This document shows, in pieces, positions 1 to 63,791 of a stretch of 63,791 nt of DNA. The number at the start of each line of letters is the position of its first letter. Positions within the stretch are counted from its first letter, which is position 1. The DNA is from Chiloscyllium plagiosum (lineage: Eukaryota): contig NC_057718.1 of assembly GCF_004010195.1 (NCBI RefSeq), forward strand, positions 89,817,497 through 89,881,287. Direction: 5' to 3'. The notes under the pieces are model-generated. The model saw only the letters and a program-made list of their open reading frames with translations, made no database searches and was not told the origin of the DNA. A program made the translations under genes and the position numbers.

Positions 1-717
1 AAATGAATCTCCCCTGAGCTGCTTCCAGTGCAAGTATATTCCTCCTTAAGTAAGAAGAGTTGCACTATCTGGTGTCTTGATATGCAAAAGCACTTGCTTT
101 AACAATAGATATATATACCAAGTATATAGATATAATGGTGTATATCTGTATGTTGAAATAACCACCTGGGCCTGCATATAATTTAAAAATCTGCAAGTGA
201 ATCAAGGCATGAAACCAACACACAGAAAGAATAGACACTGCTGTAAGCAGGACATAAACAGACCCCTGAAATGGAGACCAATTGGACTGCATTCACAAGT
301 AGAGGAAATTTAAAGCAGCGAAGTATAAAGTCAGAATGAATGAGACACAATACAAAGTAAATGCTGAAACTTAAATACAGGAACAAAAATCTGGGTGCTT
401 TGGAAACAATCTTTGACCATGGCAGGGGCACACTGAATAGAGCACTGATTAACAGAGCAGAATGGAATTCTATTTGCTGCACAGGTAACATCTACAAAAG
501 TGAAACCTTTATGCTAAACTTGTGCGAGTTAGACAGACCTCAACAGGAGCAGTGTACTCAAATTCTCACTGCCTGATCCCATCAGGGCCCTCACCCTCCA
601 CACTCAGGCCTCTCAGTCACACCCACACAGCCTTGCACCCCTCAGGACCTTCACTTCCCACCCACCCCCCCAGGGCACACAGTGACCCACTCATTCAGTG
701 CCATCAATGTGACCCTC

Positions 718-3388
718 ACTGTGTGATGGTCACTGTGCTGGGGTCTCTCCAAGGGGGACACTGCTCTGTGTGATGGTCACTGTGCTGGGGTCTCTCCAAG
801 GGGGACACTGCTCTGTGTGATGGTCACTGTGCTGGGGTCTCTCCAAGGGGGACACTGCTCTGTGTGATGGTCACTGTGCTGGGGTCTCTCCAAGGGGGAC
901 ACTGCTCTGTGTGATGGTCACTGTGCTGGGGTCTCTCCAAGGGGGACACTGCTCTGTGTGATGGTCACTGTGCTGGGGTCTCTCCAAGGGGGACACTGCT
1001 CTGTGTGATGGTCACTGTGCTGGGGTCTCTCCAAGGGGGACACTGCTCTGTGTGATGGTCACTGTGCTGGGGTCTCTCCAAGGGGGACACTGCTCTGTGT
1101 GATGGTCACTGTGCTGGGGTCTCTCCAAGGGGGACACTGCTCTGTGTGATGGTCACTGTGCTGGGGTCTCTCCAAGGGGGACACTGCTCTGTGTGATGGT
1201 CACTGTGCTGGGGTCTCTCCAAGGGGGACACTGCTCTGTGTGATGGTCACTGTGCTGGGGTCTCTCCAAGGGGGACACTGCTCTGTGTGATGGTCACTGT
1301 GCTGGGGTCTCTCCAAGGGGGACACTGCTCTGTGTGATGGTCACTGTGCTGGGGTCTCTCCAAGGGGGACACTGCTCTGTGTGATGGTCACTGTGCTGGG
1401 GTCTCTCCAAGGGGGACACTGCTCTGTGTGATGGTCACTGTGCTGGGGTCTCTCCAAGGGGGACACTGCTCTGTGTGATGGTCACTGTGCTGGGGTCTCT
1501 CCAAGGGGGACACTGCTCTGTGTGATGGTCACTGTGCTGGGGTCACTCCAAGGGGAACACTGCACTGTGTGATGGTCACTGTGCTGGGGTCTCTCCAAGG
1601 GGGACACTGCACTGTGTGATGGTCACTGTGCTGGGGTCTCTCCAAAGGGGACACTGCACTGTGTGATGGTCACTGTGCTGGAGTCTCTCCAAGGGGGAAC
1701 ACTGCCCTGTGTGATGGTCACTGTGCTGGGGTCTCTCCAATGGGGAACACTGCACTGTGTGATGGTCACTGTGCTGGGGTCTCTCCAAGGGGGACACTGC
1801 ACAGTGTGATGGTCACTGTGCTGGAGTCTCTCCAAGGGGGAACACTGCACTGTGTGATGGTCACTGTGCTGGAGTATCTCCAAGGGGGACACTGCACTGT
1901 GTGATGGTCACTGTGCTGGGGTCACTCCAAGGGGGAACACTGCACTGTGTGATGGTCACTGTGCTGGGGTCACTCCAAGGGGGAACACTGCACTGTGTGA
2001 TGGTCACTGTGCTGGGGTCACTCCAAGGGGGACACTGCACTGTGTGATGGTCACTGTGCTGGGGTCACTCCAAGGGGGACACTGTACTGTGTGATGGTCA
2101 CTGTGCTGGGGTCACTCCAAGGTGGACACTGCACTGTGTGATCACTGTGCTGGGGTCTCTCCAAGGTGGACACTGTACTGTGTGATGGTCACTGTGCTGG
2201 GGTCACTCCAAGGGGGAACACTGCACTGTGTGATGGTCACTGTGCTGGGGTCACTCCAAGGGGGACACTGCACTGTGTGATGGTCACTGTGCTGGAGTCT
2301 CTCCAAGGGGAACACTGCACTGTGTAATGGTCACTGTGCTGGAGTCTCTCCAAGGGGAACACTGCACTGTGTAATGGTCACTGTGCTGGGTCTCTCCAAG
2401 GGGGAACACTGCACTGTGTGATGGTCACTGTGCTGGGGTCTCTCCAAGGGGGACACTGCACTGTGTGATGGTCACTGTGCTGGGGTCACTCCAAGGGGGG
2501 ACACTGCACTGTGTGATGGTCACTGTGCTGGGGTCACTCCAAGGGGGACACTGCACTGTGTGATGGTCACTGTGCTGGGGTCTCTCCAAAGGGGACACTG
2601 CACTGTGTGATGGTCACTGTGCTGGAGTCTCTCCAAGGGGGAACACTGCCCTGTGCTGGGGTCTCTCCAAGGGGGAGCACTGCACTGTGTGATGGTCACT
2701 GCTGGGGTCTCTCCAAGGGGAACACTGCACTGTGTGATGGTCACTGTGCTGGGGTCTCTCCAAGGGGGAACACTGCACTGTGTGATGGTCACTGTGCTGG
2801 GGTCTTTCCAAGGGGGGACACTGCACTGTGTGATGGTCACTGTGCTGGGGTCTCTCCAAGGGTGAACACTGCACTGTGTGATGGTCACTGTGCTGGGGTC
2901 TCTCCAAGGGGGATACTGCACTGTGTGATGGTCACTGTGCTGGGGTCTCTCCAAGGGGGACACTGCACTATGTGATGGTCACTGTGCTGGGGTCTCTCCA
3001 AGGGGGACACTGCACTGTGTGATGGTCACTGTACTGGGGTCTCTCCAAGGGGGACACTGCACTGTGCTGGCCACTGTGCTGGGGTCACTCCAAGGGGGAA
3101 CACTGCACTGTTTGATGGTCACTGTGCTGGGGTCTCTCCAAGGGGGACACTGCACTGTGTGATGGTCACTGTGCTGGGGTCTGTCCAAGGGGAACACCAC
3201 TGTGTGATGGTCACTGTGCTGGGGTCTCTCCAAGGGGGACACTGCACTGTGTGATGGTTACTGTGCTGGGTCTCTCCAAGGGGAACACTGCACTGTGTGA
3301 TGGTCACTGTGCTGGGGTCTCTCCAAGGGGGAACACTGCACTGTGTTATGGTCACTGTGCTGGGGTCTCTCCAAGGGGGACACTGCAC
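718..3388. repeat. 47-bp minisatellite, ~57 copies (unit GTGTGATGGTCACTGTGCTGGGGTCTCTCCAAGGGGGACACTGC[T/A]CT)
   Basis: Period of 47 read directly (units start at 721, 768, ...). There are 17 identical units at 721-1519, then variant units to 3388. All ORFs called here are repeat translations. Confidence 0.97.
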
Positions 3389-3394
3389 CGAGGG

Positions 3395-4150
3395 TCATGG
3401 AGTCATAGAGAAGTATAGCACAGAAACAGATCCTTCGGTCTGACTCGTCCATGCCGACCAGCTATCCTAACCTAATCTAGTCCCATTTCCCAGCATTTGG
3501 ACTGTATCCCTCTAAACGCTTCCTATTCATTTACCCAACCAGATGCCTTTTAAATATTGAAATTGTACAAGCTTCCAGCATTTACTCTGGAAGCTCATTC
3601 CTTACATGCACCACCCTTTGTGTGAAAAAGTTGCCCCTTAAGGTCCTCCTTAAATCTTTCCCCTCTCTCCTTAAACCTATGCCCTCTAGTTCTGGACACC
3701 CCCACCCCAGGGAAAAGACCTGTTTATTTATCCTATCCATGCCCCTCATGATTTTGTAAAGCTCTAGAAGGTCACTCCTCAGCCTCTGACATTCCAGGGA
3801 AACAGACCCAGCCTATTCAGCCTTTCCCTATATCTGAAACCCTCCAATCCTAACAACATCCTTGTAAATCTTTTCTGAAACCTTTCAAGTTTTACAACAT
3901 CCTTCCAATAGAAGGAAGACCAGAAATGTGCACTGTATTCCAAAAGTGGCTTAACCCATGTCCTGTAGAGCTGCAACATGACCTCCTAACTCTTATGCTC
4001 AATGCTCTGACCAATAAAGGAAAGCATACCAAACACCTTCTTCACTATCCTATCTACCTAGGACTCCACTTTCAGGGATCTATGAACCTGCTCACCAAGG
4101 TCTCTTCATTCAGCATCGTCCCCCAGGACCTTGCCATTAAGTGTATAAGT
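3395..4150 (-). mobile_element. CR1 (HER1-type) LINE 3' fragment
   Basis: Minus-strand translation LYRTWVKPLLEYSAHFWS...LERFQKRFTRML matches the CR1 ORF2 C-terminus. The 3' tail reads GAGTCATAGAG on + at the left end. Confidence 0.9.
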
Positions 4151-4159
4151 CCTGGTAGA

Positions 4160-4590
4160 CAGGAAGACACTGCACTGTCTGAGGAGGATAGTGAGGAGGA
4201 CACTGCACTGTCTGAGGGGGACACTGCAATGTCTGAAGGGGGTAGTGAGGGGAACACTACTGTGCGAAGGTCACACTGGGATGCACTGCTCTGTCTGAGG
4301 GGAATAGTGAGGGAATACTGCACTGCCTGAGGGTCATATTGAGGGGGACATTACTGTGTGAGGGTCTCACTGAGGAGAATACTGCTCTAAGTGTCACACT
4401 TAAGGGACACTACTCTGAGGGTCAGGCTGAGGGTACGGTGCATTGTCTGAGAGTGACTCTGAGGGAACGTGTTTTGAATGTCAATCGAAGAATGTCACTC
4501 CTCTGTCGGAGGGTCACTGAGAGGTCATTGCAGTATTTGATGGTCACCCTGACGGGAAAACTACACTGTCTGGGGGTCACTCCGCTGAGG
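4160..4590. repeat. Degenerate low-complexity tandem repeat (GACACTGCACTGTCTGAGG motif), also at ~5785-5910
   Basis: Recurrent GACACTGCACTGTCTGAGGG-like units that share GACACTGCACTGT with the 47-bp minisatellite. Confidence 0.7.
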
Positions 4591-4591
4591 G

Positions 4592-5790
4592 ATTGTACCA
4601 GCCTCCACCACTTCTTCTGGCAGCTCATTCATTTCACACATCACTCTTTGTTTGAAAAAGTTGCCCCTTAGCTCCCTTTTAAACTGAAATTCTTACAGTG
4701 TGGAAACAGGCCCTTCAGCCCAACATGTACACACTGACCCTCTGAAGAATAACCCAGCCAGACACATTCCCCTACCCGAATGCATCTAACCGACATATCC
4801 CTGTGACGCTATGGGCAATTTAGCATAGCCAGTTCACTTAACCTGCACATCTTGGATTGTAGGAGGAAACCCACACAGACAGTTGCCCAAGGCTGGAATC
4901 AAACCTGGGTCCCTGGCACTCTAACCACTGAGCCACCGTGCCACCTCTCTCCTTAAACCTATGCCCTCTACTTCTGGACACCCCCTCACCAGGGAAGAGA
5001 CCTGTCTATTTACCCTATCCATGCCCCCCATGAGTTTATAAAGCTCTGGAATGTCACTCCTCAGCCTCTGATACTCCAGGGAAAACAGCCCCAGCCTATT
5101 CAGCCTTTCCCTATAGCTCAAATCCTCCAATCCTGGCAACACCCTTGTAAATCTTTTCTGAACCCGTTCAAGTTTCACAACATCCTTCCAATAGAAGGGA
5201 GATCAGAATTGCACACAGTACTTCAAAAGTGGCTTAACTCATGTCCTGTACATTTTGCAACATGACCTCCTAACTCTTATGCTCAATGTTCTGACCAATA
5301 AAGGAAAGCATACCAAACACCTTTTTCACTATCCTATCTATCTAGGACTCCACTTTCAAGGCACTATGAACCTGCTCACCAAGGTCTCTTTGTTCAGCAA
5401 CACTTCCCAGGACTTTGCCAATGAGTGTATAAGTCCTGCCCTGATGTGCCTTTCCAAAATGCATTTATGTTTATGTTTAATTTATGTTTATCTAAATTAA
5501 CTCCATCTGCCAGTCCATTGGTCCATCTGATCAAGATCCCGTTGTACTCTGAGGTAACCTCCTTCACTGTCCACTACTCATCTAATTTTGTTATCATCTG
5601 CAAACTTACAAACTATACCTCCTATGTTCACATCCAAATCCTTTATATAAATGACAAAAGACAGTGAACCCAGCACCGATCCTTGTGGCGCACCGCTGGT
5701 CAAACAATCCTCCACCATCATCTTCTGTCTTCTACCCTCAAGCCAGTTCTGTATTCAAGTGATGAGTTCTCCCTATGTTCCATGCACTGT
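4592..5790 (-). mobile_element. CR1 LINE fragment interrupted by an HE1/V-SINE
   Basis: Minus-strand LERVQKRFTRVLPGLEDLSYRERLNRLGLFSLE; CR1 sequence resumes after the SINE at ~4945. Confidence 0.88.
4690..4943 (-). mobile_element. HE1/V-SINE (internally deleted)
   Basis: Reverse complement has the tRNA-like head GGCACGGTGGCTCAGTGGTTAG...GGTTTGATTCC and the CR1-like tail CCTGTTTCCACACTGTAAG. Confidence 0.8.
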
Positions 5791-6614
5791 CTGATGATCA
5801 CTCTGAGGTGGGGGTCACTGTCTGAGAGTCACACTGAGGAGATACTTAGTCTGAGGGTCACACTGGGGAGACACTGCTTTGTGTGAGGGTGGCACTGAGG
5901 GATCACTGTACAGTTAGTCCTGTCTTTCAGCTCAGTAATAGAACCCAAAGCATCATTGGGAGAATGGCAGGCAAGATTAGGTGACCCTCTGTGTTGTTAA
6001 TTTCTGGAGCAAGTTGCTGAAAGTTCTGTGGCATCGATCCTAATTGAATTTGTTGTTGTACATGTATTGTAAGATGTTCAATCATAGTATATTAGCAGTA
6101 TTAACCATGTGTAATGGGTTAAAGGGTTATGGGAAGTGGGTAGCAAAGTGAAGATGAGGCCTAGATGAGATTAGTCACGATCATAATGAATGATCAAGGA
6201 AGCTTGAGGGGAGGAGTTACCCCTTCCTGCTCTTATTCATGTGTTAGGTTGGAGTGTTAGAAATAATTTGTCTATGTATTGTGGATTGGTACTGTTGTAA
6301 TGTTGCAGAATAAAAGTATTATTGTTTGTTCAAAACTGGAATCTTGTGGCTTAGTCCTTTCCCTTAATCTCTGACTTTATCTAAAAATAAGTTACTTGTC
6401 CCTAATCAGATTGTGACATAAAATAGGTTTTCTGACCTGGGCCATAACAGAATTGCTTTTTGTGAACAAGATCTACCTAAACTGTGTAGCTTCAAGCATT
6501 GAAGCTCTACTGGAACATATTGGCTAGGAGCACACTTAGTTCTGCAGTTTGAGTCTTTGTTATTATTGTGGAATGTTGTCAGGATTTGGCCTCTAAGAGA
6601 GAGGCAGCTGTGTC

Positions 6615-6905
6615 ATGAGAATTTTACTGGACTAATAATCAGTGGCCCAGGCTAAGGTAGGAGTATGGATTCCGATCTCACCATGGCAGCTGGTGGAATT
6701 TAAAGCCAGTTAATAAATCCAGAGTATAGAACAAATCTCAGTAATGGTGTCATGAAAATGTCATTTTTATTTTTAAAAACTCTGATTCATTAATGCTCCT
6801 TCGAGAAGGAAATCTGTCTATGTGACTTGAAAGCCACAGTAAAGTGACTGGCCCTTAACTTCCCTCTGAAATCCCCAGTAAGCTATTCATTACTAAGGCT
6901 GGGTA
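6615..6905 (+). mobile_element. Degenerate tRNA-derived SINE (family of 15784-16130)
   Basis: Motifs ACTGGACTAATAATC...ATGGCAGCTGGTGGAATTTAA...GAAGGAAATCTG...GTGACT shared with other copies in the window. Confidence 0.65.
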
Positions 6906-6949
6906 ACAAGTGTGGATCATCCACTCAGCATGTCTGGTTCAGGATGGAT

Positions 6950-7900
6950 TGAAATACCTCGGCCTTGATTTTCGCACTTTTGTCAAGTCTCCCCTCCTGT
7001 TACTTGTTTAATTGCCCAATACTGTCCGGGACTGGTGGCAGGATTGCAGAGCTTGGATCTGATCTGTTGGTTGTGGGAACGCTTTGCTCTGTCTATTGCG
7101 TACTGCTTCTACATTTGGTCATACGTGTGATCCTGTATTGACATTTTGGCACCTCACTTCTGGCTCTGCCTGGTGCAGCTCCTGTCATGCACTCCTGCAC
7201 TAGATAAACTTGACTGGACCATCGTATTCCCAATTCCCATTATCCTGGTTCGCCCCTGCACTCCATATTGAGCCAGTGTCGATTTCCTGGCTTGATGGTA
7301 ATGGTAGAGTGGAAGATATACTGAGGGTGTAATGAATACCGTTCAATTGCTTTTGATGTCCACAGCACTTTGTGGATGTTTGGTCTTGAGGTGCTAGATC
7401 TGTTTGAAGTTTATCCCATTTAGCATGGTTGTAGTGCCACTCAACAGGCCAGTATGCATCTTTAGTATGAAGATGTGACTTTGTCTCTGCAAGGACTGCA
7501 GTGGTCACTTAATACTGCCATGAACAGATATATCTGAAACATGTGGATTGACGACGATGAGATAAACGAGTTTTTTTCCCCATATTTGTTCTCACTACCT
7601 ATTGCAGGCAGATATGTCTTTCAGGACTTGACCAGCCCAGGCAGTAGTGGTGCTATTGAGCCACTCTTGATGATCATATCGAAGACCCCTACCCAAAGTG
7701 CACTCTGTGCCCTTTCTAACTTTAGTGTTGCTTCCAAGTGATGCTCACATATGACCTGATACCTGAGATTTTGTCAAATCCACTGCTATTCTTTAGGAAT
7801 GCCAGATAACTTACTCCTGATGTATATTATACTGCCACTATGGTGGGTGTGTCCTGCCAGGGAAGGTGATGGTAGTATCTGCAATGCGATCTATAAGACA
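6950..7900 (-). mobile_element. Old degenerate non-LTR retrotransposon fragment (region after the endonuclease)
   Basis: Minus-strand remnant WHYNHAKWDKLQTDLAPQD resembles the post-endonuclease 'Y..AKWD.L...L' motif of CR1/L2-group ORF2. Confidence 0.55.
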
Positions 7901-7912
7901 TGATTCGGTGAG

Positions 7913-8935
7913 TGTGTTGACAAATTGCCGATGGTGTTTAATTTAGATAAACGTGAGGTGTTGCATTTTGGTAAGGTAAATCAGGACAGGACTTCCAAAG
8001 TTAATGGTAGGGGCCTGGGGAGTGTTGCTGAGCAAAGAGACCTAGAGGTGTACAAGTGCACAATTCCTTTAAAGTAGAGTCACTGGTGGTGGTGAAGGCG
8101 GTGTTTGGCACACTTGCCTTCATGGGTCAGTGCATTGAGTATAGGAGTTGGGATGTCATGTTGCAGATGTACAGGACATTGGTTCGGCCACTTTTAGAAT
8201 ACAGCAGGTTGCAAGTTTGCTGGCTAAGCTGGTAGATTTATTCTCAGATGTTTCATCACCATGCTAGGTAACATCATCTGATGAAGCGCTAGTGTTGTAT
8301 CCCGCTTTCTATTTATGTGTGTTGATCTGTTACGGTCGGTGATATCATTTCCGGTTCTTTTTCTCAGAGGTTGGTAAACCGGGTCCAAGTCGATGTGCAT
8401 TCAATTCTAGTCTCTCTGCTGTAGGAAAAATGTTGTGAAACTTCAAAGGATTTTGAAAAGCTTTTCAAAGGTATAGCCAGGAATGGAGGGGTTGAGCTAC
8501 AGGGAGAGGCTGAATAGGCTGGGGCTGTTTTCCCTGGAGCATCGGAGGCTGAGGGGTAGCCTTATGGAGGTTTATAAAACCTTGAGGGGCATGGATAGGA
8601 TGTACAGTCAAGGTCTTCCCCTCAGGTTAGAGGAGTTCAAAACTAGAGAGAATAGGTTTAAGGTGAGATGGAGAAAGATTTAAAAGGGACCTCGAGGGGT
8701 AGCTTTTTCATGCAGAGGTGATGCATGTATGGAATGAGCTACCAAAGCAGGTAGTGGAGGCTGGTACAATTGCAACATTTAAAAGGCATCTGGATGGGTA
8801 TATGAATAGGAAGTATCTGGAGGGAAATGGGCCAAATGCTGGCAAATGGGACTATGTCATTTAGGATATCTGGTCAACATGGAGGAGTTGGACTGAAGAG
8901 TCTGATTTCATGCTGCATAACTCTGTGACTCTATT
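7913..8935 (+). mobile_element. CR1 LINE 3' fragment interrupted by a Penelope-like fragment
   Basis: EGLSYRERLNRLGLFSLEHRRLRG and a 3' tail CTCTGTGACTCTA. CR1 sequence breaks at ~8204 and resumes at ~8396. Confidence 0.88.
8205..8397 (-). mobile_element. Penelope-like element 3' end with a decayed hammerhead motif
   Basis: Reverse complement encodes HIDLDPVYQPLRK, homologous to [13 protein letters not shown] in the element at 58175-58875, followed by the same terminal repeat. Confidence 0.75.
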
Positions 8936-9629
8936 CTGGATGCTTTTTGACCAGTCCGTCTATTTCTATACAAGCCTCCAGGAATTAATAAAGAGGATGA
9001 TGCTGAATCAACTGAGCTGTTAACATGTTATTTTCTCCTAGGTGTTACTGGTCTAATTGTGCACAGATTACCTACATTAAAATGGTAACCACAACAACAA
9101 CACATAAATAGCACTCTTAACCTAATGATACAGTCCAAGGTGCTTCACAGGATTAAGCTATGAAACCAAGCCTCAATATAACTGGGTTTGATGTTTAAAG
9201 AGTCTGGTTAAAGAGGGATATTTTCAGTGTTGCCTTTTGGGGGGGGGGGGGCTGTGGTGGTGCCAGCAGCAGAGTGCGGGGAGCTGTTTGGCGCTGCCTT
9301 TCTGGAGTTGACTTCTCACCTATCGAGAAGTCTAAAGTGGGGAATTTTGTATGCGTTCTGAGGCTGCATTCCCATCCCTCCTTGGGGATAGGAGCATATC
9401 AATCAGGGCCTACACAACTGAGGCACCAATGGTGAAACAAGATCAGAGATGCAGGAGAAGCCAGAATGAGAGAATCACTGATATCTTGGAGGATAATCGG
9501 GCTGGAGATGATTAGAGATAGGGAGGGGAGAGGCCATGGATGGTTTTGGATGCGAATTTTAAAACTGAGTTGTCACTTGACTAGGAGCTAATGTAGAATA
9601 GCAGGTGTAGGGATTATTGGGGAATGAGC

Positions 9630-10940
9630 TTGATTTGGTTTGATTTATTGTCGTCAGGTGTACCCAAGTAGAGTGAAAAGCTTTGTTTTGCAAACAGCAT
9701 AGACAGATCATAACAGATCATAAGGACACACAGATCATAGGGTGCTTTAACAGAGTGAGGCACACAAGGTTACGACTGCACAGGAGGTGTGCAAAACAAG
9801 ATCAACATTAGATTTGAAATTAGCGAGGTCCATTCAGATTCAAAAAATGTGGTGCTGGAAAAGCATAGTGGGTCAGGCAGCATCCGAGGAGCAGGAGAGT
9901 CAATGTTTCAGGCATAAGCCCTTCACCAGGACCAAGACACAAATAGCAAGTGGGACAGAACATCAGCACATCATCAGAGGCTCACTGATGATGTTACCTG
10001 TCATAGTGACGAAACGTCTGAGAACAAACCTACCAGCTCAGTGAGCAAACCTGAGCTACAAATCTTCTCTAAAATCACATTATGTACCCAGATAGGATGC
10101 TTTCTATGGTGTATCTGTAAAGGTTGGTGAGGGTCCTCATGACATGCTGAATTTCCTAAGGCACCTGAGGAAGAGAAGGCATTGTTGTACTCCCTTGACC
10201 ATCTCATCTACATAGGAGGCCCAGGACTGATTATCGGTTATCGTCACTCCCATGAGCTTGATGCTCTCGACCCTCTCCACCTCAGCTCCTTTGATGTAGG
10301 TAGGAGCGTGTCCTCCTCCTTTCTTCCTGAAGTCAATGATCAGTTTTCTTGTTTTGCCAATATTTACAGAGAGGTTGTTATCATTGCATCACAACAAGCA
10401 CTCTATCTCTTTCCTCCATTCTGATTCATGGTTGTTTGATATTCAGCTACCATGGTGGTATGCCAGCAAACTTGGAGATGGCTGTTCATGTGGCATTTGG
10501 CTACACAGTCGTGGGTGTACAAGGAGAACAGTAGGGGGCTGAGAATGTAACCTTGTGGGATGCCAATGTTGCGGATTATCATGGAGGAGGTATTGTCGTC
10601 TATCTTCACTGATTACGGTCTGTGGGTCAGGAAGTTTAGGATCCAGTTGTAGAGGGCAGAGTTGAGACCTAAGTCTTGGAGTTTTGAGATTAGTCTGGAA
10701 GGGATTATGGTGTTGAGGGTGGAGCTGTAGTCGATGAATAGCAGCTTGATGTAAGTGTCCTTGTAATCCATATGTTTCAGGGATGAGTGTAGGGCTAGGA
10801 AAATGGCATCCGCTGTGATCCTGTTACATTGGTAGGCAAATTACAGGGAATCGATGCAGAGCGGGAGGCTAGTATTGATGTGGGCCCTGACCAGCCTCTC
10901 AATCCACCTCATGATTATGGAGGTCAGAGCCATGTTGACT
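9630..10940 (-). mobile_element. Rex1/Babar-like non-LTR retrotransposon RT fragment with nested PLE relics
   Basis: Minus-strand IGIPQGYILSPLLFSLYTHDCV matches the Rex1/Babar RT motif GxPQGCVLSPLLxxLYTHDC. Confidence 0.7.
9981..10022 (+). ncRNA. Minimal type-I hammerhead ribozyme motif in a PLE terminal repeat (9930-10078)
   Basis: Stem I CTCA/TGAG, core CTGATGA plus T, stem II GTTAC/GTGAC, GAAA, palindromic ACGT, cleavage triplet GTC (10016-10018). Confidence 0.75.
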
Positions 10941-10943
10941 GAC

Positions 10944-11152
10944 GAGAGTGTGGTGCTGGAAAAGCACGGCAGGTCAGGCAGCATCCGAGGAACAGGAAAA
11001 TCGACGTTTCAGGAGCCCTTCATCAGGAGTGAGTCCTGTGGGCCAGAGGCCGGGCAGCCTCCTGCTCCTCGGATGCTGTCTGACCTGCTGCGCTTTTCCA
11101 GCACCACACTCTTCAACTCTGATCTCCAGCATCTGCAGTCCTGACTTCCTCC
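10944..11152. mobile_element. Fold-back PLE-derived element, family B (GTGCTGGAAAAGCACAGCAGGTCAGGCAGCATC)
   Basis: Inverted arms of ~50 bp. The minus strand has CTGATGAAGGGC...GAAACGTC, and the shared tail is CTGATCTCCAGCATCTGCAGTCCT. A half-copy lies at 9848-9932. Confidence 0.75.
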
Positions 11153-11754
11153 ACTTTGGATGACCTAAAGTTTGGGGAAGATAGAACCTAGGAGGGTGTT
11201 GGAATGGCTGCACACAGCAATAACAAATAAGCCAATGAGTATTTGCAGCAACAGATGAGGTGAGACGGGGATGAAAATCAGGCCATGTTGGAGTGGAGAT
11301 GGGTGGTCTGGGTGATGGTGCAAATATAAGGCCTCAGGATGAAAAGCGTGATCTGAATTTCTGCTGTTCGTCTGTAATTTTAAGGTGTGTGTTCGTGGCA
11401 AGTTTTATGTTTGTACAAATTCCATTGTGTGTGTTTGTGTGGAACAGAAATGTTTCCCCGTCTGTCTGAAAAGATAACTTGAGCAGCAGTTGGCTGGCTG
11501 TGTATTCGCATGGGCCAGCCTTGGAACTGGAAGTGTGGGGGAGGCAGGTTCAGTGGAGGCATTGGAAGGTTATTGGAATAGAAACGACGTGTTACAGGGA
11601 TTGGGCAATGAGTTAAAGGAAGCTGGTGCAGAACTGCACAGTGACAACTGTGTAAAGCACAGAACGGGGCCAAAGTCTCTGGGAGCGATCAGTGTGAATC
11701 CGAGGCCACTCCCAGTGAGTCTTGAAGCCGCCCATCAGGCATTGGCTCCGCCTG

Positions 11755-11853
11755 GGTGTTAAATAACATCGAGTGAACAAGGCTGATGCGAGCAGACGGA
11801 GTCAGTACCTTTGTGTTGCCGGGAGAGAGGTGGGTAACCTGTGCCAGGTACGG
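11755..11853 (+). promoter_or_regulatory. Candidate promoter and non-coding first exon of the RNase T2 gene
   Basis: Locally CpG/GC-enriched block (~11660-12110) with TTAAATA at 11759 and a good donor CAG|GTACGG at 11847/8. The ATG exon has an acceptor at 15221 that needs an upstream exon. Inferred only. Confidence 0.35.
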
Positions 11854-12208
11854 TGTGTAGGAAGCTCTCGGCATCGGCCGGGACTGCAAGTGAGGGAGAC
11901 CCTCGGGAGGGGAGGTAGGTCTGAGAGCGGAGTGGCCTGTTTATACCCCCCCAAGGAGAGGAGAGTGGCCTGTTTATACCCCCCCCAGGAGAGTAGATGG
12001 GCGAGCGTCTCCTCTGAAGTCACCAGCTCAGGAACGGTCCCGACTCTGTGCTGCCTCCCCTAGTTCAATAGCTGGGGCAATCCAGCTTCACAATTACAGC
12101 CCGGGGCAGAGACAGCAACAGAGGCTGTACTGTAGTTTTTCTTAATCTGTGATCTGACTTTCTGCTGTTGGGCTGTAATTTTAAGCGTGTGTGTTCGTGG
12201 CAAGTTTT

Positions 12209-12503
12209 AGATTTAGATTACTTACAGTGTGGAAACAGGCCCAACAAGTCCACACCGACCCGCCGAAGCGCAACCCACCCATACCTCTACATTTACCCCT
12301 TACCTAACACTACGGGCAATTTCCCATGGCCAATTCACCTGACCCTGCACATGTTTGGACTGTGGGAGGAAACCGGAGCACCCGGAGGAAACCCACACAG
12401 ACACGGGGAGAATGTGCAAACTCCACACAGTCAGTGGGAATTGAACCCGGGTCTCTAGCGCTGTGAGGCAGCAGTGCTAACCACTGTGCCACCGTGCCGC
12501 CCA
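12209..12503 (-). mobile_element. HE1/V-SINE, near full length
   Basis: Reverse complement has tRNA head GGCGGCACGGTGGCACAGTGGTTAGCAC...GGGTTCAATTCC, V-domain GTGTGGAGTTTGCACATTCTCCCCGTGTCTG, and a (TCTAA)-like tail. Confidence 0.92.
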
Positions 12504-13094
12504 CACGGTTTTTGTGTCTGTACTATTTCTAATGTGTGTAGCAGAAATGTTGACGCGACTGGTTTTATTTTGCATCAACTGGTTTTATTTAGTGAACTGT
12601 TCTGGTTGCCCCACACAGGTGACAAATGTGTTTGAACTTGCAACTGTTTGCAAATGGGTGTAGCCATGACAAGTTTGCTCATTGTTTCCTGAGTCCACTT
12701 TTTCATCAGGTAGTTGAAGGTGAGCCGGGATAATGGAAATTGGAAATACGATGGTCCAGTCAAGTTTATCTAGTGGCTAGTCATCTTAGTCTGGCCCAGG
12801 ACTCTGTCATCTCTCCTTCAACCAACTGTCTACACCCTCCGACCTAATGGACTGCAGTCCAGAAGTACTTCAGTGTTATAAAGAACTTTGGGTCCTTCCA
12901 GGATTTGACAATACAGGCACTCAATTTGACAAATTTCCAACCAATACGGTTAAATTCGTATTTCACGTTTAATGCAAATTTTGTGGCCAATTAAATTTTC
13001 CATCTATTTTTCCATTAAAATATCTATCTTCAGCAGTTACTCCAGTGTGATGGAGATTCCTATTTGTATTTTCACACTCTCTAGCTTGTGAGTC

Positions 13095-13520
13095 AAAGTT
13101 TAACCAGTGGCAGTACTGAGGAAGGTCTGCAAAGACTGTAGTGCAGTCTTGCAGATGAGATGTTAAACTGAGGCCCCTCACGTGGAAGTGGAAGATTCTA
13201 CCCCACAGTTCTGACGAATCTCAGAATAATCGCAGCACACAATGAGGCCAGTCAGTGTCTTTGCCCTTGTCTGAAAAATGTGTTGCTGGAAAAGCGCAGC
13301 AGATCAGGCAGCATCCAAGGAGCAGGAGAATCTCCAAGGAGCTGAAGAAGGGCTTATGCCCAAAACGTCGATTCTCCTGCTCCTTGGATGCTGCCTGACC
13401 TGCTGCGCTTTTCCAGCAACACATTTTTCCGCTCTGATCTCCAGCATCTGCAGCCCTCACTTTCTCCTTTGCCCTTGTCTGCAGGAAGAGCAGGGAAGTA
13501 CCCCAGGTACTGGCTCCTGA
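13095..13520 (+). mobile_element. Deu-domain SINE (SacSINE1/AmnSINE-like) remnant, split by a PLE-derived insertion
   Basis: GCAGTACTGAGG...CAGATGAGATGTTAAACTGAGGCCCC...GAAGAGCAGGGAAGT matches the recalled Deu-domain consensus. Confidence 0.6.
13274..13466. mobile_element. Fold-back PLE-derived element (family B) with a 15-bp TSD
   Basis: Arms 13274-13332 and 13370-13428 (~59 bp, 1 mismatch). TSD CTTTGCCCTTGTCTG at 13259-13273 and 13467-13481. Hammerhead relic at 13342-13369. Confidence 0.85.
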
Positions 13521-13839
13521 TCCCTGTACATTGAACCACCCCAAAACCCCAATGAGGTGTCTGTGTGGCCAGAGAGTAGAGGTTTTCATACGTTTGAGCT
13601 GGGGCTTTGGAGTTAGGTTCATTCCCTTTGTCATTGCTTAGGGAAAAGGTTCAGGCTTTCTCAGTTGGACAGACTGATCATGCTGAAATCGCCAATATTT
13701 CCAGCCCTGATAAAGTTTCCCTGAGATTGTTAAGACTTAGTAACAGACTAGAATCGCAGACCAAGTGAGGACAGTAGGCCCTTTTCCCCTGAAGGACATT
13801 GATAGTATAATTGGAATGAAAAGAACTGCGGGCACTAAG

Positions 13840-14030
13840 TCAAAAACAAAAATTGCTGGAAAAGCTCAGCGGGTCTGGCAGCATTTGTGAAGAGAAACCA
13901 GAGTTAACGTTTCGGGTCCAGATGCAGTCCCGAGGAAGGGTCACCAGACCCGAAAATGTTAACTCTGATTTCTCTTCACAGATGCTGCCAAGGCCTGCTG
14001 GGTTTTCCCAGAAATTTCTGCTTTTGTTTC
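13840..14030. mobile_element. Fold-back PLE-derived element, family C (AAATTGCTGGAAAAGCTCAGC...GTTAACGTTTCGGGTC)
   Basis: Inverted arms of ~75 bp with a central GAGGAAGGGTC-ACCA-GACCC-GAAA hammerhead-like relic. Related pieces at ~17665-17765, 39480-39570, 60320-60490 and 60690-60830. Confidence 0.7.
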
Positions 14031-15237
14031 TGACAGTCCAATGGGGTTTTCGCAATTGTACAATTACAGATATTGCATGTTACAATTGCTGCTAGCAAAC
14101 TTGCAAATTGACCAAAATATATGTGCTTTGTAATTCTTGTAAGGTCAAGGTAAAATAGCAAATGAGAGGCTGGGGCAGGAACATATTTTTTAATCCTTAC
14201 AACTCATCACGTGTCATCAGATCTAGTCTTCAGGCCCACAGGAAACATTGTTGACAGCATCTGGGCATGAGAATGTTTAACGGAATTTGGATAGTATAAG
14301 GGTGTGTTTTAACCCCATGGTTTAAACAAAGAACTCAACTAATTATTGGACATTTTGCATCAAAGAGAAATTGTTATGGAACACCAATGTTGTGTCGATT
14401 TACCACCCAGGTCTTTTCCTGGCTTTTAAATATGCCATAAAAAGACTCAGCTACAATCGAGAACTGCTGAGTTTCTCCAGCAATTTCTATTTTTGTCTCG
14501 ACAACAGTTTCTTTTTGGTGCCAATTAGAGCTGGGTCAAGCTAGCACTTGCCGGTGTCTGTCTAATTCCTTGAGTTTAAAGTAAAGTATAAATATATATG
14601 TAAAGTATGCATTTAAAGTAGATGCTTGTGTAAATTGGGGTTCGTGGAATGATGCTGTCAGATGCTTATTTGAATTTTCTTGCTTGCACTTTTAAGTAAA
14701 AGGAACCTTTTCCATAAAACTTGAATTGTTTGTTCTGGGTGCTCAGACTCAATAGACAGTTTGTTTTGTCGAGAGTGTGGCGCTGGAAAAGCACAGTAGG
14801 TCAGGCAGCATCTGAGGAGCAGGAGAGTCAACGTTTCTGGCGTAAGCCAGAAAGGAATGGAAAGGAATGATCCACAAAACCTTATAGTTGTCATAACTAC
14901 TTTCTTTGCTCTGGGTCCACATCATGATTCTTTTTAAAATTACTTCAGTTTCACAATTTGCCACAGTGTGAATTGCACCCACAACCTCTGAGTTAGCAGT
15001 ATAAGGTCAGAACCACTAGGTTAACATCCCTTTGTAATGGCCATTGCACTGAAGTTTCCAGTGAATCTATCTTACAACAGGATGCAGAGAATGTTGCAAA
15101 GTGATTTAAGACCTTGCTGTTGAATTTGTAACTGGAACTCCTGACATTTGGTTGCCAGAGCAGAGAGAACAATGAAGCACTGAACAGCACTAACCTCTCG
15201 GTGGTATCTGTTTGCTCACAGGACAAGTTGATGTGAA

Positions 15238-15338
15238 ATGGCTTGTCGCAACAGCAGAGAAAATAAGAGGAACTGCACATTTGTCCGGATTTTCCTGCCT
15301 CTGATTATTGCCATCGCTTTTCTTCAGACATCTGACTG
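15238..15338 (+). CDS. RNASET2: RNase T2 coding exon 1 (signal peptide MACRNSRENKRNCTFVRIFLPLIIAIAFLQTSD)
   Basis: ATG in GAAATGG context, hydrophobic h-region, donor TG|GTGAGT in phase 2 matching the next exon; acceptor TTTGCTCACAG ends at 15221. Confidence 0.82.
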
Positions 15339-18300
15339 GTGAGTGTGAAACGATGCATGGGGAAGTTTTGCGAAAAGTTCCAGTCTTGATGTTATTGGAA
15401 ATGGCAGGTATTTGTCACCTTCCGTCTTTAGGAGGGAGTTTGGGTGTCTGTTTGAATCGGTGTGCGACAATATGAATTATTTGGTGCAATAGTAAAGTGA
15501 ACAGTGAAACCTGAGGGAGGGTGGAGGGGGAGTTAGAAACCTCAAACTTGGAAGGTGTCAGGGGAAGTCGGTCGGCTGTTTGTTTTTGAGAAAAAAGTGA
15601 GATCTTTTTGAGTTTTTATGGTATATTGAGAAAGTTACAATAACTTTTAAAAAAAATACCTGTTAGGCAAGAGGGAAGATGGAAACATATATAAACTGGG
15701 ATTAGTCCATTGATACATTTGAGTAAAAGGTTCCTTTTACTTAAAAATATGAGCAAAACAAATATAGTTGTAAGGATAGTCTAGGGAGGCAATAGCCTAG
15801 TGGTATTATTGCTTAGCTGTTAATCCAGAGATGCAGGGAATATTCTGAGGACCTGGGTTTGAATCCCACCATGGCAGTTGGTGTAATTTGAACTCAGTAA
15901 AATCTGGAAGGAAAAGTCTAACGATAACTGTGAATCCATTGTTGATTGTCGGAAAAGGCTATCTATCTGGTTCACTAATGCCCTTTCGGGAAGGAAACTG
16001 CCTGGTCTGGCTACGTGTGACTGCAGACCCCCAGCAATGGGGTTGATTTTTAACTGTCCTCTGGGCAATTAGGGATGGGCACTTAATGCCGGTCTGGTCA
16101 GTGACACCTTCATCCCGTGAATGACTAAAATAAAAAAATCGGAATTCATTGACTGCTGTGTGGCAGGAGTCTCTTTTGAAATATATCAAAAAAAATGTTG
16201 GAAAAGGAATTTGCAGGGCTATGGGGGAACAGAAGGGATTTCTATCTCAAAGAGCTGGCTTAGGCATGATAAGTTGAATGGTTCCGGGGTGGACAATTAC
16301 AACTTCACCCTCAAACTGCCGTTAGCTTTGCTCCAAGTAAGTTGTTATCTGTAGTTTTGCAAGCCGCGTTTTGAAAGCGCAACCTCGGAACTGGAGCTGC
16401 GCAGTTCTACGTGTTTTGTTTGAGGTTTCAAAGTCACAAAGTGGTTTTGCACTGCCTCGCTGCCGGGTGAATTGTCTGAAACTGAGTGAATCACATGAGT
16501 TCACTTCGGCTGCTGCAGGCAGAGCTTCAAAACATTTGAAGTCAAGGACCATATTTTCTAACCCTTCACTTGCAGCAGCAACAAATCAAAGGGCTTGCTG
16601 GTTTCAGATCAACTGACAGGTGATGGGAATTTCAAATCACTAACTGTGTTATTTGTTGAAGCACTTAAACAAGACCAATGTTAACATACAATGAAATGCC
16701 AGCGACACGGAACAGAGAACTGTAGAGACATTTTAGGACAGAGACTTTGTGTGGCTGTAGACTTCGTAACCAGTGTTGGTGATTGAAACTGAGAGGATAT
16801 CAGCATTTAAGAATGGGTTATGTAGATGGGTTGACCGAAGGACAGGAACAATGGCAAATGGGAACACATTATCACTACCATGATCCAGGTGAGTGAGAGA
16901 CACTGGAAGATGTACCCTTTGTCAACTGGTCTGCTGAGCTCTAATATGAGGGCCAACAGTTTGAGACAGAGTTCTGGAATGAGTTCCTTTCAAAAATGGA
17001 ACTAAAGGTGACCATCTGACAGTATTGCCACAAAGTAATTGCAGTGTGTACCATCTACAAGATGCAATGCACAAAGTCACCAAGGCTCCTTAGACAGTAC
17101 CTAGCAAACCCACTATCAACTGGAAAGACAGGGCAGCACAGAACCTGCCAGTTCATCTTCAAGCCAGTCACCATCCTGACTTGGAAATATATCACTTGTT
17201 CCTCCAATGTCACTGGGTGAAAAGCCTGGAACTCCTTCCTTAATGGCATTGTGGGTCTTTCTACAGGACATGGATTACAGTGGTCCCAGAAGGCAGCTAA
17301 TTACCACTTTCTCAAGGATCGCTAGGGGAGATGGATAATAAATGATGGTCCGGCCATGGCACCCACCATCGCACCTCCATACACACCAAGCCTTGTAATC
17401 CCATGGGTTGCTTTCACCATGGCCAAATCATTTCCATCCACTATTTGGCCCCATTAGCAGCTTCTCTCTCCTCCCAAACTCACCATGATCCACTCCTTTG
17501 TCTGTCCATCTGCTGTTCTCACTCTCTGAGCTCTATCTATCATTTATTCCTCCTCCACCTCTTTACTCTCTCTCCCTCCCTCTCTCTCTCTCTCTCTGTA
17601 TATGTGCGTGTGTCGCATGCACTTTTACACTCTCAGACACAGCAAGTCCCTCCTACCCGCAGGTAGTCCTGAAGAATAGGCCCCGAATCCAAAATGTTAA
17701 CTGCTTTCTTATCACAGATGCTGCCAGGCTGTGTTGAGTTTCTCTAGCAACTTTTGTTTTTGAATAAGATCATGTATTGCATGGGGATTTAAACAGTCAT
17801 TCTTTCTATTCTCATCACGGTTGTTCGTCCTCTCAATTCCTGAAGCCTGGGTCTCTGTGTTGGGCTGTGAATCTTTCAGGGACAGCAATCCTCTGATGGT
17901 TGGCCATTCTTGATCCTGGATGGTGAGTGGTAACCAGTCATTCAGTGGTGGGATCAGCATACTGTTAACCTTTACACAGATTCACCTTGCAGCACAGACT
18001 GCAGAATAATAAGGACCAGGAACCCCAACTGATTGCCTTGCCCCTCCACTCCTACCCCTGTCCTGAGGAGATCAGTTGAGCAGTTCTGCCTGCCATCCCT
18101 CTATCAGGAATTTTATCTCTGCAGGTCACTGCCACAGTAATGGTGTATCCTGTGGACAATTCCCTGTGCAATTCACATCAGCTATGGACATTGGGCGAAG
18201 TTTCCGATCACTAATAAGAGACCTATGGTATGTTTAAACAATAAAAGTATGTGCTAACTATGCTTTTTGTTCTCTTGTAGTAAAAATCACCAATGGCACA

Positions 18301-21300
18301 GCCTCAGTTTGTCTCATCATTGGCCTCAGACTGTGTGTTTGGTGAGTCAGTACCTGTTGTTGTGTTGTGGTATTGACTGTTTTTACCTTTCCCCTCCTCT
18401 GCTTGAACTAAACTCTTTTTTTGTTTTTAAAAAAAGTGTCCTAAAATTCAAAGATGTGCAAAGTTTGTTGATTATCATTTGCTTTTATTTTATTCTGTCC
18501 ACTTTCACTTCTCGTTCTTGCATAATGTTACTTGAATCTATTTAAGTCAGTGCAAAGCTTAGATATACATGACTCCGCTAAATGGTCAATCACCATTTGA
18601 ATCGTCCAGTATTTCAGCTTCCTCATATCAGAGCTCCATGAGATGCTGCAAGTCAGTCTGCGTGTTTTTGCTGTAATTTGTGTAATGTGCACCCAGGCAG
18701 TCCAGGGAATATTCATTAGCTTGATTCTGGGACTGGCAGGATTTTCCTGTGAGGGAAGGTTGAGTATGTTGAGATTGTATTCGGTGGAATTTAGATAAAT
18801 GGGTGGAAACCTCATTGAAATATAGAAGGGTCCCATTCTAAAGGGAGCCATTGGTGTCAAGGTAGTGTCACTGGGACTGGTAATCCAGAACCCCTAAGTT
18901 AATGCTGTGGGTTTGAGTCCCATTATGTCAGGTAGTGAAATTGGGTTACCTTTTTATCCAAATCCAATGTTTATCATGTAGACATTGTTGATTATTGTAA
19001 TATCACATCTGGTTCACCGCTTGGTCCGCGACTCCAGACCCACAGCAGTATGATTGTCTTTTAACTGCCCTCGGGATAATTTGAGCTTGTCTATGAATGC
19101 TGGCTGAGCAAGCGACACTCTCATTCTATGAATTAATTTTAAAACATCCAGTGGGCTTGACTGGGTAGGTACAGGGAAGTGGTTTCCCGTTGTGGGAATG
19201 TGCATGACAACAAGGTGTAATCTTAGAATAAGGGGTTGAACGTTTAAGATAGGGATAAGAAGGAATCTATTCTCCAGGGGGTGGTGATTGTGGAATTCTT
19301 TACTGCAGAGGGCTGAGAAGTCTGGGTCATTTGAGTATATTAAAGAATATGATCGGCAGGTTTTTAATCAGCAAGGGAATGAAGGAAGTGTCAGGAAAGT
19401 GGAGTCAAGGATTATCAGATCAGCCATGATCTCATTAAATGACAGAGTGGAATCGATGGGCCGAAAGACCCCTTTCTCTCGTCTGTCTTAGACATGCATT
19501 TCCTTGCTTCATTGTCTATGTAGTATATGATTACATGTCGAAGCACTTACAGCCCACGATTTCCAAACTTTGAATATATTTCAAAACAAATTAGATGTCA
19601 GTAACCAGCCCAGGCAAACAGGCCAGCAGAGGCCTGCCTCCAATCACTGTTTTGGATCGGGCTGAAAGGGGAACTGCTGCAGTCAGAGTCGGTACCTTGG
19701 GTGTGAAGGGACAGAGAATTGGGAGCCAGCGACTCCAGTTGAAGGTGAGCAGGACATCGAGGTGCAGGCGGCTTGTGGTTTCTCCCAGTCTCTTGCTATT
19801 AAGGCCCACGCCGGACTTTGACCGGCTTGAGGAATTTTCTGAGGTGGCCAGGCATCAGCCGGACCCCCTTGGGACCAAAAGATTCAACTGTACCGGGGAG
19901 CGAGGGACAGAACAGCTGAGAATGTTAGTGAGGGAAACTCTCATTTCTGAATGGAACTGAGCAGTTTGCCAACAGAAGTCACTTTTTAAATAAAAATAAA
20001 AGGACTCTGCTCCCTGACAGCAAAACACTTTAAGTTTTTCTTTTGGGTCACTTTTGATATGTTTTAACTGATTCATATCAATCTTTGTGGCAATCCCAAT
20101 TAACTTTTATTAAGGCTTTGAGGAATTCCAGATTTGAGGTGATAGATTGGATGGTATTACAGGGGTTTGTGACAATGCTGTCACTTTACAAAGGTTATTT
20201 TGGTTTTTTTGTTTGTTTGACGAGAGGTTGTAAAGGCAGAGGTGACGAACTGACTACTGGAGATGGCCTAAGTAAACAATTTAGGAGGACTTCAGGTTTT
20301 TTTAAAAATAATGTTGGAACAATGGAAGCAGTTTGAAGGGGAGTGGCCAGTTCTCACAGACCAGACTTTCAAATTTTTTTTTAGCTTTAGCAGTCAGAAG
20401 CTGTTTGGGGTTCCAGAAAAGGCAGAGCTTCAGTGAGCGTATCCTAGCTGCTTCTTGTCTGAAATCTCTCTTGATGTTGTTTCCTCCTGAATTGGAGAAC
20501 TGCATGTAAGAATCTGTCTGAATTTACCTTTTTGCTAAGGAGTTTGTTTATGGGATGTTACTATACTGGAACAGTTAATTAGTAATATGTACTGTGTCTA
20601 TTATTCAGTCAGGGTTTCCTACAGTTAAGTTATTCTCAATTTCTCTTTCTTTTGTTCATATTTTAACTACAGTTATAGAGCCATAGAGACGTACAGCACA
20701 GAAACAGACCCTTTGGTCCAACTCGTTCATGCTGACCAGATATCCCAACCTAATCTAGTCCCATTTGCCAGCACTTGGCCCATGTCCCCCTCAACCCTTC
20801 GTGTTCATATACCCATCCGGATGCCTTTTAAATGCCATAATTGTACCAGCTTCCACCACTTCCTTTGGCAGCTCATTCACACATGCACCACCCTCTGTGT
20901 GAAAACATTGCGCCTTAGGTCCCTTTTAAATCTTTCCCCTCTCACCCTAAACCTATGCCCTCTCGTTCTGGACTCCCCCCACTCCAGGAGAAAGACCTTG
21001 TCTATTTACCCTATCCATGGCCCTCATGATTTCATAAACCTCTATAAGGTCACCCCTCAGCCTCCAACACTCCAGGGAAACCAGTCTGATAAGCCTCTCC
21101 CTTTATCTCAAACCCTCCAACCTGTTTGAATAAATTGTGTTATGCTTAGGGTCGAGTAGTTTGACCAGTCACATCACATTTGGAACATGTACTTCGCATT
21201 TACCTTTTTAAAATAAGAAATGTTAGGGTCTAGGCTACCTTCAAAATATTTTTAAGTGGTCTGGTCTCATCCATAACAGGCAGATTGGCCGCCTCCTGTT

Positions 21301-24300
21301 TCTAATTTGTCTGTTGGTAACTGATGCACGAGAGGAGCAAAGGCTGGGAAGTGATGGAGGGAAATGGATGTTAAGAGGGATTGTGATCTGAGTTTGGCAC
21401 CTGGGAGACTTTCAATGACAGGGGATGAGGCTGAGATGCCTTTAGCAAGGGAGTTGCAGAGAGTAGTTTGTGTGGTTAGTTCCAATTGTTCTAGCCTTCA
21501 GATGTGATCGATCACCTGCACCCAGCGAGTAGCTCTGATTATTTGAAGAACGTTTTAACTCTCTGACTTGGACAAAGTAAAGTTTCCACATTCTGAAGTG
21601 TGGAAAAAGCCCAGCCGGTCAGGCAGCATCTGACGAGCAGGAGGGTCAACGTTTCGAGCATAAGCTCTTCACCAGGAATGTCATTCCTGATGAAGATCTT
21701 ATGCTTGATCTCCAGCATCTGCAGTCCTCATTTTCTCCTACATTCAGATGTTGTTTCCACTTGCGATGTTCCTCCTTCAGAAGGAGAAGCTTATCTAACG
21801 GCGTTATAACAGCTTAATGTTGGCTCTGTGCCAGCAGTGTCTTGCTTGTGTTTAAGTAGTTCTTTATTGTTTGAGTTTTGACAGCAGTTCCTTTTTTGAG
21901 AAGGGAGTTGGAGAGGGGTGGGAGAGGAGCGGGAGGTGGGGAATGCTGGTGGTCACAGTGATTGTATTTCCAATTTGTAACCTCTACAGCGGAGCAAACT
22001 TTGAAATAGCCATAACTTTTCTGCGAAGTCATATCTTTTTTTTTCTTTTTCCCCCTCAGATGGAGAGTGAAACCTGCAAAGTTCCTCAAAATATTGATTA
22101 CTGGACAGTTCATGGCCTTTGGTGAGCACATATCTACGTTCACATCCTATTCCAAGTAATGTAAATTGCACAACTCCTCGTTCACCATCTGTGTTGGGTA
22201 TTACCATATCCAAAGCACTCCACAGCCATTGAAATCTGGCAAGAAAGGCAGGAGGCCGGGAGAACGCAGCAAGCCAGGCAGCATCAGGGAGGTGGTGAAG
22301 TCAACGTTTCGGGTATGACCCTTCTTCAAGGTTGGGCGTATCCCCAGCCCTGAAGAAGGGTTACACCCACAACGTCGACTTCTCCACCTCCCTGATGCTT
22401 GCTGTGCTCTCCCAGCCTGCTGCCTGTCTAATTTGGATTCCAGCATCTGCATTTTTTTTTGGTCTCAAATGAAATCTGTCGTGCAGTCACTGTTGGTTCG
22501 TAGGCCTATTTGCACCCAGCAAGATCCCACACACAGCAAATGAGATGAATTACTAACTAATCTGTTTCTTGCTGGTGGCATTTGAGAGACAGCAGTGTGG
22601 AAAAATTCACTTGTTCTTCCTTTGACTAACTCCAGGCAATCTTTTCTGGCCCTCAGCCCAGCCCCTGAGCAAGCCCCTCAGTTCAATGCTATTATGGACG
22701 GGCGCATCCAGCCAAGTCTGCATCCCACGAAGGGAATAAACAAAAGAATTGGGTCTTCATTCCTTTACCGCAAAGACACTTCACTTTTTTTTCTTTTAGT
22801 CACGTCCCAGGGTGTGACCATGCACAGGTCAGGGACTTGGAGTTTGGTTGCAAGCTCAGGAAATTAAGTTCAGTAAAATCTAATCCTCTGTCATGAGACA
22901 AGAGAAAAGCAGCAGAAAAAGCAGGCTGTTATCCAAAAGCCAACTTGTTCACAATTGTCTGAGTTGACATGTGACTCCAGTCGCGTGCTGTTGAAGTGTC
23001 CTCGTCAGTTATTTTATTTGCACAATAAGTCACTTGACCAGCTGAGGAAGAATAATAAGTAACCCACATCCTGAACAGCTTCTGGCAAAATCCACTTCCT
23101 TTAAATGTGTGCACAGGGGGTCATTGCTTGGCCAACTCCCATTGAACATCATTACTTGGGTGGGGGAATAGCTCAGACTCCACTGCATCCTTAAGAAATC
23201 CACTAACCAAAGCAAGCAGCAACTTACGCAGTGATCCACTTTTGAGAGATTTTAACACTGCAACAGAATTCAGTTGTAACGAAATATTAAGGATTATAGT
23301 CAGAGTTGTACAGCACGGAAACAGGCCCTTCAATCCAACTCGTCCATGCCAACTAGATATCCTAAATTATTTTAGTCGCATTTGGCCCATATCCCTCTAA
23401 ACCCTTCCTATTCATATTCCCATCCAGATGCCTTTTAAACGCTGTGATTGTACCAGCCTCCACCACTTCCTCTGGCAGCTCATTCCATACACGTACCATA
23501 CTCTGCGTGAAAAAGTTGCCCCTTAGGTCCCTTTTATGTCTTTTCCCTCTCACCTTAAACCTCTGCCTTCTAGTGCTGGGTCTCCCAGCTCAGGAAAAAG
23601 ACCTTGACTATTCACCCTATCCATGCTCCTCCTGGTTTTATAAACATGATTGCAAGGGAAATCAGAGGGATATTTTTTTCCTCCTTCTGCCGCAGATAGC
23701 AGTTTGAATTGGAGAATTTCACACATTCGCCTCCTCCAACGAGCACCAATTTTTCAATTAACATCAATGTTGTTCCAGATGGAGGGAGCAGATGACTGAA
23801 TGTCAGGCCTCCAAAATGAGATTTGCGTACAGAAGCGCAGGCAAAATGTACCAACTTGACCCAACAACGTGGCAACAATTGAGATTAATTTGTTGTCTCA
23901 GGTGTTTATTTGTCTCTTTTTCTCTCTCCTTTCTTTTCATCTCTCTCTCTCTCTCTCTCTCTCTNNNNNNNNNNNNNNNNNNNNNNNNNNNNNNNNNNNN
24001 NNNNNNNNNNNNNNNNNNNNNNNNNNCCCCCCCCCCTTAATTTGGGCTAAACGATCATATCTTCTGAGTGTCAAAAATCCAGATTTTATTAAAAATGAAG
24101 AATTTAAAGGTGAATCGTTAACCTGCCTTTACTTCCCTTTATTTCGAGCTTTGATTTCAGAACAATCTTAGTGTAACAAACAGGCTTGCTCAACACAAAA
24201 CAGGACCTGATTGCATGGGACTAGTCAAACATAAGATATGGGAGCAGAAGTAGGCCATTCAGCCCATTGAATGAGATTACAGCGATCTGATAACCCTCAA

Positions 24301-27300
24301 CTCCATGTTTTTTTTAAAATGTAGGCCCAAAGGAGATGAATTGTGCAACAAGTCCTGGCATTTTGAAATCCAAAATGTAAAGGTGAGTACTTACCTTCAT
24401 TTACATTGGCATTTGTACAGTGGAGCCCTCTAAATGTTTACTCGGGCACGTTGCTGTTTATTTTGATGCAACGTGATGCACAAAATGAAATAACAAACTG
24501 GGGTTTATCCTTTTAAATGAAGTGCATTTAGTGTAACCTATATCACTTTCTCAGTACTTGGAGTTCTGATATCCGTAGGCAATCAGTACTAAGGCCCCCC
24601 CCCCCCAAATCTGCAGAATCGTTTTCTGCAGTTTCACATACCCTCAGTTTACCATGTCTGGAGCAAATTATAGGGAATGTTCCAGCACCAGGGACTGGGG
24701 GTTGCAGGGAAGGTATGTTTCCCTATGTAAATGAATGGGTTTGCTTCTATCCATGGTTCCAGGCTTCTGCAGTAAGTCCTGGAATGTAACCCCCAACTGG
24801 TACGGGGGGGGGGGACTACTGTGATCACTAGCATTTAATGTGTTAGAAATGGGAGAGTGAGATTGAAGTTTTAACATTTAAAGAACATTGTTTACTTTAA
24901 TTTTGTATGAAACTCAAGTGTTGGTGAGAAGTGACTTTGCTTTCACTGATGTTGCAGTTGTACAGTTAATTGTAGCCTGAATCTGAACTGGAAGGGAGAC
25001 TTAGTAACACAGAGGGCATGGTTGAGGTAATATTATTCTGTTTTCCTTCAAGACCTATTTGCTTTTTGCTGACTGGTGAAGGAACTACAAAACCTATCTC
25101 TCTTTCTAATGATCATCTGTAAGTGAAATTGCTCCTCAATGATGCTCAACCATGGTTTCAGAGTGTATCATTGTTCAGGATTGACCATTGTAAGAGCGAA
25201 GGGTGGCTTGGATTCCCTGAAATAAAACGGAAACTTTGTGACTGCCTCACTCTTGGCAGGAAGCCAGTTTCTCTGGAATTTTTGAGAGCACTCAGTAAAG
25301 TTGGTTTGTCTGGAAAGGATGGATGAGCAGCTACATTGTATGTACATGTAATGGGAGATTTGAAAACACAGATGGCTCAAAGATCATGAGCAGGAATTCT
25401 GTATTCCGTTGACATCAGGTCACTACAAATCAAAGGGAAATAAAGGTTAAACTAGGAACTGTTTACAGTATGTACATGGAGCAAAGCCTGTGAGTTACAT
25501 TGCGCTAAGAAGTACTTTGATCTATCTGTTGCCCTTTCCCATAAGCCCTCCTTCCCCCAAAGACATGTTTGACCAGTGAATGGCCATTTGACTGCCCCAG
25601 CTGCTGACCCTCATTGTCGCCACCTGCTGGTAGCAGTCTTGCTACAATTAGTTGGACTGGGTCTCCAGGGAGCAGAGTCCAAACTTTGCTCTGTGCACTG
25701 CCATTTACAGTGCCTTGAACCCAGGCAGCGGCGGTACTGATTGACTTTGACTTTGACTGGTGATGGAAGGCATATTTATGATTAAAGTCCATGTATATTT
25801 ATTCCATGTCTGAGTCGGATGCACTCCAGCTCTCACTTCACTTTGAGCCTGAAGAGTGATGGCTATGGACACAACTTCTAATGGTTCTCTTTTTCTGCAG
25901 GACATTTTACCTGAATTAAAACTCTGGTGGCCTGATGTGCTTCATCCCAACAGTACTCAGTTCTGGTATGTCTCTTTGTAAACCTTCCATTATTCAAGGC
26001 ACTTTCTGTTATTCACTGCCAATAGAAAAGTAGTCGCAAATGGACATTTAACACTGGCTTCTCTCAGTTGTCTTGCATTCTGTTCATGAGCACACAATCC
26101 AGTGACACTGCCGTGCAGTATCCAGTGAGTGCTGCACTGTCAGCGGTGCCAGCATCCCCACTAGCAACTGAATAACAACCTCTGTTCAGTTTGATTCTAA
26201 CCTATCCCTCAACAAACTGGGTTTTTTACACATCCCAAATGTAAAAGGAATTCAAGGGCTCGGAGCATCTGTGGTTCCAAGATTCCCGTGGTGCTTGTAT
26301 CACAAAGTCCCAGATAAGTGCCGCTGCAGAGTTCCTCAGATTCAAGCTACAAACCGAGGGCCCAGTCAATGTAATCTCAGTTTTATATTTGGACCACCAC
26401 TGCTACCCCCACCATCAGTCTGTGGGTGGACAAGCAGCCAGGTCTTCAACATCTGTGGACAGCCAGAAACTAAAATGTCCTCCACTGCTCGAATTGAAGA
26501 GGCCATGATTGTGATGAAGCCAAGAGATGTGTCTATCTTTCCCGACAGCTTGGAGTTTGTAACATATCCCATCATCCTAATTTGGAGTTGAGCTAGCTAC
26601 CCGGCATGAAAAGGGAAAGGAGCTGAGAATAACTTTGGAGAATCCAGCGCCAACCTGAGGAAATGAGTGAGCTTTAATCAAGGAGGGAGATTTTGAGTCA
26701 TGTTGTCTGGGAGATATTCCCTGTAGCAGCAGTTGCCTGTTGAAATGGTGTTTAGTCAATGCTGCTTTTAGCCATAGAGAATGGAAACAGACCCCGTGGT
26801 CCAACCAGTGCACGTAGACCATGATCCCAAACTAAACTAGTCCCACTTGCCTGCATTTGGTCCATATCTCTCCAAAAATGTCTTGTTCATATACTTACAA
26901 CATTTAAAAGACATTTCGGTAACTGTACCCACATCTACCATTTCCTCTGGAAGTTCATTCCTTACATCAACCACTCTATGTAAAAAAAAAAACAAAGCCC
27001 CTCCTCTTTCTTAAATCTTTCTCCTCTTAACATAAAAATATGTCCCTTAGTCTTGAAATCACCCACTCTAGGGAAAAGACACCTGCCATTCACCTTATCC
27101 ATGCCCCTCGTGATTTTATAAACGTCTATCAGGTCACCCCTCAACCTCCTACGCTCCAGTGAAAAAAAAAAGGTCCCAGCCTCTCCCTTTTCCTCAAACC
27201 CTCCATTTCTGACAACATTCCGGTAAATCGTCTATCAGGTCACCCCTCAACCTCCTACGCTCCAGTGAAAAAAAAATGTCCCAGCCTCTCCCTTTTCCTC

Positions 27301-30300
27301 AAACCCTCCATTTCTGACAACATTCCGGTAAATCTTTTCTGAACCCCCTCCAGCTTTAATAATATCCTTCCTGTAACCGGGTGATCAGAACAGATGTTTG
27401 TTATGGCAGAAGTTTAAAAGTTTAAATCCTGGTTCATGTGATCCTTTCACCCAGTTGCTGCAAGTTCAAATTTTGTTTAAAAAGTTACAGATTTCTACAG
27501 GGTTTGTGACACATTTTACTTCGTCTTTGAATGCCAAACTAATTCCCTTTTTTTCAAAAGGGTTCCCGGCTGCAACAGCATGAGGAAATGATGGTCTAGT
27601 GGTAATATCTACTGGATCAGCTAATGTTCTGGTGACCTCGGTCTAAATCCTACCCTAGAAGATGGTGGAATTTAAATTATATTCATTTTTAATTAAAAAA
27701 AGAAGAAACTGGAATGGATAGCTCTCCTCTGTGATGGTGGCCATGAAACTATCATTAATTTGTCATTTAAAATACATCATCATTCATCATGTCCTGAAAT
27801 CTGCCACCCTCAGCTGGTCTGGTCTACATGTGAGCCTGCCCTGTGAAATGGCTGAGCAAGGGTAATTGGAGATGGATGAAGGGGGACAGTTAGTAAGTTT
27901 GCGGATGACACCAAAATTGGAGGTGTAGTGGACAGCGAAGAGTTACCTCCGATTACAACGGGATCTGGACCAGATGGACCAATGGGCTGAGAAGTGGCAG
28001 ATGGTGTTTAATTCAGATAAATGCGAGGTGCTTCATTTTGAGAAAGCAAATCTTAGCAGGACTTATACACTTAATGGTAAGGTCCTAGGGAGTGTTGCTG
28101 AACAAAGAGACCTTGGAGTGCAGGTTCATAGCTCCTTGAAAGTGGAGTCACAGGTAGCTAGGATAGTGAGGAAGGTTTTTGGTATGCTTTCCTTCATTGG
28201 TCAGAGTATTGAGTACAGGAGTTGGGAGGTCATGTTGCGGCTGTACAGGACATTGGTTAGACCACTGTTGGAATATTGCGTGCAATTCTGGTTGCTTTCT
28301 TATCGGAAAGATGTTGTGAAACTTGAAAGAGTTCAGAAAAGATTGACAAGGATGTTGCCAGAGTTGGAGAATCTGAGCTACAGGCTAGGGCTGTTTTCCC
28401 TGGAGCGACGGAGGCTGAGGGTGACCTTATAGAAGTTTACAGAATTATGAGGGGCATGGATAGGATAAATAGGCAAGTCTTTTCCCTGGGATCGGGGAGT
28501 CCAGAACTAGAGGGCATAGGTTTAGGGTGAGAGGGGAAAGATATAAAAGAGACCTAAGGGGCAACCTTTTCACGCAGAGGATGGTACATGTATGGAATGA
28601 GCTGCCAGAGGATGTGATTAGATTAGATTACTTTACAGTGTGGAAACAGGCCCTTCGGCCCAACAAGTCCACACCGACCCGCCGAAGCGCAACCCACCCA
28701 TACCCCTACATTTACCCCTTACCTAACACTACGGACAATTTAACATGGCCAATTCACCTGACCTGCACATCTTTGGACTGTGGGAGGAAACCGGAGCACC
28801 CGGAGGAAACCCACGCAGACACGGGGAGAATGTGCAAACTCCACACAGTCAGTCGCCTGAGGCGGGAATTGAACCCGGGTCTCTGGCGCTGCGATGCAGC
28901 AGTGCTAACCACTGTGCCACCGTGCCGCCCGTGTGGTGGAGGCTGGTACAATTGCAACATTTTAAGAGGCATTTAGATGGGAAGATGAATAGGAAGAGTT
29001 TGGAGGGATATGGGCCGGATGCTGGCAGGTGGGACTAGATTGGGTTGGGATATCTGGTTGGCATGGACGGGTTGGACCGAAGGGTCTGTTTCAATGGTGT
29101 ACATCTCTGACTCTGACTCTATAAGTGCTGGTCTCGCCAGCGATGTGCCCACATCTCCTGAGAAACAAAGTGTCTGGGGGAGAGAATCCCACATTCTAAC
29201 CTCTGATCCCATTCGCAATCATATGAAATTTGCACTCTCCTCCCACCCCAAAGAAAAATCCACTGTCTCGAGGTCACAGGACTGCTTACCTTTCCTAATC
29301 GTTAGCTCTTCCGTTCAGTCTTCCCTTTTCCTCACTGCCACAAAAAAGACAGAACCTTCATTTATTGTAAACTCCTGTAGCTCCCTCTGATTACAGTGCT
29401 AATATCCTTTGTCACTATGTTCGTCCGGGCTGTGGTTTCATATTGGTGGGTGGCCCAGAGTCAGGGAAGCATGCTGAAGAATTCAGGGTCTTCCTGGATG
29501 TGTCTGCATGATTTGACCAGCTCTGACAAAGCAGAGGAAATAGAAACATGCCCAAAGACAATGAAAATGGGTTGGTCTTGCCCCAACTTGGGCGTTGCCC
29601 TTCAGGTGCTACTGATCCCTGTTGTTCTGGAAATGTCCTGAAGTTGTTCCCTCATGCTGAATGACAACTGAGATTTAATGCTTTTCCTAACTTCAGTTAA
29701 CACATGGATTGTGGGTCCTCCTTTGAGAATATTTTGTAATAGCAGGCATCTAACCGAGAGATCCTCTTAAATATCTCCTTCTACATCTATAGTGGTCTAT
29801 CCATTCATCTAGTATGCTGGTTCATTACAGTAAGTTCAGATTTTATACAGACATAATTGTCCTTATTTAAGTTTAAAGCACTAATCTCAGACCCTTTTTT
29901 TTTTCTCTTTTGAACTGAATGTAAAAGTCAGTGACATTGAGGGTTCACTGCTACCCAGAGTACATTTATACTGTCATCATTAATTCATCTTATTACCTGG
30001 CAGTCTGATATAGCATGCAGTTTGTTTGGCTGTATCCCACCAGGCCAGTAAAGAGAAAGGGGGCATTACACTGCTGTGGACTCAGTAGGTGTTATTGGCT
30101 CGAGTTTCTGTCTCTGTTACTATTACAACAGCCATGGCTGTCCAACTGAGAGAGAATTGAGTTTGCAAACAACGAATTTTTAGAATTGTAATCCCTACAA
30201 TGTGGAAAATGGCCACTCAGCCCAACACGTTCACACCGACCCTCCAGAAGAGTAACCCACCCAGACCCATGTCCCTAAATTGAGGCCTGACTCATGCACC

Positions 30301-33300
30301 TAATCTGCACATCCCTGAACACTATGGGGCAATTTAGCATGGCCAATTCGCCTAACCTACACATCTCTGGATTGTGCGAGGAAACTAATGCAAACTCAAC
30401 ACAGTCGGCCAAGGCTGGAATCAAACCTGGGTCCCTGCTGCTGTGAGGCAGCCGTGCTAACCACTGAGCCACCATGCTGCTCCTTGATGTAGCCATTACT
30501 GTTCAGGCTCACATATGGAGGAGGTCCTCTGGGCTTGGTGACTTACTGCTTGCATTTACACAGCACCTTTTAACTCAAAAATAAAATCCCAAGGCGCTCC
30601 TTAGAACTTTACTCAGACGTGGGTACCAAGATGGAGGAGGAGATTTTATGAAAGGGACCCAGATTTCTGGTCAAAAGGGGTTCAGATTTAAGGAAGGCCT
30701 TGAAAGAAGAGAGGTAGCTGTAGAGTCAGATCTTGGCACAGGCTGAATGTGTCAGAGTGTGGCACTGGAAAAGTACAGCAGGTCAGGCAGCATCCAAAGA
30801 GTAGGAGAATCGACATTTCAGACATAAGCCCATCATTAGGAAACATCGATTCTCCTGCTTCTCGGATGCTGCCTGGCTGGCTGTGCTTTTCCAGCATCAC
30901 ACTTTGCAACACTGATCTCCAGCATCTGCAGTCCTCATTTTCTCCTCCAAGCTGGTAAAGCAATGTTGGAAGAGTAAGAAAAACTGTCAGCAACATAGAG
31001 TGTAACCTGGCCTGTAAAGATGGAGATAGGCTGCTCCCATTAACCACATCCACCTCTCTGCACAGGAAACACGAGTGGGCGAAACATGGAACCTGCGCAG
31101 CTACATTGCAATCCTTGAACACCCAGGAGAAGTACTTCAGCAAAACACTGGACCTGTTCCATAAAACCGACCTGAACAGGTAACCCCCACTTTAAATCGA
31201 TTTCAGGCTCTTAGCCAAACCCTTGCAAATGCTTTTAAAGCAGACCCGAGTGGAATTTTCTGTGTTTTTTTTTTTAACCAATCTTTCGACCTTTCCAAAG
31301 CCAAGGGAAAAATCCCCAAGAGGTTTCAATGTATAAAATGGGAGCGTTAGGAGTCCATTTGGCCCCTCAGGCCTGCTGTGCCATTCTTTGTGTATACAAT
31401 TCCACGTTAACATGTACTCTTGATAACCTTTTGATTCTTTTTGCCGAACGACAATTTATCCATTTCTGCCTTGGAATGATTTAATAATCCTGGTTCCACC
31501 ACTTCCTGAGGCAGGGGGTACCAAAGCAACATATTTGTTCATTTCATCCGCCATTAACTCTCCATTTTCACTCTCTAGAGGATCAACACTTTTTTTTGTT
31601 CTTTTCAAATACCCACAGAAACTCTTGCTAGCTAGCTGACTGTCATACATTTTCATATATAGACAGTTCTTTCTGATGGTTAACTTTTTGGTCATTCCTT
31701 ATATTCTTACCAATCATCTGACCTGCCACTCATCATTGCACAGTTTTATGCTTTTTACTTCAGTTTGATGCTTTCCCTAACTACTGCAGCTAACCATGGA
31801 TTGTGGGTCCTCCTCTGAGAATATTTTGTAATGGCAGGTATATGCACACAATCTGAGAGATCTCCTTAAATATCTCTCTCTACATCTGCATTAGTCTATC
31901 CATTAACCTGGTTCATTACAGTAAGTTCAGCTTTCATACTGAAATGGTTGCCCTTAGTTAACATTAGTCTCAGACCCATTTTCCCCCTTTCCAACCAATG
32001 TGAATTTCAATGGCATTGAGTTCACTGCTACCTTGGGATGCCTTTACACTGTAGTCATTAATTAATCCTATTTCATCAGACAATATACAGTGTCATAGCA
32101 TGCAATACGGTTGGTTCCAGAGCGTGCTACTCTAATAAACTATCTCAAAGACTTTCTATGAGCCCCTTCAGCTACTGATACTGCCTAGGTGTGTTTTGTC
32201 TCATTTGTTGGTTTGTATATTAAAATCCCACCCAAGATTATTGCCATGACTACAGTAGAAGCATTCAATATCTTGTATACTTTATTTTTTATATTCTTGT
32301 ATTCTTTGTCCCACATTGGGGTTACCATTAGGGGCCAGTCAGTTGTTCCCAAGAGTATCTAAGAGCTCTCATGAGCTGTAGCCTTGATGCACAGTCCCCA
32401 TTATCTGCTGATCCACATACCACGAGGTTGGTCCCCGATCCCATTCCATTTTTCCCATTGTCTCGTCCAGTCTGCCTCGGTAAACCGATTGTAGCCCTCT
32501 GCTGCACAGAGGATTAGTACTGCTTTTTTTTTAATGCATAGGAAGTCCATGCCACGATCCCTCGCAGATAATGAAGACTGTGTACCTGTTCTGTAATACA
32601 TATTTATCTTTTAATTATTTTTTAACTGTGCCACCAATTTGTGTACTGTGCTGAAACTTCAGAATCGAATAGATCTTAACCATTTGCAAGATACTCACTG
32701 ACCACCTACCTCCTTTCCTTGTTCCACACCAAGAACCAAATGGTACAGCACAGGCAGCGTTGCAAAGCAAAAGAGAACAAACTCGCACCTCCTTTTCACA
32801 CCCTCTTCACCAAACTTCCCATTCCCCAAGCTCTCAATATAATTTCCTCAACTGCATTTGTTTGCCTCCTTGTATAAGCGGCTCTGTTCATATTTAAGTA
32901 CTTGAATGCATGCTCGTTGCCACAAGAACTCCAATCTCTCCCGTCCACTCACTTCCCAGTCACCTTTATCTCTCCCCCCCCTTCCACCTGCCTTTGAGCA
33001 TGTGAAACTGTAACTTAAAAAAGAACTCCATTTGCTCAGTCCTTCCACAGTGATGAGAATAAGCCTGATATCCATTGCCGTCCCGATTATATGCAGCAGA
33101 ACCTTTTGGCTATTTATTGTAATGCAAAGATTTATTTACTAACCTTTGACCATTTGTTTTATTCAGTGTTTTTAAAAAGTTTAATATTCTCCCTTCGTCC
33201 AACTATTATACGGTAAGGACTTATTGGTGTTTGTCCTTTTTCACTCCCTTGCTTTTCTGCTGAGTTACACAGTTGGCTGTACTTCTAACTATAATATTCT

Positions 33301-34053
33301 CACATTTAGCTGGAGGTCATTGAAAGTGCACTCGTGTCAGTCTATGGGGTTATGCCGAAAATTCAGTGCCTTAAGGTAATTTACGCTTTTTATTATTGGC
33401 GTGAATAGTTCAGATCAAAACCCGGTTTCAGGTAAACTAAGTTACACTGAGGTCTTGATCTTATTTCAATTTCATTTCTCAGTTTTTCTTTCATATTTTA
33501 TATTTCTTGTCTAGCCAGCCTCACTGTAGATTGATGCAATGTAAGAACTGACTGTGTTGAGTGATTACGTGTTGTATGTGTTGAATGGTGGATTGTTACA
33601 CTGTTAGGATTGCAAGGAATTATTTAGTGTCTGCGTCAAGTTTTAATCTCCTCAAATCTGGGAATTAGGGTTAAAGAGTGATTTACAAGTCATAGATTTA
33701 ACTCTGCAATTGCTTGCCCATCCAGTTGTAAAGGCTTTTGCTTGATTGATTGATTGTAATTTTGTTTTAAGTGCACTCAGATATATTTTGTTGTTTTCAT
33801 TTCAAACTCAATTGTATCTTTTGTTGTTGTTGTTTCCTCCAATTCCCCCCCCCAGCCAGAGGGAAGATCAGCTCAAATCCTGGGTCAGATTGAACTGTGT
33901 TTCACCAAAGACTTCGACCTGCTGAACTGCACACACGATGTATTCAGCACCCACACTACTGAGAATGACAGACAGTGTGCTAACTATTTAGGTTTATCAG
34001 TGTGTGACCCACAAGAGCAAATCTATTACCCTCCAATTGAGCATCTGTATTGA
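15238..34053 (+). CDS. RNASET2: Ribonuclease T2 family gene, complete spliced CDS (9 coding exons, 771 nt, 256 aa)
   Basis: Nine GT-AG exons join in phase into one open frame: signal peptide, HHWPQTVC, CAS I WTVHGLWP, CAS II WKHEWAKHGTCAA, PKIQC, GQIELC, C-terminal VCD...YYPP. Family assignment is secure; 1:1 orthology to human RNASET2 versus a paralog is untested. Confidence 0.93.
15784..16130 (+). mobile_element. tRNA-derived SINE, second family; other copies at 18855-19135, 27583-27880 and 53778-54120
   Basis: A-box-like TAGCCTAGTGG and B-box-like GGTTTGAATCC, conserved body, tail CAATTAGGGATGGGCA...ATGCCGG. Confidence 0.8.
17035..17365 (+). mobile_element. LINE 3' end (CR1/L2 group) sharing its tail with the second SINE family
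   Basis: ACCATCTACAAGATGCA...TGGAACTCCTTCCTTAATGGCATTGTG...TTCTCAAGG..CTAGGG..ATGGATAATAAATGATGG. Confidence 0.6.
18281..18341 (+). CDS. RNASET2: RNase T2 coding exon 2 (CKNHQWHSLSLSHHWPQTVCL)
   Basis: Acceptor TTCTCTTGTAG, donor GTGAGT, 61 nt, conserved HWPxTVC. Confidence 0.95.
20168..21277 (+). mobile_element. Possible solo LTR (TGTGAC...ATAACA) interrupted by a CR1 fragment
   Basis: TG...CA ends and an internal AATAAA at 21129; similar ends at ~6449 and ~48620. No TSD found. Confidence 0.35.
20675..21124 (-). mobile_element. CR1 LINE 3' fragment
   Basis: Same 3' sequence as 3395-3850 (GTACAGCACAGAAACAGACCCTT...). Confidence 0.88.
21597..21739. mobile_element. Fold-back PLE-derived element (family B), internally deleted
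   Basis: GGAAAAAGCCCAGCCGGTCAGGCAGCATC...AACGTTTCGAGCATAAGCTCTTCACCAGGAATG/CATTCCTGATGAAG plus the family tail. Confidence 0.72.
22060..22121 (+). CDS. RNASET2: RNase T2 coding exon 3 (MESETCKVPQNIDYWTVHGLW), CAS I
   Basis: Long polypyrimidine acceptor, donor GTGAGC, catalytic His motif. Confidence 0.97.
22200..22720 (-). mobile_element. Deu-domain SINE remnant, split by a fold-back PLE insertion
   Basis: CCAAAGCACTCCACAGCCA...GTCACTGTTG...CAGCAAGATCCCACACACAGCAA...AATCTGTTT is the reverse of the recalled Deu-SINE 3' region. Similar relics at ~26085-26210, 51140-51400 and 52320-52420. Confidence 0.6.
22239..22469. mobile_element. Fold-back PLE-derived element with a 9-bp TSD
   Basis: TSD TGAAATCTG at 22230-22238 and 22470-22478. 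Inverted arms each carry a TGAAGAAGGGT...ACCC hammerhead relic. Confidence 0.78.
23297..23645 (-). mobile_element. CR1 LINE 3' fragment
   Basis: Minus-strand RDLRGNFFTQSMVRVWNELPEEVVEAGTITAFKRHLD, the CR1 ORF2 C-terminus. Confidence 0.9.
23940..24036. other. (CT)n microsatellite, assembly gap (N 23965-24026) and poly-C
   Basis: Seen directly. Confidence 0.95.
24325..24382 (+). CDS. RNASET2: RNase T2 coding exon 4 (PKGDELCNKSWHFEIQNVK)
   Basis: AG/GT boundaries, 58 nt, completes WTVHGLW-P, conserved CNxSW. Confidence 0.95.
25901..25965 (+). CDS. RNASET2: RNase T2 coding exon 5 (DILPELKLWWPDVLHPNSTQFW)
   Basis: Acceptor TTTTCTGCAG, donor GTATGT, conserved WPDV. Confidence 0.95.
26770..27395 (-). 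mobile_element. CR1 LINE 3' fragment with an internal ~105-bp tandem duplication
   Basis: Minus-strand RGDLIDVYKITRGMDKV; 27123-27228 is repeated at 27229-27333. Confidence 0.85.
27885..29120 (+). mobile_element. CR1 (HER1-type) LINE, 5'-truncated, RT C-terminus
   Basis: KFADDTK (27895), WAEKWQMVFNSDKCEVLHF, LYRTLVRPLLEYCVQFW, tail CTCTGACTCTGACTCTA. Frameshifted. Confidence 0.95.
28617..28930 (-). mobile_element. HE1/V-SINE, full length, inserted in CR1
   Basis: Complete head, V-domain and (GATTA)n tail; near-identical to 12209-12503. Confidence 0.93.
30185..30480 (-). mobile_element. HE1/V-SINE (diverged)
   Basis: GTGCTAACCACTGAGCCACCATGC head and GGCAATTTAGCATGGCCAATTC body on +. Confidence 0.85.
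30754..30946. mobile_element. Fold-back PLE-derived element (family B)
   Basis: Inverted arms GTGTGGCACTGGAAAAGTACAGCAGGTCAGGCAGCATCC / GGATGCTGCCTGGCTGGCTGTGCTTTTCCAGCATCACAC, plus the family tail. Confidence 0.78.
31066..31179 (+). CDS. RNASET2: RNase T2 coding exon 6 (WKHEWAKHGTCAATLQSLNTQEKYFSKTLDLFHKTDLNS), CAS II
   Basis: 114 nt, phase 2-2, intact H-E-x-x-K-H-G-T-C catalytic motif. Confidence 0.98.
33167..33212 (+). CDS. RNASET2: RNase T2 coding exon 7 (SVFKKFNILPSSNYYT)
   Basis: Branch-point-like ACTAAC, acceptor TTTTATTCAG, donor GTAAGG, 46 nt. Confidence 0.93.
33310..33375 (+). CDS. RNASET2: RNase T2 coding exon 8 (LEVIESALVSVYGVMPKIQCLK)
   Basis: 97-nt intron from exon 7; conserved YGVxPKIQC. 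Confidence 0.95.
33856..34053 (+). CDS. RNASET2: RNase T2 last coding exon (PEGRSAQILGQIELCFTKDFDLLNCT...SVCDPQEQIYYPPIEHLY*)
   Basis: Conserved GQIELC, NCT and VC...YPP; stop TGA at 34051-34053. Confidence 0.95.
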   Translation, partial: PEGRSAQILGQIELCFTKDFDLLNCTHDVFSTHTTENDRQCANYLGLSVCDPQEQIYYPPIEHLY

Positions 34054-34605
34054 GTGTGAGAGTTTACTGCTAGTGGTTTCTGTTCAGCAGGTTCACTGGA
34101 CTGGACAGTACAGCACATTGACTTCTTTGGTATCAGATACAATGCAGCTGTCAGTTTGAGTACAGTGTCAAATTTTAATATCAAGAAACCATGCTAGCAT
34201 TGCATGATGGGTCAGTCAGTTTTTCCAAAAGGCAAATTAATGTCACCAACATGAATTTCTATTTTTTTTATGACTTTAGCCATTTCCAAAATCATTTGCA
34301 TTTGTACCAGCACCACTTTTCATTTGGCGTGGAATTATTTAAAACAAATGATTTTAAAACTGGTTTTCAAAGCTCAGACCTGCATTCCTGCCAAGTTAAG
34401 CTATAAGCTGGCCTTATCATTCTAGTTGATTTAAACTATGTATTCAGTAGTCACCAGTTTATTTTATGACATTTGGTGTTGAACTAGCAATACCTAATTG
34501 TGGTGCTGATCCTTAGGGGCAGGAAACCAAAGTCATTGATCTATCATGTAAAGGACAAGGAATGCATAGATCTTAAAGCTTTAGTCATTTCTTCATGCCG
34601 ATTTT

Positions 34606-34893
34606 TAGATTAGATTCCCTACAGTGTAGAAACAGGCCCTTCGGCCACACCGACCCTCCGAAGAGTAACCCCCCCCGACTAATGCTCCTAACTATGGGCA
34701 ATTTAGCATGGCCAGTTCACCTGACCTGCATAGCTTTGGACTGTGGGAGGAAAACAGAGCACCCGGAGGAAACTCACGCAGACACGGGGAGAATGTGCAA
34801 ACTCCACACAGACAGTCGCCCGAGGCTGGAATCGAAGCTGGGACCCTGGTGCTGTGAGGCAGCAGTGCTAACCACTGAGCCACCGTGCTGCCC
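34606..34893 (-). mobile_element. HE1/V-SINE in the probable RNase T2 3' UTR
   Basis: Head, V-domain and (GATTA)n tail recognisable. Confidence 0.9.
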
Positions 34894-36610
34894 CTCATCT
34901 CTCACTCGTCGTAAGCTGAAGGTGTCTTTCTTGGCCACTAAAGCAGCCAAAAGAACATGGTGCCTGCCTTAGACTCTGGTGGAGAGTCTGAGCTTGTACC
35001 AGGCTTTCACTCCACATTCCCTGCTTATTGGCACACACTCATCACTGTGATGTCCCCTCATACCCTTTCTCTGAGGCAGTGCAGGCTTGTACGCCTGGAG
35101 GTTCCTCACAACTAGTGGTTAATGGGCACATGCCCGCACTGGATCCCACATTCAATCCACCCCGATGCTGCTTCCTATAAAGAGAACTGTGTGTGTGGCA
35201 ACTTTGGTAAATTTAAAATCTCCCATTCCAATACAAGTCTTTTGTCCCATCTCCTGGGCTTTATTTAATAAAGAAAAGTACTTTGTGGATCTGTCTCGGT
35301 CTCTCTCGCTGGAATCATCAATCACCGTTGCAATAATTCCACCCTTAAACATATTGGAGAACAAAGATGGGTTTCAACATACTTTAATGAATAATTAAAC
35401 TAAGCTGTTTCGAGACAGTGACTCAGCTAAAATCACTTGCATTTTCTAGACACTTCTTAAATTTGAGGTCTTTTGTGTTTTATGTAATATTTCATGAAAA
35501 TATTAATATGTAATCCAATAAATCATTGAATTCATTTAAATTATAACAATGCAATTCTAACTGAGCTGGATGATTTTACAATTCTGTACTCAAGAACTTG
35601 CCTTTCCCAAGTACATCCCAAAGCCTCCCTGAAACATCGATCATAAGGAATTGCATCAAAATGTTTAGTCCTACGAGATCAGTTTTATAAAAGAGAAACA
35701 GAGGGGGTGATGGAGCAGAAATTCAATCAAGTACAATGGAGGGACAGGCAATACATGTACCCTGTGAACAATATATTTTTTAAAAACTGTATGAGAGATA
35801 TCCAAGAGGCACTCACCTGTTTTTCTCTGGTGGTCTTTTACAAAATGTTCATGCTCTTTTTTTTTGTAAAAATCGGGATGAAGTTCTTTAGCTGTATCCA
35901 ATAATGACAGAATTCACTGGACTACGCAGAACTCTTCCTCTGGTTTTTATACAAACCTAAGCATAGGAGTGGGCCATTCATCGATCTTGGCTAAAGAGCT
36001 CCTGATGCTGCAGTGTGGGGAAACTTGCCTCCAGTGAATGAAGAGGCAGAAGTGTCAGGGAGAAACGTTCGATACCACAACTTTGGACCAGACTGTGTCT
36101 GCAGTACTAAAGTGGGAAAGGTCTGACATACGTCTTGTACAATCCACCATGCAAGTTATTTTGGGTCTCCAAGTGTCTTTGTGTTTAAACACAATCAGAA
36201 AGTGGTGGAGAAAGTCAGCAGTCTGGCAACATCTGTAGGGAAAGTAGTAAAAAATAACATTTCAAGTCCACAATGACTTATTTTGAGCTGAATGGGTCTG
36301 AAAAAATTGTCAACAGCAATGAGAGAGGGGAGGAGCAAATGGAACAGGTGGTGAGGGTGCCCGGAGCAAAAGGAATGCCATTGGTAGGAGAGGAGGGTGG
36401 ATCATTGGTAGGATCATGGGTGTTAAGAGTCAGAGATTGAGAGCAAACCTAACAATGGAGTACTGTTCATTTTCTAAATAAACCTTCATTATCAAGGTCA
36501 CTTTCTCCTGCTTATGTTTTTCTATTGTGCAATATGAATAATGTATTACAGCATTGATATGAACTGTTCAATATTTACAGATGGTTTATTGTAACTTGTC
36601 TTTTAAAGAA

Positions 36611-36616
36611 AATAAA
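36611..36616 (+). terminator. Candidate poly(A) signal for the RNase T2 gene (alternatives at 35267 and 35517)
   Basis: AATAAA at the end of an AU-rich tract containing TGTA motifs; usage not verifiable from sequence. Confidence 0.35.
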
Positions 36617-36791
36617 ATTAACATATATTCAAATCACCCAGGAAGTCAGGATTTAATCTCTTGCTGATCATTTTTAGGTTATTTCAAGTGGCTGGTCAGT
36701 TAATAAGTAGGTCTTTATGTATGTTTCTATATTGCAGACTAGGAATAGAAGTTAATATTTTTTCATTAACCTGTCCATTTTGTGTTATTCA

Positions 36792-36920
36792 AAGGAACAG
36801 GAGAATCGACGTTTCGGGCATAAGCCCTTCTCCAGCAACTGATTTTTAAGCTATGCTGTGCTTTTCCAGCAACACATTTTTAAGCTCTGATCTCCAGCAT
36901 CTGCAATCCTCACTTTCTCC
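36792..36920. mobile_element. PLE-derived family B fragment
   Basis: GAGAATCGACGTTTCGGGCATAAGCCCTTC and tail CTGATCTCCAGCATCTGCAATCCTCACTTTCTCC. Confidence 0.72.
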
Positions 36921-37784
36921 ATTTTGTATTATTGGCTGTTTCTTGGTTTGAATTTCTTGATTACCAAGTTCAGTAGGTACTGTTCAAGATTGTATGTCAA
37001 CAAGTCTTCCTCCAGATATGTAATATTGTTGGAACTCCTTTGGTGTTATTGGCTGAGCTTATTATATATCACTTCATTCAGCAATATAAGCAGTTGCAGA
37101 TTTTATTAAATAGGACTTGTTCAAGATACAAGTTGAGAACAACACATTGACTTTCACTGTGTATTTTTTTTTGAGTACATATTAGGTTGGTGTTTCCATT
37201 TCCCAGGGACCAACACATTATGTCAGAAGTATTTGTCTGGAGATCCTACTTGAAGTATCAGGGCTCTTTGGAATTTCCTTGGGTGCAGCATTAAACAATT
37301 AGGGAGGGATTTTGTGAGGAGTGCTAGAATACCTACTTCTGGATCAGAAGGTCCTGGTTCAGTTCCCACATGCCCTGCTGTGTCTCATAACATGTTCAAG
37401 CACAGTTAAAAATCAGACAACACCAGGTTATAGCCCAGCAGGTTTAATTGGAAGCACTAACTTTTGGAGCGCCGCTCCTTCATTCAAATCACGTTCAAGC
37501 AGATTGAGTAAAAAATCTACAACATCATACAGGTTTAAGTATTGAGTCAGCCTAATCTGCAGGATGTGCAGCTAAGATTGTCAAATCCATAAAGCAGAAT
37601 TGCTCTAAATCCATGTTACTGAAGCTGATACACGATTTAAAAACTCAAACAAAACCTTTTAGAGATTTTACAAATGCTGATCAGCCAGTAGATTTTCCAG
37701 CATTTGCTGGTGTACTGGATTTTCAGTATTTACTTTTTCCAATTTTCATTTTAAAATTGATGGCTTTTGTTTTTGCAGTATCAG

Positions 37785-38140
37785 AGGTTGAGGGATGACT
37801 TTATAGAGGTCTATAAAATCATGAGGGGCATGGATAGGGTGAATAGCCAAGATTTTTTTTTCCCCCAGGGTTGGGGGGAGGAGTCCAAAACTAGAGGGAG
37901 TAGGTTTAAGGTGAAAGGAGAAACGTAAAAGGTACCTGAGGGACAACTGTTTCTCACACAGGATGGTAAGGGTATGGAATGAGCTGCCAGAAATGGTGGC
38001 AGTGGGTATGATGACAGCATTTAAAAGGCATCTGGACAGGAAGAGTTTAGAGGGTTCAGTTTACAATATCTGTTTGGCATGGACGAGTTGGACTGAAGGG
38101 TTTGTTTCTGTACTGTGTAACTCGATGACTCTGACTCTAT
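37785..38140 (+). mobile_element. CR1 LINE 3' fragment
   Basis: ATAGAGGTCTATAAAATCATGAGGGGCATGGATAGG...GACTCTGACTCTA tail. Confidence 0.85.
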
Positions 38141-38479
38141 AACTGGTTTTTGATGGGGATGTTTTTGGTCTCACTTCAGTAATGGTGCCATGGACATTGA
38201 CTTCATTTTAGAGATTTTCTTTATTCTTTCTGTATATTACATTGTATCAGACGGTACTAACCTACAGCACCACATGAGGTTCAGTTCTGTGATTAGACTG
38301 AAGTTTATATTTTTATCAGACTTTTAAAAAGAAAAATCTGTTCCATTTGACCTGTAGGTTATCCTAAGGGCAGTTGGCAGAAATGACCCATTTACTGTTA
38401 AATCCATGTGGGGCTTCATGAGTCTCTTTATACAATATGAAGTGCCTTTGTGGCACTAATGTGGTTAACTGAGAGGTTA

Positions 38480-39060
38480 TCCACTTCGACAGAAAAACAA
38501 TCAAGTAGATTATTGTGGTGAGAATTTGGGAAGGAGGGAGGTGCAACAGGACCTCTGGGTTGTCATAAACCTAGGTGGTCCAGACAGCAAATGTTAGGTT
38601 TGTGATCCGAGATGATTTGAATACAGGAGCAGAGATATCTTACTGCAACTGCACAGGGGCATTGGTAAGGTCAGACCTGGAGCCTTTTATGTAGTTTGTA
38701 GTCTCCTTATTTGAGGAAGGACATTCTAGCTGTTGAGGGAACGCAAAGAAGGTTCACCAGACTGATTTCTAGGATAGCAGGACTTTTGTACAGGGATCAG
38801 TTAGGATGATATTCACAAGAGTTGAGAAGAACAAGGGGGTGATTGATTCACATAGAAACCTATAAAATTCTATAGACTTAAACAAGATCGGTGCAGGATG
38901 GATATTCTCAATGACCCAGGCTCACAGGCCTTTCAGGACAACAATGCAGAATTTCTTCACACAAAACCGTTGAGGCCAAAATATTGAAGATCGTCAAGAA
39001 AGATGTAGATAAAGTTCTTAAAAGTCTAATGGGATCGAAGTATATAGGGACAAAGATGGT
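38480..39060 (+). mobile_element. Older degenerate CR1 fragment (similar relics at 41020-42260)
   Basis: TCTCCTTATTTGAGGAAGGACATT...AAGGTTCACCAGACTGATT, as at 62660-62720. Confidence 0.6.
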
Positions 39061-39940
39061 GACCAATTTTGTGGACTGAGCAGAGGTTGGAGATTCTGTT
39101 CTATTTGTAGGAATGACCCTAATCTTCCATTCATTCAACATGTAAAACCACCATTTCATGTTGCCATGATTGTTTCTATCCTATACCTGCTGCAGTATTT
39201 AACTGAAGCACAATATAACATGAAGGACTTGACATGGAGCTCAACAATTACAGATAAATGTTGCCACCATTTTGATTACACCCCTTCCCCCACTGTGTCA
39301 TATTTGCATATTGTGCTTCTCAGCAAAGGCAACCTGTTTCGACTATTCACACCTATTTTGTAACTATCACTTCTTTACTCCCGACTTTGTCTTTTGTTCT
39401 AGGCACCCTCAAGCTTCTTTTCTGCTTGCTCCCCCTCAGTCTTTGTCAACAGCATGAAAACATCACTTTTCCAGTCCCCTTCAGTTCTGAAGAGACTCAA
39501 ACATTAACTTTCTCTATCCACGGCTGCTGCCAAACTAGTTGAGTTGGAGCAGTTTAATTTCAAAATTCTAGTACTTTGCTATTGTCCTTGTTTGAAACAG
39601 TATGGATCAGTAGCAATTAGGCAACTTAACTCTTTCTACCACGTGAGCAATGCAACTTCCTAATGGACATTTTTAAACAGCAGGGGTGAGAAAGAGTTCC
39701 TTAATTTCCAGTTAAGGACAGTTGACTCATCTGACTCAAACTTCATTATGATGAGTGACTAATTCTCTAATAGTCCTAAGCAGTGGAACTCAAATGCATA
39801 AGCATGGTTAATAAACTTCCAAGCTTTTGTTCATTGTAGTATTGTTTTAAAAAATTCTCAAGGTCAAGGAGCAGGCTCGCAGGAAAGTAGTCTGACACAG
39901 AACAAACAGCCAAGAGGCGAGTCTGCTAGAATATAAGTGT

Positions 39941-39946
39941 TTTATT
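39941..39946 (-). terminator. Candidate BUD23 poly(A) signal
   Basis: First canonical minus-strand AATAAA I could find downstream of the stop, followed ~30 nt later by GU-rich GCTGTTTGTTCTGTGT. Confidence 0.45.
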
Positions 39947-42900
39947 CCCCGCAGTGTCCCCACAACCAGTCTCGTACTTACAACGGGTCTGGCTTATACT
40001 CACTCTACATGTTACCAAAACTGGGAGCCGTCAGTTCTCGTAGAGCGGTTGCCAACAACCCACGCTCGGCGGTTAAACGTAACCCCGGAGCAGACTCTAC
40101 CGAACTGGAGACTTTTCCAGCTGATATACTCTTTTCGAGATCTAAACATTCATGTGAACAGCAGAGCAAGGCTGAAAAAACACATTCCATTCTGGTCACA
40201 TACAGATAAGAAGATTCACACGGGAAGGTGTGTAATAAGATTCACACGGGACTAAGCGACATCTTCCATTTTCGGTTAGATTCACACATGTATTGGGACA
40301 CAATTTTAACCCTTTCACCACAAGTATGAACTACAGGGGATAAATTGTCTGGCTGGTTTGAATAGTAAAGTGATCTATCTGCAAATGCTGGGTTGCAGTG
40401 GTGATACCACGTCATGTATAAAAGTTTAATGTACCTTCAACGATGCAAATCACAAACAGTTTTTGCTAATTTGAGTTTTAAGGTTATGATAATTGAAAAG
40501 GTATGGATTTAAATTGTAGTAATTCACTTGATTTCTCCACAATTAAACAGCATCTTTTGCTGAAAGTTAATAGAAAACAGAACCCAAAAAAAAGTATTAT
40601 GCAAAACAATACAGGTAGGCCTGCAAGAGAAATCAGAGCTGAGCAAATAACCTGCAAGTTAAAACACAAATAGATTCTACAACATTTCCAAGTTTTTTGA
40701 AGGCTACTGACAAGGGCTCCTCCAAAATGTCTTTACGTTGCATTTTTTTTGGTCTTCATGAAGTAACTTTTTAAAAAAGAAATACATGGCACTTTTGCTG
40801 CTGGATGCATGCTTAAAAAGCAACTGTGTTTTGCACTTTCACATGCAGTACTCCACCTTGTGGTGGCATAGGCCTCGTGCAGCTTCTGAATAAGTTGATG
40901 AAAGGAACACTATAGACGAGAACAATTATTATTACTCTGCCGTTTTGGTAACCTTGGAAAACAAACAGTAATACAGCATCTCCACTGCTGGGTTTTCATC
41001 TTCCAGAATCCGAGATCTCAATGGTTTCTGCAGATTGGAAGGTAGCAAACACAACAGGGAAAGAGATACCAGGGATCTATCAGCGAAGTTGGGACTCGAT
41101 TACATCGTGATATCGGGTTGGCGTGGACGAATTGAACCAAAGGGTCTGTTTCCATGCTGTACATCTCTATAGCTCTTAGTAGCAGGATGGTAGGTTAAAT
41201 GTTAGACTTTTACTGGGGTATTTTCAACAGTCCCTTAGAACACAGCACAAATGGACTGGTTCCACATGATTTACAGAAGGAAATTTGTTGAAATCATTAG
41301 TTAATGTAATAAAAGGGGGAACAAGTGGATGCAATGTTTGGATTTTTGAAAGTTAGTTACTGGACTACAATGGCTGTTAACAAAAAAAAAACAAAGACCT
41401 CATGGGACTGTGAATGATGTTAGCATGGATTAAGGATTATCTTGTAGAGAACAAATAGGTCAGTTTTAGATGTGACAAGTGATGTCCAGTAAGGATTAAT
41501 GCTTGGGCTCAGCTATTTAACCTGTATCAGTGACAAAGGGACAGAGAAATGTAATTATTTGTTTATAATATAAAGCGAGATGAGAAAGTAAGCCACGAGG
41601 AGGCTGTGAGTGGGCAAGAACACAAATGAAATACAAGGTAAAGTTGTCTTTTTTTGATAGACTTTTTTCCAGTGGCCAAAGATTGGAAAACATTTGTATT
41701 TAGTGACAACTAGATGTCCTTGTACATGAATCACCAAATAAACACAGCAAGCAATTTGAAAAATCATATGCTAGCCTCCTATTGGGAATGTGAGTAAAGA
41801 GGTCTTGCTGCAATTTTGTAGGTCCCTGGTTAGAATATGATTGGAGTACTTGGTATAGTTTTGGGGTCTCCTTGGCTCGGGTAGCAAATATCTGCCTGAG
41901 AAGGAGCACAAGAAAGCTTCACTGGGCAGATTCTTAGAATGGGAATTGTCTTACGAGAGGGACACTAGTTTAGTGTAATCACCTGTGTTCGATAGAATGA
42001 GAAAAGCGATCTCACTGAAACAAAACAATTCAGCAGGGTTGATGTCATGAAACTAGGTTTCAGAGTTTCACAATAACGGTCAGATAGTTAGGATCAATAT
42101 GCAGAAAAGAATCCTCAGAATAGTGAATTGTGGGAATCCTCAATTGCAGAGGGTTGCGGATACTCGCACACCAGTTGATTTTTGAACGCAAAGGAATTGA
42201 GGAAGGTAGAGTTGAGGTAGATGAACTACAATCTTGTTGAATGGCAGAGCCCATTTGGAACACTAAATGACCAAGTCCTATTTCTTGGGTTCTTTACCAT
42301 TAATTCACAAAATCTGGACCATGGCTTTAGTTCATATCATTTGTTACTACACATCTCACATAACACTCAGCACTCCACAGCTTAAGCAGGAATGGACTCT
42401 TGAGCAAGTGAACAGAAAGACATGACCAGAATTGAAGAAAATCTAGCTGATCAAGGGCTATATTTTTTTCAGTACACAAGTAAAATAATGTCAAAATTTC
42501 ATCAGTAGATAAATCACAATCATCAGATTAAGTTGTTCACCTTCCTGGTTGAACTTTTCAATGCAGTCACTGTATAAATATCCTTTTTAAGGAATAATGG
42601 TAGCTCATCTGCTGTCTTTAACTCAAGCAGCCAAGCTCATTTAAGAACAACTAGATTCAAAGGCACTGACCCTTTCTTTTGTATTAGGACATCATTCAAG
42701 AAACGCACATGACAGCAGTCAAAAATGAGACAACATGGGCTTGCAGAATTCTGGATATTGAGAAGGAAGTTGAGAATGAACAGAATTGCTTCCTCCTGTG
42801 ATTCAAATCTTTACTGTTCAGCAAACCCATGAAGGTTGTTGTAAACGGAGAGCTCCGTACCAGTAGTGGGTTTGGTATGGTGATCATTCAAAGATAGTCC

Positions 42901-43010
42901 ATCGGCAGTTGTGAGTTCAACATTGAGGGTTCCAGGATCAAGAGGCGCCACAGAATTGACCAAATGAAGTTCTCCAAGCTGAGAACAAAACACCCCTGCC
43001 ATTCCCACCC

Positions 43011-43065
43011 TTAGAAACGGGGCTTCCTCTTTCTGCCAGTATACCTTGTGTCAACTCGAACTGTC
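43011..43065 (-). CDS. BUD23: BUD23 last coding exon ([18 protein letters not shown])
   Basis: Acceptor CCTTTCCCTTCCTAG; stop TAA at 43013-43011. Confidence 0.96.
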
Positions 43066-46000
43066 CTAGGAAGGGAAAGGAAGAATAAAGTGATTACAAT
43101 CTGCACACAGCAGTTAAGTTTATCTTTAGAATGTGTCTGGATCTAGAAAGCCTATCACAATGTCTTTGCAATGCACTTCTGAATGGAATCTTGTATATTG
43201 AGGTGGGTAGATAACCAAGCATTGCTCATTTGTAAAGTTAAAAGATACAGGAGAATAGATTTGGAACAAAGCTCCCACATAATAATGGACCAGTTAGTTC
43301 TCCTCAATTCAAATAAATCAGCCGAAGGTCCCCTTTAAGACGGTAACTGCACTAAGGAAAGGGGTATTCCATTCCATCTGACTGAATCCATTGGACAGTG
43401 GCAACCAAGATCAGGAGACCTATTGGAAAAGGAAATGCAAATATTTCTGTTTACTGGGAAAATAGTTTTGTCTGCCTTCACCCATATTCCAGAGGAACAG
43501 ACAATGGCATCAATATGGGATGGTGGGGTGTGCCCTGCTTGTACGAATGAGAATGATGTCCACTGCCAGAGGTAGGAGCATCCAGAGTCTAAATTCATGC
43601 AGCAGCCTGCGCTGCAAGCATGTTCACAGTTTCGATTGAATGATTCAAGGTGTTAAACACCTTGTATACAGGACGAGAGAAGAGCGAGGAGGAAACACCT
43701 TCATCGCATGGAGGTTTCTTGTTACCCAGTAAGCACCATGGCCCAGCATCACCGTACCTGCCCTGACGCCTCCGACGCTCCTTCTTCTCCAGAATCCACT
43801 CTCTGCTTCTTTTTACAGGCTTTCCCTTCAGGTTTTTAAACCTCAACCTGCAGGCAAGAAATGGCAGCTTGCTCAGATATCTGAACCAACACTATCCAGC
43901 CGAATGCTCAGGGATTCGCTCGTTAAAAGCTTAATTAATGATTTGTTGTACTTTTTCCAGCACTATCCTTTTTGACTATCTCCCTGGACCAGGTTTCTTT
44001 GACCCTGGCAAAGAGCTTTTGCTTCCCTGATAGAGCTAATAAAACCAACAGGAGTGGGCCATTCAGCCCTTTGAGTCTGTTCACCCTTCAATATGATCAT
44101 GGCTAGTCATTTCATTCTGGCTTCCAGTTTTATTTCTTATCTTTTGTTTCTTTCTCCTGTTTCCCTGCTCAGGTTCCCATTGGCCCTGTCATCCCAGTTA
44201 AAGTTAAAAATCACAACACCAGGTTATAGTCCAACAGGTTTATTTGGAAGCACTGGTTTTCGGAGCACTACTTCATCAGGTAGTTGTAGAGCAGGGCCAT
44301 ACGACAGAATTTATAGCAAAAGATTAGTGTCATGCAATGTGTCTTATGGCCCTGCTCTACAACTACCTGTAGTGCTCTGAAAGCTAGTGCCTCCAAATAA
44401 ACTTGTTGGACCATAAACTTGTTGAGCTGAGACTGATCTTCAGCAAGTATGTGAAATGGGTGACAGTGAATCAGCAGCCCCCTTTACACAGTGCCCAAAT
44501 ATTTCCATTTAATCAGAATTTAGGTGTGTTATCAAACATACTGCAAGTGGAGGAGGAGGAGGTTTTATCGACAAACCTGACCCCACCCCAACACCATATC
44601 AGGGATTTCAGTGTGGCCTGAAGGAAGCAGCAGATGCAGACTTTCCCTCCTAACTGGGGAGAACTAGGGAGCACTGCCAAAGCCACTGACCCACTTATAC
44701 CAATTCATTTTGCTCTGCAATCAAAATTTCTGTCAAGATTCAGGACATGCGATGCAGGTGTCTCGCATTTGCTGTCAGGATGGTGTTGGTAGGATACTTG
44801 TTCAAATTGCTGCAGAACACATCCCTGATGTGTTCATTTGCCAGGGAATTCTAACTGAACCATTAAAGAGAACTTCACATTTATTTTACACTGACACTAT
44901 CAACGGCACAAATTGTAAGAGGCAGGAAAATGTGGCAACCAGCAGCTCAGGATTGGCACACCAGTTCAATTCCTCAGTTACTATAGGTCTCTCAGTGACA
45001 GACAGAAGGAGACTGCAACCCTCTCTGCTTTACACTGACAGACCTGGACAATCAGGCAATCACTAAATATCCTTAAGACTGGAGCATCACACAATAATCT
45101 GCAGTTCCCAAAATGTACATTTTACATCCTTTGAGGCACAGTGCACATAGTCAGACTGTTTCTGGATGCCAAGTAAAGATTTTCAGCTCATTTCGTACTA
45201 ACATAGGCCCATGATGCCATTCATGAGGTAGGTTCTCTCAGCACAAATAAGAAAGAGAAGCTGGGACCTCTCAAATCTATGTCACACAGGACATGCAACA
45301 TGCCACAGAGCTGCTGTATGAACTCCACCTATCTGAAACACATGCCAGCCGTGGCTGAAGTTAGCTGTAGTCTGTTTTTGAAAATGATCACTTTTCTTCT
45401 TAGATCGTCAAATTGCAACAGCAAATAATTGGGAAGAACAAACTAAAATCAGACTGGTACGTGCAGACCAATGCAATTTCAGAACACAGCAATCAGGAAA
45501 TCACAGTAACAGTCACTGTGGCTGTCTGTTAGGTGTTAATGCATAGTGAGGTCTGGCAGGGATGGTATAGAGTCAGGGTTAATTGGGTGAGGACAGGGTG
45601 TATACATATGGGGAGCATGTAATTAATGTGGGTTGAAGTTTTGATATGTGAACTGGAAATTCAATGATTGGAAAACATATATGACTGGACTCTCACCTGC
45701 ATTTTAACCTCTGATGTTTTATCGTTAGAAGCAGCGTTTTTAAAAAATTGATAAGTGAATTCTGCATTTCCAATCAACTGAACGTGGCCCCACATCCAAC
45801 AAATATTTACAAAACTGCATCGATATGGAATTCTGCAAATGTAACATTTCACTCAAATTAAGAGGTGAGCTCGTCTATAAATTTGACAAAACTTTCCTCA
45901 CCTTCCATTTCAAATAAACTGGGCAGCCCTCCCCCCTTAAGGTGAGGCCAATGCTTCTTCACTTGAAATTGGACTGAGAACCAGGGCTAAAGAGAATCTG

Positions 46001-49000
46001 ATCAACACGAGGTTGCCAGTTCCACACTGTCAACCCCACCTTGCTGTTAGTGAATAAGTTTCGCCTATATTATGGTTGGATTTATTCATATTATTCACTT
46101 TAGCTTTGGACCCCCCCAGTATAAACACCTTACCTGGCATTAGTGAACTGAACCTGGCTCGTCGTCTCCTCTCCCTGCTCTGCTCCGAGCCCCTGGACAG
46201 GTAGGGGAAAGAGCACAAAACAGAACACTGTGACCACTGAAATTCAAATTCAATTCCATGCTCAGATCTCAAGGCAAATGATAGAATATGGAACATTACA
46301 GCACAGTACAGGACCTTCGGCCCTTGATGTTGTGCCACCCTGTGAAACCAATCTGAAGCCTATCTAACCCACACTATTCCATTATCATCCGTATATTTAT
46401 CCAATGACCATGCAAATGTCCTTAAAATTGGCGAGTCTACTAATGTTGCAGGCAGGGCATTCCATGCCCTTACTACTCTGAGTAAAGAAACTACCTCTGA
46501 CATCTGTCCTATATCTATCACTCCTCAATTTAAAGCTATGTCCCCTCGTGCCAGCCATCACCATCCGAGGAAAAAGGCTCTCTCTGTCCAGCCGATCTAA
46601 TCCTGTGATCATCTTTTATGTCTCTATTAAGTCACCTAACAAAAACCGCCTCAAGTCCCTCAGCCTTTCTTCATAACCCTTGGACCGACACAAACCAAAA
46701 TGCTGGGGGAGTGGGAAGGTGCACTTATGGAACAAGGGCATGAGCAAGTCAAAAAGACAGCACATTATGATGGGGTAGGTCAAAACCACAGCTCGGGCAG
46801 CAAACGTGTTAATGCCTTTACTTGCTCCAATTATTTAAATTCTGGAGTTAAAAATGGAAATAAATGGCTACAAGACGCAGTAATGAGATGTTTTACAGAT
46901 GACAGAACCTCAGCATTAACAAGGCACCGCAAGTTCCACATTCAGCCTTTCCATTGTGATCTTGCCCGGGCCTCTTAGAACAGAACAGAACTTACCAGGA
47001 ATGGCACTCATGATTTTAAAACAGGCCTCCCTCAACTATAAACAGGACCACAGACAGCTGAAGAGAACTCAAAGCCACAAACCTGTAAACAGAGCACCCA
47101 GTGAACTGTGCCAAGTCATTTGCAGCACTAAGTTTAAAGCAATTTTCAGAGAACAGGAATACCCCGCAGGACCCAACAGCACCTGAACAGATGGCTTCTT
47201 GTGAAGTGTGACAATGTCTATAAACAAAACATGATTCACCAGCTATCTTGTTTCAGAAATGCTGACTGATCTATGTATTAACATCAGTTTGCACTCTTGC
47301 CCATTTCAAACTCAATTGTCAAAAAGGTGAAATATTTTGATCCTGTAAACTCCATTAGGGGTTACTCTGCCATTATTTAGATTATTTGTTTTGGATCAAA
47401 TAACCCATAGCCTGCTTATCTGTTAATTAATGGTTTTCTCCTGTTTAATTTGCAATAAAATCACACACCGAGTATTGCAAGAGTCCTCCTGACTGTCTGA
47501 CAGTGTTACAATCTCTAATCCAGCCACTTAGAACATTCTATTTTAAATAGCAAAACAACAGGTAAACCATCAAGATTCCTCAGTCTGCTCTTTGCAGGAC
47601 TGCTGGGGGATTAAGCAGGTCATGCATAGGTCACTTAGCCATATAATGTGCAGTAATAAGGGTGACTATCAAACATTTCAACGTTCCCCTCAATCTGTCT
47701 TTGTGGATAAAGCTGGATGCTCTAATTTGGAATTTGAAACTGCTGTAGTTATGTCAGATAAAGCCTATTACAATTCCCCAAACACATGGATCTTAAATGG
47801 GACAAAGTTGGCCAGACTGGTTGAAACACAGGCTGTCGTTAGCACCAAAGAGGAACCCTGGCTTGTTCTGCAAGGGGCTGATATCAACCCAACTCTAGCA
47901 ACTTTACCCCAACATGATTCCCACAGTGAGGTTGTGGTAACTGTGCAAGTACATGCATCTTCAATATACAGCTGTTGGCAAGACTTGGGATAAGAACAAA
48001 GAGGTGAAATGTTAAGCACAAGTAGATGAATACAGAGGTTGAGATGGATTCAGAAACATGGTACAGACAGGGGTGAAAAGCTGTCAGAACCATTTGTTAT
48101 CCCATTGAATTAACATCTTGGGAATTTATAAAGGAAGGGCATTTTGAAAACTGGGGAGAGTTAACTGCCATCGAACTGGACAGCACGTCATCTAAAAGGG
48201 GCTTTCTGAAAGAAATCTCTCAGAAAGCATCATCTATCAAAGGTACCCTTTCCAGTAAAAACAGTAAAAAGAAAGAGGACCCAGGGAGGAGACAGCAGAA
48301 TCAGAAAGACAGAAGGAAGACAGCATAAAAGACTATGGTCTTTGAGAGGTTAAGTTGATTTAATGTTTAATAATTGTATTATTGGAGCAGCATTTGACAG
48401 AGTTGGGGTCAGATTGTGATTAGTTAAGAAAAGGGGGCTCAGTTTTGTCACTAGTTTTTGTTTCGTGTTCACTGTTAAGAGTTAGAAAATAAATTGTAAT
48501 TTCTTCTTTGAATGGTGGAAATCAGAGGTTCACTTTCACTTTTTGCAGATTACGAGGCGAGGTGAGCTTTTCTGGGGTGTTAGTTTTAATTAGCAGAGGG
48601 ATTTGACCTCTGTCTTAACAAATTACAAATAGCCCTGTCCAGTAGAACATACAGTACTTAAGGACTGACTGAACAGATGGTATGCTAGTTAATGATAGCC
48701 TGGTTACTTTTCATGGAACTGTGACTATCACACCCACTGCCAACTCAGAACACAATTTGGATGATTCACAGAGCCAGCAGATGCCAAACAGAAGTTAGTT
48801 TTGACTAAATAGGAGACTTGGACTGTGACATTTTTTTGCCTCCGCAGTGGGAAGATTTTGCATCAGCTGGGACGTGCCAGTCAGGCACTCGCTGTTAGAC
48901 GTCTTTGAGCACCAGCAACATGGATCAAGAAACACAACCTGGCAACTCTGCAAGCACGAGATTTAGCAGCTGCTCGGGAAACTACATTTGAATGCATCAG

Positions 49001-52000
49001 GTCTAATCTGAAGTTGTGTCTCAAAAGCAAAGTGCACTGGGGCCATTGCAGTAACAAACTGAAAGCTCTCAAATTCAATTTTCACTCTATATTGAGAGAT
49101 CTTTTGGGGTACAGCTGCAACAATGGGGTTCATTTTGCCCAGGGTTAGAGAGAGGATGCAGTGGCTTCTACAAGAAGCACCTAGTTACCAGTTATGGGGC
49201 CTTTCATGGTAGAGAAGCTATTTGGAAATTATGTAGAGTACACTCTAGGAACCAGTTGCTATGGTACCATAACTGGATTGCAAATCTGTGGCTTCAGGAG
49301 AGGTAGCTTTATTACTCCCTTTTGAGACGATGTTGGATTTGCATCCAGTTTGAGGGTAGGTTGGAGCTGTGGAACATCAGCCACTGGGACAGGCTGCCTG
49401 TCATTATATAACTGTGGAACCTCAGTCCCCTGTGCAGACATTTAAAAACAACTCACAGGATCTAATGGATAGCCTTGCAACTAAAAACACCCAGTGTTTT
49501 TTTTTGAAAGCTCGAAGACAACAGTAAACAGAAATGAAATTCAAGAGCGGGATTTTTAAGGGTGCCTCTGCAGAGACTCAGAGATCAATGCCCTTGTTAT
49601 TCTGCAAAAATCTCAAGTTTTTAGATCAGGGTGGTGCTGGTTTTTAGATCAGGAATGATGAAGGGCTTTTGCCTGAAACGTCAAATTTCCTGCTCCTTGG
49701 AGGCTGCCTGACCTGCTGTGCTTTTCCAGCACCACTCTGGTTTCCAGCATATGCAGTAAGAATACTGGTCTGGACTGGACTGCCAGGAATCGGAGTGATA
49801 GGTCACAGGCTGAATGTTTTGGTCATAGAACAAATTCCTACAGTGTGGAAGCAGGCCACTCAGCCAATCGAGTCCACACCAGCCCTCTGAAGAGCATCCC
49901 GTCTAGCAGTGCTAACCACTGAGTCAATGGTCAAGTATAGGCAAGAGCTTTTGACTCAAAGTATGCCCACATCCCCTGTTTATACAAAGAACCATCACGA
50001 TAATCTTTAAATGGCAAACTTTGCTGCCATTTAAAGCCTTGAGGCACAATTTCTTCATGTCCGTTAATTGTACAGGCAGCCCTGGGAGAAACTCAAGCAA
50101 TGTAGAGACAAAACTCCATCTCAGCTGAGAATAAAAACATAGCTCATTATCATACCAGCACATTACAACGCAAAGAAGGACGAGCCTTCACCAATACCCT
50201 AATAAAAATATAATAGAGGAGTTACCATTGGCAGCTTTCCAGAGACTCCAGCAAATAAACACAAGAAGAATCTAAGAAAGAAAAAAAAAGTTAATACTGA
50301 GAAGTCATATGAGCACAATCTACAGAAAGGGTTTGAATCACTTGCAGAATGTTAGTATATTCTCAGAATGTCACAAAATATATGCTGGCCAATTAATTAC
50401 TTCTTGAAGAGGAGTCACTGTTTATATATAAAGAAACCCACCCTGAGCACCTTGTTTTGTCAATCCACCTTTCTGTTATACCCATATCATTGCTACCCTT
50501 ACACTAAGTATTACCCATATTTCTTTTCAACCAGAGAGCTTTCTCTGGAAGGAGGATGCACGAGCAGTCAATGAAGGGAGCGCAAGTGTGTGCTGTCTGA
50601 CATCCCATGTTGCAACAGTCTATGACCCATTTAGAACACCAGCTGCATGCCTAATCCTCACATGAGGCAAAGATCAGGAAATTCATTGTCAGAATGCTCC
50701 TAGCTTTACTCATTGACCAATCATCTGAGTAAAAATGTGTACATAGTGATGGTTCCTAAATCTACAACATGCCACAAACTCAAAAGACTGAACAGAGAAT
50801 CCACAAAGAATCCGCTGATTCAGATGGGCAGGGTAATGTGAGGGGAAGAGGCAGAAATAAATCTCAGAACACTCAAGAATTTGCACCAATCAGAAGACAA
50901 CTGGACATATCAAGACGGTCATCTGCTTAGACAATCAGTAAAGCCTTTAGTACTTTTACATGGAGCTTGCAAGCGAGCGCGGCATGCAGGATAAAGAAAT
51001 AACTCAGCTGTCCAAAATAAATGCTGCATTTATACCAAGGTGAACAGTTAGGCTGCTCCATCCATCGCTTTTACTGTACCAATGCCAGTTGCAACTTGTT
51101 CTGACAGCATTTCCAGCTGCCATTTTTCACGCTTTCAGGATGCTATTTTTTCAGGCGAAAGCAGCAGCTAATCTTGCACAACAGGATCCCTCAGACAGCA
51201 CTGAGATAATGATGAAATCATCTGTTTTCAGATGCTGCTTGAGGGACAGCTGTCCCACTCTTTAAATACTGACACAGGATACTTGACTACATCCAACAGC
51301 AGATGAAATGATGATTTACCATTATGCTAGGAAAAAGGAACCCCCAACACTGCAGCACTCCCTCAGCATTTCCCTGGAATGTTACCCTCGAACGGTGTGC
51401 CGTAACCACCAGTGGGGATAGCAGCCAAAATCCTCAGGGTTGAAGCACTAATCCAGTCCAACTGAGTGCTAATGGCTACAAGGTCCCTTAAAATCTTGTA
51501 GTTCTTCTAATTGGGAGGGCGGCCTAACTGCCTGTCTTTGTAGGCCTCAGTTATGTCCTGAGTGGGGTGCTGGAAAAGCACAGGTCAGGCAGCATCCGAG
51601 GAGCAAGGAGGTCAACGTTTCGGGCATAAGCCCTGATCTCCAGCATCTGCTGTCCTCACTTGCTCCTAAATTATGTCCTGGAAACCTAACAGAAAGGCAA
51701 GTGTTTTTTTTTTAAACTTAAATATCCTGTGGATCAAAGATGTCCCCAGCCACTTGGTCCCTGAACTAGTCTCCTCTCTACAGGTCTACAGTATCTGCAA
51801 ACTTCAAAACACCCAAAACGGGTGATGAGGAAAACAAAGTTAGGAAGCACTGGCTTGGATGTCGTGTTCATATCTCTCCGACACGCTATTGCCTGACTCC
51901 AGAAAGTGCGCTGTTCATCACGGAGCTAGGACCCGATAGTTAGAGACGAATTGCTTCACAGCTCAGGAATGAAACCACTTAAAGCAATGCCTCTTTCCTG

Positions 52001-55000
52001 AGTACTTACTCAAAAATGAGTCTACTTACTTTTTTGCCTTGCTGCTGTTGGGGTAATCCACGACCATCCCACCTGTGAAACCAGCCTTCATGGCCTGTGC
52101 TGTGATCAACTCCAACTGAAGACAACAAAAAGTTATACTCATTTTAGTTGCATTCAATGCTCTACCTCCCTTCCCTTTAGTTTTTATTCCCCTTTACTTC
52201 AAGCATGAGTTTTTGCCTGAGACAGAGTTTGTGGACACACAGTGGTCGCTTGCCCTTGGCACTACAGTAATACAACCACCTGACTCAGGTGAGAGCATGT
52301 TAAAACCCGACTCTGGGACCAGGGCACATAACCCAGACCATACCACAATGCAGCACCTAGACTGCACTGCTGCAGAAGCCTCTCTTTGGCAGAGATATTA
52401 AACCAATGAACTGTGTCTGTCTGTTCTGTTGTTTCAGATTTTTTGCTGAATTTGTATTATTTGATGAGAGTGGTTATGTATTGAACAGAATTCCAGGTAA
52501 TTCAGTGACAGCACTGCACTTGAGGTAACAAGATACCACAATTTCCCACCCACAAGCTGCGACTCAACTGCAGGGGCATCAGCTGAGTCAGAGTTTGCTC
52601 TTGCTCCACATCCGCACTTGTATATTTATAGTAGGGGATTACTGCATGGTGGTGTGAAATGGGAACCTTGGCTAATTTCTCCGCTACCTGTTGCGGTAAT
52701 TGAATGAGCTATTGGAAGCTCTCTCAGTAACTTATTCTACAATTTGAATTAAAAGGTGGCACAGATTCCACACTATCAATACCATTGTATCTGTTGGATC
52801 TGTAACAATTGCTGTTTGTGTTCACTGACAGTATCTACAGAGGCTGTGTGGGGACAAATAAAATATAAAAAGCAGGAAATAGGAACAGTAGGCCATTCGG
52901 CCCTACCAGGCCCCAGGTCCCTTTGTAATCTATATTTGCAATATATTACCATTTAAATAATACACTGCCTTTGTTCTTCACATTTACCCATGCTACACTG
53001 CATCTGGCATGTGTTTGCTCACACATTACTGAAGCTACCGTGCGACTTCCTGACAGCAACAATAACAGAGTGACGATGACTTGCCTGAAGCACGCAGTAT
53101 TCTGAAAACTTTTAACACTGAGCCACTAGACTCTGCCAATGGTTTAACAGATAGAGACACCTGATGCTCCACTGACATCCCTTCTGTGCCAAGTCAAGCT
53201 GGGATGCTAACAAGCAGCCCTGACACCTTGCGTCACAGGGTGCGAAAGCAGAAGCTTCAACTGGACAGGCTAGAATTTTACAATGCACACCCATATTGTT
53301 TGTGCCAGTTTCCTGATCAACAATACTTCCTTGCTCTTTCCCAAGAGCCCTTACAAATGTTTGTTTGTAAAGAAAATACCCAAGTCACTTCTAAAAGTTA
53401 CAACTAAATGTGCTCCCACCAGCTTTTCAGACAGTGCGTTCCAAACCATCACAACGGGGTGTAAAAAGAACTCTTTGTTCTTCTGGCTTTGTGCCAATTA
53501 TTTTCAAACTGCACCCTCTGAGTACAATCTCTCCTGTCAATGGCAACAGTTTCTCCTTACAGTATTGAAACCATTTGTAATGTTGAACTCTTCACAACTC
53601 TGTGCTCCATTCTGCTGCTGTTTACCACCCAGTACCCAAGCTGGGCAGTGCACTTCAATGGAGGTCAGGTGACTGGGTGATTGCACAGAAACAGACCCTT
53701 CAGTCCAACACATCCATGCTGACCATAATTCCAAACTAAAATAGCCCCACCTGCCTGCACATGGTCCACTGACGGAGGGGTGATGACCTCGTGGTATCAT
53801 CACTGGACTGTTAATCCAGAGACCCAAATAATATTCTGGGGACCCAGGTTCAAATCCCACCAGGGCAAATGGTGGAATTTGAATTCAATAAATATCTGGA
53901 ATTATGAATCTAATGACTACTATAAATCCATTGCCAATTGTTAGAAAAACCCATCTGGTTCATTAATTTCCTTCCTTTAGAGAAGGAAACTGCCATCCTT
54001 ACCTGGTCTGGCCTACAGGTGACTCCAGACCCACAGCAAATGTGATAGACTCCCAACTGCTCTCTGGGCAATTAAGGATGGGCAATAAACGCAGCCTCGC
54101 CAGCGAAGCCCTCATCTTTTTACAGAATAAAGAAAAAAATCCCTTCAAACATTTCTTATTCATGTACTCATCTAAACATTTTTCAAACATTGTAACTGTA
54201 CCCACATCCACCTCTTCCTCTCGAAGTTTATTTCACACACGAACCACTAAAATAAAGGCCAAATCTCTCTCCTCTCACCTTGCCCTTTCGTCTTGAAATC
54301 CCCCACCTTAAGGGAAAGACACTTGCCATCCACCTTATCTAGGCCCCTCATGATTTTATAAACCATTAAGGTCACCGCTCAACCTCCTACACTGCAGTGG
54401 AAAAGTCTCAACCTCTCCTTATAACTCAAACCCTAAATACCTGCCAACATCCTACTACATTTTTTTTCTCAACACTCTCCAGCTTAGTTATATCCTTCCT
54501 TTCACAGGACAACCATATCTGAACACACTACTTCAGAAGACGCCTCACCGACATCCTGTACAACATGACATCCTCTAACCATGCTCTCCTCAGAGCAACT
54601 TAGAACTGATGATTTAGGCTTGGGTAAAGAATGGCCACTTGGATAAAGTGCCAGAGTACTGTAATGCCTATGGAGCACAACCTAGTAGGGAGGGTATTGG
54701 GTACCAAGCCAGGCACTTGCTGTAATGATGACCAAGCTCTGAGGAGCTCACAAAGTTTACCAAATGATCATTTTAATGCTAGACACAAGCATTGTGTGGA
54801 CAACATTTTAGGGAGTGTGCTGCATTTAATGCACAAAAAGAACTCTTGATTTACTTGACCTTCAACAAACTAGAAGGATGAATAGATCAGAAGACTGACA
54901 TACAAGCCCACACGCATCCATGACATGTTGGGTATTAAATTTCACTTCTTCAATACTGTGGTAACTTACTTGCTCGGAGTTTTCAGGATAGAGCTGAAAC

Positions 55001-58000
55001 ACAGCTCGTGCGCCTCGTACCTGTAAAACAGAGAGCTTAGTGTATAAAATAGCCGCTCTGGTGAAAACCAAACAAAATTCCAATACCATGCCATTACAGT
55101 CAATAACAGCTGCTCTAGTAGTGCACATAGCAAACATAGTCCAAGACAATCTCAATGCAAACTCTCACTCACTTGTAACTAGAGCATTATAGTTTAGCAG
55201 GCTGCAGTTGCTGACTCAGTTCAGATGCATTTGAGTACAATGGGCAAATAGGGCGTTGGATGTTGTATCGAGTAGATTGGGGTGGGGCAAATAGAAACGC
55301 AATTAAAGTCTGAGTGTACATTCTAATCTTTCTCTGGCTTTCCTGCAAAACCTAGTGGCCGTGGAATCCATAGGTTCGGTGCAGAAATGCAACAGGCAAC
55401 CTGCACACAAAACCACCCACACCGCTATCACCCTCACAACGATAAGTATTGAAGCTCCCAATCTCACACCTTACCAGACTGGCATACAGGGAGCTGAAGA
55501 ACTTGTACAGTCGCTTTGGGGGGCTGTGATTCTTCTTATCGGCATTACAAAGCCACTGCAGGGCAGAAATACTAAGGAGAGAAGGAAAAGGACCACAGCA
55601 TTAAACTCCTTCTGGTATGCCAACCTGCCAGATATCTAAGACCAAGTCCTTTGCTTCAAATGAAACGTGGTTCAGACAGCATTCTTATTTAGTGATTTTT
55701 TTTTGCAAGCATTTCAGCATTCCAGTACTTGAGGTGGGGTGATGAGATAGATTAAAGGAAGGTCTTACAAAAATTATGAGGATTGACTTTCAGAAACACT
55801 GCCTCAGGAGACAATCAGTCAACAGCTTTGTTCAAACAGGCTGTCTGGTTGATAACCAAAACCAGGGAGCGATTATAAAACTCATGCCCGGTTTAAATAG
55901 CTGAGATTGTTGAGCATGGAACGTGTTTGGGATGGGGTGGTGTGAATACTTCAAACACTTATTTGCCACAAACTGCAGAAGTTAAAGGCACAAGAAAAAG
56001 TTAAAGTTCAGTTTAGATACAACTTTGAGCAGGGAGGGGTAAACAGGTCGAATGAACTTGTCAGGGGGGCACGCAAAAATCTGATGCTGCTTTTCTGATT
56101 AAATCTCTACCAATGTTCCAACATGTTTTCCAAGTCACTCAGATGACATAATCTTGTACATCGCCCCATTTTCAGTAATGCATGCTGATGGGAAGCACGG
56201 TGGCTTGGTTATTAGCACTGTTGCCTCACAGCACCAAGGACCCAGGTTCGATTCCACCCTTGGGCAGTGTTTGCACATTCTCCCCGTGTCTGCATGGGTT
56301 TCCTCCCACAATCCAAAAGTGTGAAAATTAGATGAATTGGGCAGGGATGTGTAAGTTAGCTGCATTAGTCAAGGGTAAATACAGAGCAATAGGATAGGAG
56401 AATGAGTCTGGGTGGGTTACTGCTCGGATGGTCGGTGTGGACTTGTTGGGTCTGTTTCTACACTGTAGGGATTCTATGATTCAAACAAAAGTGGGGAAAG
56501 GAAGTGTATTACTCTTTGCATATACAACATAGAACATTACAGCACATTACAGGTCCTTGATGTTGCGCTGACCTGTGAAACCAATCTGATTTTCCCATGA
56601 ACAACCACACCTCAGGTACTTGTCCTTAAGGTCTGGAATTCCTCCACGTACCTCATTTAATTTAATAAAACTAATCACTTCGATCAAGTTTTTGAGTATC
56701 TGCTTTAATATCTCTTTCTAGGGATGGAGCTCAGTGACAACTTTGATCTAATAACACTTCTGTGGAGCTCCTTGGGACACAATTTTAAACATCAACCTCA
56801 GGACCAACATATGGATGGTTTACAATCTCTTTCCTACATTCAGGGGCAATGACAACAGAAAACATAGCAAAATTACTGTTGCTGCAGGTATGACTGCCAG
56901 TTCCTAGACAGTTTCTCTTTTACCTGATGCAACCATCAAACATGCCAGGCCGGAATGGAATGCCAGCACCCAGATCACCCAGAATGAGATCACCTTCCAC
57001 CTCTCTCTCCAATGCAACATCTGTCATGAAAAGGAAAAAAAGACTCAGCGATACCACCTACAAGCAGCACAGAAACCTATCAAATTTGTGCACATGTATT
57101 TCGCCACAATTCACTCAGTCTAACCTGCTCCCCGCAGTCTTTCACACCCCAGCAACTGTCTGCTCACTCTTCAATCATATCCAATCTGAATCCACTTGCT
57201 TGCTCAATTCAAACAGCATGAAGCATTTTTCCAATAATATGACTTTTTTTTTTAAAAAAGGTAATAGTTCCCCAATCTATGTTGATGTAATTATCACATT
57301 TGTTATCACTTGCTATTTATGACACCTTCATAATAATCCCCTCAGATTTTAAACCAGCTCAAACTGGGCAACTAGGGATTGGTAATAACTGGCGACAACT
57401 ACATCTCTGAATGATGAAAGAATTCTGATTAAGCAATAGCTTAAGGATCCAGCTGGCGAAACAAAAAAAAATTTTTGGAGAGGACTGGAAGCCCCATTTA
57501 ATTTCTCTTCTTATTTCTCAGGACACCAGCTGTACTCTCTTAGCTGCTCAGGTTATAGAATTATGAATCGGGACCAGGTTGAAAAGCTGCTGTCATGTTT
57601 TAAGATTCCTTCATCCCTGAGACAGATGAATTAAATCAAACTCCAGGTGCTAGAATTTGATTTGATCACATTGTGCAAAACTCTCTGGCTTTATAAGGCC
57701 AGGTTGTTGAATCTGATCACAACAGGAGCATGTAGTACTGCCCTGTCACCTACCAAGCATGGCTGGACTGATGTCCACACCAACCCAGTGATGTCCTTCT
57801 TCAGAGAGGTAATCCCCACTCAGTCCTGACCCACACCTGAAATACGCAGAGAAACAAAGTTCAGTCAATATCACCAAGAAATAACAAACTCTAATACACA
57901 TATTTACATGGTATTGTACTGAACCATGTGCCAATTGTCTACGTTTCCAAGAACAATCAGATTTATAACATATTTGTATGAACTGATCAATCATAAAATT

Positions 58001-61000
58001 GTGACAAGAATAGAGACTTGCAATACCGCACTAAAACCCAATTCAAATCCATTCTCTTCCAATGACCGGTTTTTAAAAATGGACATAGCTCTGGAAGGTG
58101 TTGGGTCAAGATTTATTTTTTTGATTAACAAATTAAGGGACTTCACCAGTCGTGTTATAGAATAGAAAACTTTACGAGTTTTGAGAAGATTTGTAGCTCA
58201 GGTTGACGTTTTAGATGTAGGTTTGCTCGCTGAGCTGAAAGGTTCATTTCCAAACGTTTCGTTATCTTACTAGGTAACATCTTCAGCGGACCTCATGCGA
58301 AGCAATGCTGAAAATTCCTGCTTTCTATTTATATGTTTAGCTTGGGACAGCAGCTAATGAACTTGAAAGACCCTATACAGACAATGAGCAAAACTAACGT
58401 CATTTACAAAATACCGTGCAAGGACTGTAACAAACACTACATTGGACAACCACCAGGATGCATGAATACCAACTAGCCACAAAAAGACATGACCCTCTCA
58501 CTAGTATCCTCACATACGGAGGAGGAAGGACATCACTTTGACTGGGATAATACAGCCATCCTAGGATGGACCAAACAAAGACACACACGAGAATTCCTAG
58601 AAGCATGGCATTCCAACCGGAACTCTATCAACAAACACATCGAGTTAGACCCCATCTACCACCTTTTGAGAAAAGGGGTAGGAAGTGACTTCACCACAGG
58701 ACATAACATCACCACAGGAAATGACATCACCAACCCAAAGAAAACCAAACATATAAATAGAAAGCAGGAATTTTCAGCATTGCTTCACATGAAGTCCACT
58801 GAAGATGTTACCTAGTAAGGTAACGAAACGTCTGGAAATGAACCTTTCAGCTCAGCGAGCAAACCTACATCCAGAAAACTTTATGTTTCAGGAAAAAGGT
58901 CTTGGCAAACACACAGACTCAGGTAAGGAGCTTCCAAATAAAGTGTAAAGCTACAGCCATGGCAATCACAACAGGGCGCTCCAACCTCAATTCAAGACAT
59001 ACTCTTCTGTACTTTTTTTGTCCAGTTTCCCTGTCATGGTTACCTTGAGGCTGCTGACCCATGCTGAATTCCAGCTAGTTCTACAACTTTGTCTGATCCC
59101 TATTAAGAAATGCATTGAGACCATACAAAGACTCATTGCATAGGATCCTTACAGCTAAGGACTGCCAATACCATCACTTTAGCCTGAACTAAGTGCAGCT
59201 ATTCAAGATGAAAGGCATCAGATCCATGGGATCTCCCAATTCCATTGAAATATTTTAAATTCCACCAAACCTCCTTCACCCCCACCACCAAATGAAACAT
59301 ACCAAAACTTAAATATGATAACATCCATGTTCTTCTACCTACACACAAGATCTCTTATTGTGGCTTGATGGATAAGACAAAAAGGTGGCAAAATACAAAA
59401 TGTGACAAGCAAGTCATACAGGGCAAGTGTTTCACATCTTGTGTCGTATGAAAATCAACGCCAGTAAGAGGCCAGGGAGCAGATTCAGAGCCCATCCCAG
59501 AGGATCAAGAGAACAAAAAGATAAATAACAACAGCTTCACCTCCGGGATGGTTTTCTCTGAAAATCCCCTGCAAGACTGTAAAAACTTAAGAGGACCCTA
59601 CCCAACATCTAACAGGAAGCATGGCTGATCTTCAGGTAAATGGAGTAGCTCAACAGCCCTTTCGGACATCTGGGTCTGGATTTCAATCATACGTGAGCTG
59701 TGAAGGGAAGAGTCACATTTTATTCAGGTAACCGGCTCACTCCAATCTGTTAATAAGAAGTTTTTTTTACCCCCATCTGTCCTTGAACTGTGAATGACAC
59801 CCACGAAGCAGCTTTTACTATCTGTATCGAATTGTCAAGAGAATTGAGAGGCTGCAGTTACATGAAGTCTGAGTTGTGCCTTCTTCCTCTCAAGTACGTT
59901 AGTGAAGATTAGATTCGATTCCCTACAATGTGGAAACAGGCCCTTCGGCCCAACCAGTCCACACTGACCTTCTGAAGAATAACCCAACCAAACCCATTTC
60001 CCTCTGACTAATGCACCTAACACTATGGGCAATTTTAGCATGGCCAATCCACCTGACCTGCACATTTTGGACTGTCGGAGGAAACTGAATCACCCGGAGG
60101 AAACCCACGCAGACACGGGGAGAACGTGCAAACTCCACACAGATAGTCTGTGGAGGCTGGAATCGAACCTGGGACCCTGGTGCTGTGAGACAGCAGTGCT
60201 AACTGCTGAGCCACCGTGCCGCCCTACCACTTGGGTTTTTGCAATAATCCTGACAGCACTCATTCGCCAGTCTGAATGCTACCAGATGGCATGACAAGGC
60301 ATCAGCTCAAATTAATATACACAAAAGCTGCTAGAAACACTCAGCAAGTCAAGCAGATTCTGTGCCGAGAGAAACTGAATTAGAGCATCAGGTTGAGATG
60401 GCTTTTCCATCCTTTCCAGTGAAACACCATCTCCATTTGAAACAGAGTTTCTCTCTCCACAGATTCTGTCTGACCAGTGAGGAATTTTATTTTTATTTCC
60501 AAATCCTGTGTGGGGGCTAAGTAGTCAGTAAAATATCACATTTACTCGCTACCAAAAGCAAGGCAGTTCAATTTCGCACATAACTCTCAACCCGAAACAA
60601 GGTAGCAAAGCTTCCCACCCTCTCCCCAACAATCTCCTTCCTGAAAATAGCAACTTTGATAGGTACCAGGTCCTAATTAAAAATTAAATACCACAGATAC
60701 AGGAAATATGAAGTAAAAACAAGAAAATGCTGGAGGAACACAGCAGGTCTGGTAGCAACTGTACAGACAGAATTAGAGTTAAACGTTTCAAATCCAATCA
60801 GTCTGAAGGTGGTTAGAAAACAGTGGGTCAGAGAATAGCAGGTCTTTTTATGCTGTTGATGGAGGGGTAGGAGTTACTGAGCAAAATAGTTGTGAGGGAA
60901 TTCAGAGCAGTGTGAAAAGGAAGCGATGTTAGCAAAGGCTCTCTCTGCTGACAGCAAAGTCAACAAGATATAAGTGGGGAAGGTGGGGACAGATGCAAGA

Positions 61001-63309
61001 AAAATGGATGACAGAGGTTCTGAAAGTTGTAGAATGCAATATTGAATCCTTCAGTCTGTAAAATGACTAAGTGGAAAATGAGGCGTTATTCTTCCAGGTT
61101 GTGTGGAGCTTCAATGAAACACTAGCAGGCCCAGGACGGAAATGTTAGTATTGAAACAAGATGGTTCATTGAAAAAGGCAAGCAACTAGATGGTTCGGGT
61201 CACTGTTCCAGATTGGAGGTTCTAGTACCCTTCCATTTTGGCTCAAGGAGAGCAATCAGGTGCCTAGCCTTGGAAAGCAGGGATGTTGGAGTTAAACAGA
61301 ATTGGCAGCAAAACATTCATCCCATATCCATGTTTCCCTGCAGGAACCCTGGATTTTCACTCCCCATGTCTCAGAGCAGGGAACATACAGACCTCAGAAT
61401 CAATCTGCTGCAATCAGCTGTCTTAATTCATAGTCGCACACAAGGGATCAAATAGATGAATTTACTTTAACTGAGTAACATGTTCATTTAACTACATCCC
61501 TGCAAAACATATCCAAAATTTGCTGATAAAGTATAATTGCTTTCTGGGATACATTGTTTGGCTCTGTGCTCATAAAAGGAGGACATAAACAACATACACA
61601 AACAACTCGTTGGGAGACCCGAGCTTGAGTGAGGGGGAGGAACTGAAAGAAGTCAGCATTCGAAATGGTGTTGGGAAAATTGACAAGATTGAAAGCCGAT
61701 AAATACCCAGAGCCAAGTCATCTACATCCCAGAGTGCTTAAGGAAGTAGACTCTGGAACAGTTCCTACAGATTGTAAGATATCTAGTGTAACCCCCTCCA
61801 TTTAAAAAGGGAGACAGAGAGAAAACAGTGAACTATAAACCAATCAGCCTGATGTCAATAGGGGGAAAATGCTCGAGTCCATCATGAAAGACTTAATAGC
61901 AGAGCACTTATAAAACAGTGGTCGAATTGGACAGAGTCAGCATGAATTTCCGAAAGGGAAAAGGGCTTAACAAATCTACCGGAATTTGAGGATGTCACCA
62001 GCAGAGTTACTGATGGGGAGCCACTGGATATGGTTTATTTGGACATTTAGTAGGCTTTTGAAAAGTAAGTGATTAGCATTTCAAACTAAAATGTGTGGGA
62101 TTGTGGGTAGTGCAGTGAGCCGAACAGAAAACAGTAGGAATAAACTGTCTTTTTCAGAAAGGCAGAATTTTCAGTCCTGCAGGGATCAGTGCTAGGATGC
62201 CAGGTATTCATAATATATAAACGATTTAGATGCACGAAGTAAATGTAACAGCTGCACATTTGCAGATGGCACAAAGTTGGGTGGGAGAATGAGTTCTGAG
62301 GAGGATGCAGTGATGCTTCAGTGCGATTTGGACAAGCTGAGAGTGTAGGCAAAAGTATAATGTTTATATCGATACAGCATAATGTTTATAAATGTGAGAT
62401 TATCCACTTTGGTAGCAAAAAACAGGAAGGCAAGTTATCATCGGAATGGCTATAAATTGAGAGGGGGGGGGGCGGGCAACAAGATCTGAATGTCCTTGCA
62501 CATCAGCTGCTGAAAGTAAACGTGCAGTTGGAACAGGCGATAAAGGCAGTAACAGTGTGTTGGCCTTCATAGCAAGAGGATTCAAGTACAGAGGAGCAGG
62601 GATGTCTTGCTACAATTAACAGGGCATTGGTGAGGTCACACCTGGAATACTGTGTCTCCAATTGAGGAAGAATGCTCTTGCTATAGAAGGAGTGCAGGGA
62701 AGATTTACCAGACTGATTCCTGGGATAGCGGGACTAATGTACAAGGAGAGGTTGAATGAGTTTGGATTATGTTTGGAGTTCTGAAGAATGGGGACAGCAG
62801 TATTCTCATAAATACTTTTAAAATTCCAATAGGATTCAACAGAGTAAATGCAGAAAGTGTGTTCCGGATGACCAGAACCAAGCATTACAGTCTAAGTATG
62901 TGGGGGTAAACCATTCAGACAGAAATGAGAAGATGTTTCTTCACCCAGACTGTGGTAAAACTTTGGAATTCACTACACAGAAAGCAATCAAGGCCAAAAC
63001 ACTGTATGGCTTCAAGGAGGAGGTGGATACAGTACTTGGGGCTAAAGGGATTAATGAATGGAGGGAAAATCACGAACAAACTATTGTGTTGGATAATCAG
63101 CGTGATCATATTGAAAGGTGGAGCAAACTCAAATGGTCCACTTTTCCTATTTTTGATGTTTCTCAGTAAATCACGTTGGAATAATTTTACAGCAAGAGCA
63201 CACAAGTCACACAGCCTCATCTAACAGAACAGGAGAATATAAACATCAGGGACCAAGTTGAGAAGACTTACTTTTGTGTGTATTTTCTTGCTTCATCTTC
63301 ACTGTAAAA
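43011..63309 (-). CDS. BUD23: BUD23/WBSCR22 18S rRNA (guanine-N7)-methyltransferase, exons 2-12 (798 nt, 265 aa; exon 1 outside the window)
   Basis: Eleven GT-AG exons of 38/96/83/97/97/51/86/46/59/90/55 nt join in frame. SAM motif [37 protein letters not shown] and C-terminal [10 protein letters not shown] are all present. Confidence 0.97.
43758..43847 (-). CDS. BUD23: BUD23 exon 11 ([31 protein letters not shown])
   Basis: 90 nt, AG/GT boundaries, conserved SRxWxLEKKER..RQG. Confidence 0.96.
44205..44425. mobile_element. Fold-back PLE-derived element, family D (CAACACCAGGTTATAGTCCAACAGGTTTATTTGG); half-copy at 37408-37485
   Basis: Inverted arms of ~85 bp with relic CTGATGA on the minus strand and GAAAGCTAGTG on the plus strand. 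Confidence 0.7.
46134..46192 (-). CDS. BUD23: BUD23 exon 10 ([20 protein letters not shown])
   Basis: 59 nt, phase 0-2, donor GTAAGG, GL...FTN motif. Confidence 0.9.
46280..46680 (-). mobile_element. CR1 LINE 3' fragment (different subfamily)
   Basis: Minus-strand [14 protein letters not shown]...[24 protein letters not shown]. Confidence 0.85.
49625..49757. mobile_element. PLE-derived family B fragment
   Basis: TGATGAAGGGCTTTTGCCTGAAACGTC followed by GCTGCCTGACCTGCTGTGCTTTTCCAGCACCAC. Confidence 0.7.
50226..50271 (-). CDS. BUD23: BUD23 exon 9 ([16 protein letters not shown])
   Basis: 46 nt, AG/GT boundaries, KFxLCLF motif. Confidence 0.93.
51561..51670. mobile_element. PLE-derived family B mini-element with a 10-bp TSD
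   Basis: TSD TTATGTCCTG at 51551-51560 and 51671-51680. Confidence 0.78.
52030..52115 (-). CDS. BUD23: BUD23 exon 8 ([29 protein letters not shown])
   Basis: 86 nt, donor GTAAGT, highly conserved sequence. Confidence 0.97.
53680..54570 (-). mobile_element. CR1 3' fragment interrupted by a + strand tRNA-SINE (53778-54120)
   Basis: CR1 tail at 53680-53770 continues at ~54140; the SINE has a B-box GGTTCAAATCCC. Confidence 0.8.
54970..55020 (-). CDS. BUD23: BUD23 exon 7 ([17 protein letters not shown])
   Basis: 51 nt, TTTTACAG / GTAAGT boundaries. Confidence 0.97.
55475..55571 (-). CDS. BUD23: BUD23 exon 6 ([33 protein letters not shown])
   Basis: 97 nt, AG/GT boundaries. Confidence 0.97.
56190..56482 (+). 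mobile_element. HE1/V-SINE (diverged, + strand)
   Basis: GCACGGTGGCT...GGTTCGATTCC head; GTTTGCACATTCTCCCCGTGTCTGC V-domain. Confidence 0.85.
56924..57020 (-). CDS. BUD23: BUD23 exon 5 ([33 protein letters not shown])
   Basis: 97 nt, AG/GT boundaries. Confidence 0.97.
57754..57836 (-). CDS. BUD23: BUD23 exon 4 ([28 protein letters not shown])
   Basis: 83 nt, SAM-binding glycine loop. Confidence 0.98.
58175..58875 (+). mobile_element. Penelope-like element, 5'-truncated, with an inverted terminal repeat and a GIY-YIG endonuclease remnant
   Basis: From 58348 it encodes [29 protein letters not shown] ... RMHEYQLA ... [11 protein letters not shown] ... REFLEAWH (frameshifted). 125-bp inverted arms at 58214-58338 and 58747-58871; flanking direct repeat AGAAAACTTTA at 58164 and 58873. 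Confidence 0.9.
58795..58836 (+). ncRNA. Minimal type-I hammerhead ribozyme motif, intact core
   Basis: Stem I TCCA/TGGA, core CTGAAGA plus T, 7-bp stem II GTTACCT/AGGTAAC with loop AGTA, GAAA, palindromic ACGT, triplet GTC (58830-58832). Confidence 0.8.
59602..59697 (-). CDS. BUD23: BUD23 exon 3 ([32 protein letters not shown])
   Basis: 96 nt, phase 2-2, CCCTTCACAG / GTAGGG boundaries. Confidence 0.97.
59906..60224 (-). mobile_element. HE1/V-SINE, full length
   Basis: Head, V-domain and GATTA tail. Confidence 0.92.
61620..63140 (+). mobile_element. Older CR1 LINE ORF2 remnant, many indels
   Basis: AACTATAAACCAATCAGCCTGA (NYxPISL), AGTCAGCATGAATTT (SQHxF), TTTGCAGATGGCACAAAG (FADxTK), [13 protein letters not shown]. 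Confidence 0.82.
63272..63309 (-). CDS. BUD23: BUD23 exon 2 ([13 protein letters not shown])
   Basis: 38 nt, TTTATTTTCAG / GTAAGT boundaries, conserved FY...EARKY. Confidence 0.95.
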
Positions 63310-63605
63310 CTGAAAATAAAACATTTCATTAATTTCATACAATTTAAATCTCACTATAAATCATACAACACCTAAAATTCATTTGAGACATCTTTCGCAG
63401 ATCTTCATACAAAGCAAACACAATGCACAATGTTGCTGTCACAGGGCTCCCAGGAGAGAAACAAAACTGCACAAATAGTTCACCAGTAATGCACATGCTG
63501 CACGCAATGTTATTCTGCCCAGAGCTCAAGGTATGTTAATGAAAACAAAATATTCTTTGCATAACATAATGGTAACAGCATTGATAGCCATCTCAGTGAA
63601 CATCC

Positions 63606-63791
63606 GGGGGGGGCAGAGACTGGAGNNNNNNNNNNNNNNNNNNNNNNNNNNNGGGGGGGGGGAGGGGGGGGGGGGGGGGGGGGGGGAGGAGTGAAGGAGC
63701 AGTGAGGGGACCCTGTGGGATGGGGGAGGAGGAGTGAAGGAGCAGTGAGGGGACCCTGTGGCGGGTGGGGGAGGAGAGGGGAAGAGAAGGG
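63606..63791. repeat. G-rich tract, assembly gap (N 63626-63652) and ~43-bp purine-rich tandem repeat in BUD23 intron 1
   Basis: GGAGGAGTGAAGGAGCAGTGAGGGGACCCTGTGG occurs twice, followed by a partial third copy. Confidence 0.8.

Follow-up and report, generated by a model that had tools for sequence, protein, structure and literature searches.

Short fold-back insertions with hammerhead motifs in a shark locus are probably 5'-truncated products of Penelope-like elements

Many short fold-back insertions with hammerhead-like centres lie in one stretch of the Chiloscyllium plagiosum genome, which raises the question of whether they are mobile units in their own right or remains of larger elements. 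The window (the whole stretch analysed) is 63,791 nt long (NC_057718.1, 89,817,497-89,881,287, forward strand). Copies were collected within it by self-BLAST and arm alignments, and arm positions are given relative to the hammerhead core, a minus sign meaning upstream of the core. Twenty-two fold-back or arm copies were found (Table 1), belonging to five families: A (9 copies), B (1), C (6), D (3), and E (3). Two full inverted arms are present in 8 of the 22, one arm is mostly deleted in 4, and 10 have a single arm; two-armed copies, full or partial, occur in all five families. These counts bear out the preliminary description of this DNA, which had reported many short insertions with head-to-head inverted arms. 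The GAGC/GCTC type, listed there as a family of its own, is by arm alignment a variant within family A. The insertions had also been described as 100-250 bp long and without an ORF. Most copies are indeed only 90-230 bp and without coding sequence, but two copies are exceptions: 58176-58872 is about 700 bp long and has a GIY-YIG remnant, and 8207-8397 ends in ORF sequence. The latter, a family E copy, lies outside the range covered earlier (9848..60830).

Table 1. Fold-back and arm copies in the window, with the coding stretch of family E
Feature	Position	Strand	Description
Family E single arm	8207..8397	-	Last codons of Penelope/Poseidon ORF, degenerate hammerhead, tail-less end; tblastn with P0004 E 6e-09
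Family A single arm	9843..9931	-	Tail-less end to -2; abuts family E copy head-to-head
Family E arm	9931..10076	+	-55 through intact core (9985) into tail; 19-nt deletion
Family A fold-back	10943..11152		Inverted arm +89 to -7; spacer about 25 nt; direct arm +33 to +126 with tail
Family D fragment	12684..12719	-	Self-BLAST E 0.001
Family A fold-back	13273..13467		Inverted arm +29 to +88 (98% match); 9-nt filler; direct arm +1 to +126 with tail
Family C fold-back	13841..14030		Inverted arm +18 to +97; direct arm begins at about -5
Family C end fragment	14464..14503	+	Self-BLAST, arm alignment
Family A single arm	14770..14868	-	+91 to about -6; part of core deleted
Family C single arm	17664..17762	+	Hammerhead degenerate
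Family A, GAGC/GCTC variant	21594..21738		Inverted arm to -5; direct arm -7 to about +17, deletion up to tail
Family B fold-back	22239..22469		Arms meet at about -10; tail at right
Family A fold-back	30752..30945		Inverted arm to -2; direct arm +22 to +126 with tail; short microhomology at joint
Family A copy	36789..36920		Inverted arm +47 to +1; end piece duplicated; direct arm +60 to +126
Family D single arm with TSD	37404..37490	-	Arm alignment
Family C-like single arm, highly degenerate	39482..39561	+	Weak hammerhead score
Family D fold-back	44200..44424		Minus arm to about -60; plus arm from about -27, core partly deleted; AGCT 44382-44385
Family A copy	49626..49756		Inverted-arm remnant with duplication; direct arm +2 to +112
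Family A copy	51561..51670		Inverted arm to +10, fused directly to tail
Family E insertion	58176..58872		Tailed inverted arm 58176-58343, GIY-YIG coding remnant, tail-less direct arm
Family E coding stretch	58339..58815	+	60% identity to P0004 over 186 columns, E 2e-64
Family C-like old fold-back	60321..60474		Arms of 29 nt still detectable
Family C single arm	60710..60789	-	Arm alignment

The stem II pairs proposed earlier were found in place: GGGC/GCCC at 13350, GAGC/GCTC on a minus arm with its core at 21675, GGGT/ACCC at 22329 (minus) and 22350 (plus), GGGTC/GACCC at 13938, GGAGC/GCTCC at about 37470 (minus), and GTTACC/GGTAAC at 58807. Both palindromes, ACGT and AGCT, are also present. 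A relaxed hammerhead scan of the window gave 7 matches, compared with 0-1 per shuffle in 6 shuffles. The parts of a minimal type I hammerhead (CUGANGA, GAAA, UH, a paired helix II, and a palindromic helix III) were found, and stems I and II differ in sequence among families while their pairing is kept. As stated before, most cores are damaged (15 of the 19 scored arms), and a complete core exists in 4. Family E has intact cores at 9985, 58286 (inverted arm), and 58799 (direct arm). Read majorities give a complete core in two more families, with G12 restored in family A and U4 in family C; in families B and D a complete core is obtained only by combining arms by eye. The view that the centres keep a hammerhead scaffold is right as to the stem pairs and palindromes; many centres, however, have no whole core because the arms are cut at differing points. 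In an Rfam search of the window up to E 1, no hammerhead family scored. The best matches were microRNA models reflecting plain hairpins, and a microRNA identity was rejected since all scored below the gathering threshold.

On the outside, the arms have two fixed end points, separated by about 36 nt, which are the pseudo-LTR end and 'tail' known from Penelope-like elements (PLEs). In family A the outer end lies at about +88 to +96 in 8 of 9 arms that are inverted or solo, and at +126 to +130 in 6 of 7 direct arms. Loose family A ends in RNA reads and contigs of two species pile up at the same two positions. A tail on one arm only is seen in families A (about +90 versus +126), E (58872 versus 58176, about 36 nt), and B (an extension on the right side), and is not distinguishable in C and D. 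Target-site duplications (TSDs) of 9-15 bp were found in 7 of 18 copies tested, a near match by eye included, and no exact match was present at the expected place in 11. Among them are the direct repeats of 15, 9, and 10 bp reported before (13259-13273/13467-13481, 22230-22238/22470-22478, and 51551-51560/51671-51680). The family E insertion 58176-58872 has an 11-bp TSD (58164-58174 and 58873-58883), exact TSD cores of 10 bp (36774/36918, family A) and 9 bp (37394/37493, family D) exist, and the family A copy at 21594-21738 has the 9-bp near-TSD seen by eye.

On the inside, every joint in the window differs, and all nine family A inner configurations are distinct. The recurrent arm junctions expected of a unit transposing as such were thus not found. 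Neither was a strongly supported shared joint found among the best 15 of 675 joints in two public contig sets. These 15 include four strand-change rows, with at most 10 contigs per run and a depth of at most 236; for comparison, the summed depth of the family A arm exceeds 3 million and that of single-copy flank is 11-15 (contig depth does not equal copy number, one run was counted incompletely, and joints upstream of the examined stretch appear only as loose ends). Contig joints from a family A end to a family C end were set aside, as the intervening letters are unassigned and both families are dense.

The position of the inner ends is another matter. In families A-C, one 12-nt interval, -10 to +1, takes in the ends of 8 of 11 inverted arms; the probability of this is 0.0004-0.02 under geometric truncation with a mean of 30-60 nt and 0.05 under the narrowest uniform model, the interval having been picked after viewing the data. 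Inner ends that are not spread speak against purely random truncation in these families. No family A copy in the window is clearly past about -8. Families D and E, which have the same layout, reach 27-460 nt upstream (family E arms start at -460, about -117, -57, and -55). The clustering in A-C may mark the 5' end of an RNA or a short non-autonomous master. Ends defined by ribozyme cleavage were also considered. The inverted arm of one family A copy (A13.3) ends exactly at the predicted cleavage site (+29), yet it is 1 of 20 arms and no matching joint is among the best 15 of 675, so this idea was not adopted.

A coding link was found in family E. Positions 58339-58878 match a Stegostoma protein model, P0004 (E 2e-64), which has reverse transcriptase (RT), HTH_animal, and GIY-YIG matches and reads on into the translated hammerhead. 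In the matching shark protein models the RT lies in one ORF upstream of the endonuclease; the window copy is truncated before it. The RVT_1 matches (P0008, E 3e-06; P0004, E 0.007) are below the Pfam cut-off, with a YVDD motif present, and the GIY-YIG match is likewise below it (E 0.0027) and was also made by Atlas. Pfam did not recognise the GIY-YIG pieces of the window taken alone, and a motif scan of the window for further PLE coding remnants gave nothing convincing. The window translation of family E has two cysteines between GIY and YIG (CCHH motif), and in P0004 and P0008, which match it, the HTH-EN region has no CX2-5CxxC linker. A CCHH GIY-YIG and the absence of this linker are given as criteria of the Penelope/Poseidon clade (PMC8557442); judged by these sequence features, family E belongs to the endonuclease-bearing PLEs of that clade.

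Beside the arms of families A-D no coding sequence exists in the window. A partner search by translated frames, which covered family A, found none with word-based protein searches and full HMMER: two of 7 candidates were exonised host isoforms, 0 of 211 candidates qualified, and one was an unrelated fish NLR-like protein. Since this region may not be translated, these negatives are weak. When viral and metagenome contigs were scanned for exact family A patterns, 0 loci resulted. The full-length RT and GIY-YIG partners with the same termini that had been envisaged are represented by the protein link of family E, with none found for family A. Note that 579 RNA reads extend beyond the family A core on its upstream side and share a consensus there (agreement 0.48) over at least 30 letters, implying that family A forms the end of a longer sequence. 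The upstream consensus of family A fades in contigs within about 8-10 letters.

We consider the fold-backs to be dead-on-arrival insertion products of several endonuclease-bearing PLE families, each built anew at its target (probability about 0.8). Of the two origins suggested in the preliminary description, extreme 5' truncation of PLE insertions is favoured by the ORF link of family E, the layout of inverted repeat, tail, and TSD, and the complete read-majority cores in A and C. The RT/GIY-YIG protein would nick both target strands 9-16 bp apart, and each nick would prime reverse transcription at one of two internal RNA sites, the pseudo-LTR end or the tail about 36 nt further on. The two cDNAs would run back through the hammerhead and then stop early, in families A-C mostly a short way upstream of the core, where the copied RNA probably has its 5' end or a strong stall occurs. 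Repair would join them head-to-head into a hairpin with flanking TSD, and later deletions would erode one arm. The hammerhead itself would be a passive passenger, the ordinary minimal pseudo-LTR motif of the family. For an Anolis element it is described that both strands are cleaved and extended and that two internal start sites are used (PMC11167929). The TSDs, fixed outer ends, unique inner joints, family E link, and majority cores were seen in the present analysis; that the hairpin arises from two-strand priming, why synthesis stops close to the core, and that families A-D have coding parents are what we infer.

It is conceivable, though we think it unlikely, that families A-C are driven by an RNA of about 135 nt (a SINE-like PLE derivative or a run-off product), the hairpin coming from two separately primed cDNAs, each made on a different target strand. 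In that case the head-to-head A and E pair at 9843-10076 would be a two-template product of two PLE families, and how PLEs form their inverted ends could be tested on the very large natural record in shark genomes. In a related explanation, which we rate improbable, such RNAs, which would begin shortly before the hammerhead and reach to the tail, would originate from short non-autonomous masters that a PLE protein moves in trans. These masters could be SINE-like or derive from retrozyme-type head-to-tail pLTR arrays, and the hairpin would still be made at each insertion. Short masters keep some weight for A-C because the coding partner was not found and the inner ends cluster just upstream of the core. 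The rapid loss of the family A consensus in contigs fits them as well, and non-autonomous PLE derivatives are known (Chlamys/MRC1, PMC8557442; also bioRxiv 10.64898/2026.07.22.740005). Head-to-tail joints, from the tail end back to the core, occur in 39 and 17 contigs (depth 431 and 338), but this form is a small minority by depth. The sequence shared upstream by the 579 reads is at odds with a short master, as are families D and E, which share the layout while extending farther upstream, E with coding sequence. Moreover, if a normal PLE transcript is primed in its first pseudo-LTR, synthesis running off the 5' end would probably give the same clustering.

The other origin suggested earlier was a self-propagating, non-autonomous mini-element system, in which the fold-back itself would be mobile as a hairpin RNA or circle that is processed by its hammerhead and re-inserted whole, like a retrozyme. 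Many copies are short, two-armed, and bounded by TSDs, and some contig joints reach a depth about 20 times that of single-copy flank, so small groups of identical joints may exist. We nevertheless hold this origin to be very improbable. The window joints are unique, with no strong shared joint in the best 15 of 675. A head-to-head copy has at most one hammerhead per strand, yet a minimal hammerhead depends on a partner of the same sense (PMC4209133), and retrozymes consist of tandem repeats (PMC7229834). In predicted folds of head-to-head copies, the core or a helix I strand is usually paired into the long hairpin. The RNA data point the same way: 4044 reads lie on both strands, 97% of them continue into unrelated sequence, and they look like passengers in longer host RNAs. 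No pile of read starts or ends was seen, which is a weak test given that the data are one poly(A) single-cell library, blind to small or circular RNA. A self-propagating hairpin ribozyme element would be new if true, and the evidence is against it.

That these are MITE-like DNA transposons or microRNA-type hairpins with an incidental likeness to hammerheads has a negligible chance: long inverted arms, TSDs, and the Rfam result would suit it, but TSD length varies, single arms bear TSDs, stems I and II vary by family yet stay paired, the below-threshold Rfam matches are a plain-hairpin effect, and it is ruled out for family E by the remnant encoding a PLE endonuclease and for A-D by the one-sided tail and variable joints.

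The relevance of truncated PLE insertions of this kind is mainly for annotation. Such stumps are abundant in the Chiloscyllium plagiosum genome, Rfam does not recognise their hammerheads and proposes microRNA look-alikes, and pieces of them are exonised into host gene models. The formation of PLE inverted ends and the role of the hammerhead are described as not yet settled (PMC8557442, section 15).

Among known systems, non-LTR retrozymes (PMC7229834; Li et al. 2026, bioRxiv 10.64898/2026.07.22.740005) are similarly short, non-coding, hammerhead-bearing, and related to PLE pseudo-LTRs, and are reported in one chondrichthyan genome. Unlike the window copies, which are head-to-head or single, they are head-to-tail tandems with same-sense hammerheads and circular RNAs. 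No head-to-tail hammerhead tandem is among the 22 copies, and such joints are a minority in public contigs. A literature search for hammerheads of shark PLEs listed no paper on families A-E, and the part of supplement file 2 of PMC4209133 cited here names no shark among its taxa.

The minimal hammerheads of metazoan PLEs lie on opposite strands 100-700 bp apart (Cervera and De la Pena 2014, PMC4209133). The shark motifs share with them CUGANGAH, an extra base before G10.1, the G10.1-C11.1 pair, a helix II of 4-7 bp, the GAAA-CG-U-H palindrome, a helix I of 2-4 bp, many families per genome, and opposite-strand pairs. Family A departs from them in its helix I of just 2 bp plus one mismatch.

PLE insertions are described with an inverted pLTR, a 31-bp tail, and an 8-10-bp TSD (Arkhipova et al. 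2013, PMC3846280), or with an inverted 5'-truncated copy and a 30-40-bp tail at either end (Craig et al. 2021, PMC8557442). The shark copies have the same head-to-head inverted end, a tail on one arm at either side, a TSD (9-15 bp here), palindromic or microhomology joints, and heavy 5' truncation. They differ in being mostly 90-230 bp and non-coding where the published ones are longer, and in the clustering of A-C inner ends at the hammerhead, which the cited parts of these papers do not describe. Like PAc of Anolis (Frangieh et al. 2024, PMC11167929), family E has a C-terminal GIY-YIG, a pseudo-LTR hammerhead, and two ends bracketing the tail. PAc belongs to a different sequence family, and family E is known here from truncated copies and protein models. 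Head-to-head mini-insertions are not derived from two-strand priming in the cited parts of the PAc study. Family E has an ATG where stem II begins, which opens a frame of 35 codons running through the tail, and the PAc ORF likewise starts at stem II; the tail ends about 105 nt after this ATG in family E and 111-118 nt after it in PAc. The layout thus follows one known for the PLE class, and a separate self-copying mini-element is very improbable.

The window, DNA of vertebrate type with 43.6% GC, holds 22 copies of short, often fold-back inserts bearing hammerheads, grouped by self-BLAST and arm alignments into five families (A, 9; B, 1; C, 6; D, 3; E, 3). A relaxed scan for a core, paired stem II, GAAA, and a palindrome gives seven hits in the window and 0-1 in each of six shuffles. 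The fold-back hammerhead families proposed in a preliminary description are thus real, and the stem II pairs, the palindromes, and the direct repeats of 15, 9, and 10 bp that it named are present. Both inverted arms are complete in eight copies, one arm is largely lost by deletion in four, and the other ten consist of a single arm. A TSD is found in 7 of the 18 copies tested, one being a near match by eye. The cores are mostly damaged, as had been noted: only 4 of 19 scored arms have a complete core, and six degenerate arms mis-registered by the scoring script are also incomplete on inspection. Helix I varies in sequence by family with its pairing kept. In two subfamilies of family E it is UCCA/UGGA and CUCA/UGAG, both paired, while in family A it consists of only 2 bp and a mismatch. 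Families A, B, and C have the motif ATGCTGCC in common, and D and E are without it. The GATGCTG part of the A and B motif can base-pair with the tail sequence CAGCATC, and this pairing may form a second conserved RNA stem in these two families.

Positions of features in the window, including neighbouring repeats and host sequence
Position	Feature	Remarks
578-3400	47-nt tandem array	long; related but more diverged repeats continue as far as about 5900
9843-10076	family A arm head-to-head with family E arm	no TSD found there
9931 and 58343	family E arms starting at -55 and -57	different subfamilies; begin just upstream of a TATA-like run; two copies only
12200-12505	tRNA-like SINE	dispersed family, ~300 bp; presumably resembling shark HE1
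13332	inverted arm end, 13.3-kb copy	coincides exactly with the cleavage site predicted for the hammerhead (+29); 1 of 20 arms
13386-13452, 22395-22450, 13981-13990	motif common to families A, B, and C	
28610-28935	tRNA-like SINE	
30180-30490	tRNA-like SINE	
34600-34900	tRNA-like SINE	
36774 and 37394	shorter exact TSD cores	
49820-49930	tRNA-like SINE	
57749-57838	methyltransferase-like exon, minus strand	Pfam E 0.003, below cut-off; presumably resembling BUD23; ~340 bp from the family E insertion at 58.2 kb
58164/58873	TSD of 11 bp	in addition to the direct repeats of 15, 9, and 10 bp
58176-58872	full family E insertion	inverted arm bears the tail
59905-60230	tRNA-like SINE	

The outer ends of the copies are fixed and their inner joints are variable. 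Counting the C of hammerhead CUGA as +1, the inverted and solo arms of family A stop at about +88 to +96 in 8 of 9 cases, and the direct arms at +126 to +130 in 6 of 7. The preliminary description had distinguished recurrent from random joints, and no inner joint recurs in the window. All nine family A configurations are distinct, and their joints show short microhomologies, fillers, or deletions of later date; as pairs of inverted and direct inner ends, they read (-2, family E), (-7, +33), (+29, +1), (-6, none), (-5, -7), (-2, +22), (+1, +60), (-5, +2), and (+10, +92). The joints of families B, C, D, and E are again all different.

Public reads agree with fixed outer ends and variable joints. 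Four public runs were compared with positions 13335-14100 at 80% likeness; one of them, X22, contributed no reads. The contig sets of two species, organisms A and B, yield 130,593 and 110,176 records, so the families are abundant, depth being no measure of copy number. Loose ends pile up behind 13422-13427, the tail-less end, and behind 13468, the tailed end. The majority letters give an intact GAAA for family A and, for family C, an intact CUGA together with helix I. Four strand changes are among the best-supported 15 of 675 joints, in a count in which one run is incomplete and joints upstream of the stretch show only as loose ends. None of the four exceeds 10 contigs per run or a depth of 236 (286 where joints with intervening letters are tabulated), against a depth of 11-15 for the single-copy flank and of millions for the arm. 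Head-to-tail joints are a minority (39 and 17 contigs); those of family A, from 13468 to 13342, are seen in both organisms and may represent incomplete tandems or short arrays of a retrozyme-like kind. An organism B contig differs from 13447-13867 at 18 of 421 positions and covers 21 letters of the A tail and 27 of the C arm; this suggests that the A and C insertions predate the species split, but both lengths are under the tool's 31-letter bar. The single-cell RNA run X21, a poly(A) library, gives 4044 reads on both strands, 97% of which pass into unrelated sequence, and neither starts nor ends pile up in it. In this run 579 reads reach upstream of the family A core with a common 30-letter consensus (agreement 0.48).

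With a probability of about 0.8, the copies are insertion products of Penelope-like elements (PLEs), formed by a staggered cut, priming at two internal sites, and head-to-head cDNA joining by repair. The PLE protein would cut both target strands with a stagger, for which the TSDs are observed. Priming would occur at two internal sites on the RNA of the PLE, matching the two outer ends observed and the enzymology in PMC11167929. Two short cDNAs would then be joined head-to-head by repair; the unique joints are observed, and priming on two strands is presumed. Arkhipova et al. (PMC3846280) propose self-priming on an antisense template, which the data here do not tell from two-strand priming. On this reading the hairpin is a by-product of insertion. 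Each strand of a copy has one hammerhead at most, minimal hammerheads depend on a partner in the same sense or on assistance from a protein (PMC4209133; PMC11167929), and predicted folds trap the core or a helix I strand within the long stem.

In families A-C, 8 of 11 inverted arms stop between -10 and +1. In simulations, with this interval chosen post hoc, such clustering has a probability of 0.0004-0.02 under geometric truncation with a mean of 30-60 nt and of 0.05 under the narrowest uniform model; it does not fit plain random truncation. It might come from reverse transcription that is primed within the first pseudo-LTR and runs off the 5' end of the RNA, from RT stalling at the ribozyme, or from a short non-autonomous master. 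In Penelope of D. virilis, this region contains an internal promoter as well as a 5' intron (PMC2377424; PMC4209133). A short master behind families A-C would account for these stops; it is an unlikely source, keeping some weight because protein searches with family A, the only one of A-D searched, found no coding partner. The clustering and the A/E head-to-head pair, which either joins two families or is one insertion nested in another, are the sole parts deserving genome-wide attention.

Family E is a truncated coding PLE. Its translated piece is present in all eight hits among 29 candidates, seven of which are named shark models. The named proteins nearest to the window belong to carpet sharks, Chiloscyllium and Stegostoma. 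P0004, a Stegostoma protein model, has RT, HTH, and GIY-YIG parts, after which it continues into translated hammerhead sequence. Its identity to 58339-58878 is 60% (E 2e-64), and the family E copies at 8.3 and 9.9 kb match it too. Pfam scores for its domains are below curated cut-offs, and the Atlas look-up agrees on GIY-YIG. Since the CX2-5CxxC linker, a criterion for PLE clades (PMC8557442), is absent upstream, the sequence points to the Penelope/Poseidon clade. The four arms of family E begin at -460, about -117, -57, and -55. A reading frame of 35 codons begins with an ATG where stem II starts and runs through the tail, in the way reported for the Anolis element (PMC11167929). Pieces of these PLE families also lie within or at the end of seven gene models of the host (P0003, P0005, P0006, P0007, P0009, P0011, and P0012; six are named shark models), either by real exonisation or as an annotation artefact.

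Described PLE insertions have an inverted 5'-truncated copy, a tail at either end, and a TSD, which is the pattern of the window (PMC3846280; PMC8557442). Minimal hammerheads, with many families per genome and opposite-strand pairs 100-700 bp apart, were reported in 2014 (PMC4209133), and no shark appears in supplement file 2 of that paper. Non-LTR retrozymes are tandem repeats (PMC7229834) with a proposed origin from PLE pseudo-LTRs, and are found in one chondrichthyan (bioRxiv 10.64898/2026.07.22.740005, whose supplements may list families related to the shark ones). The window copies lack this tandem arrangement. Dimeric PLE hammerheads are reportedly the subject of a 2017 paper. None of the papers found in literature searches describes these shark families. 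The window copies are real and mostly ordinary, being new members of a described kind.
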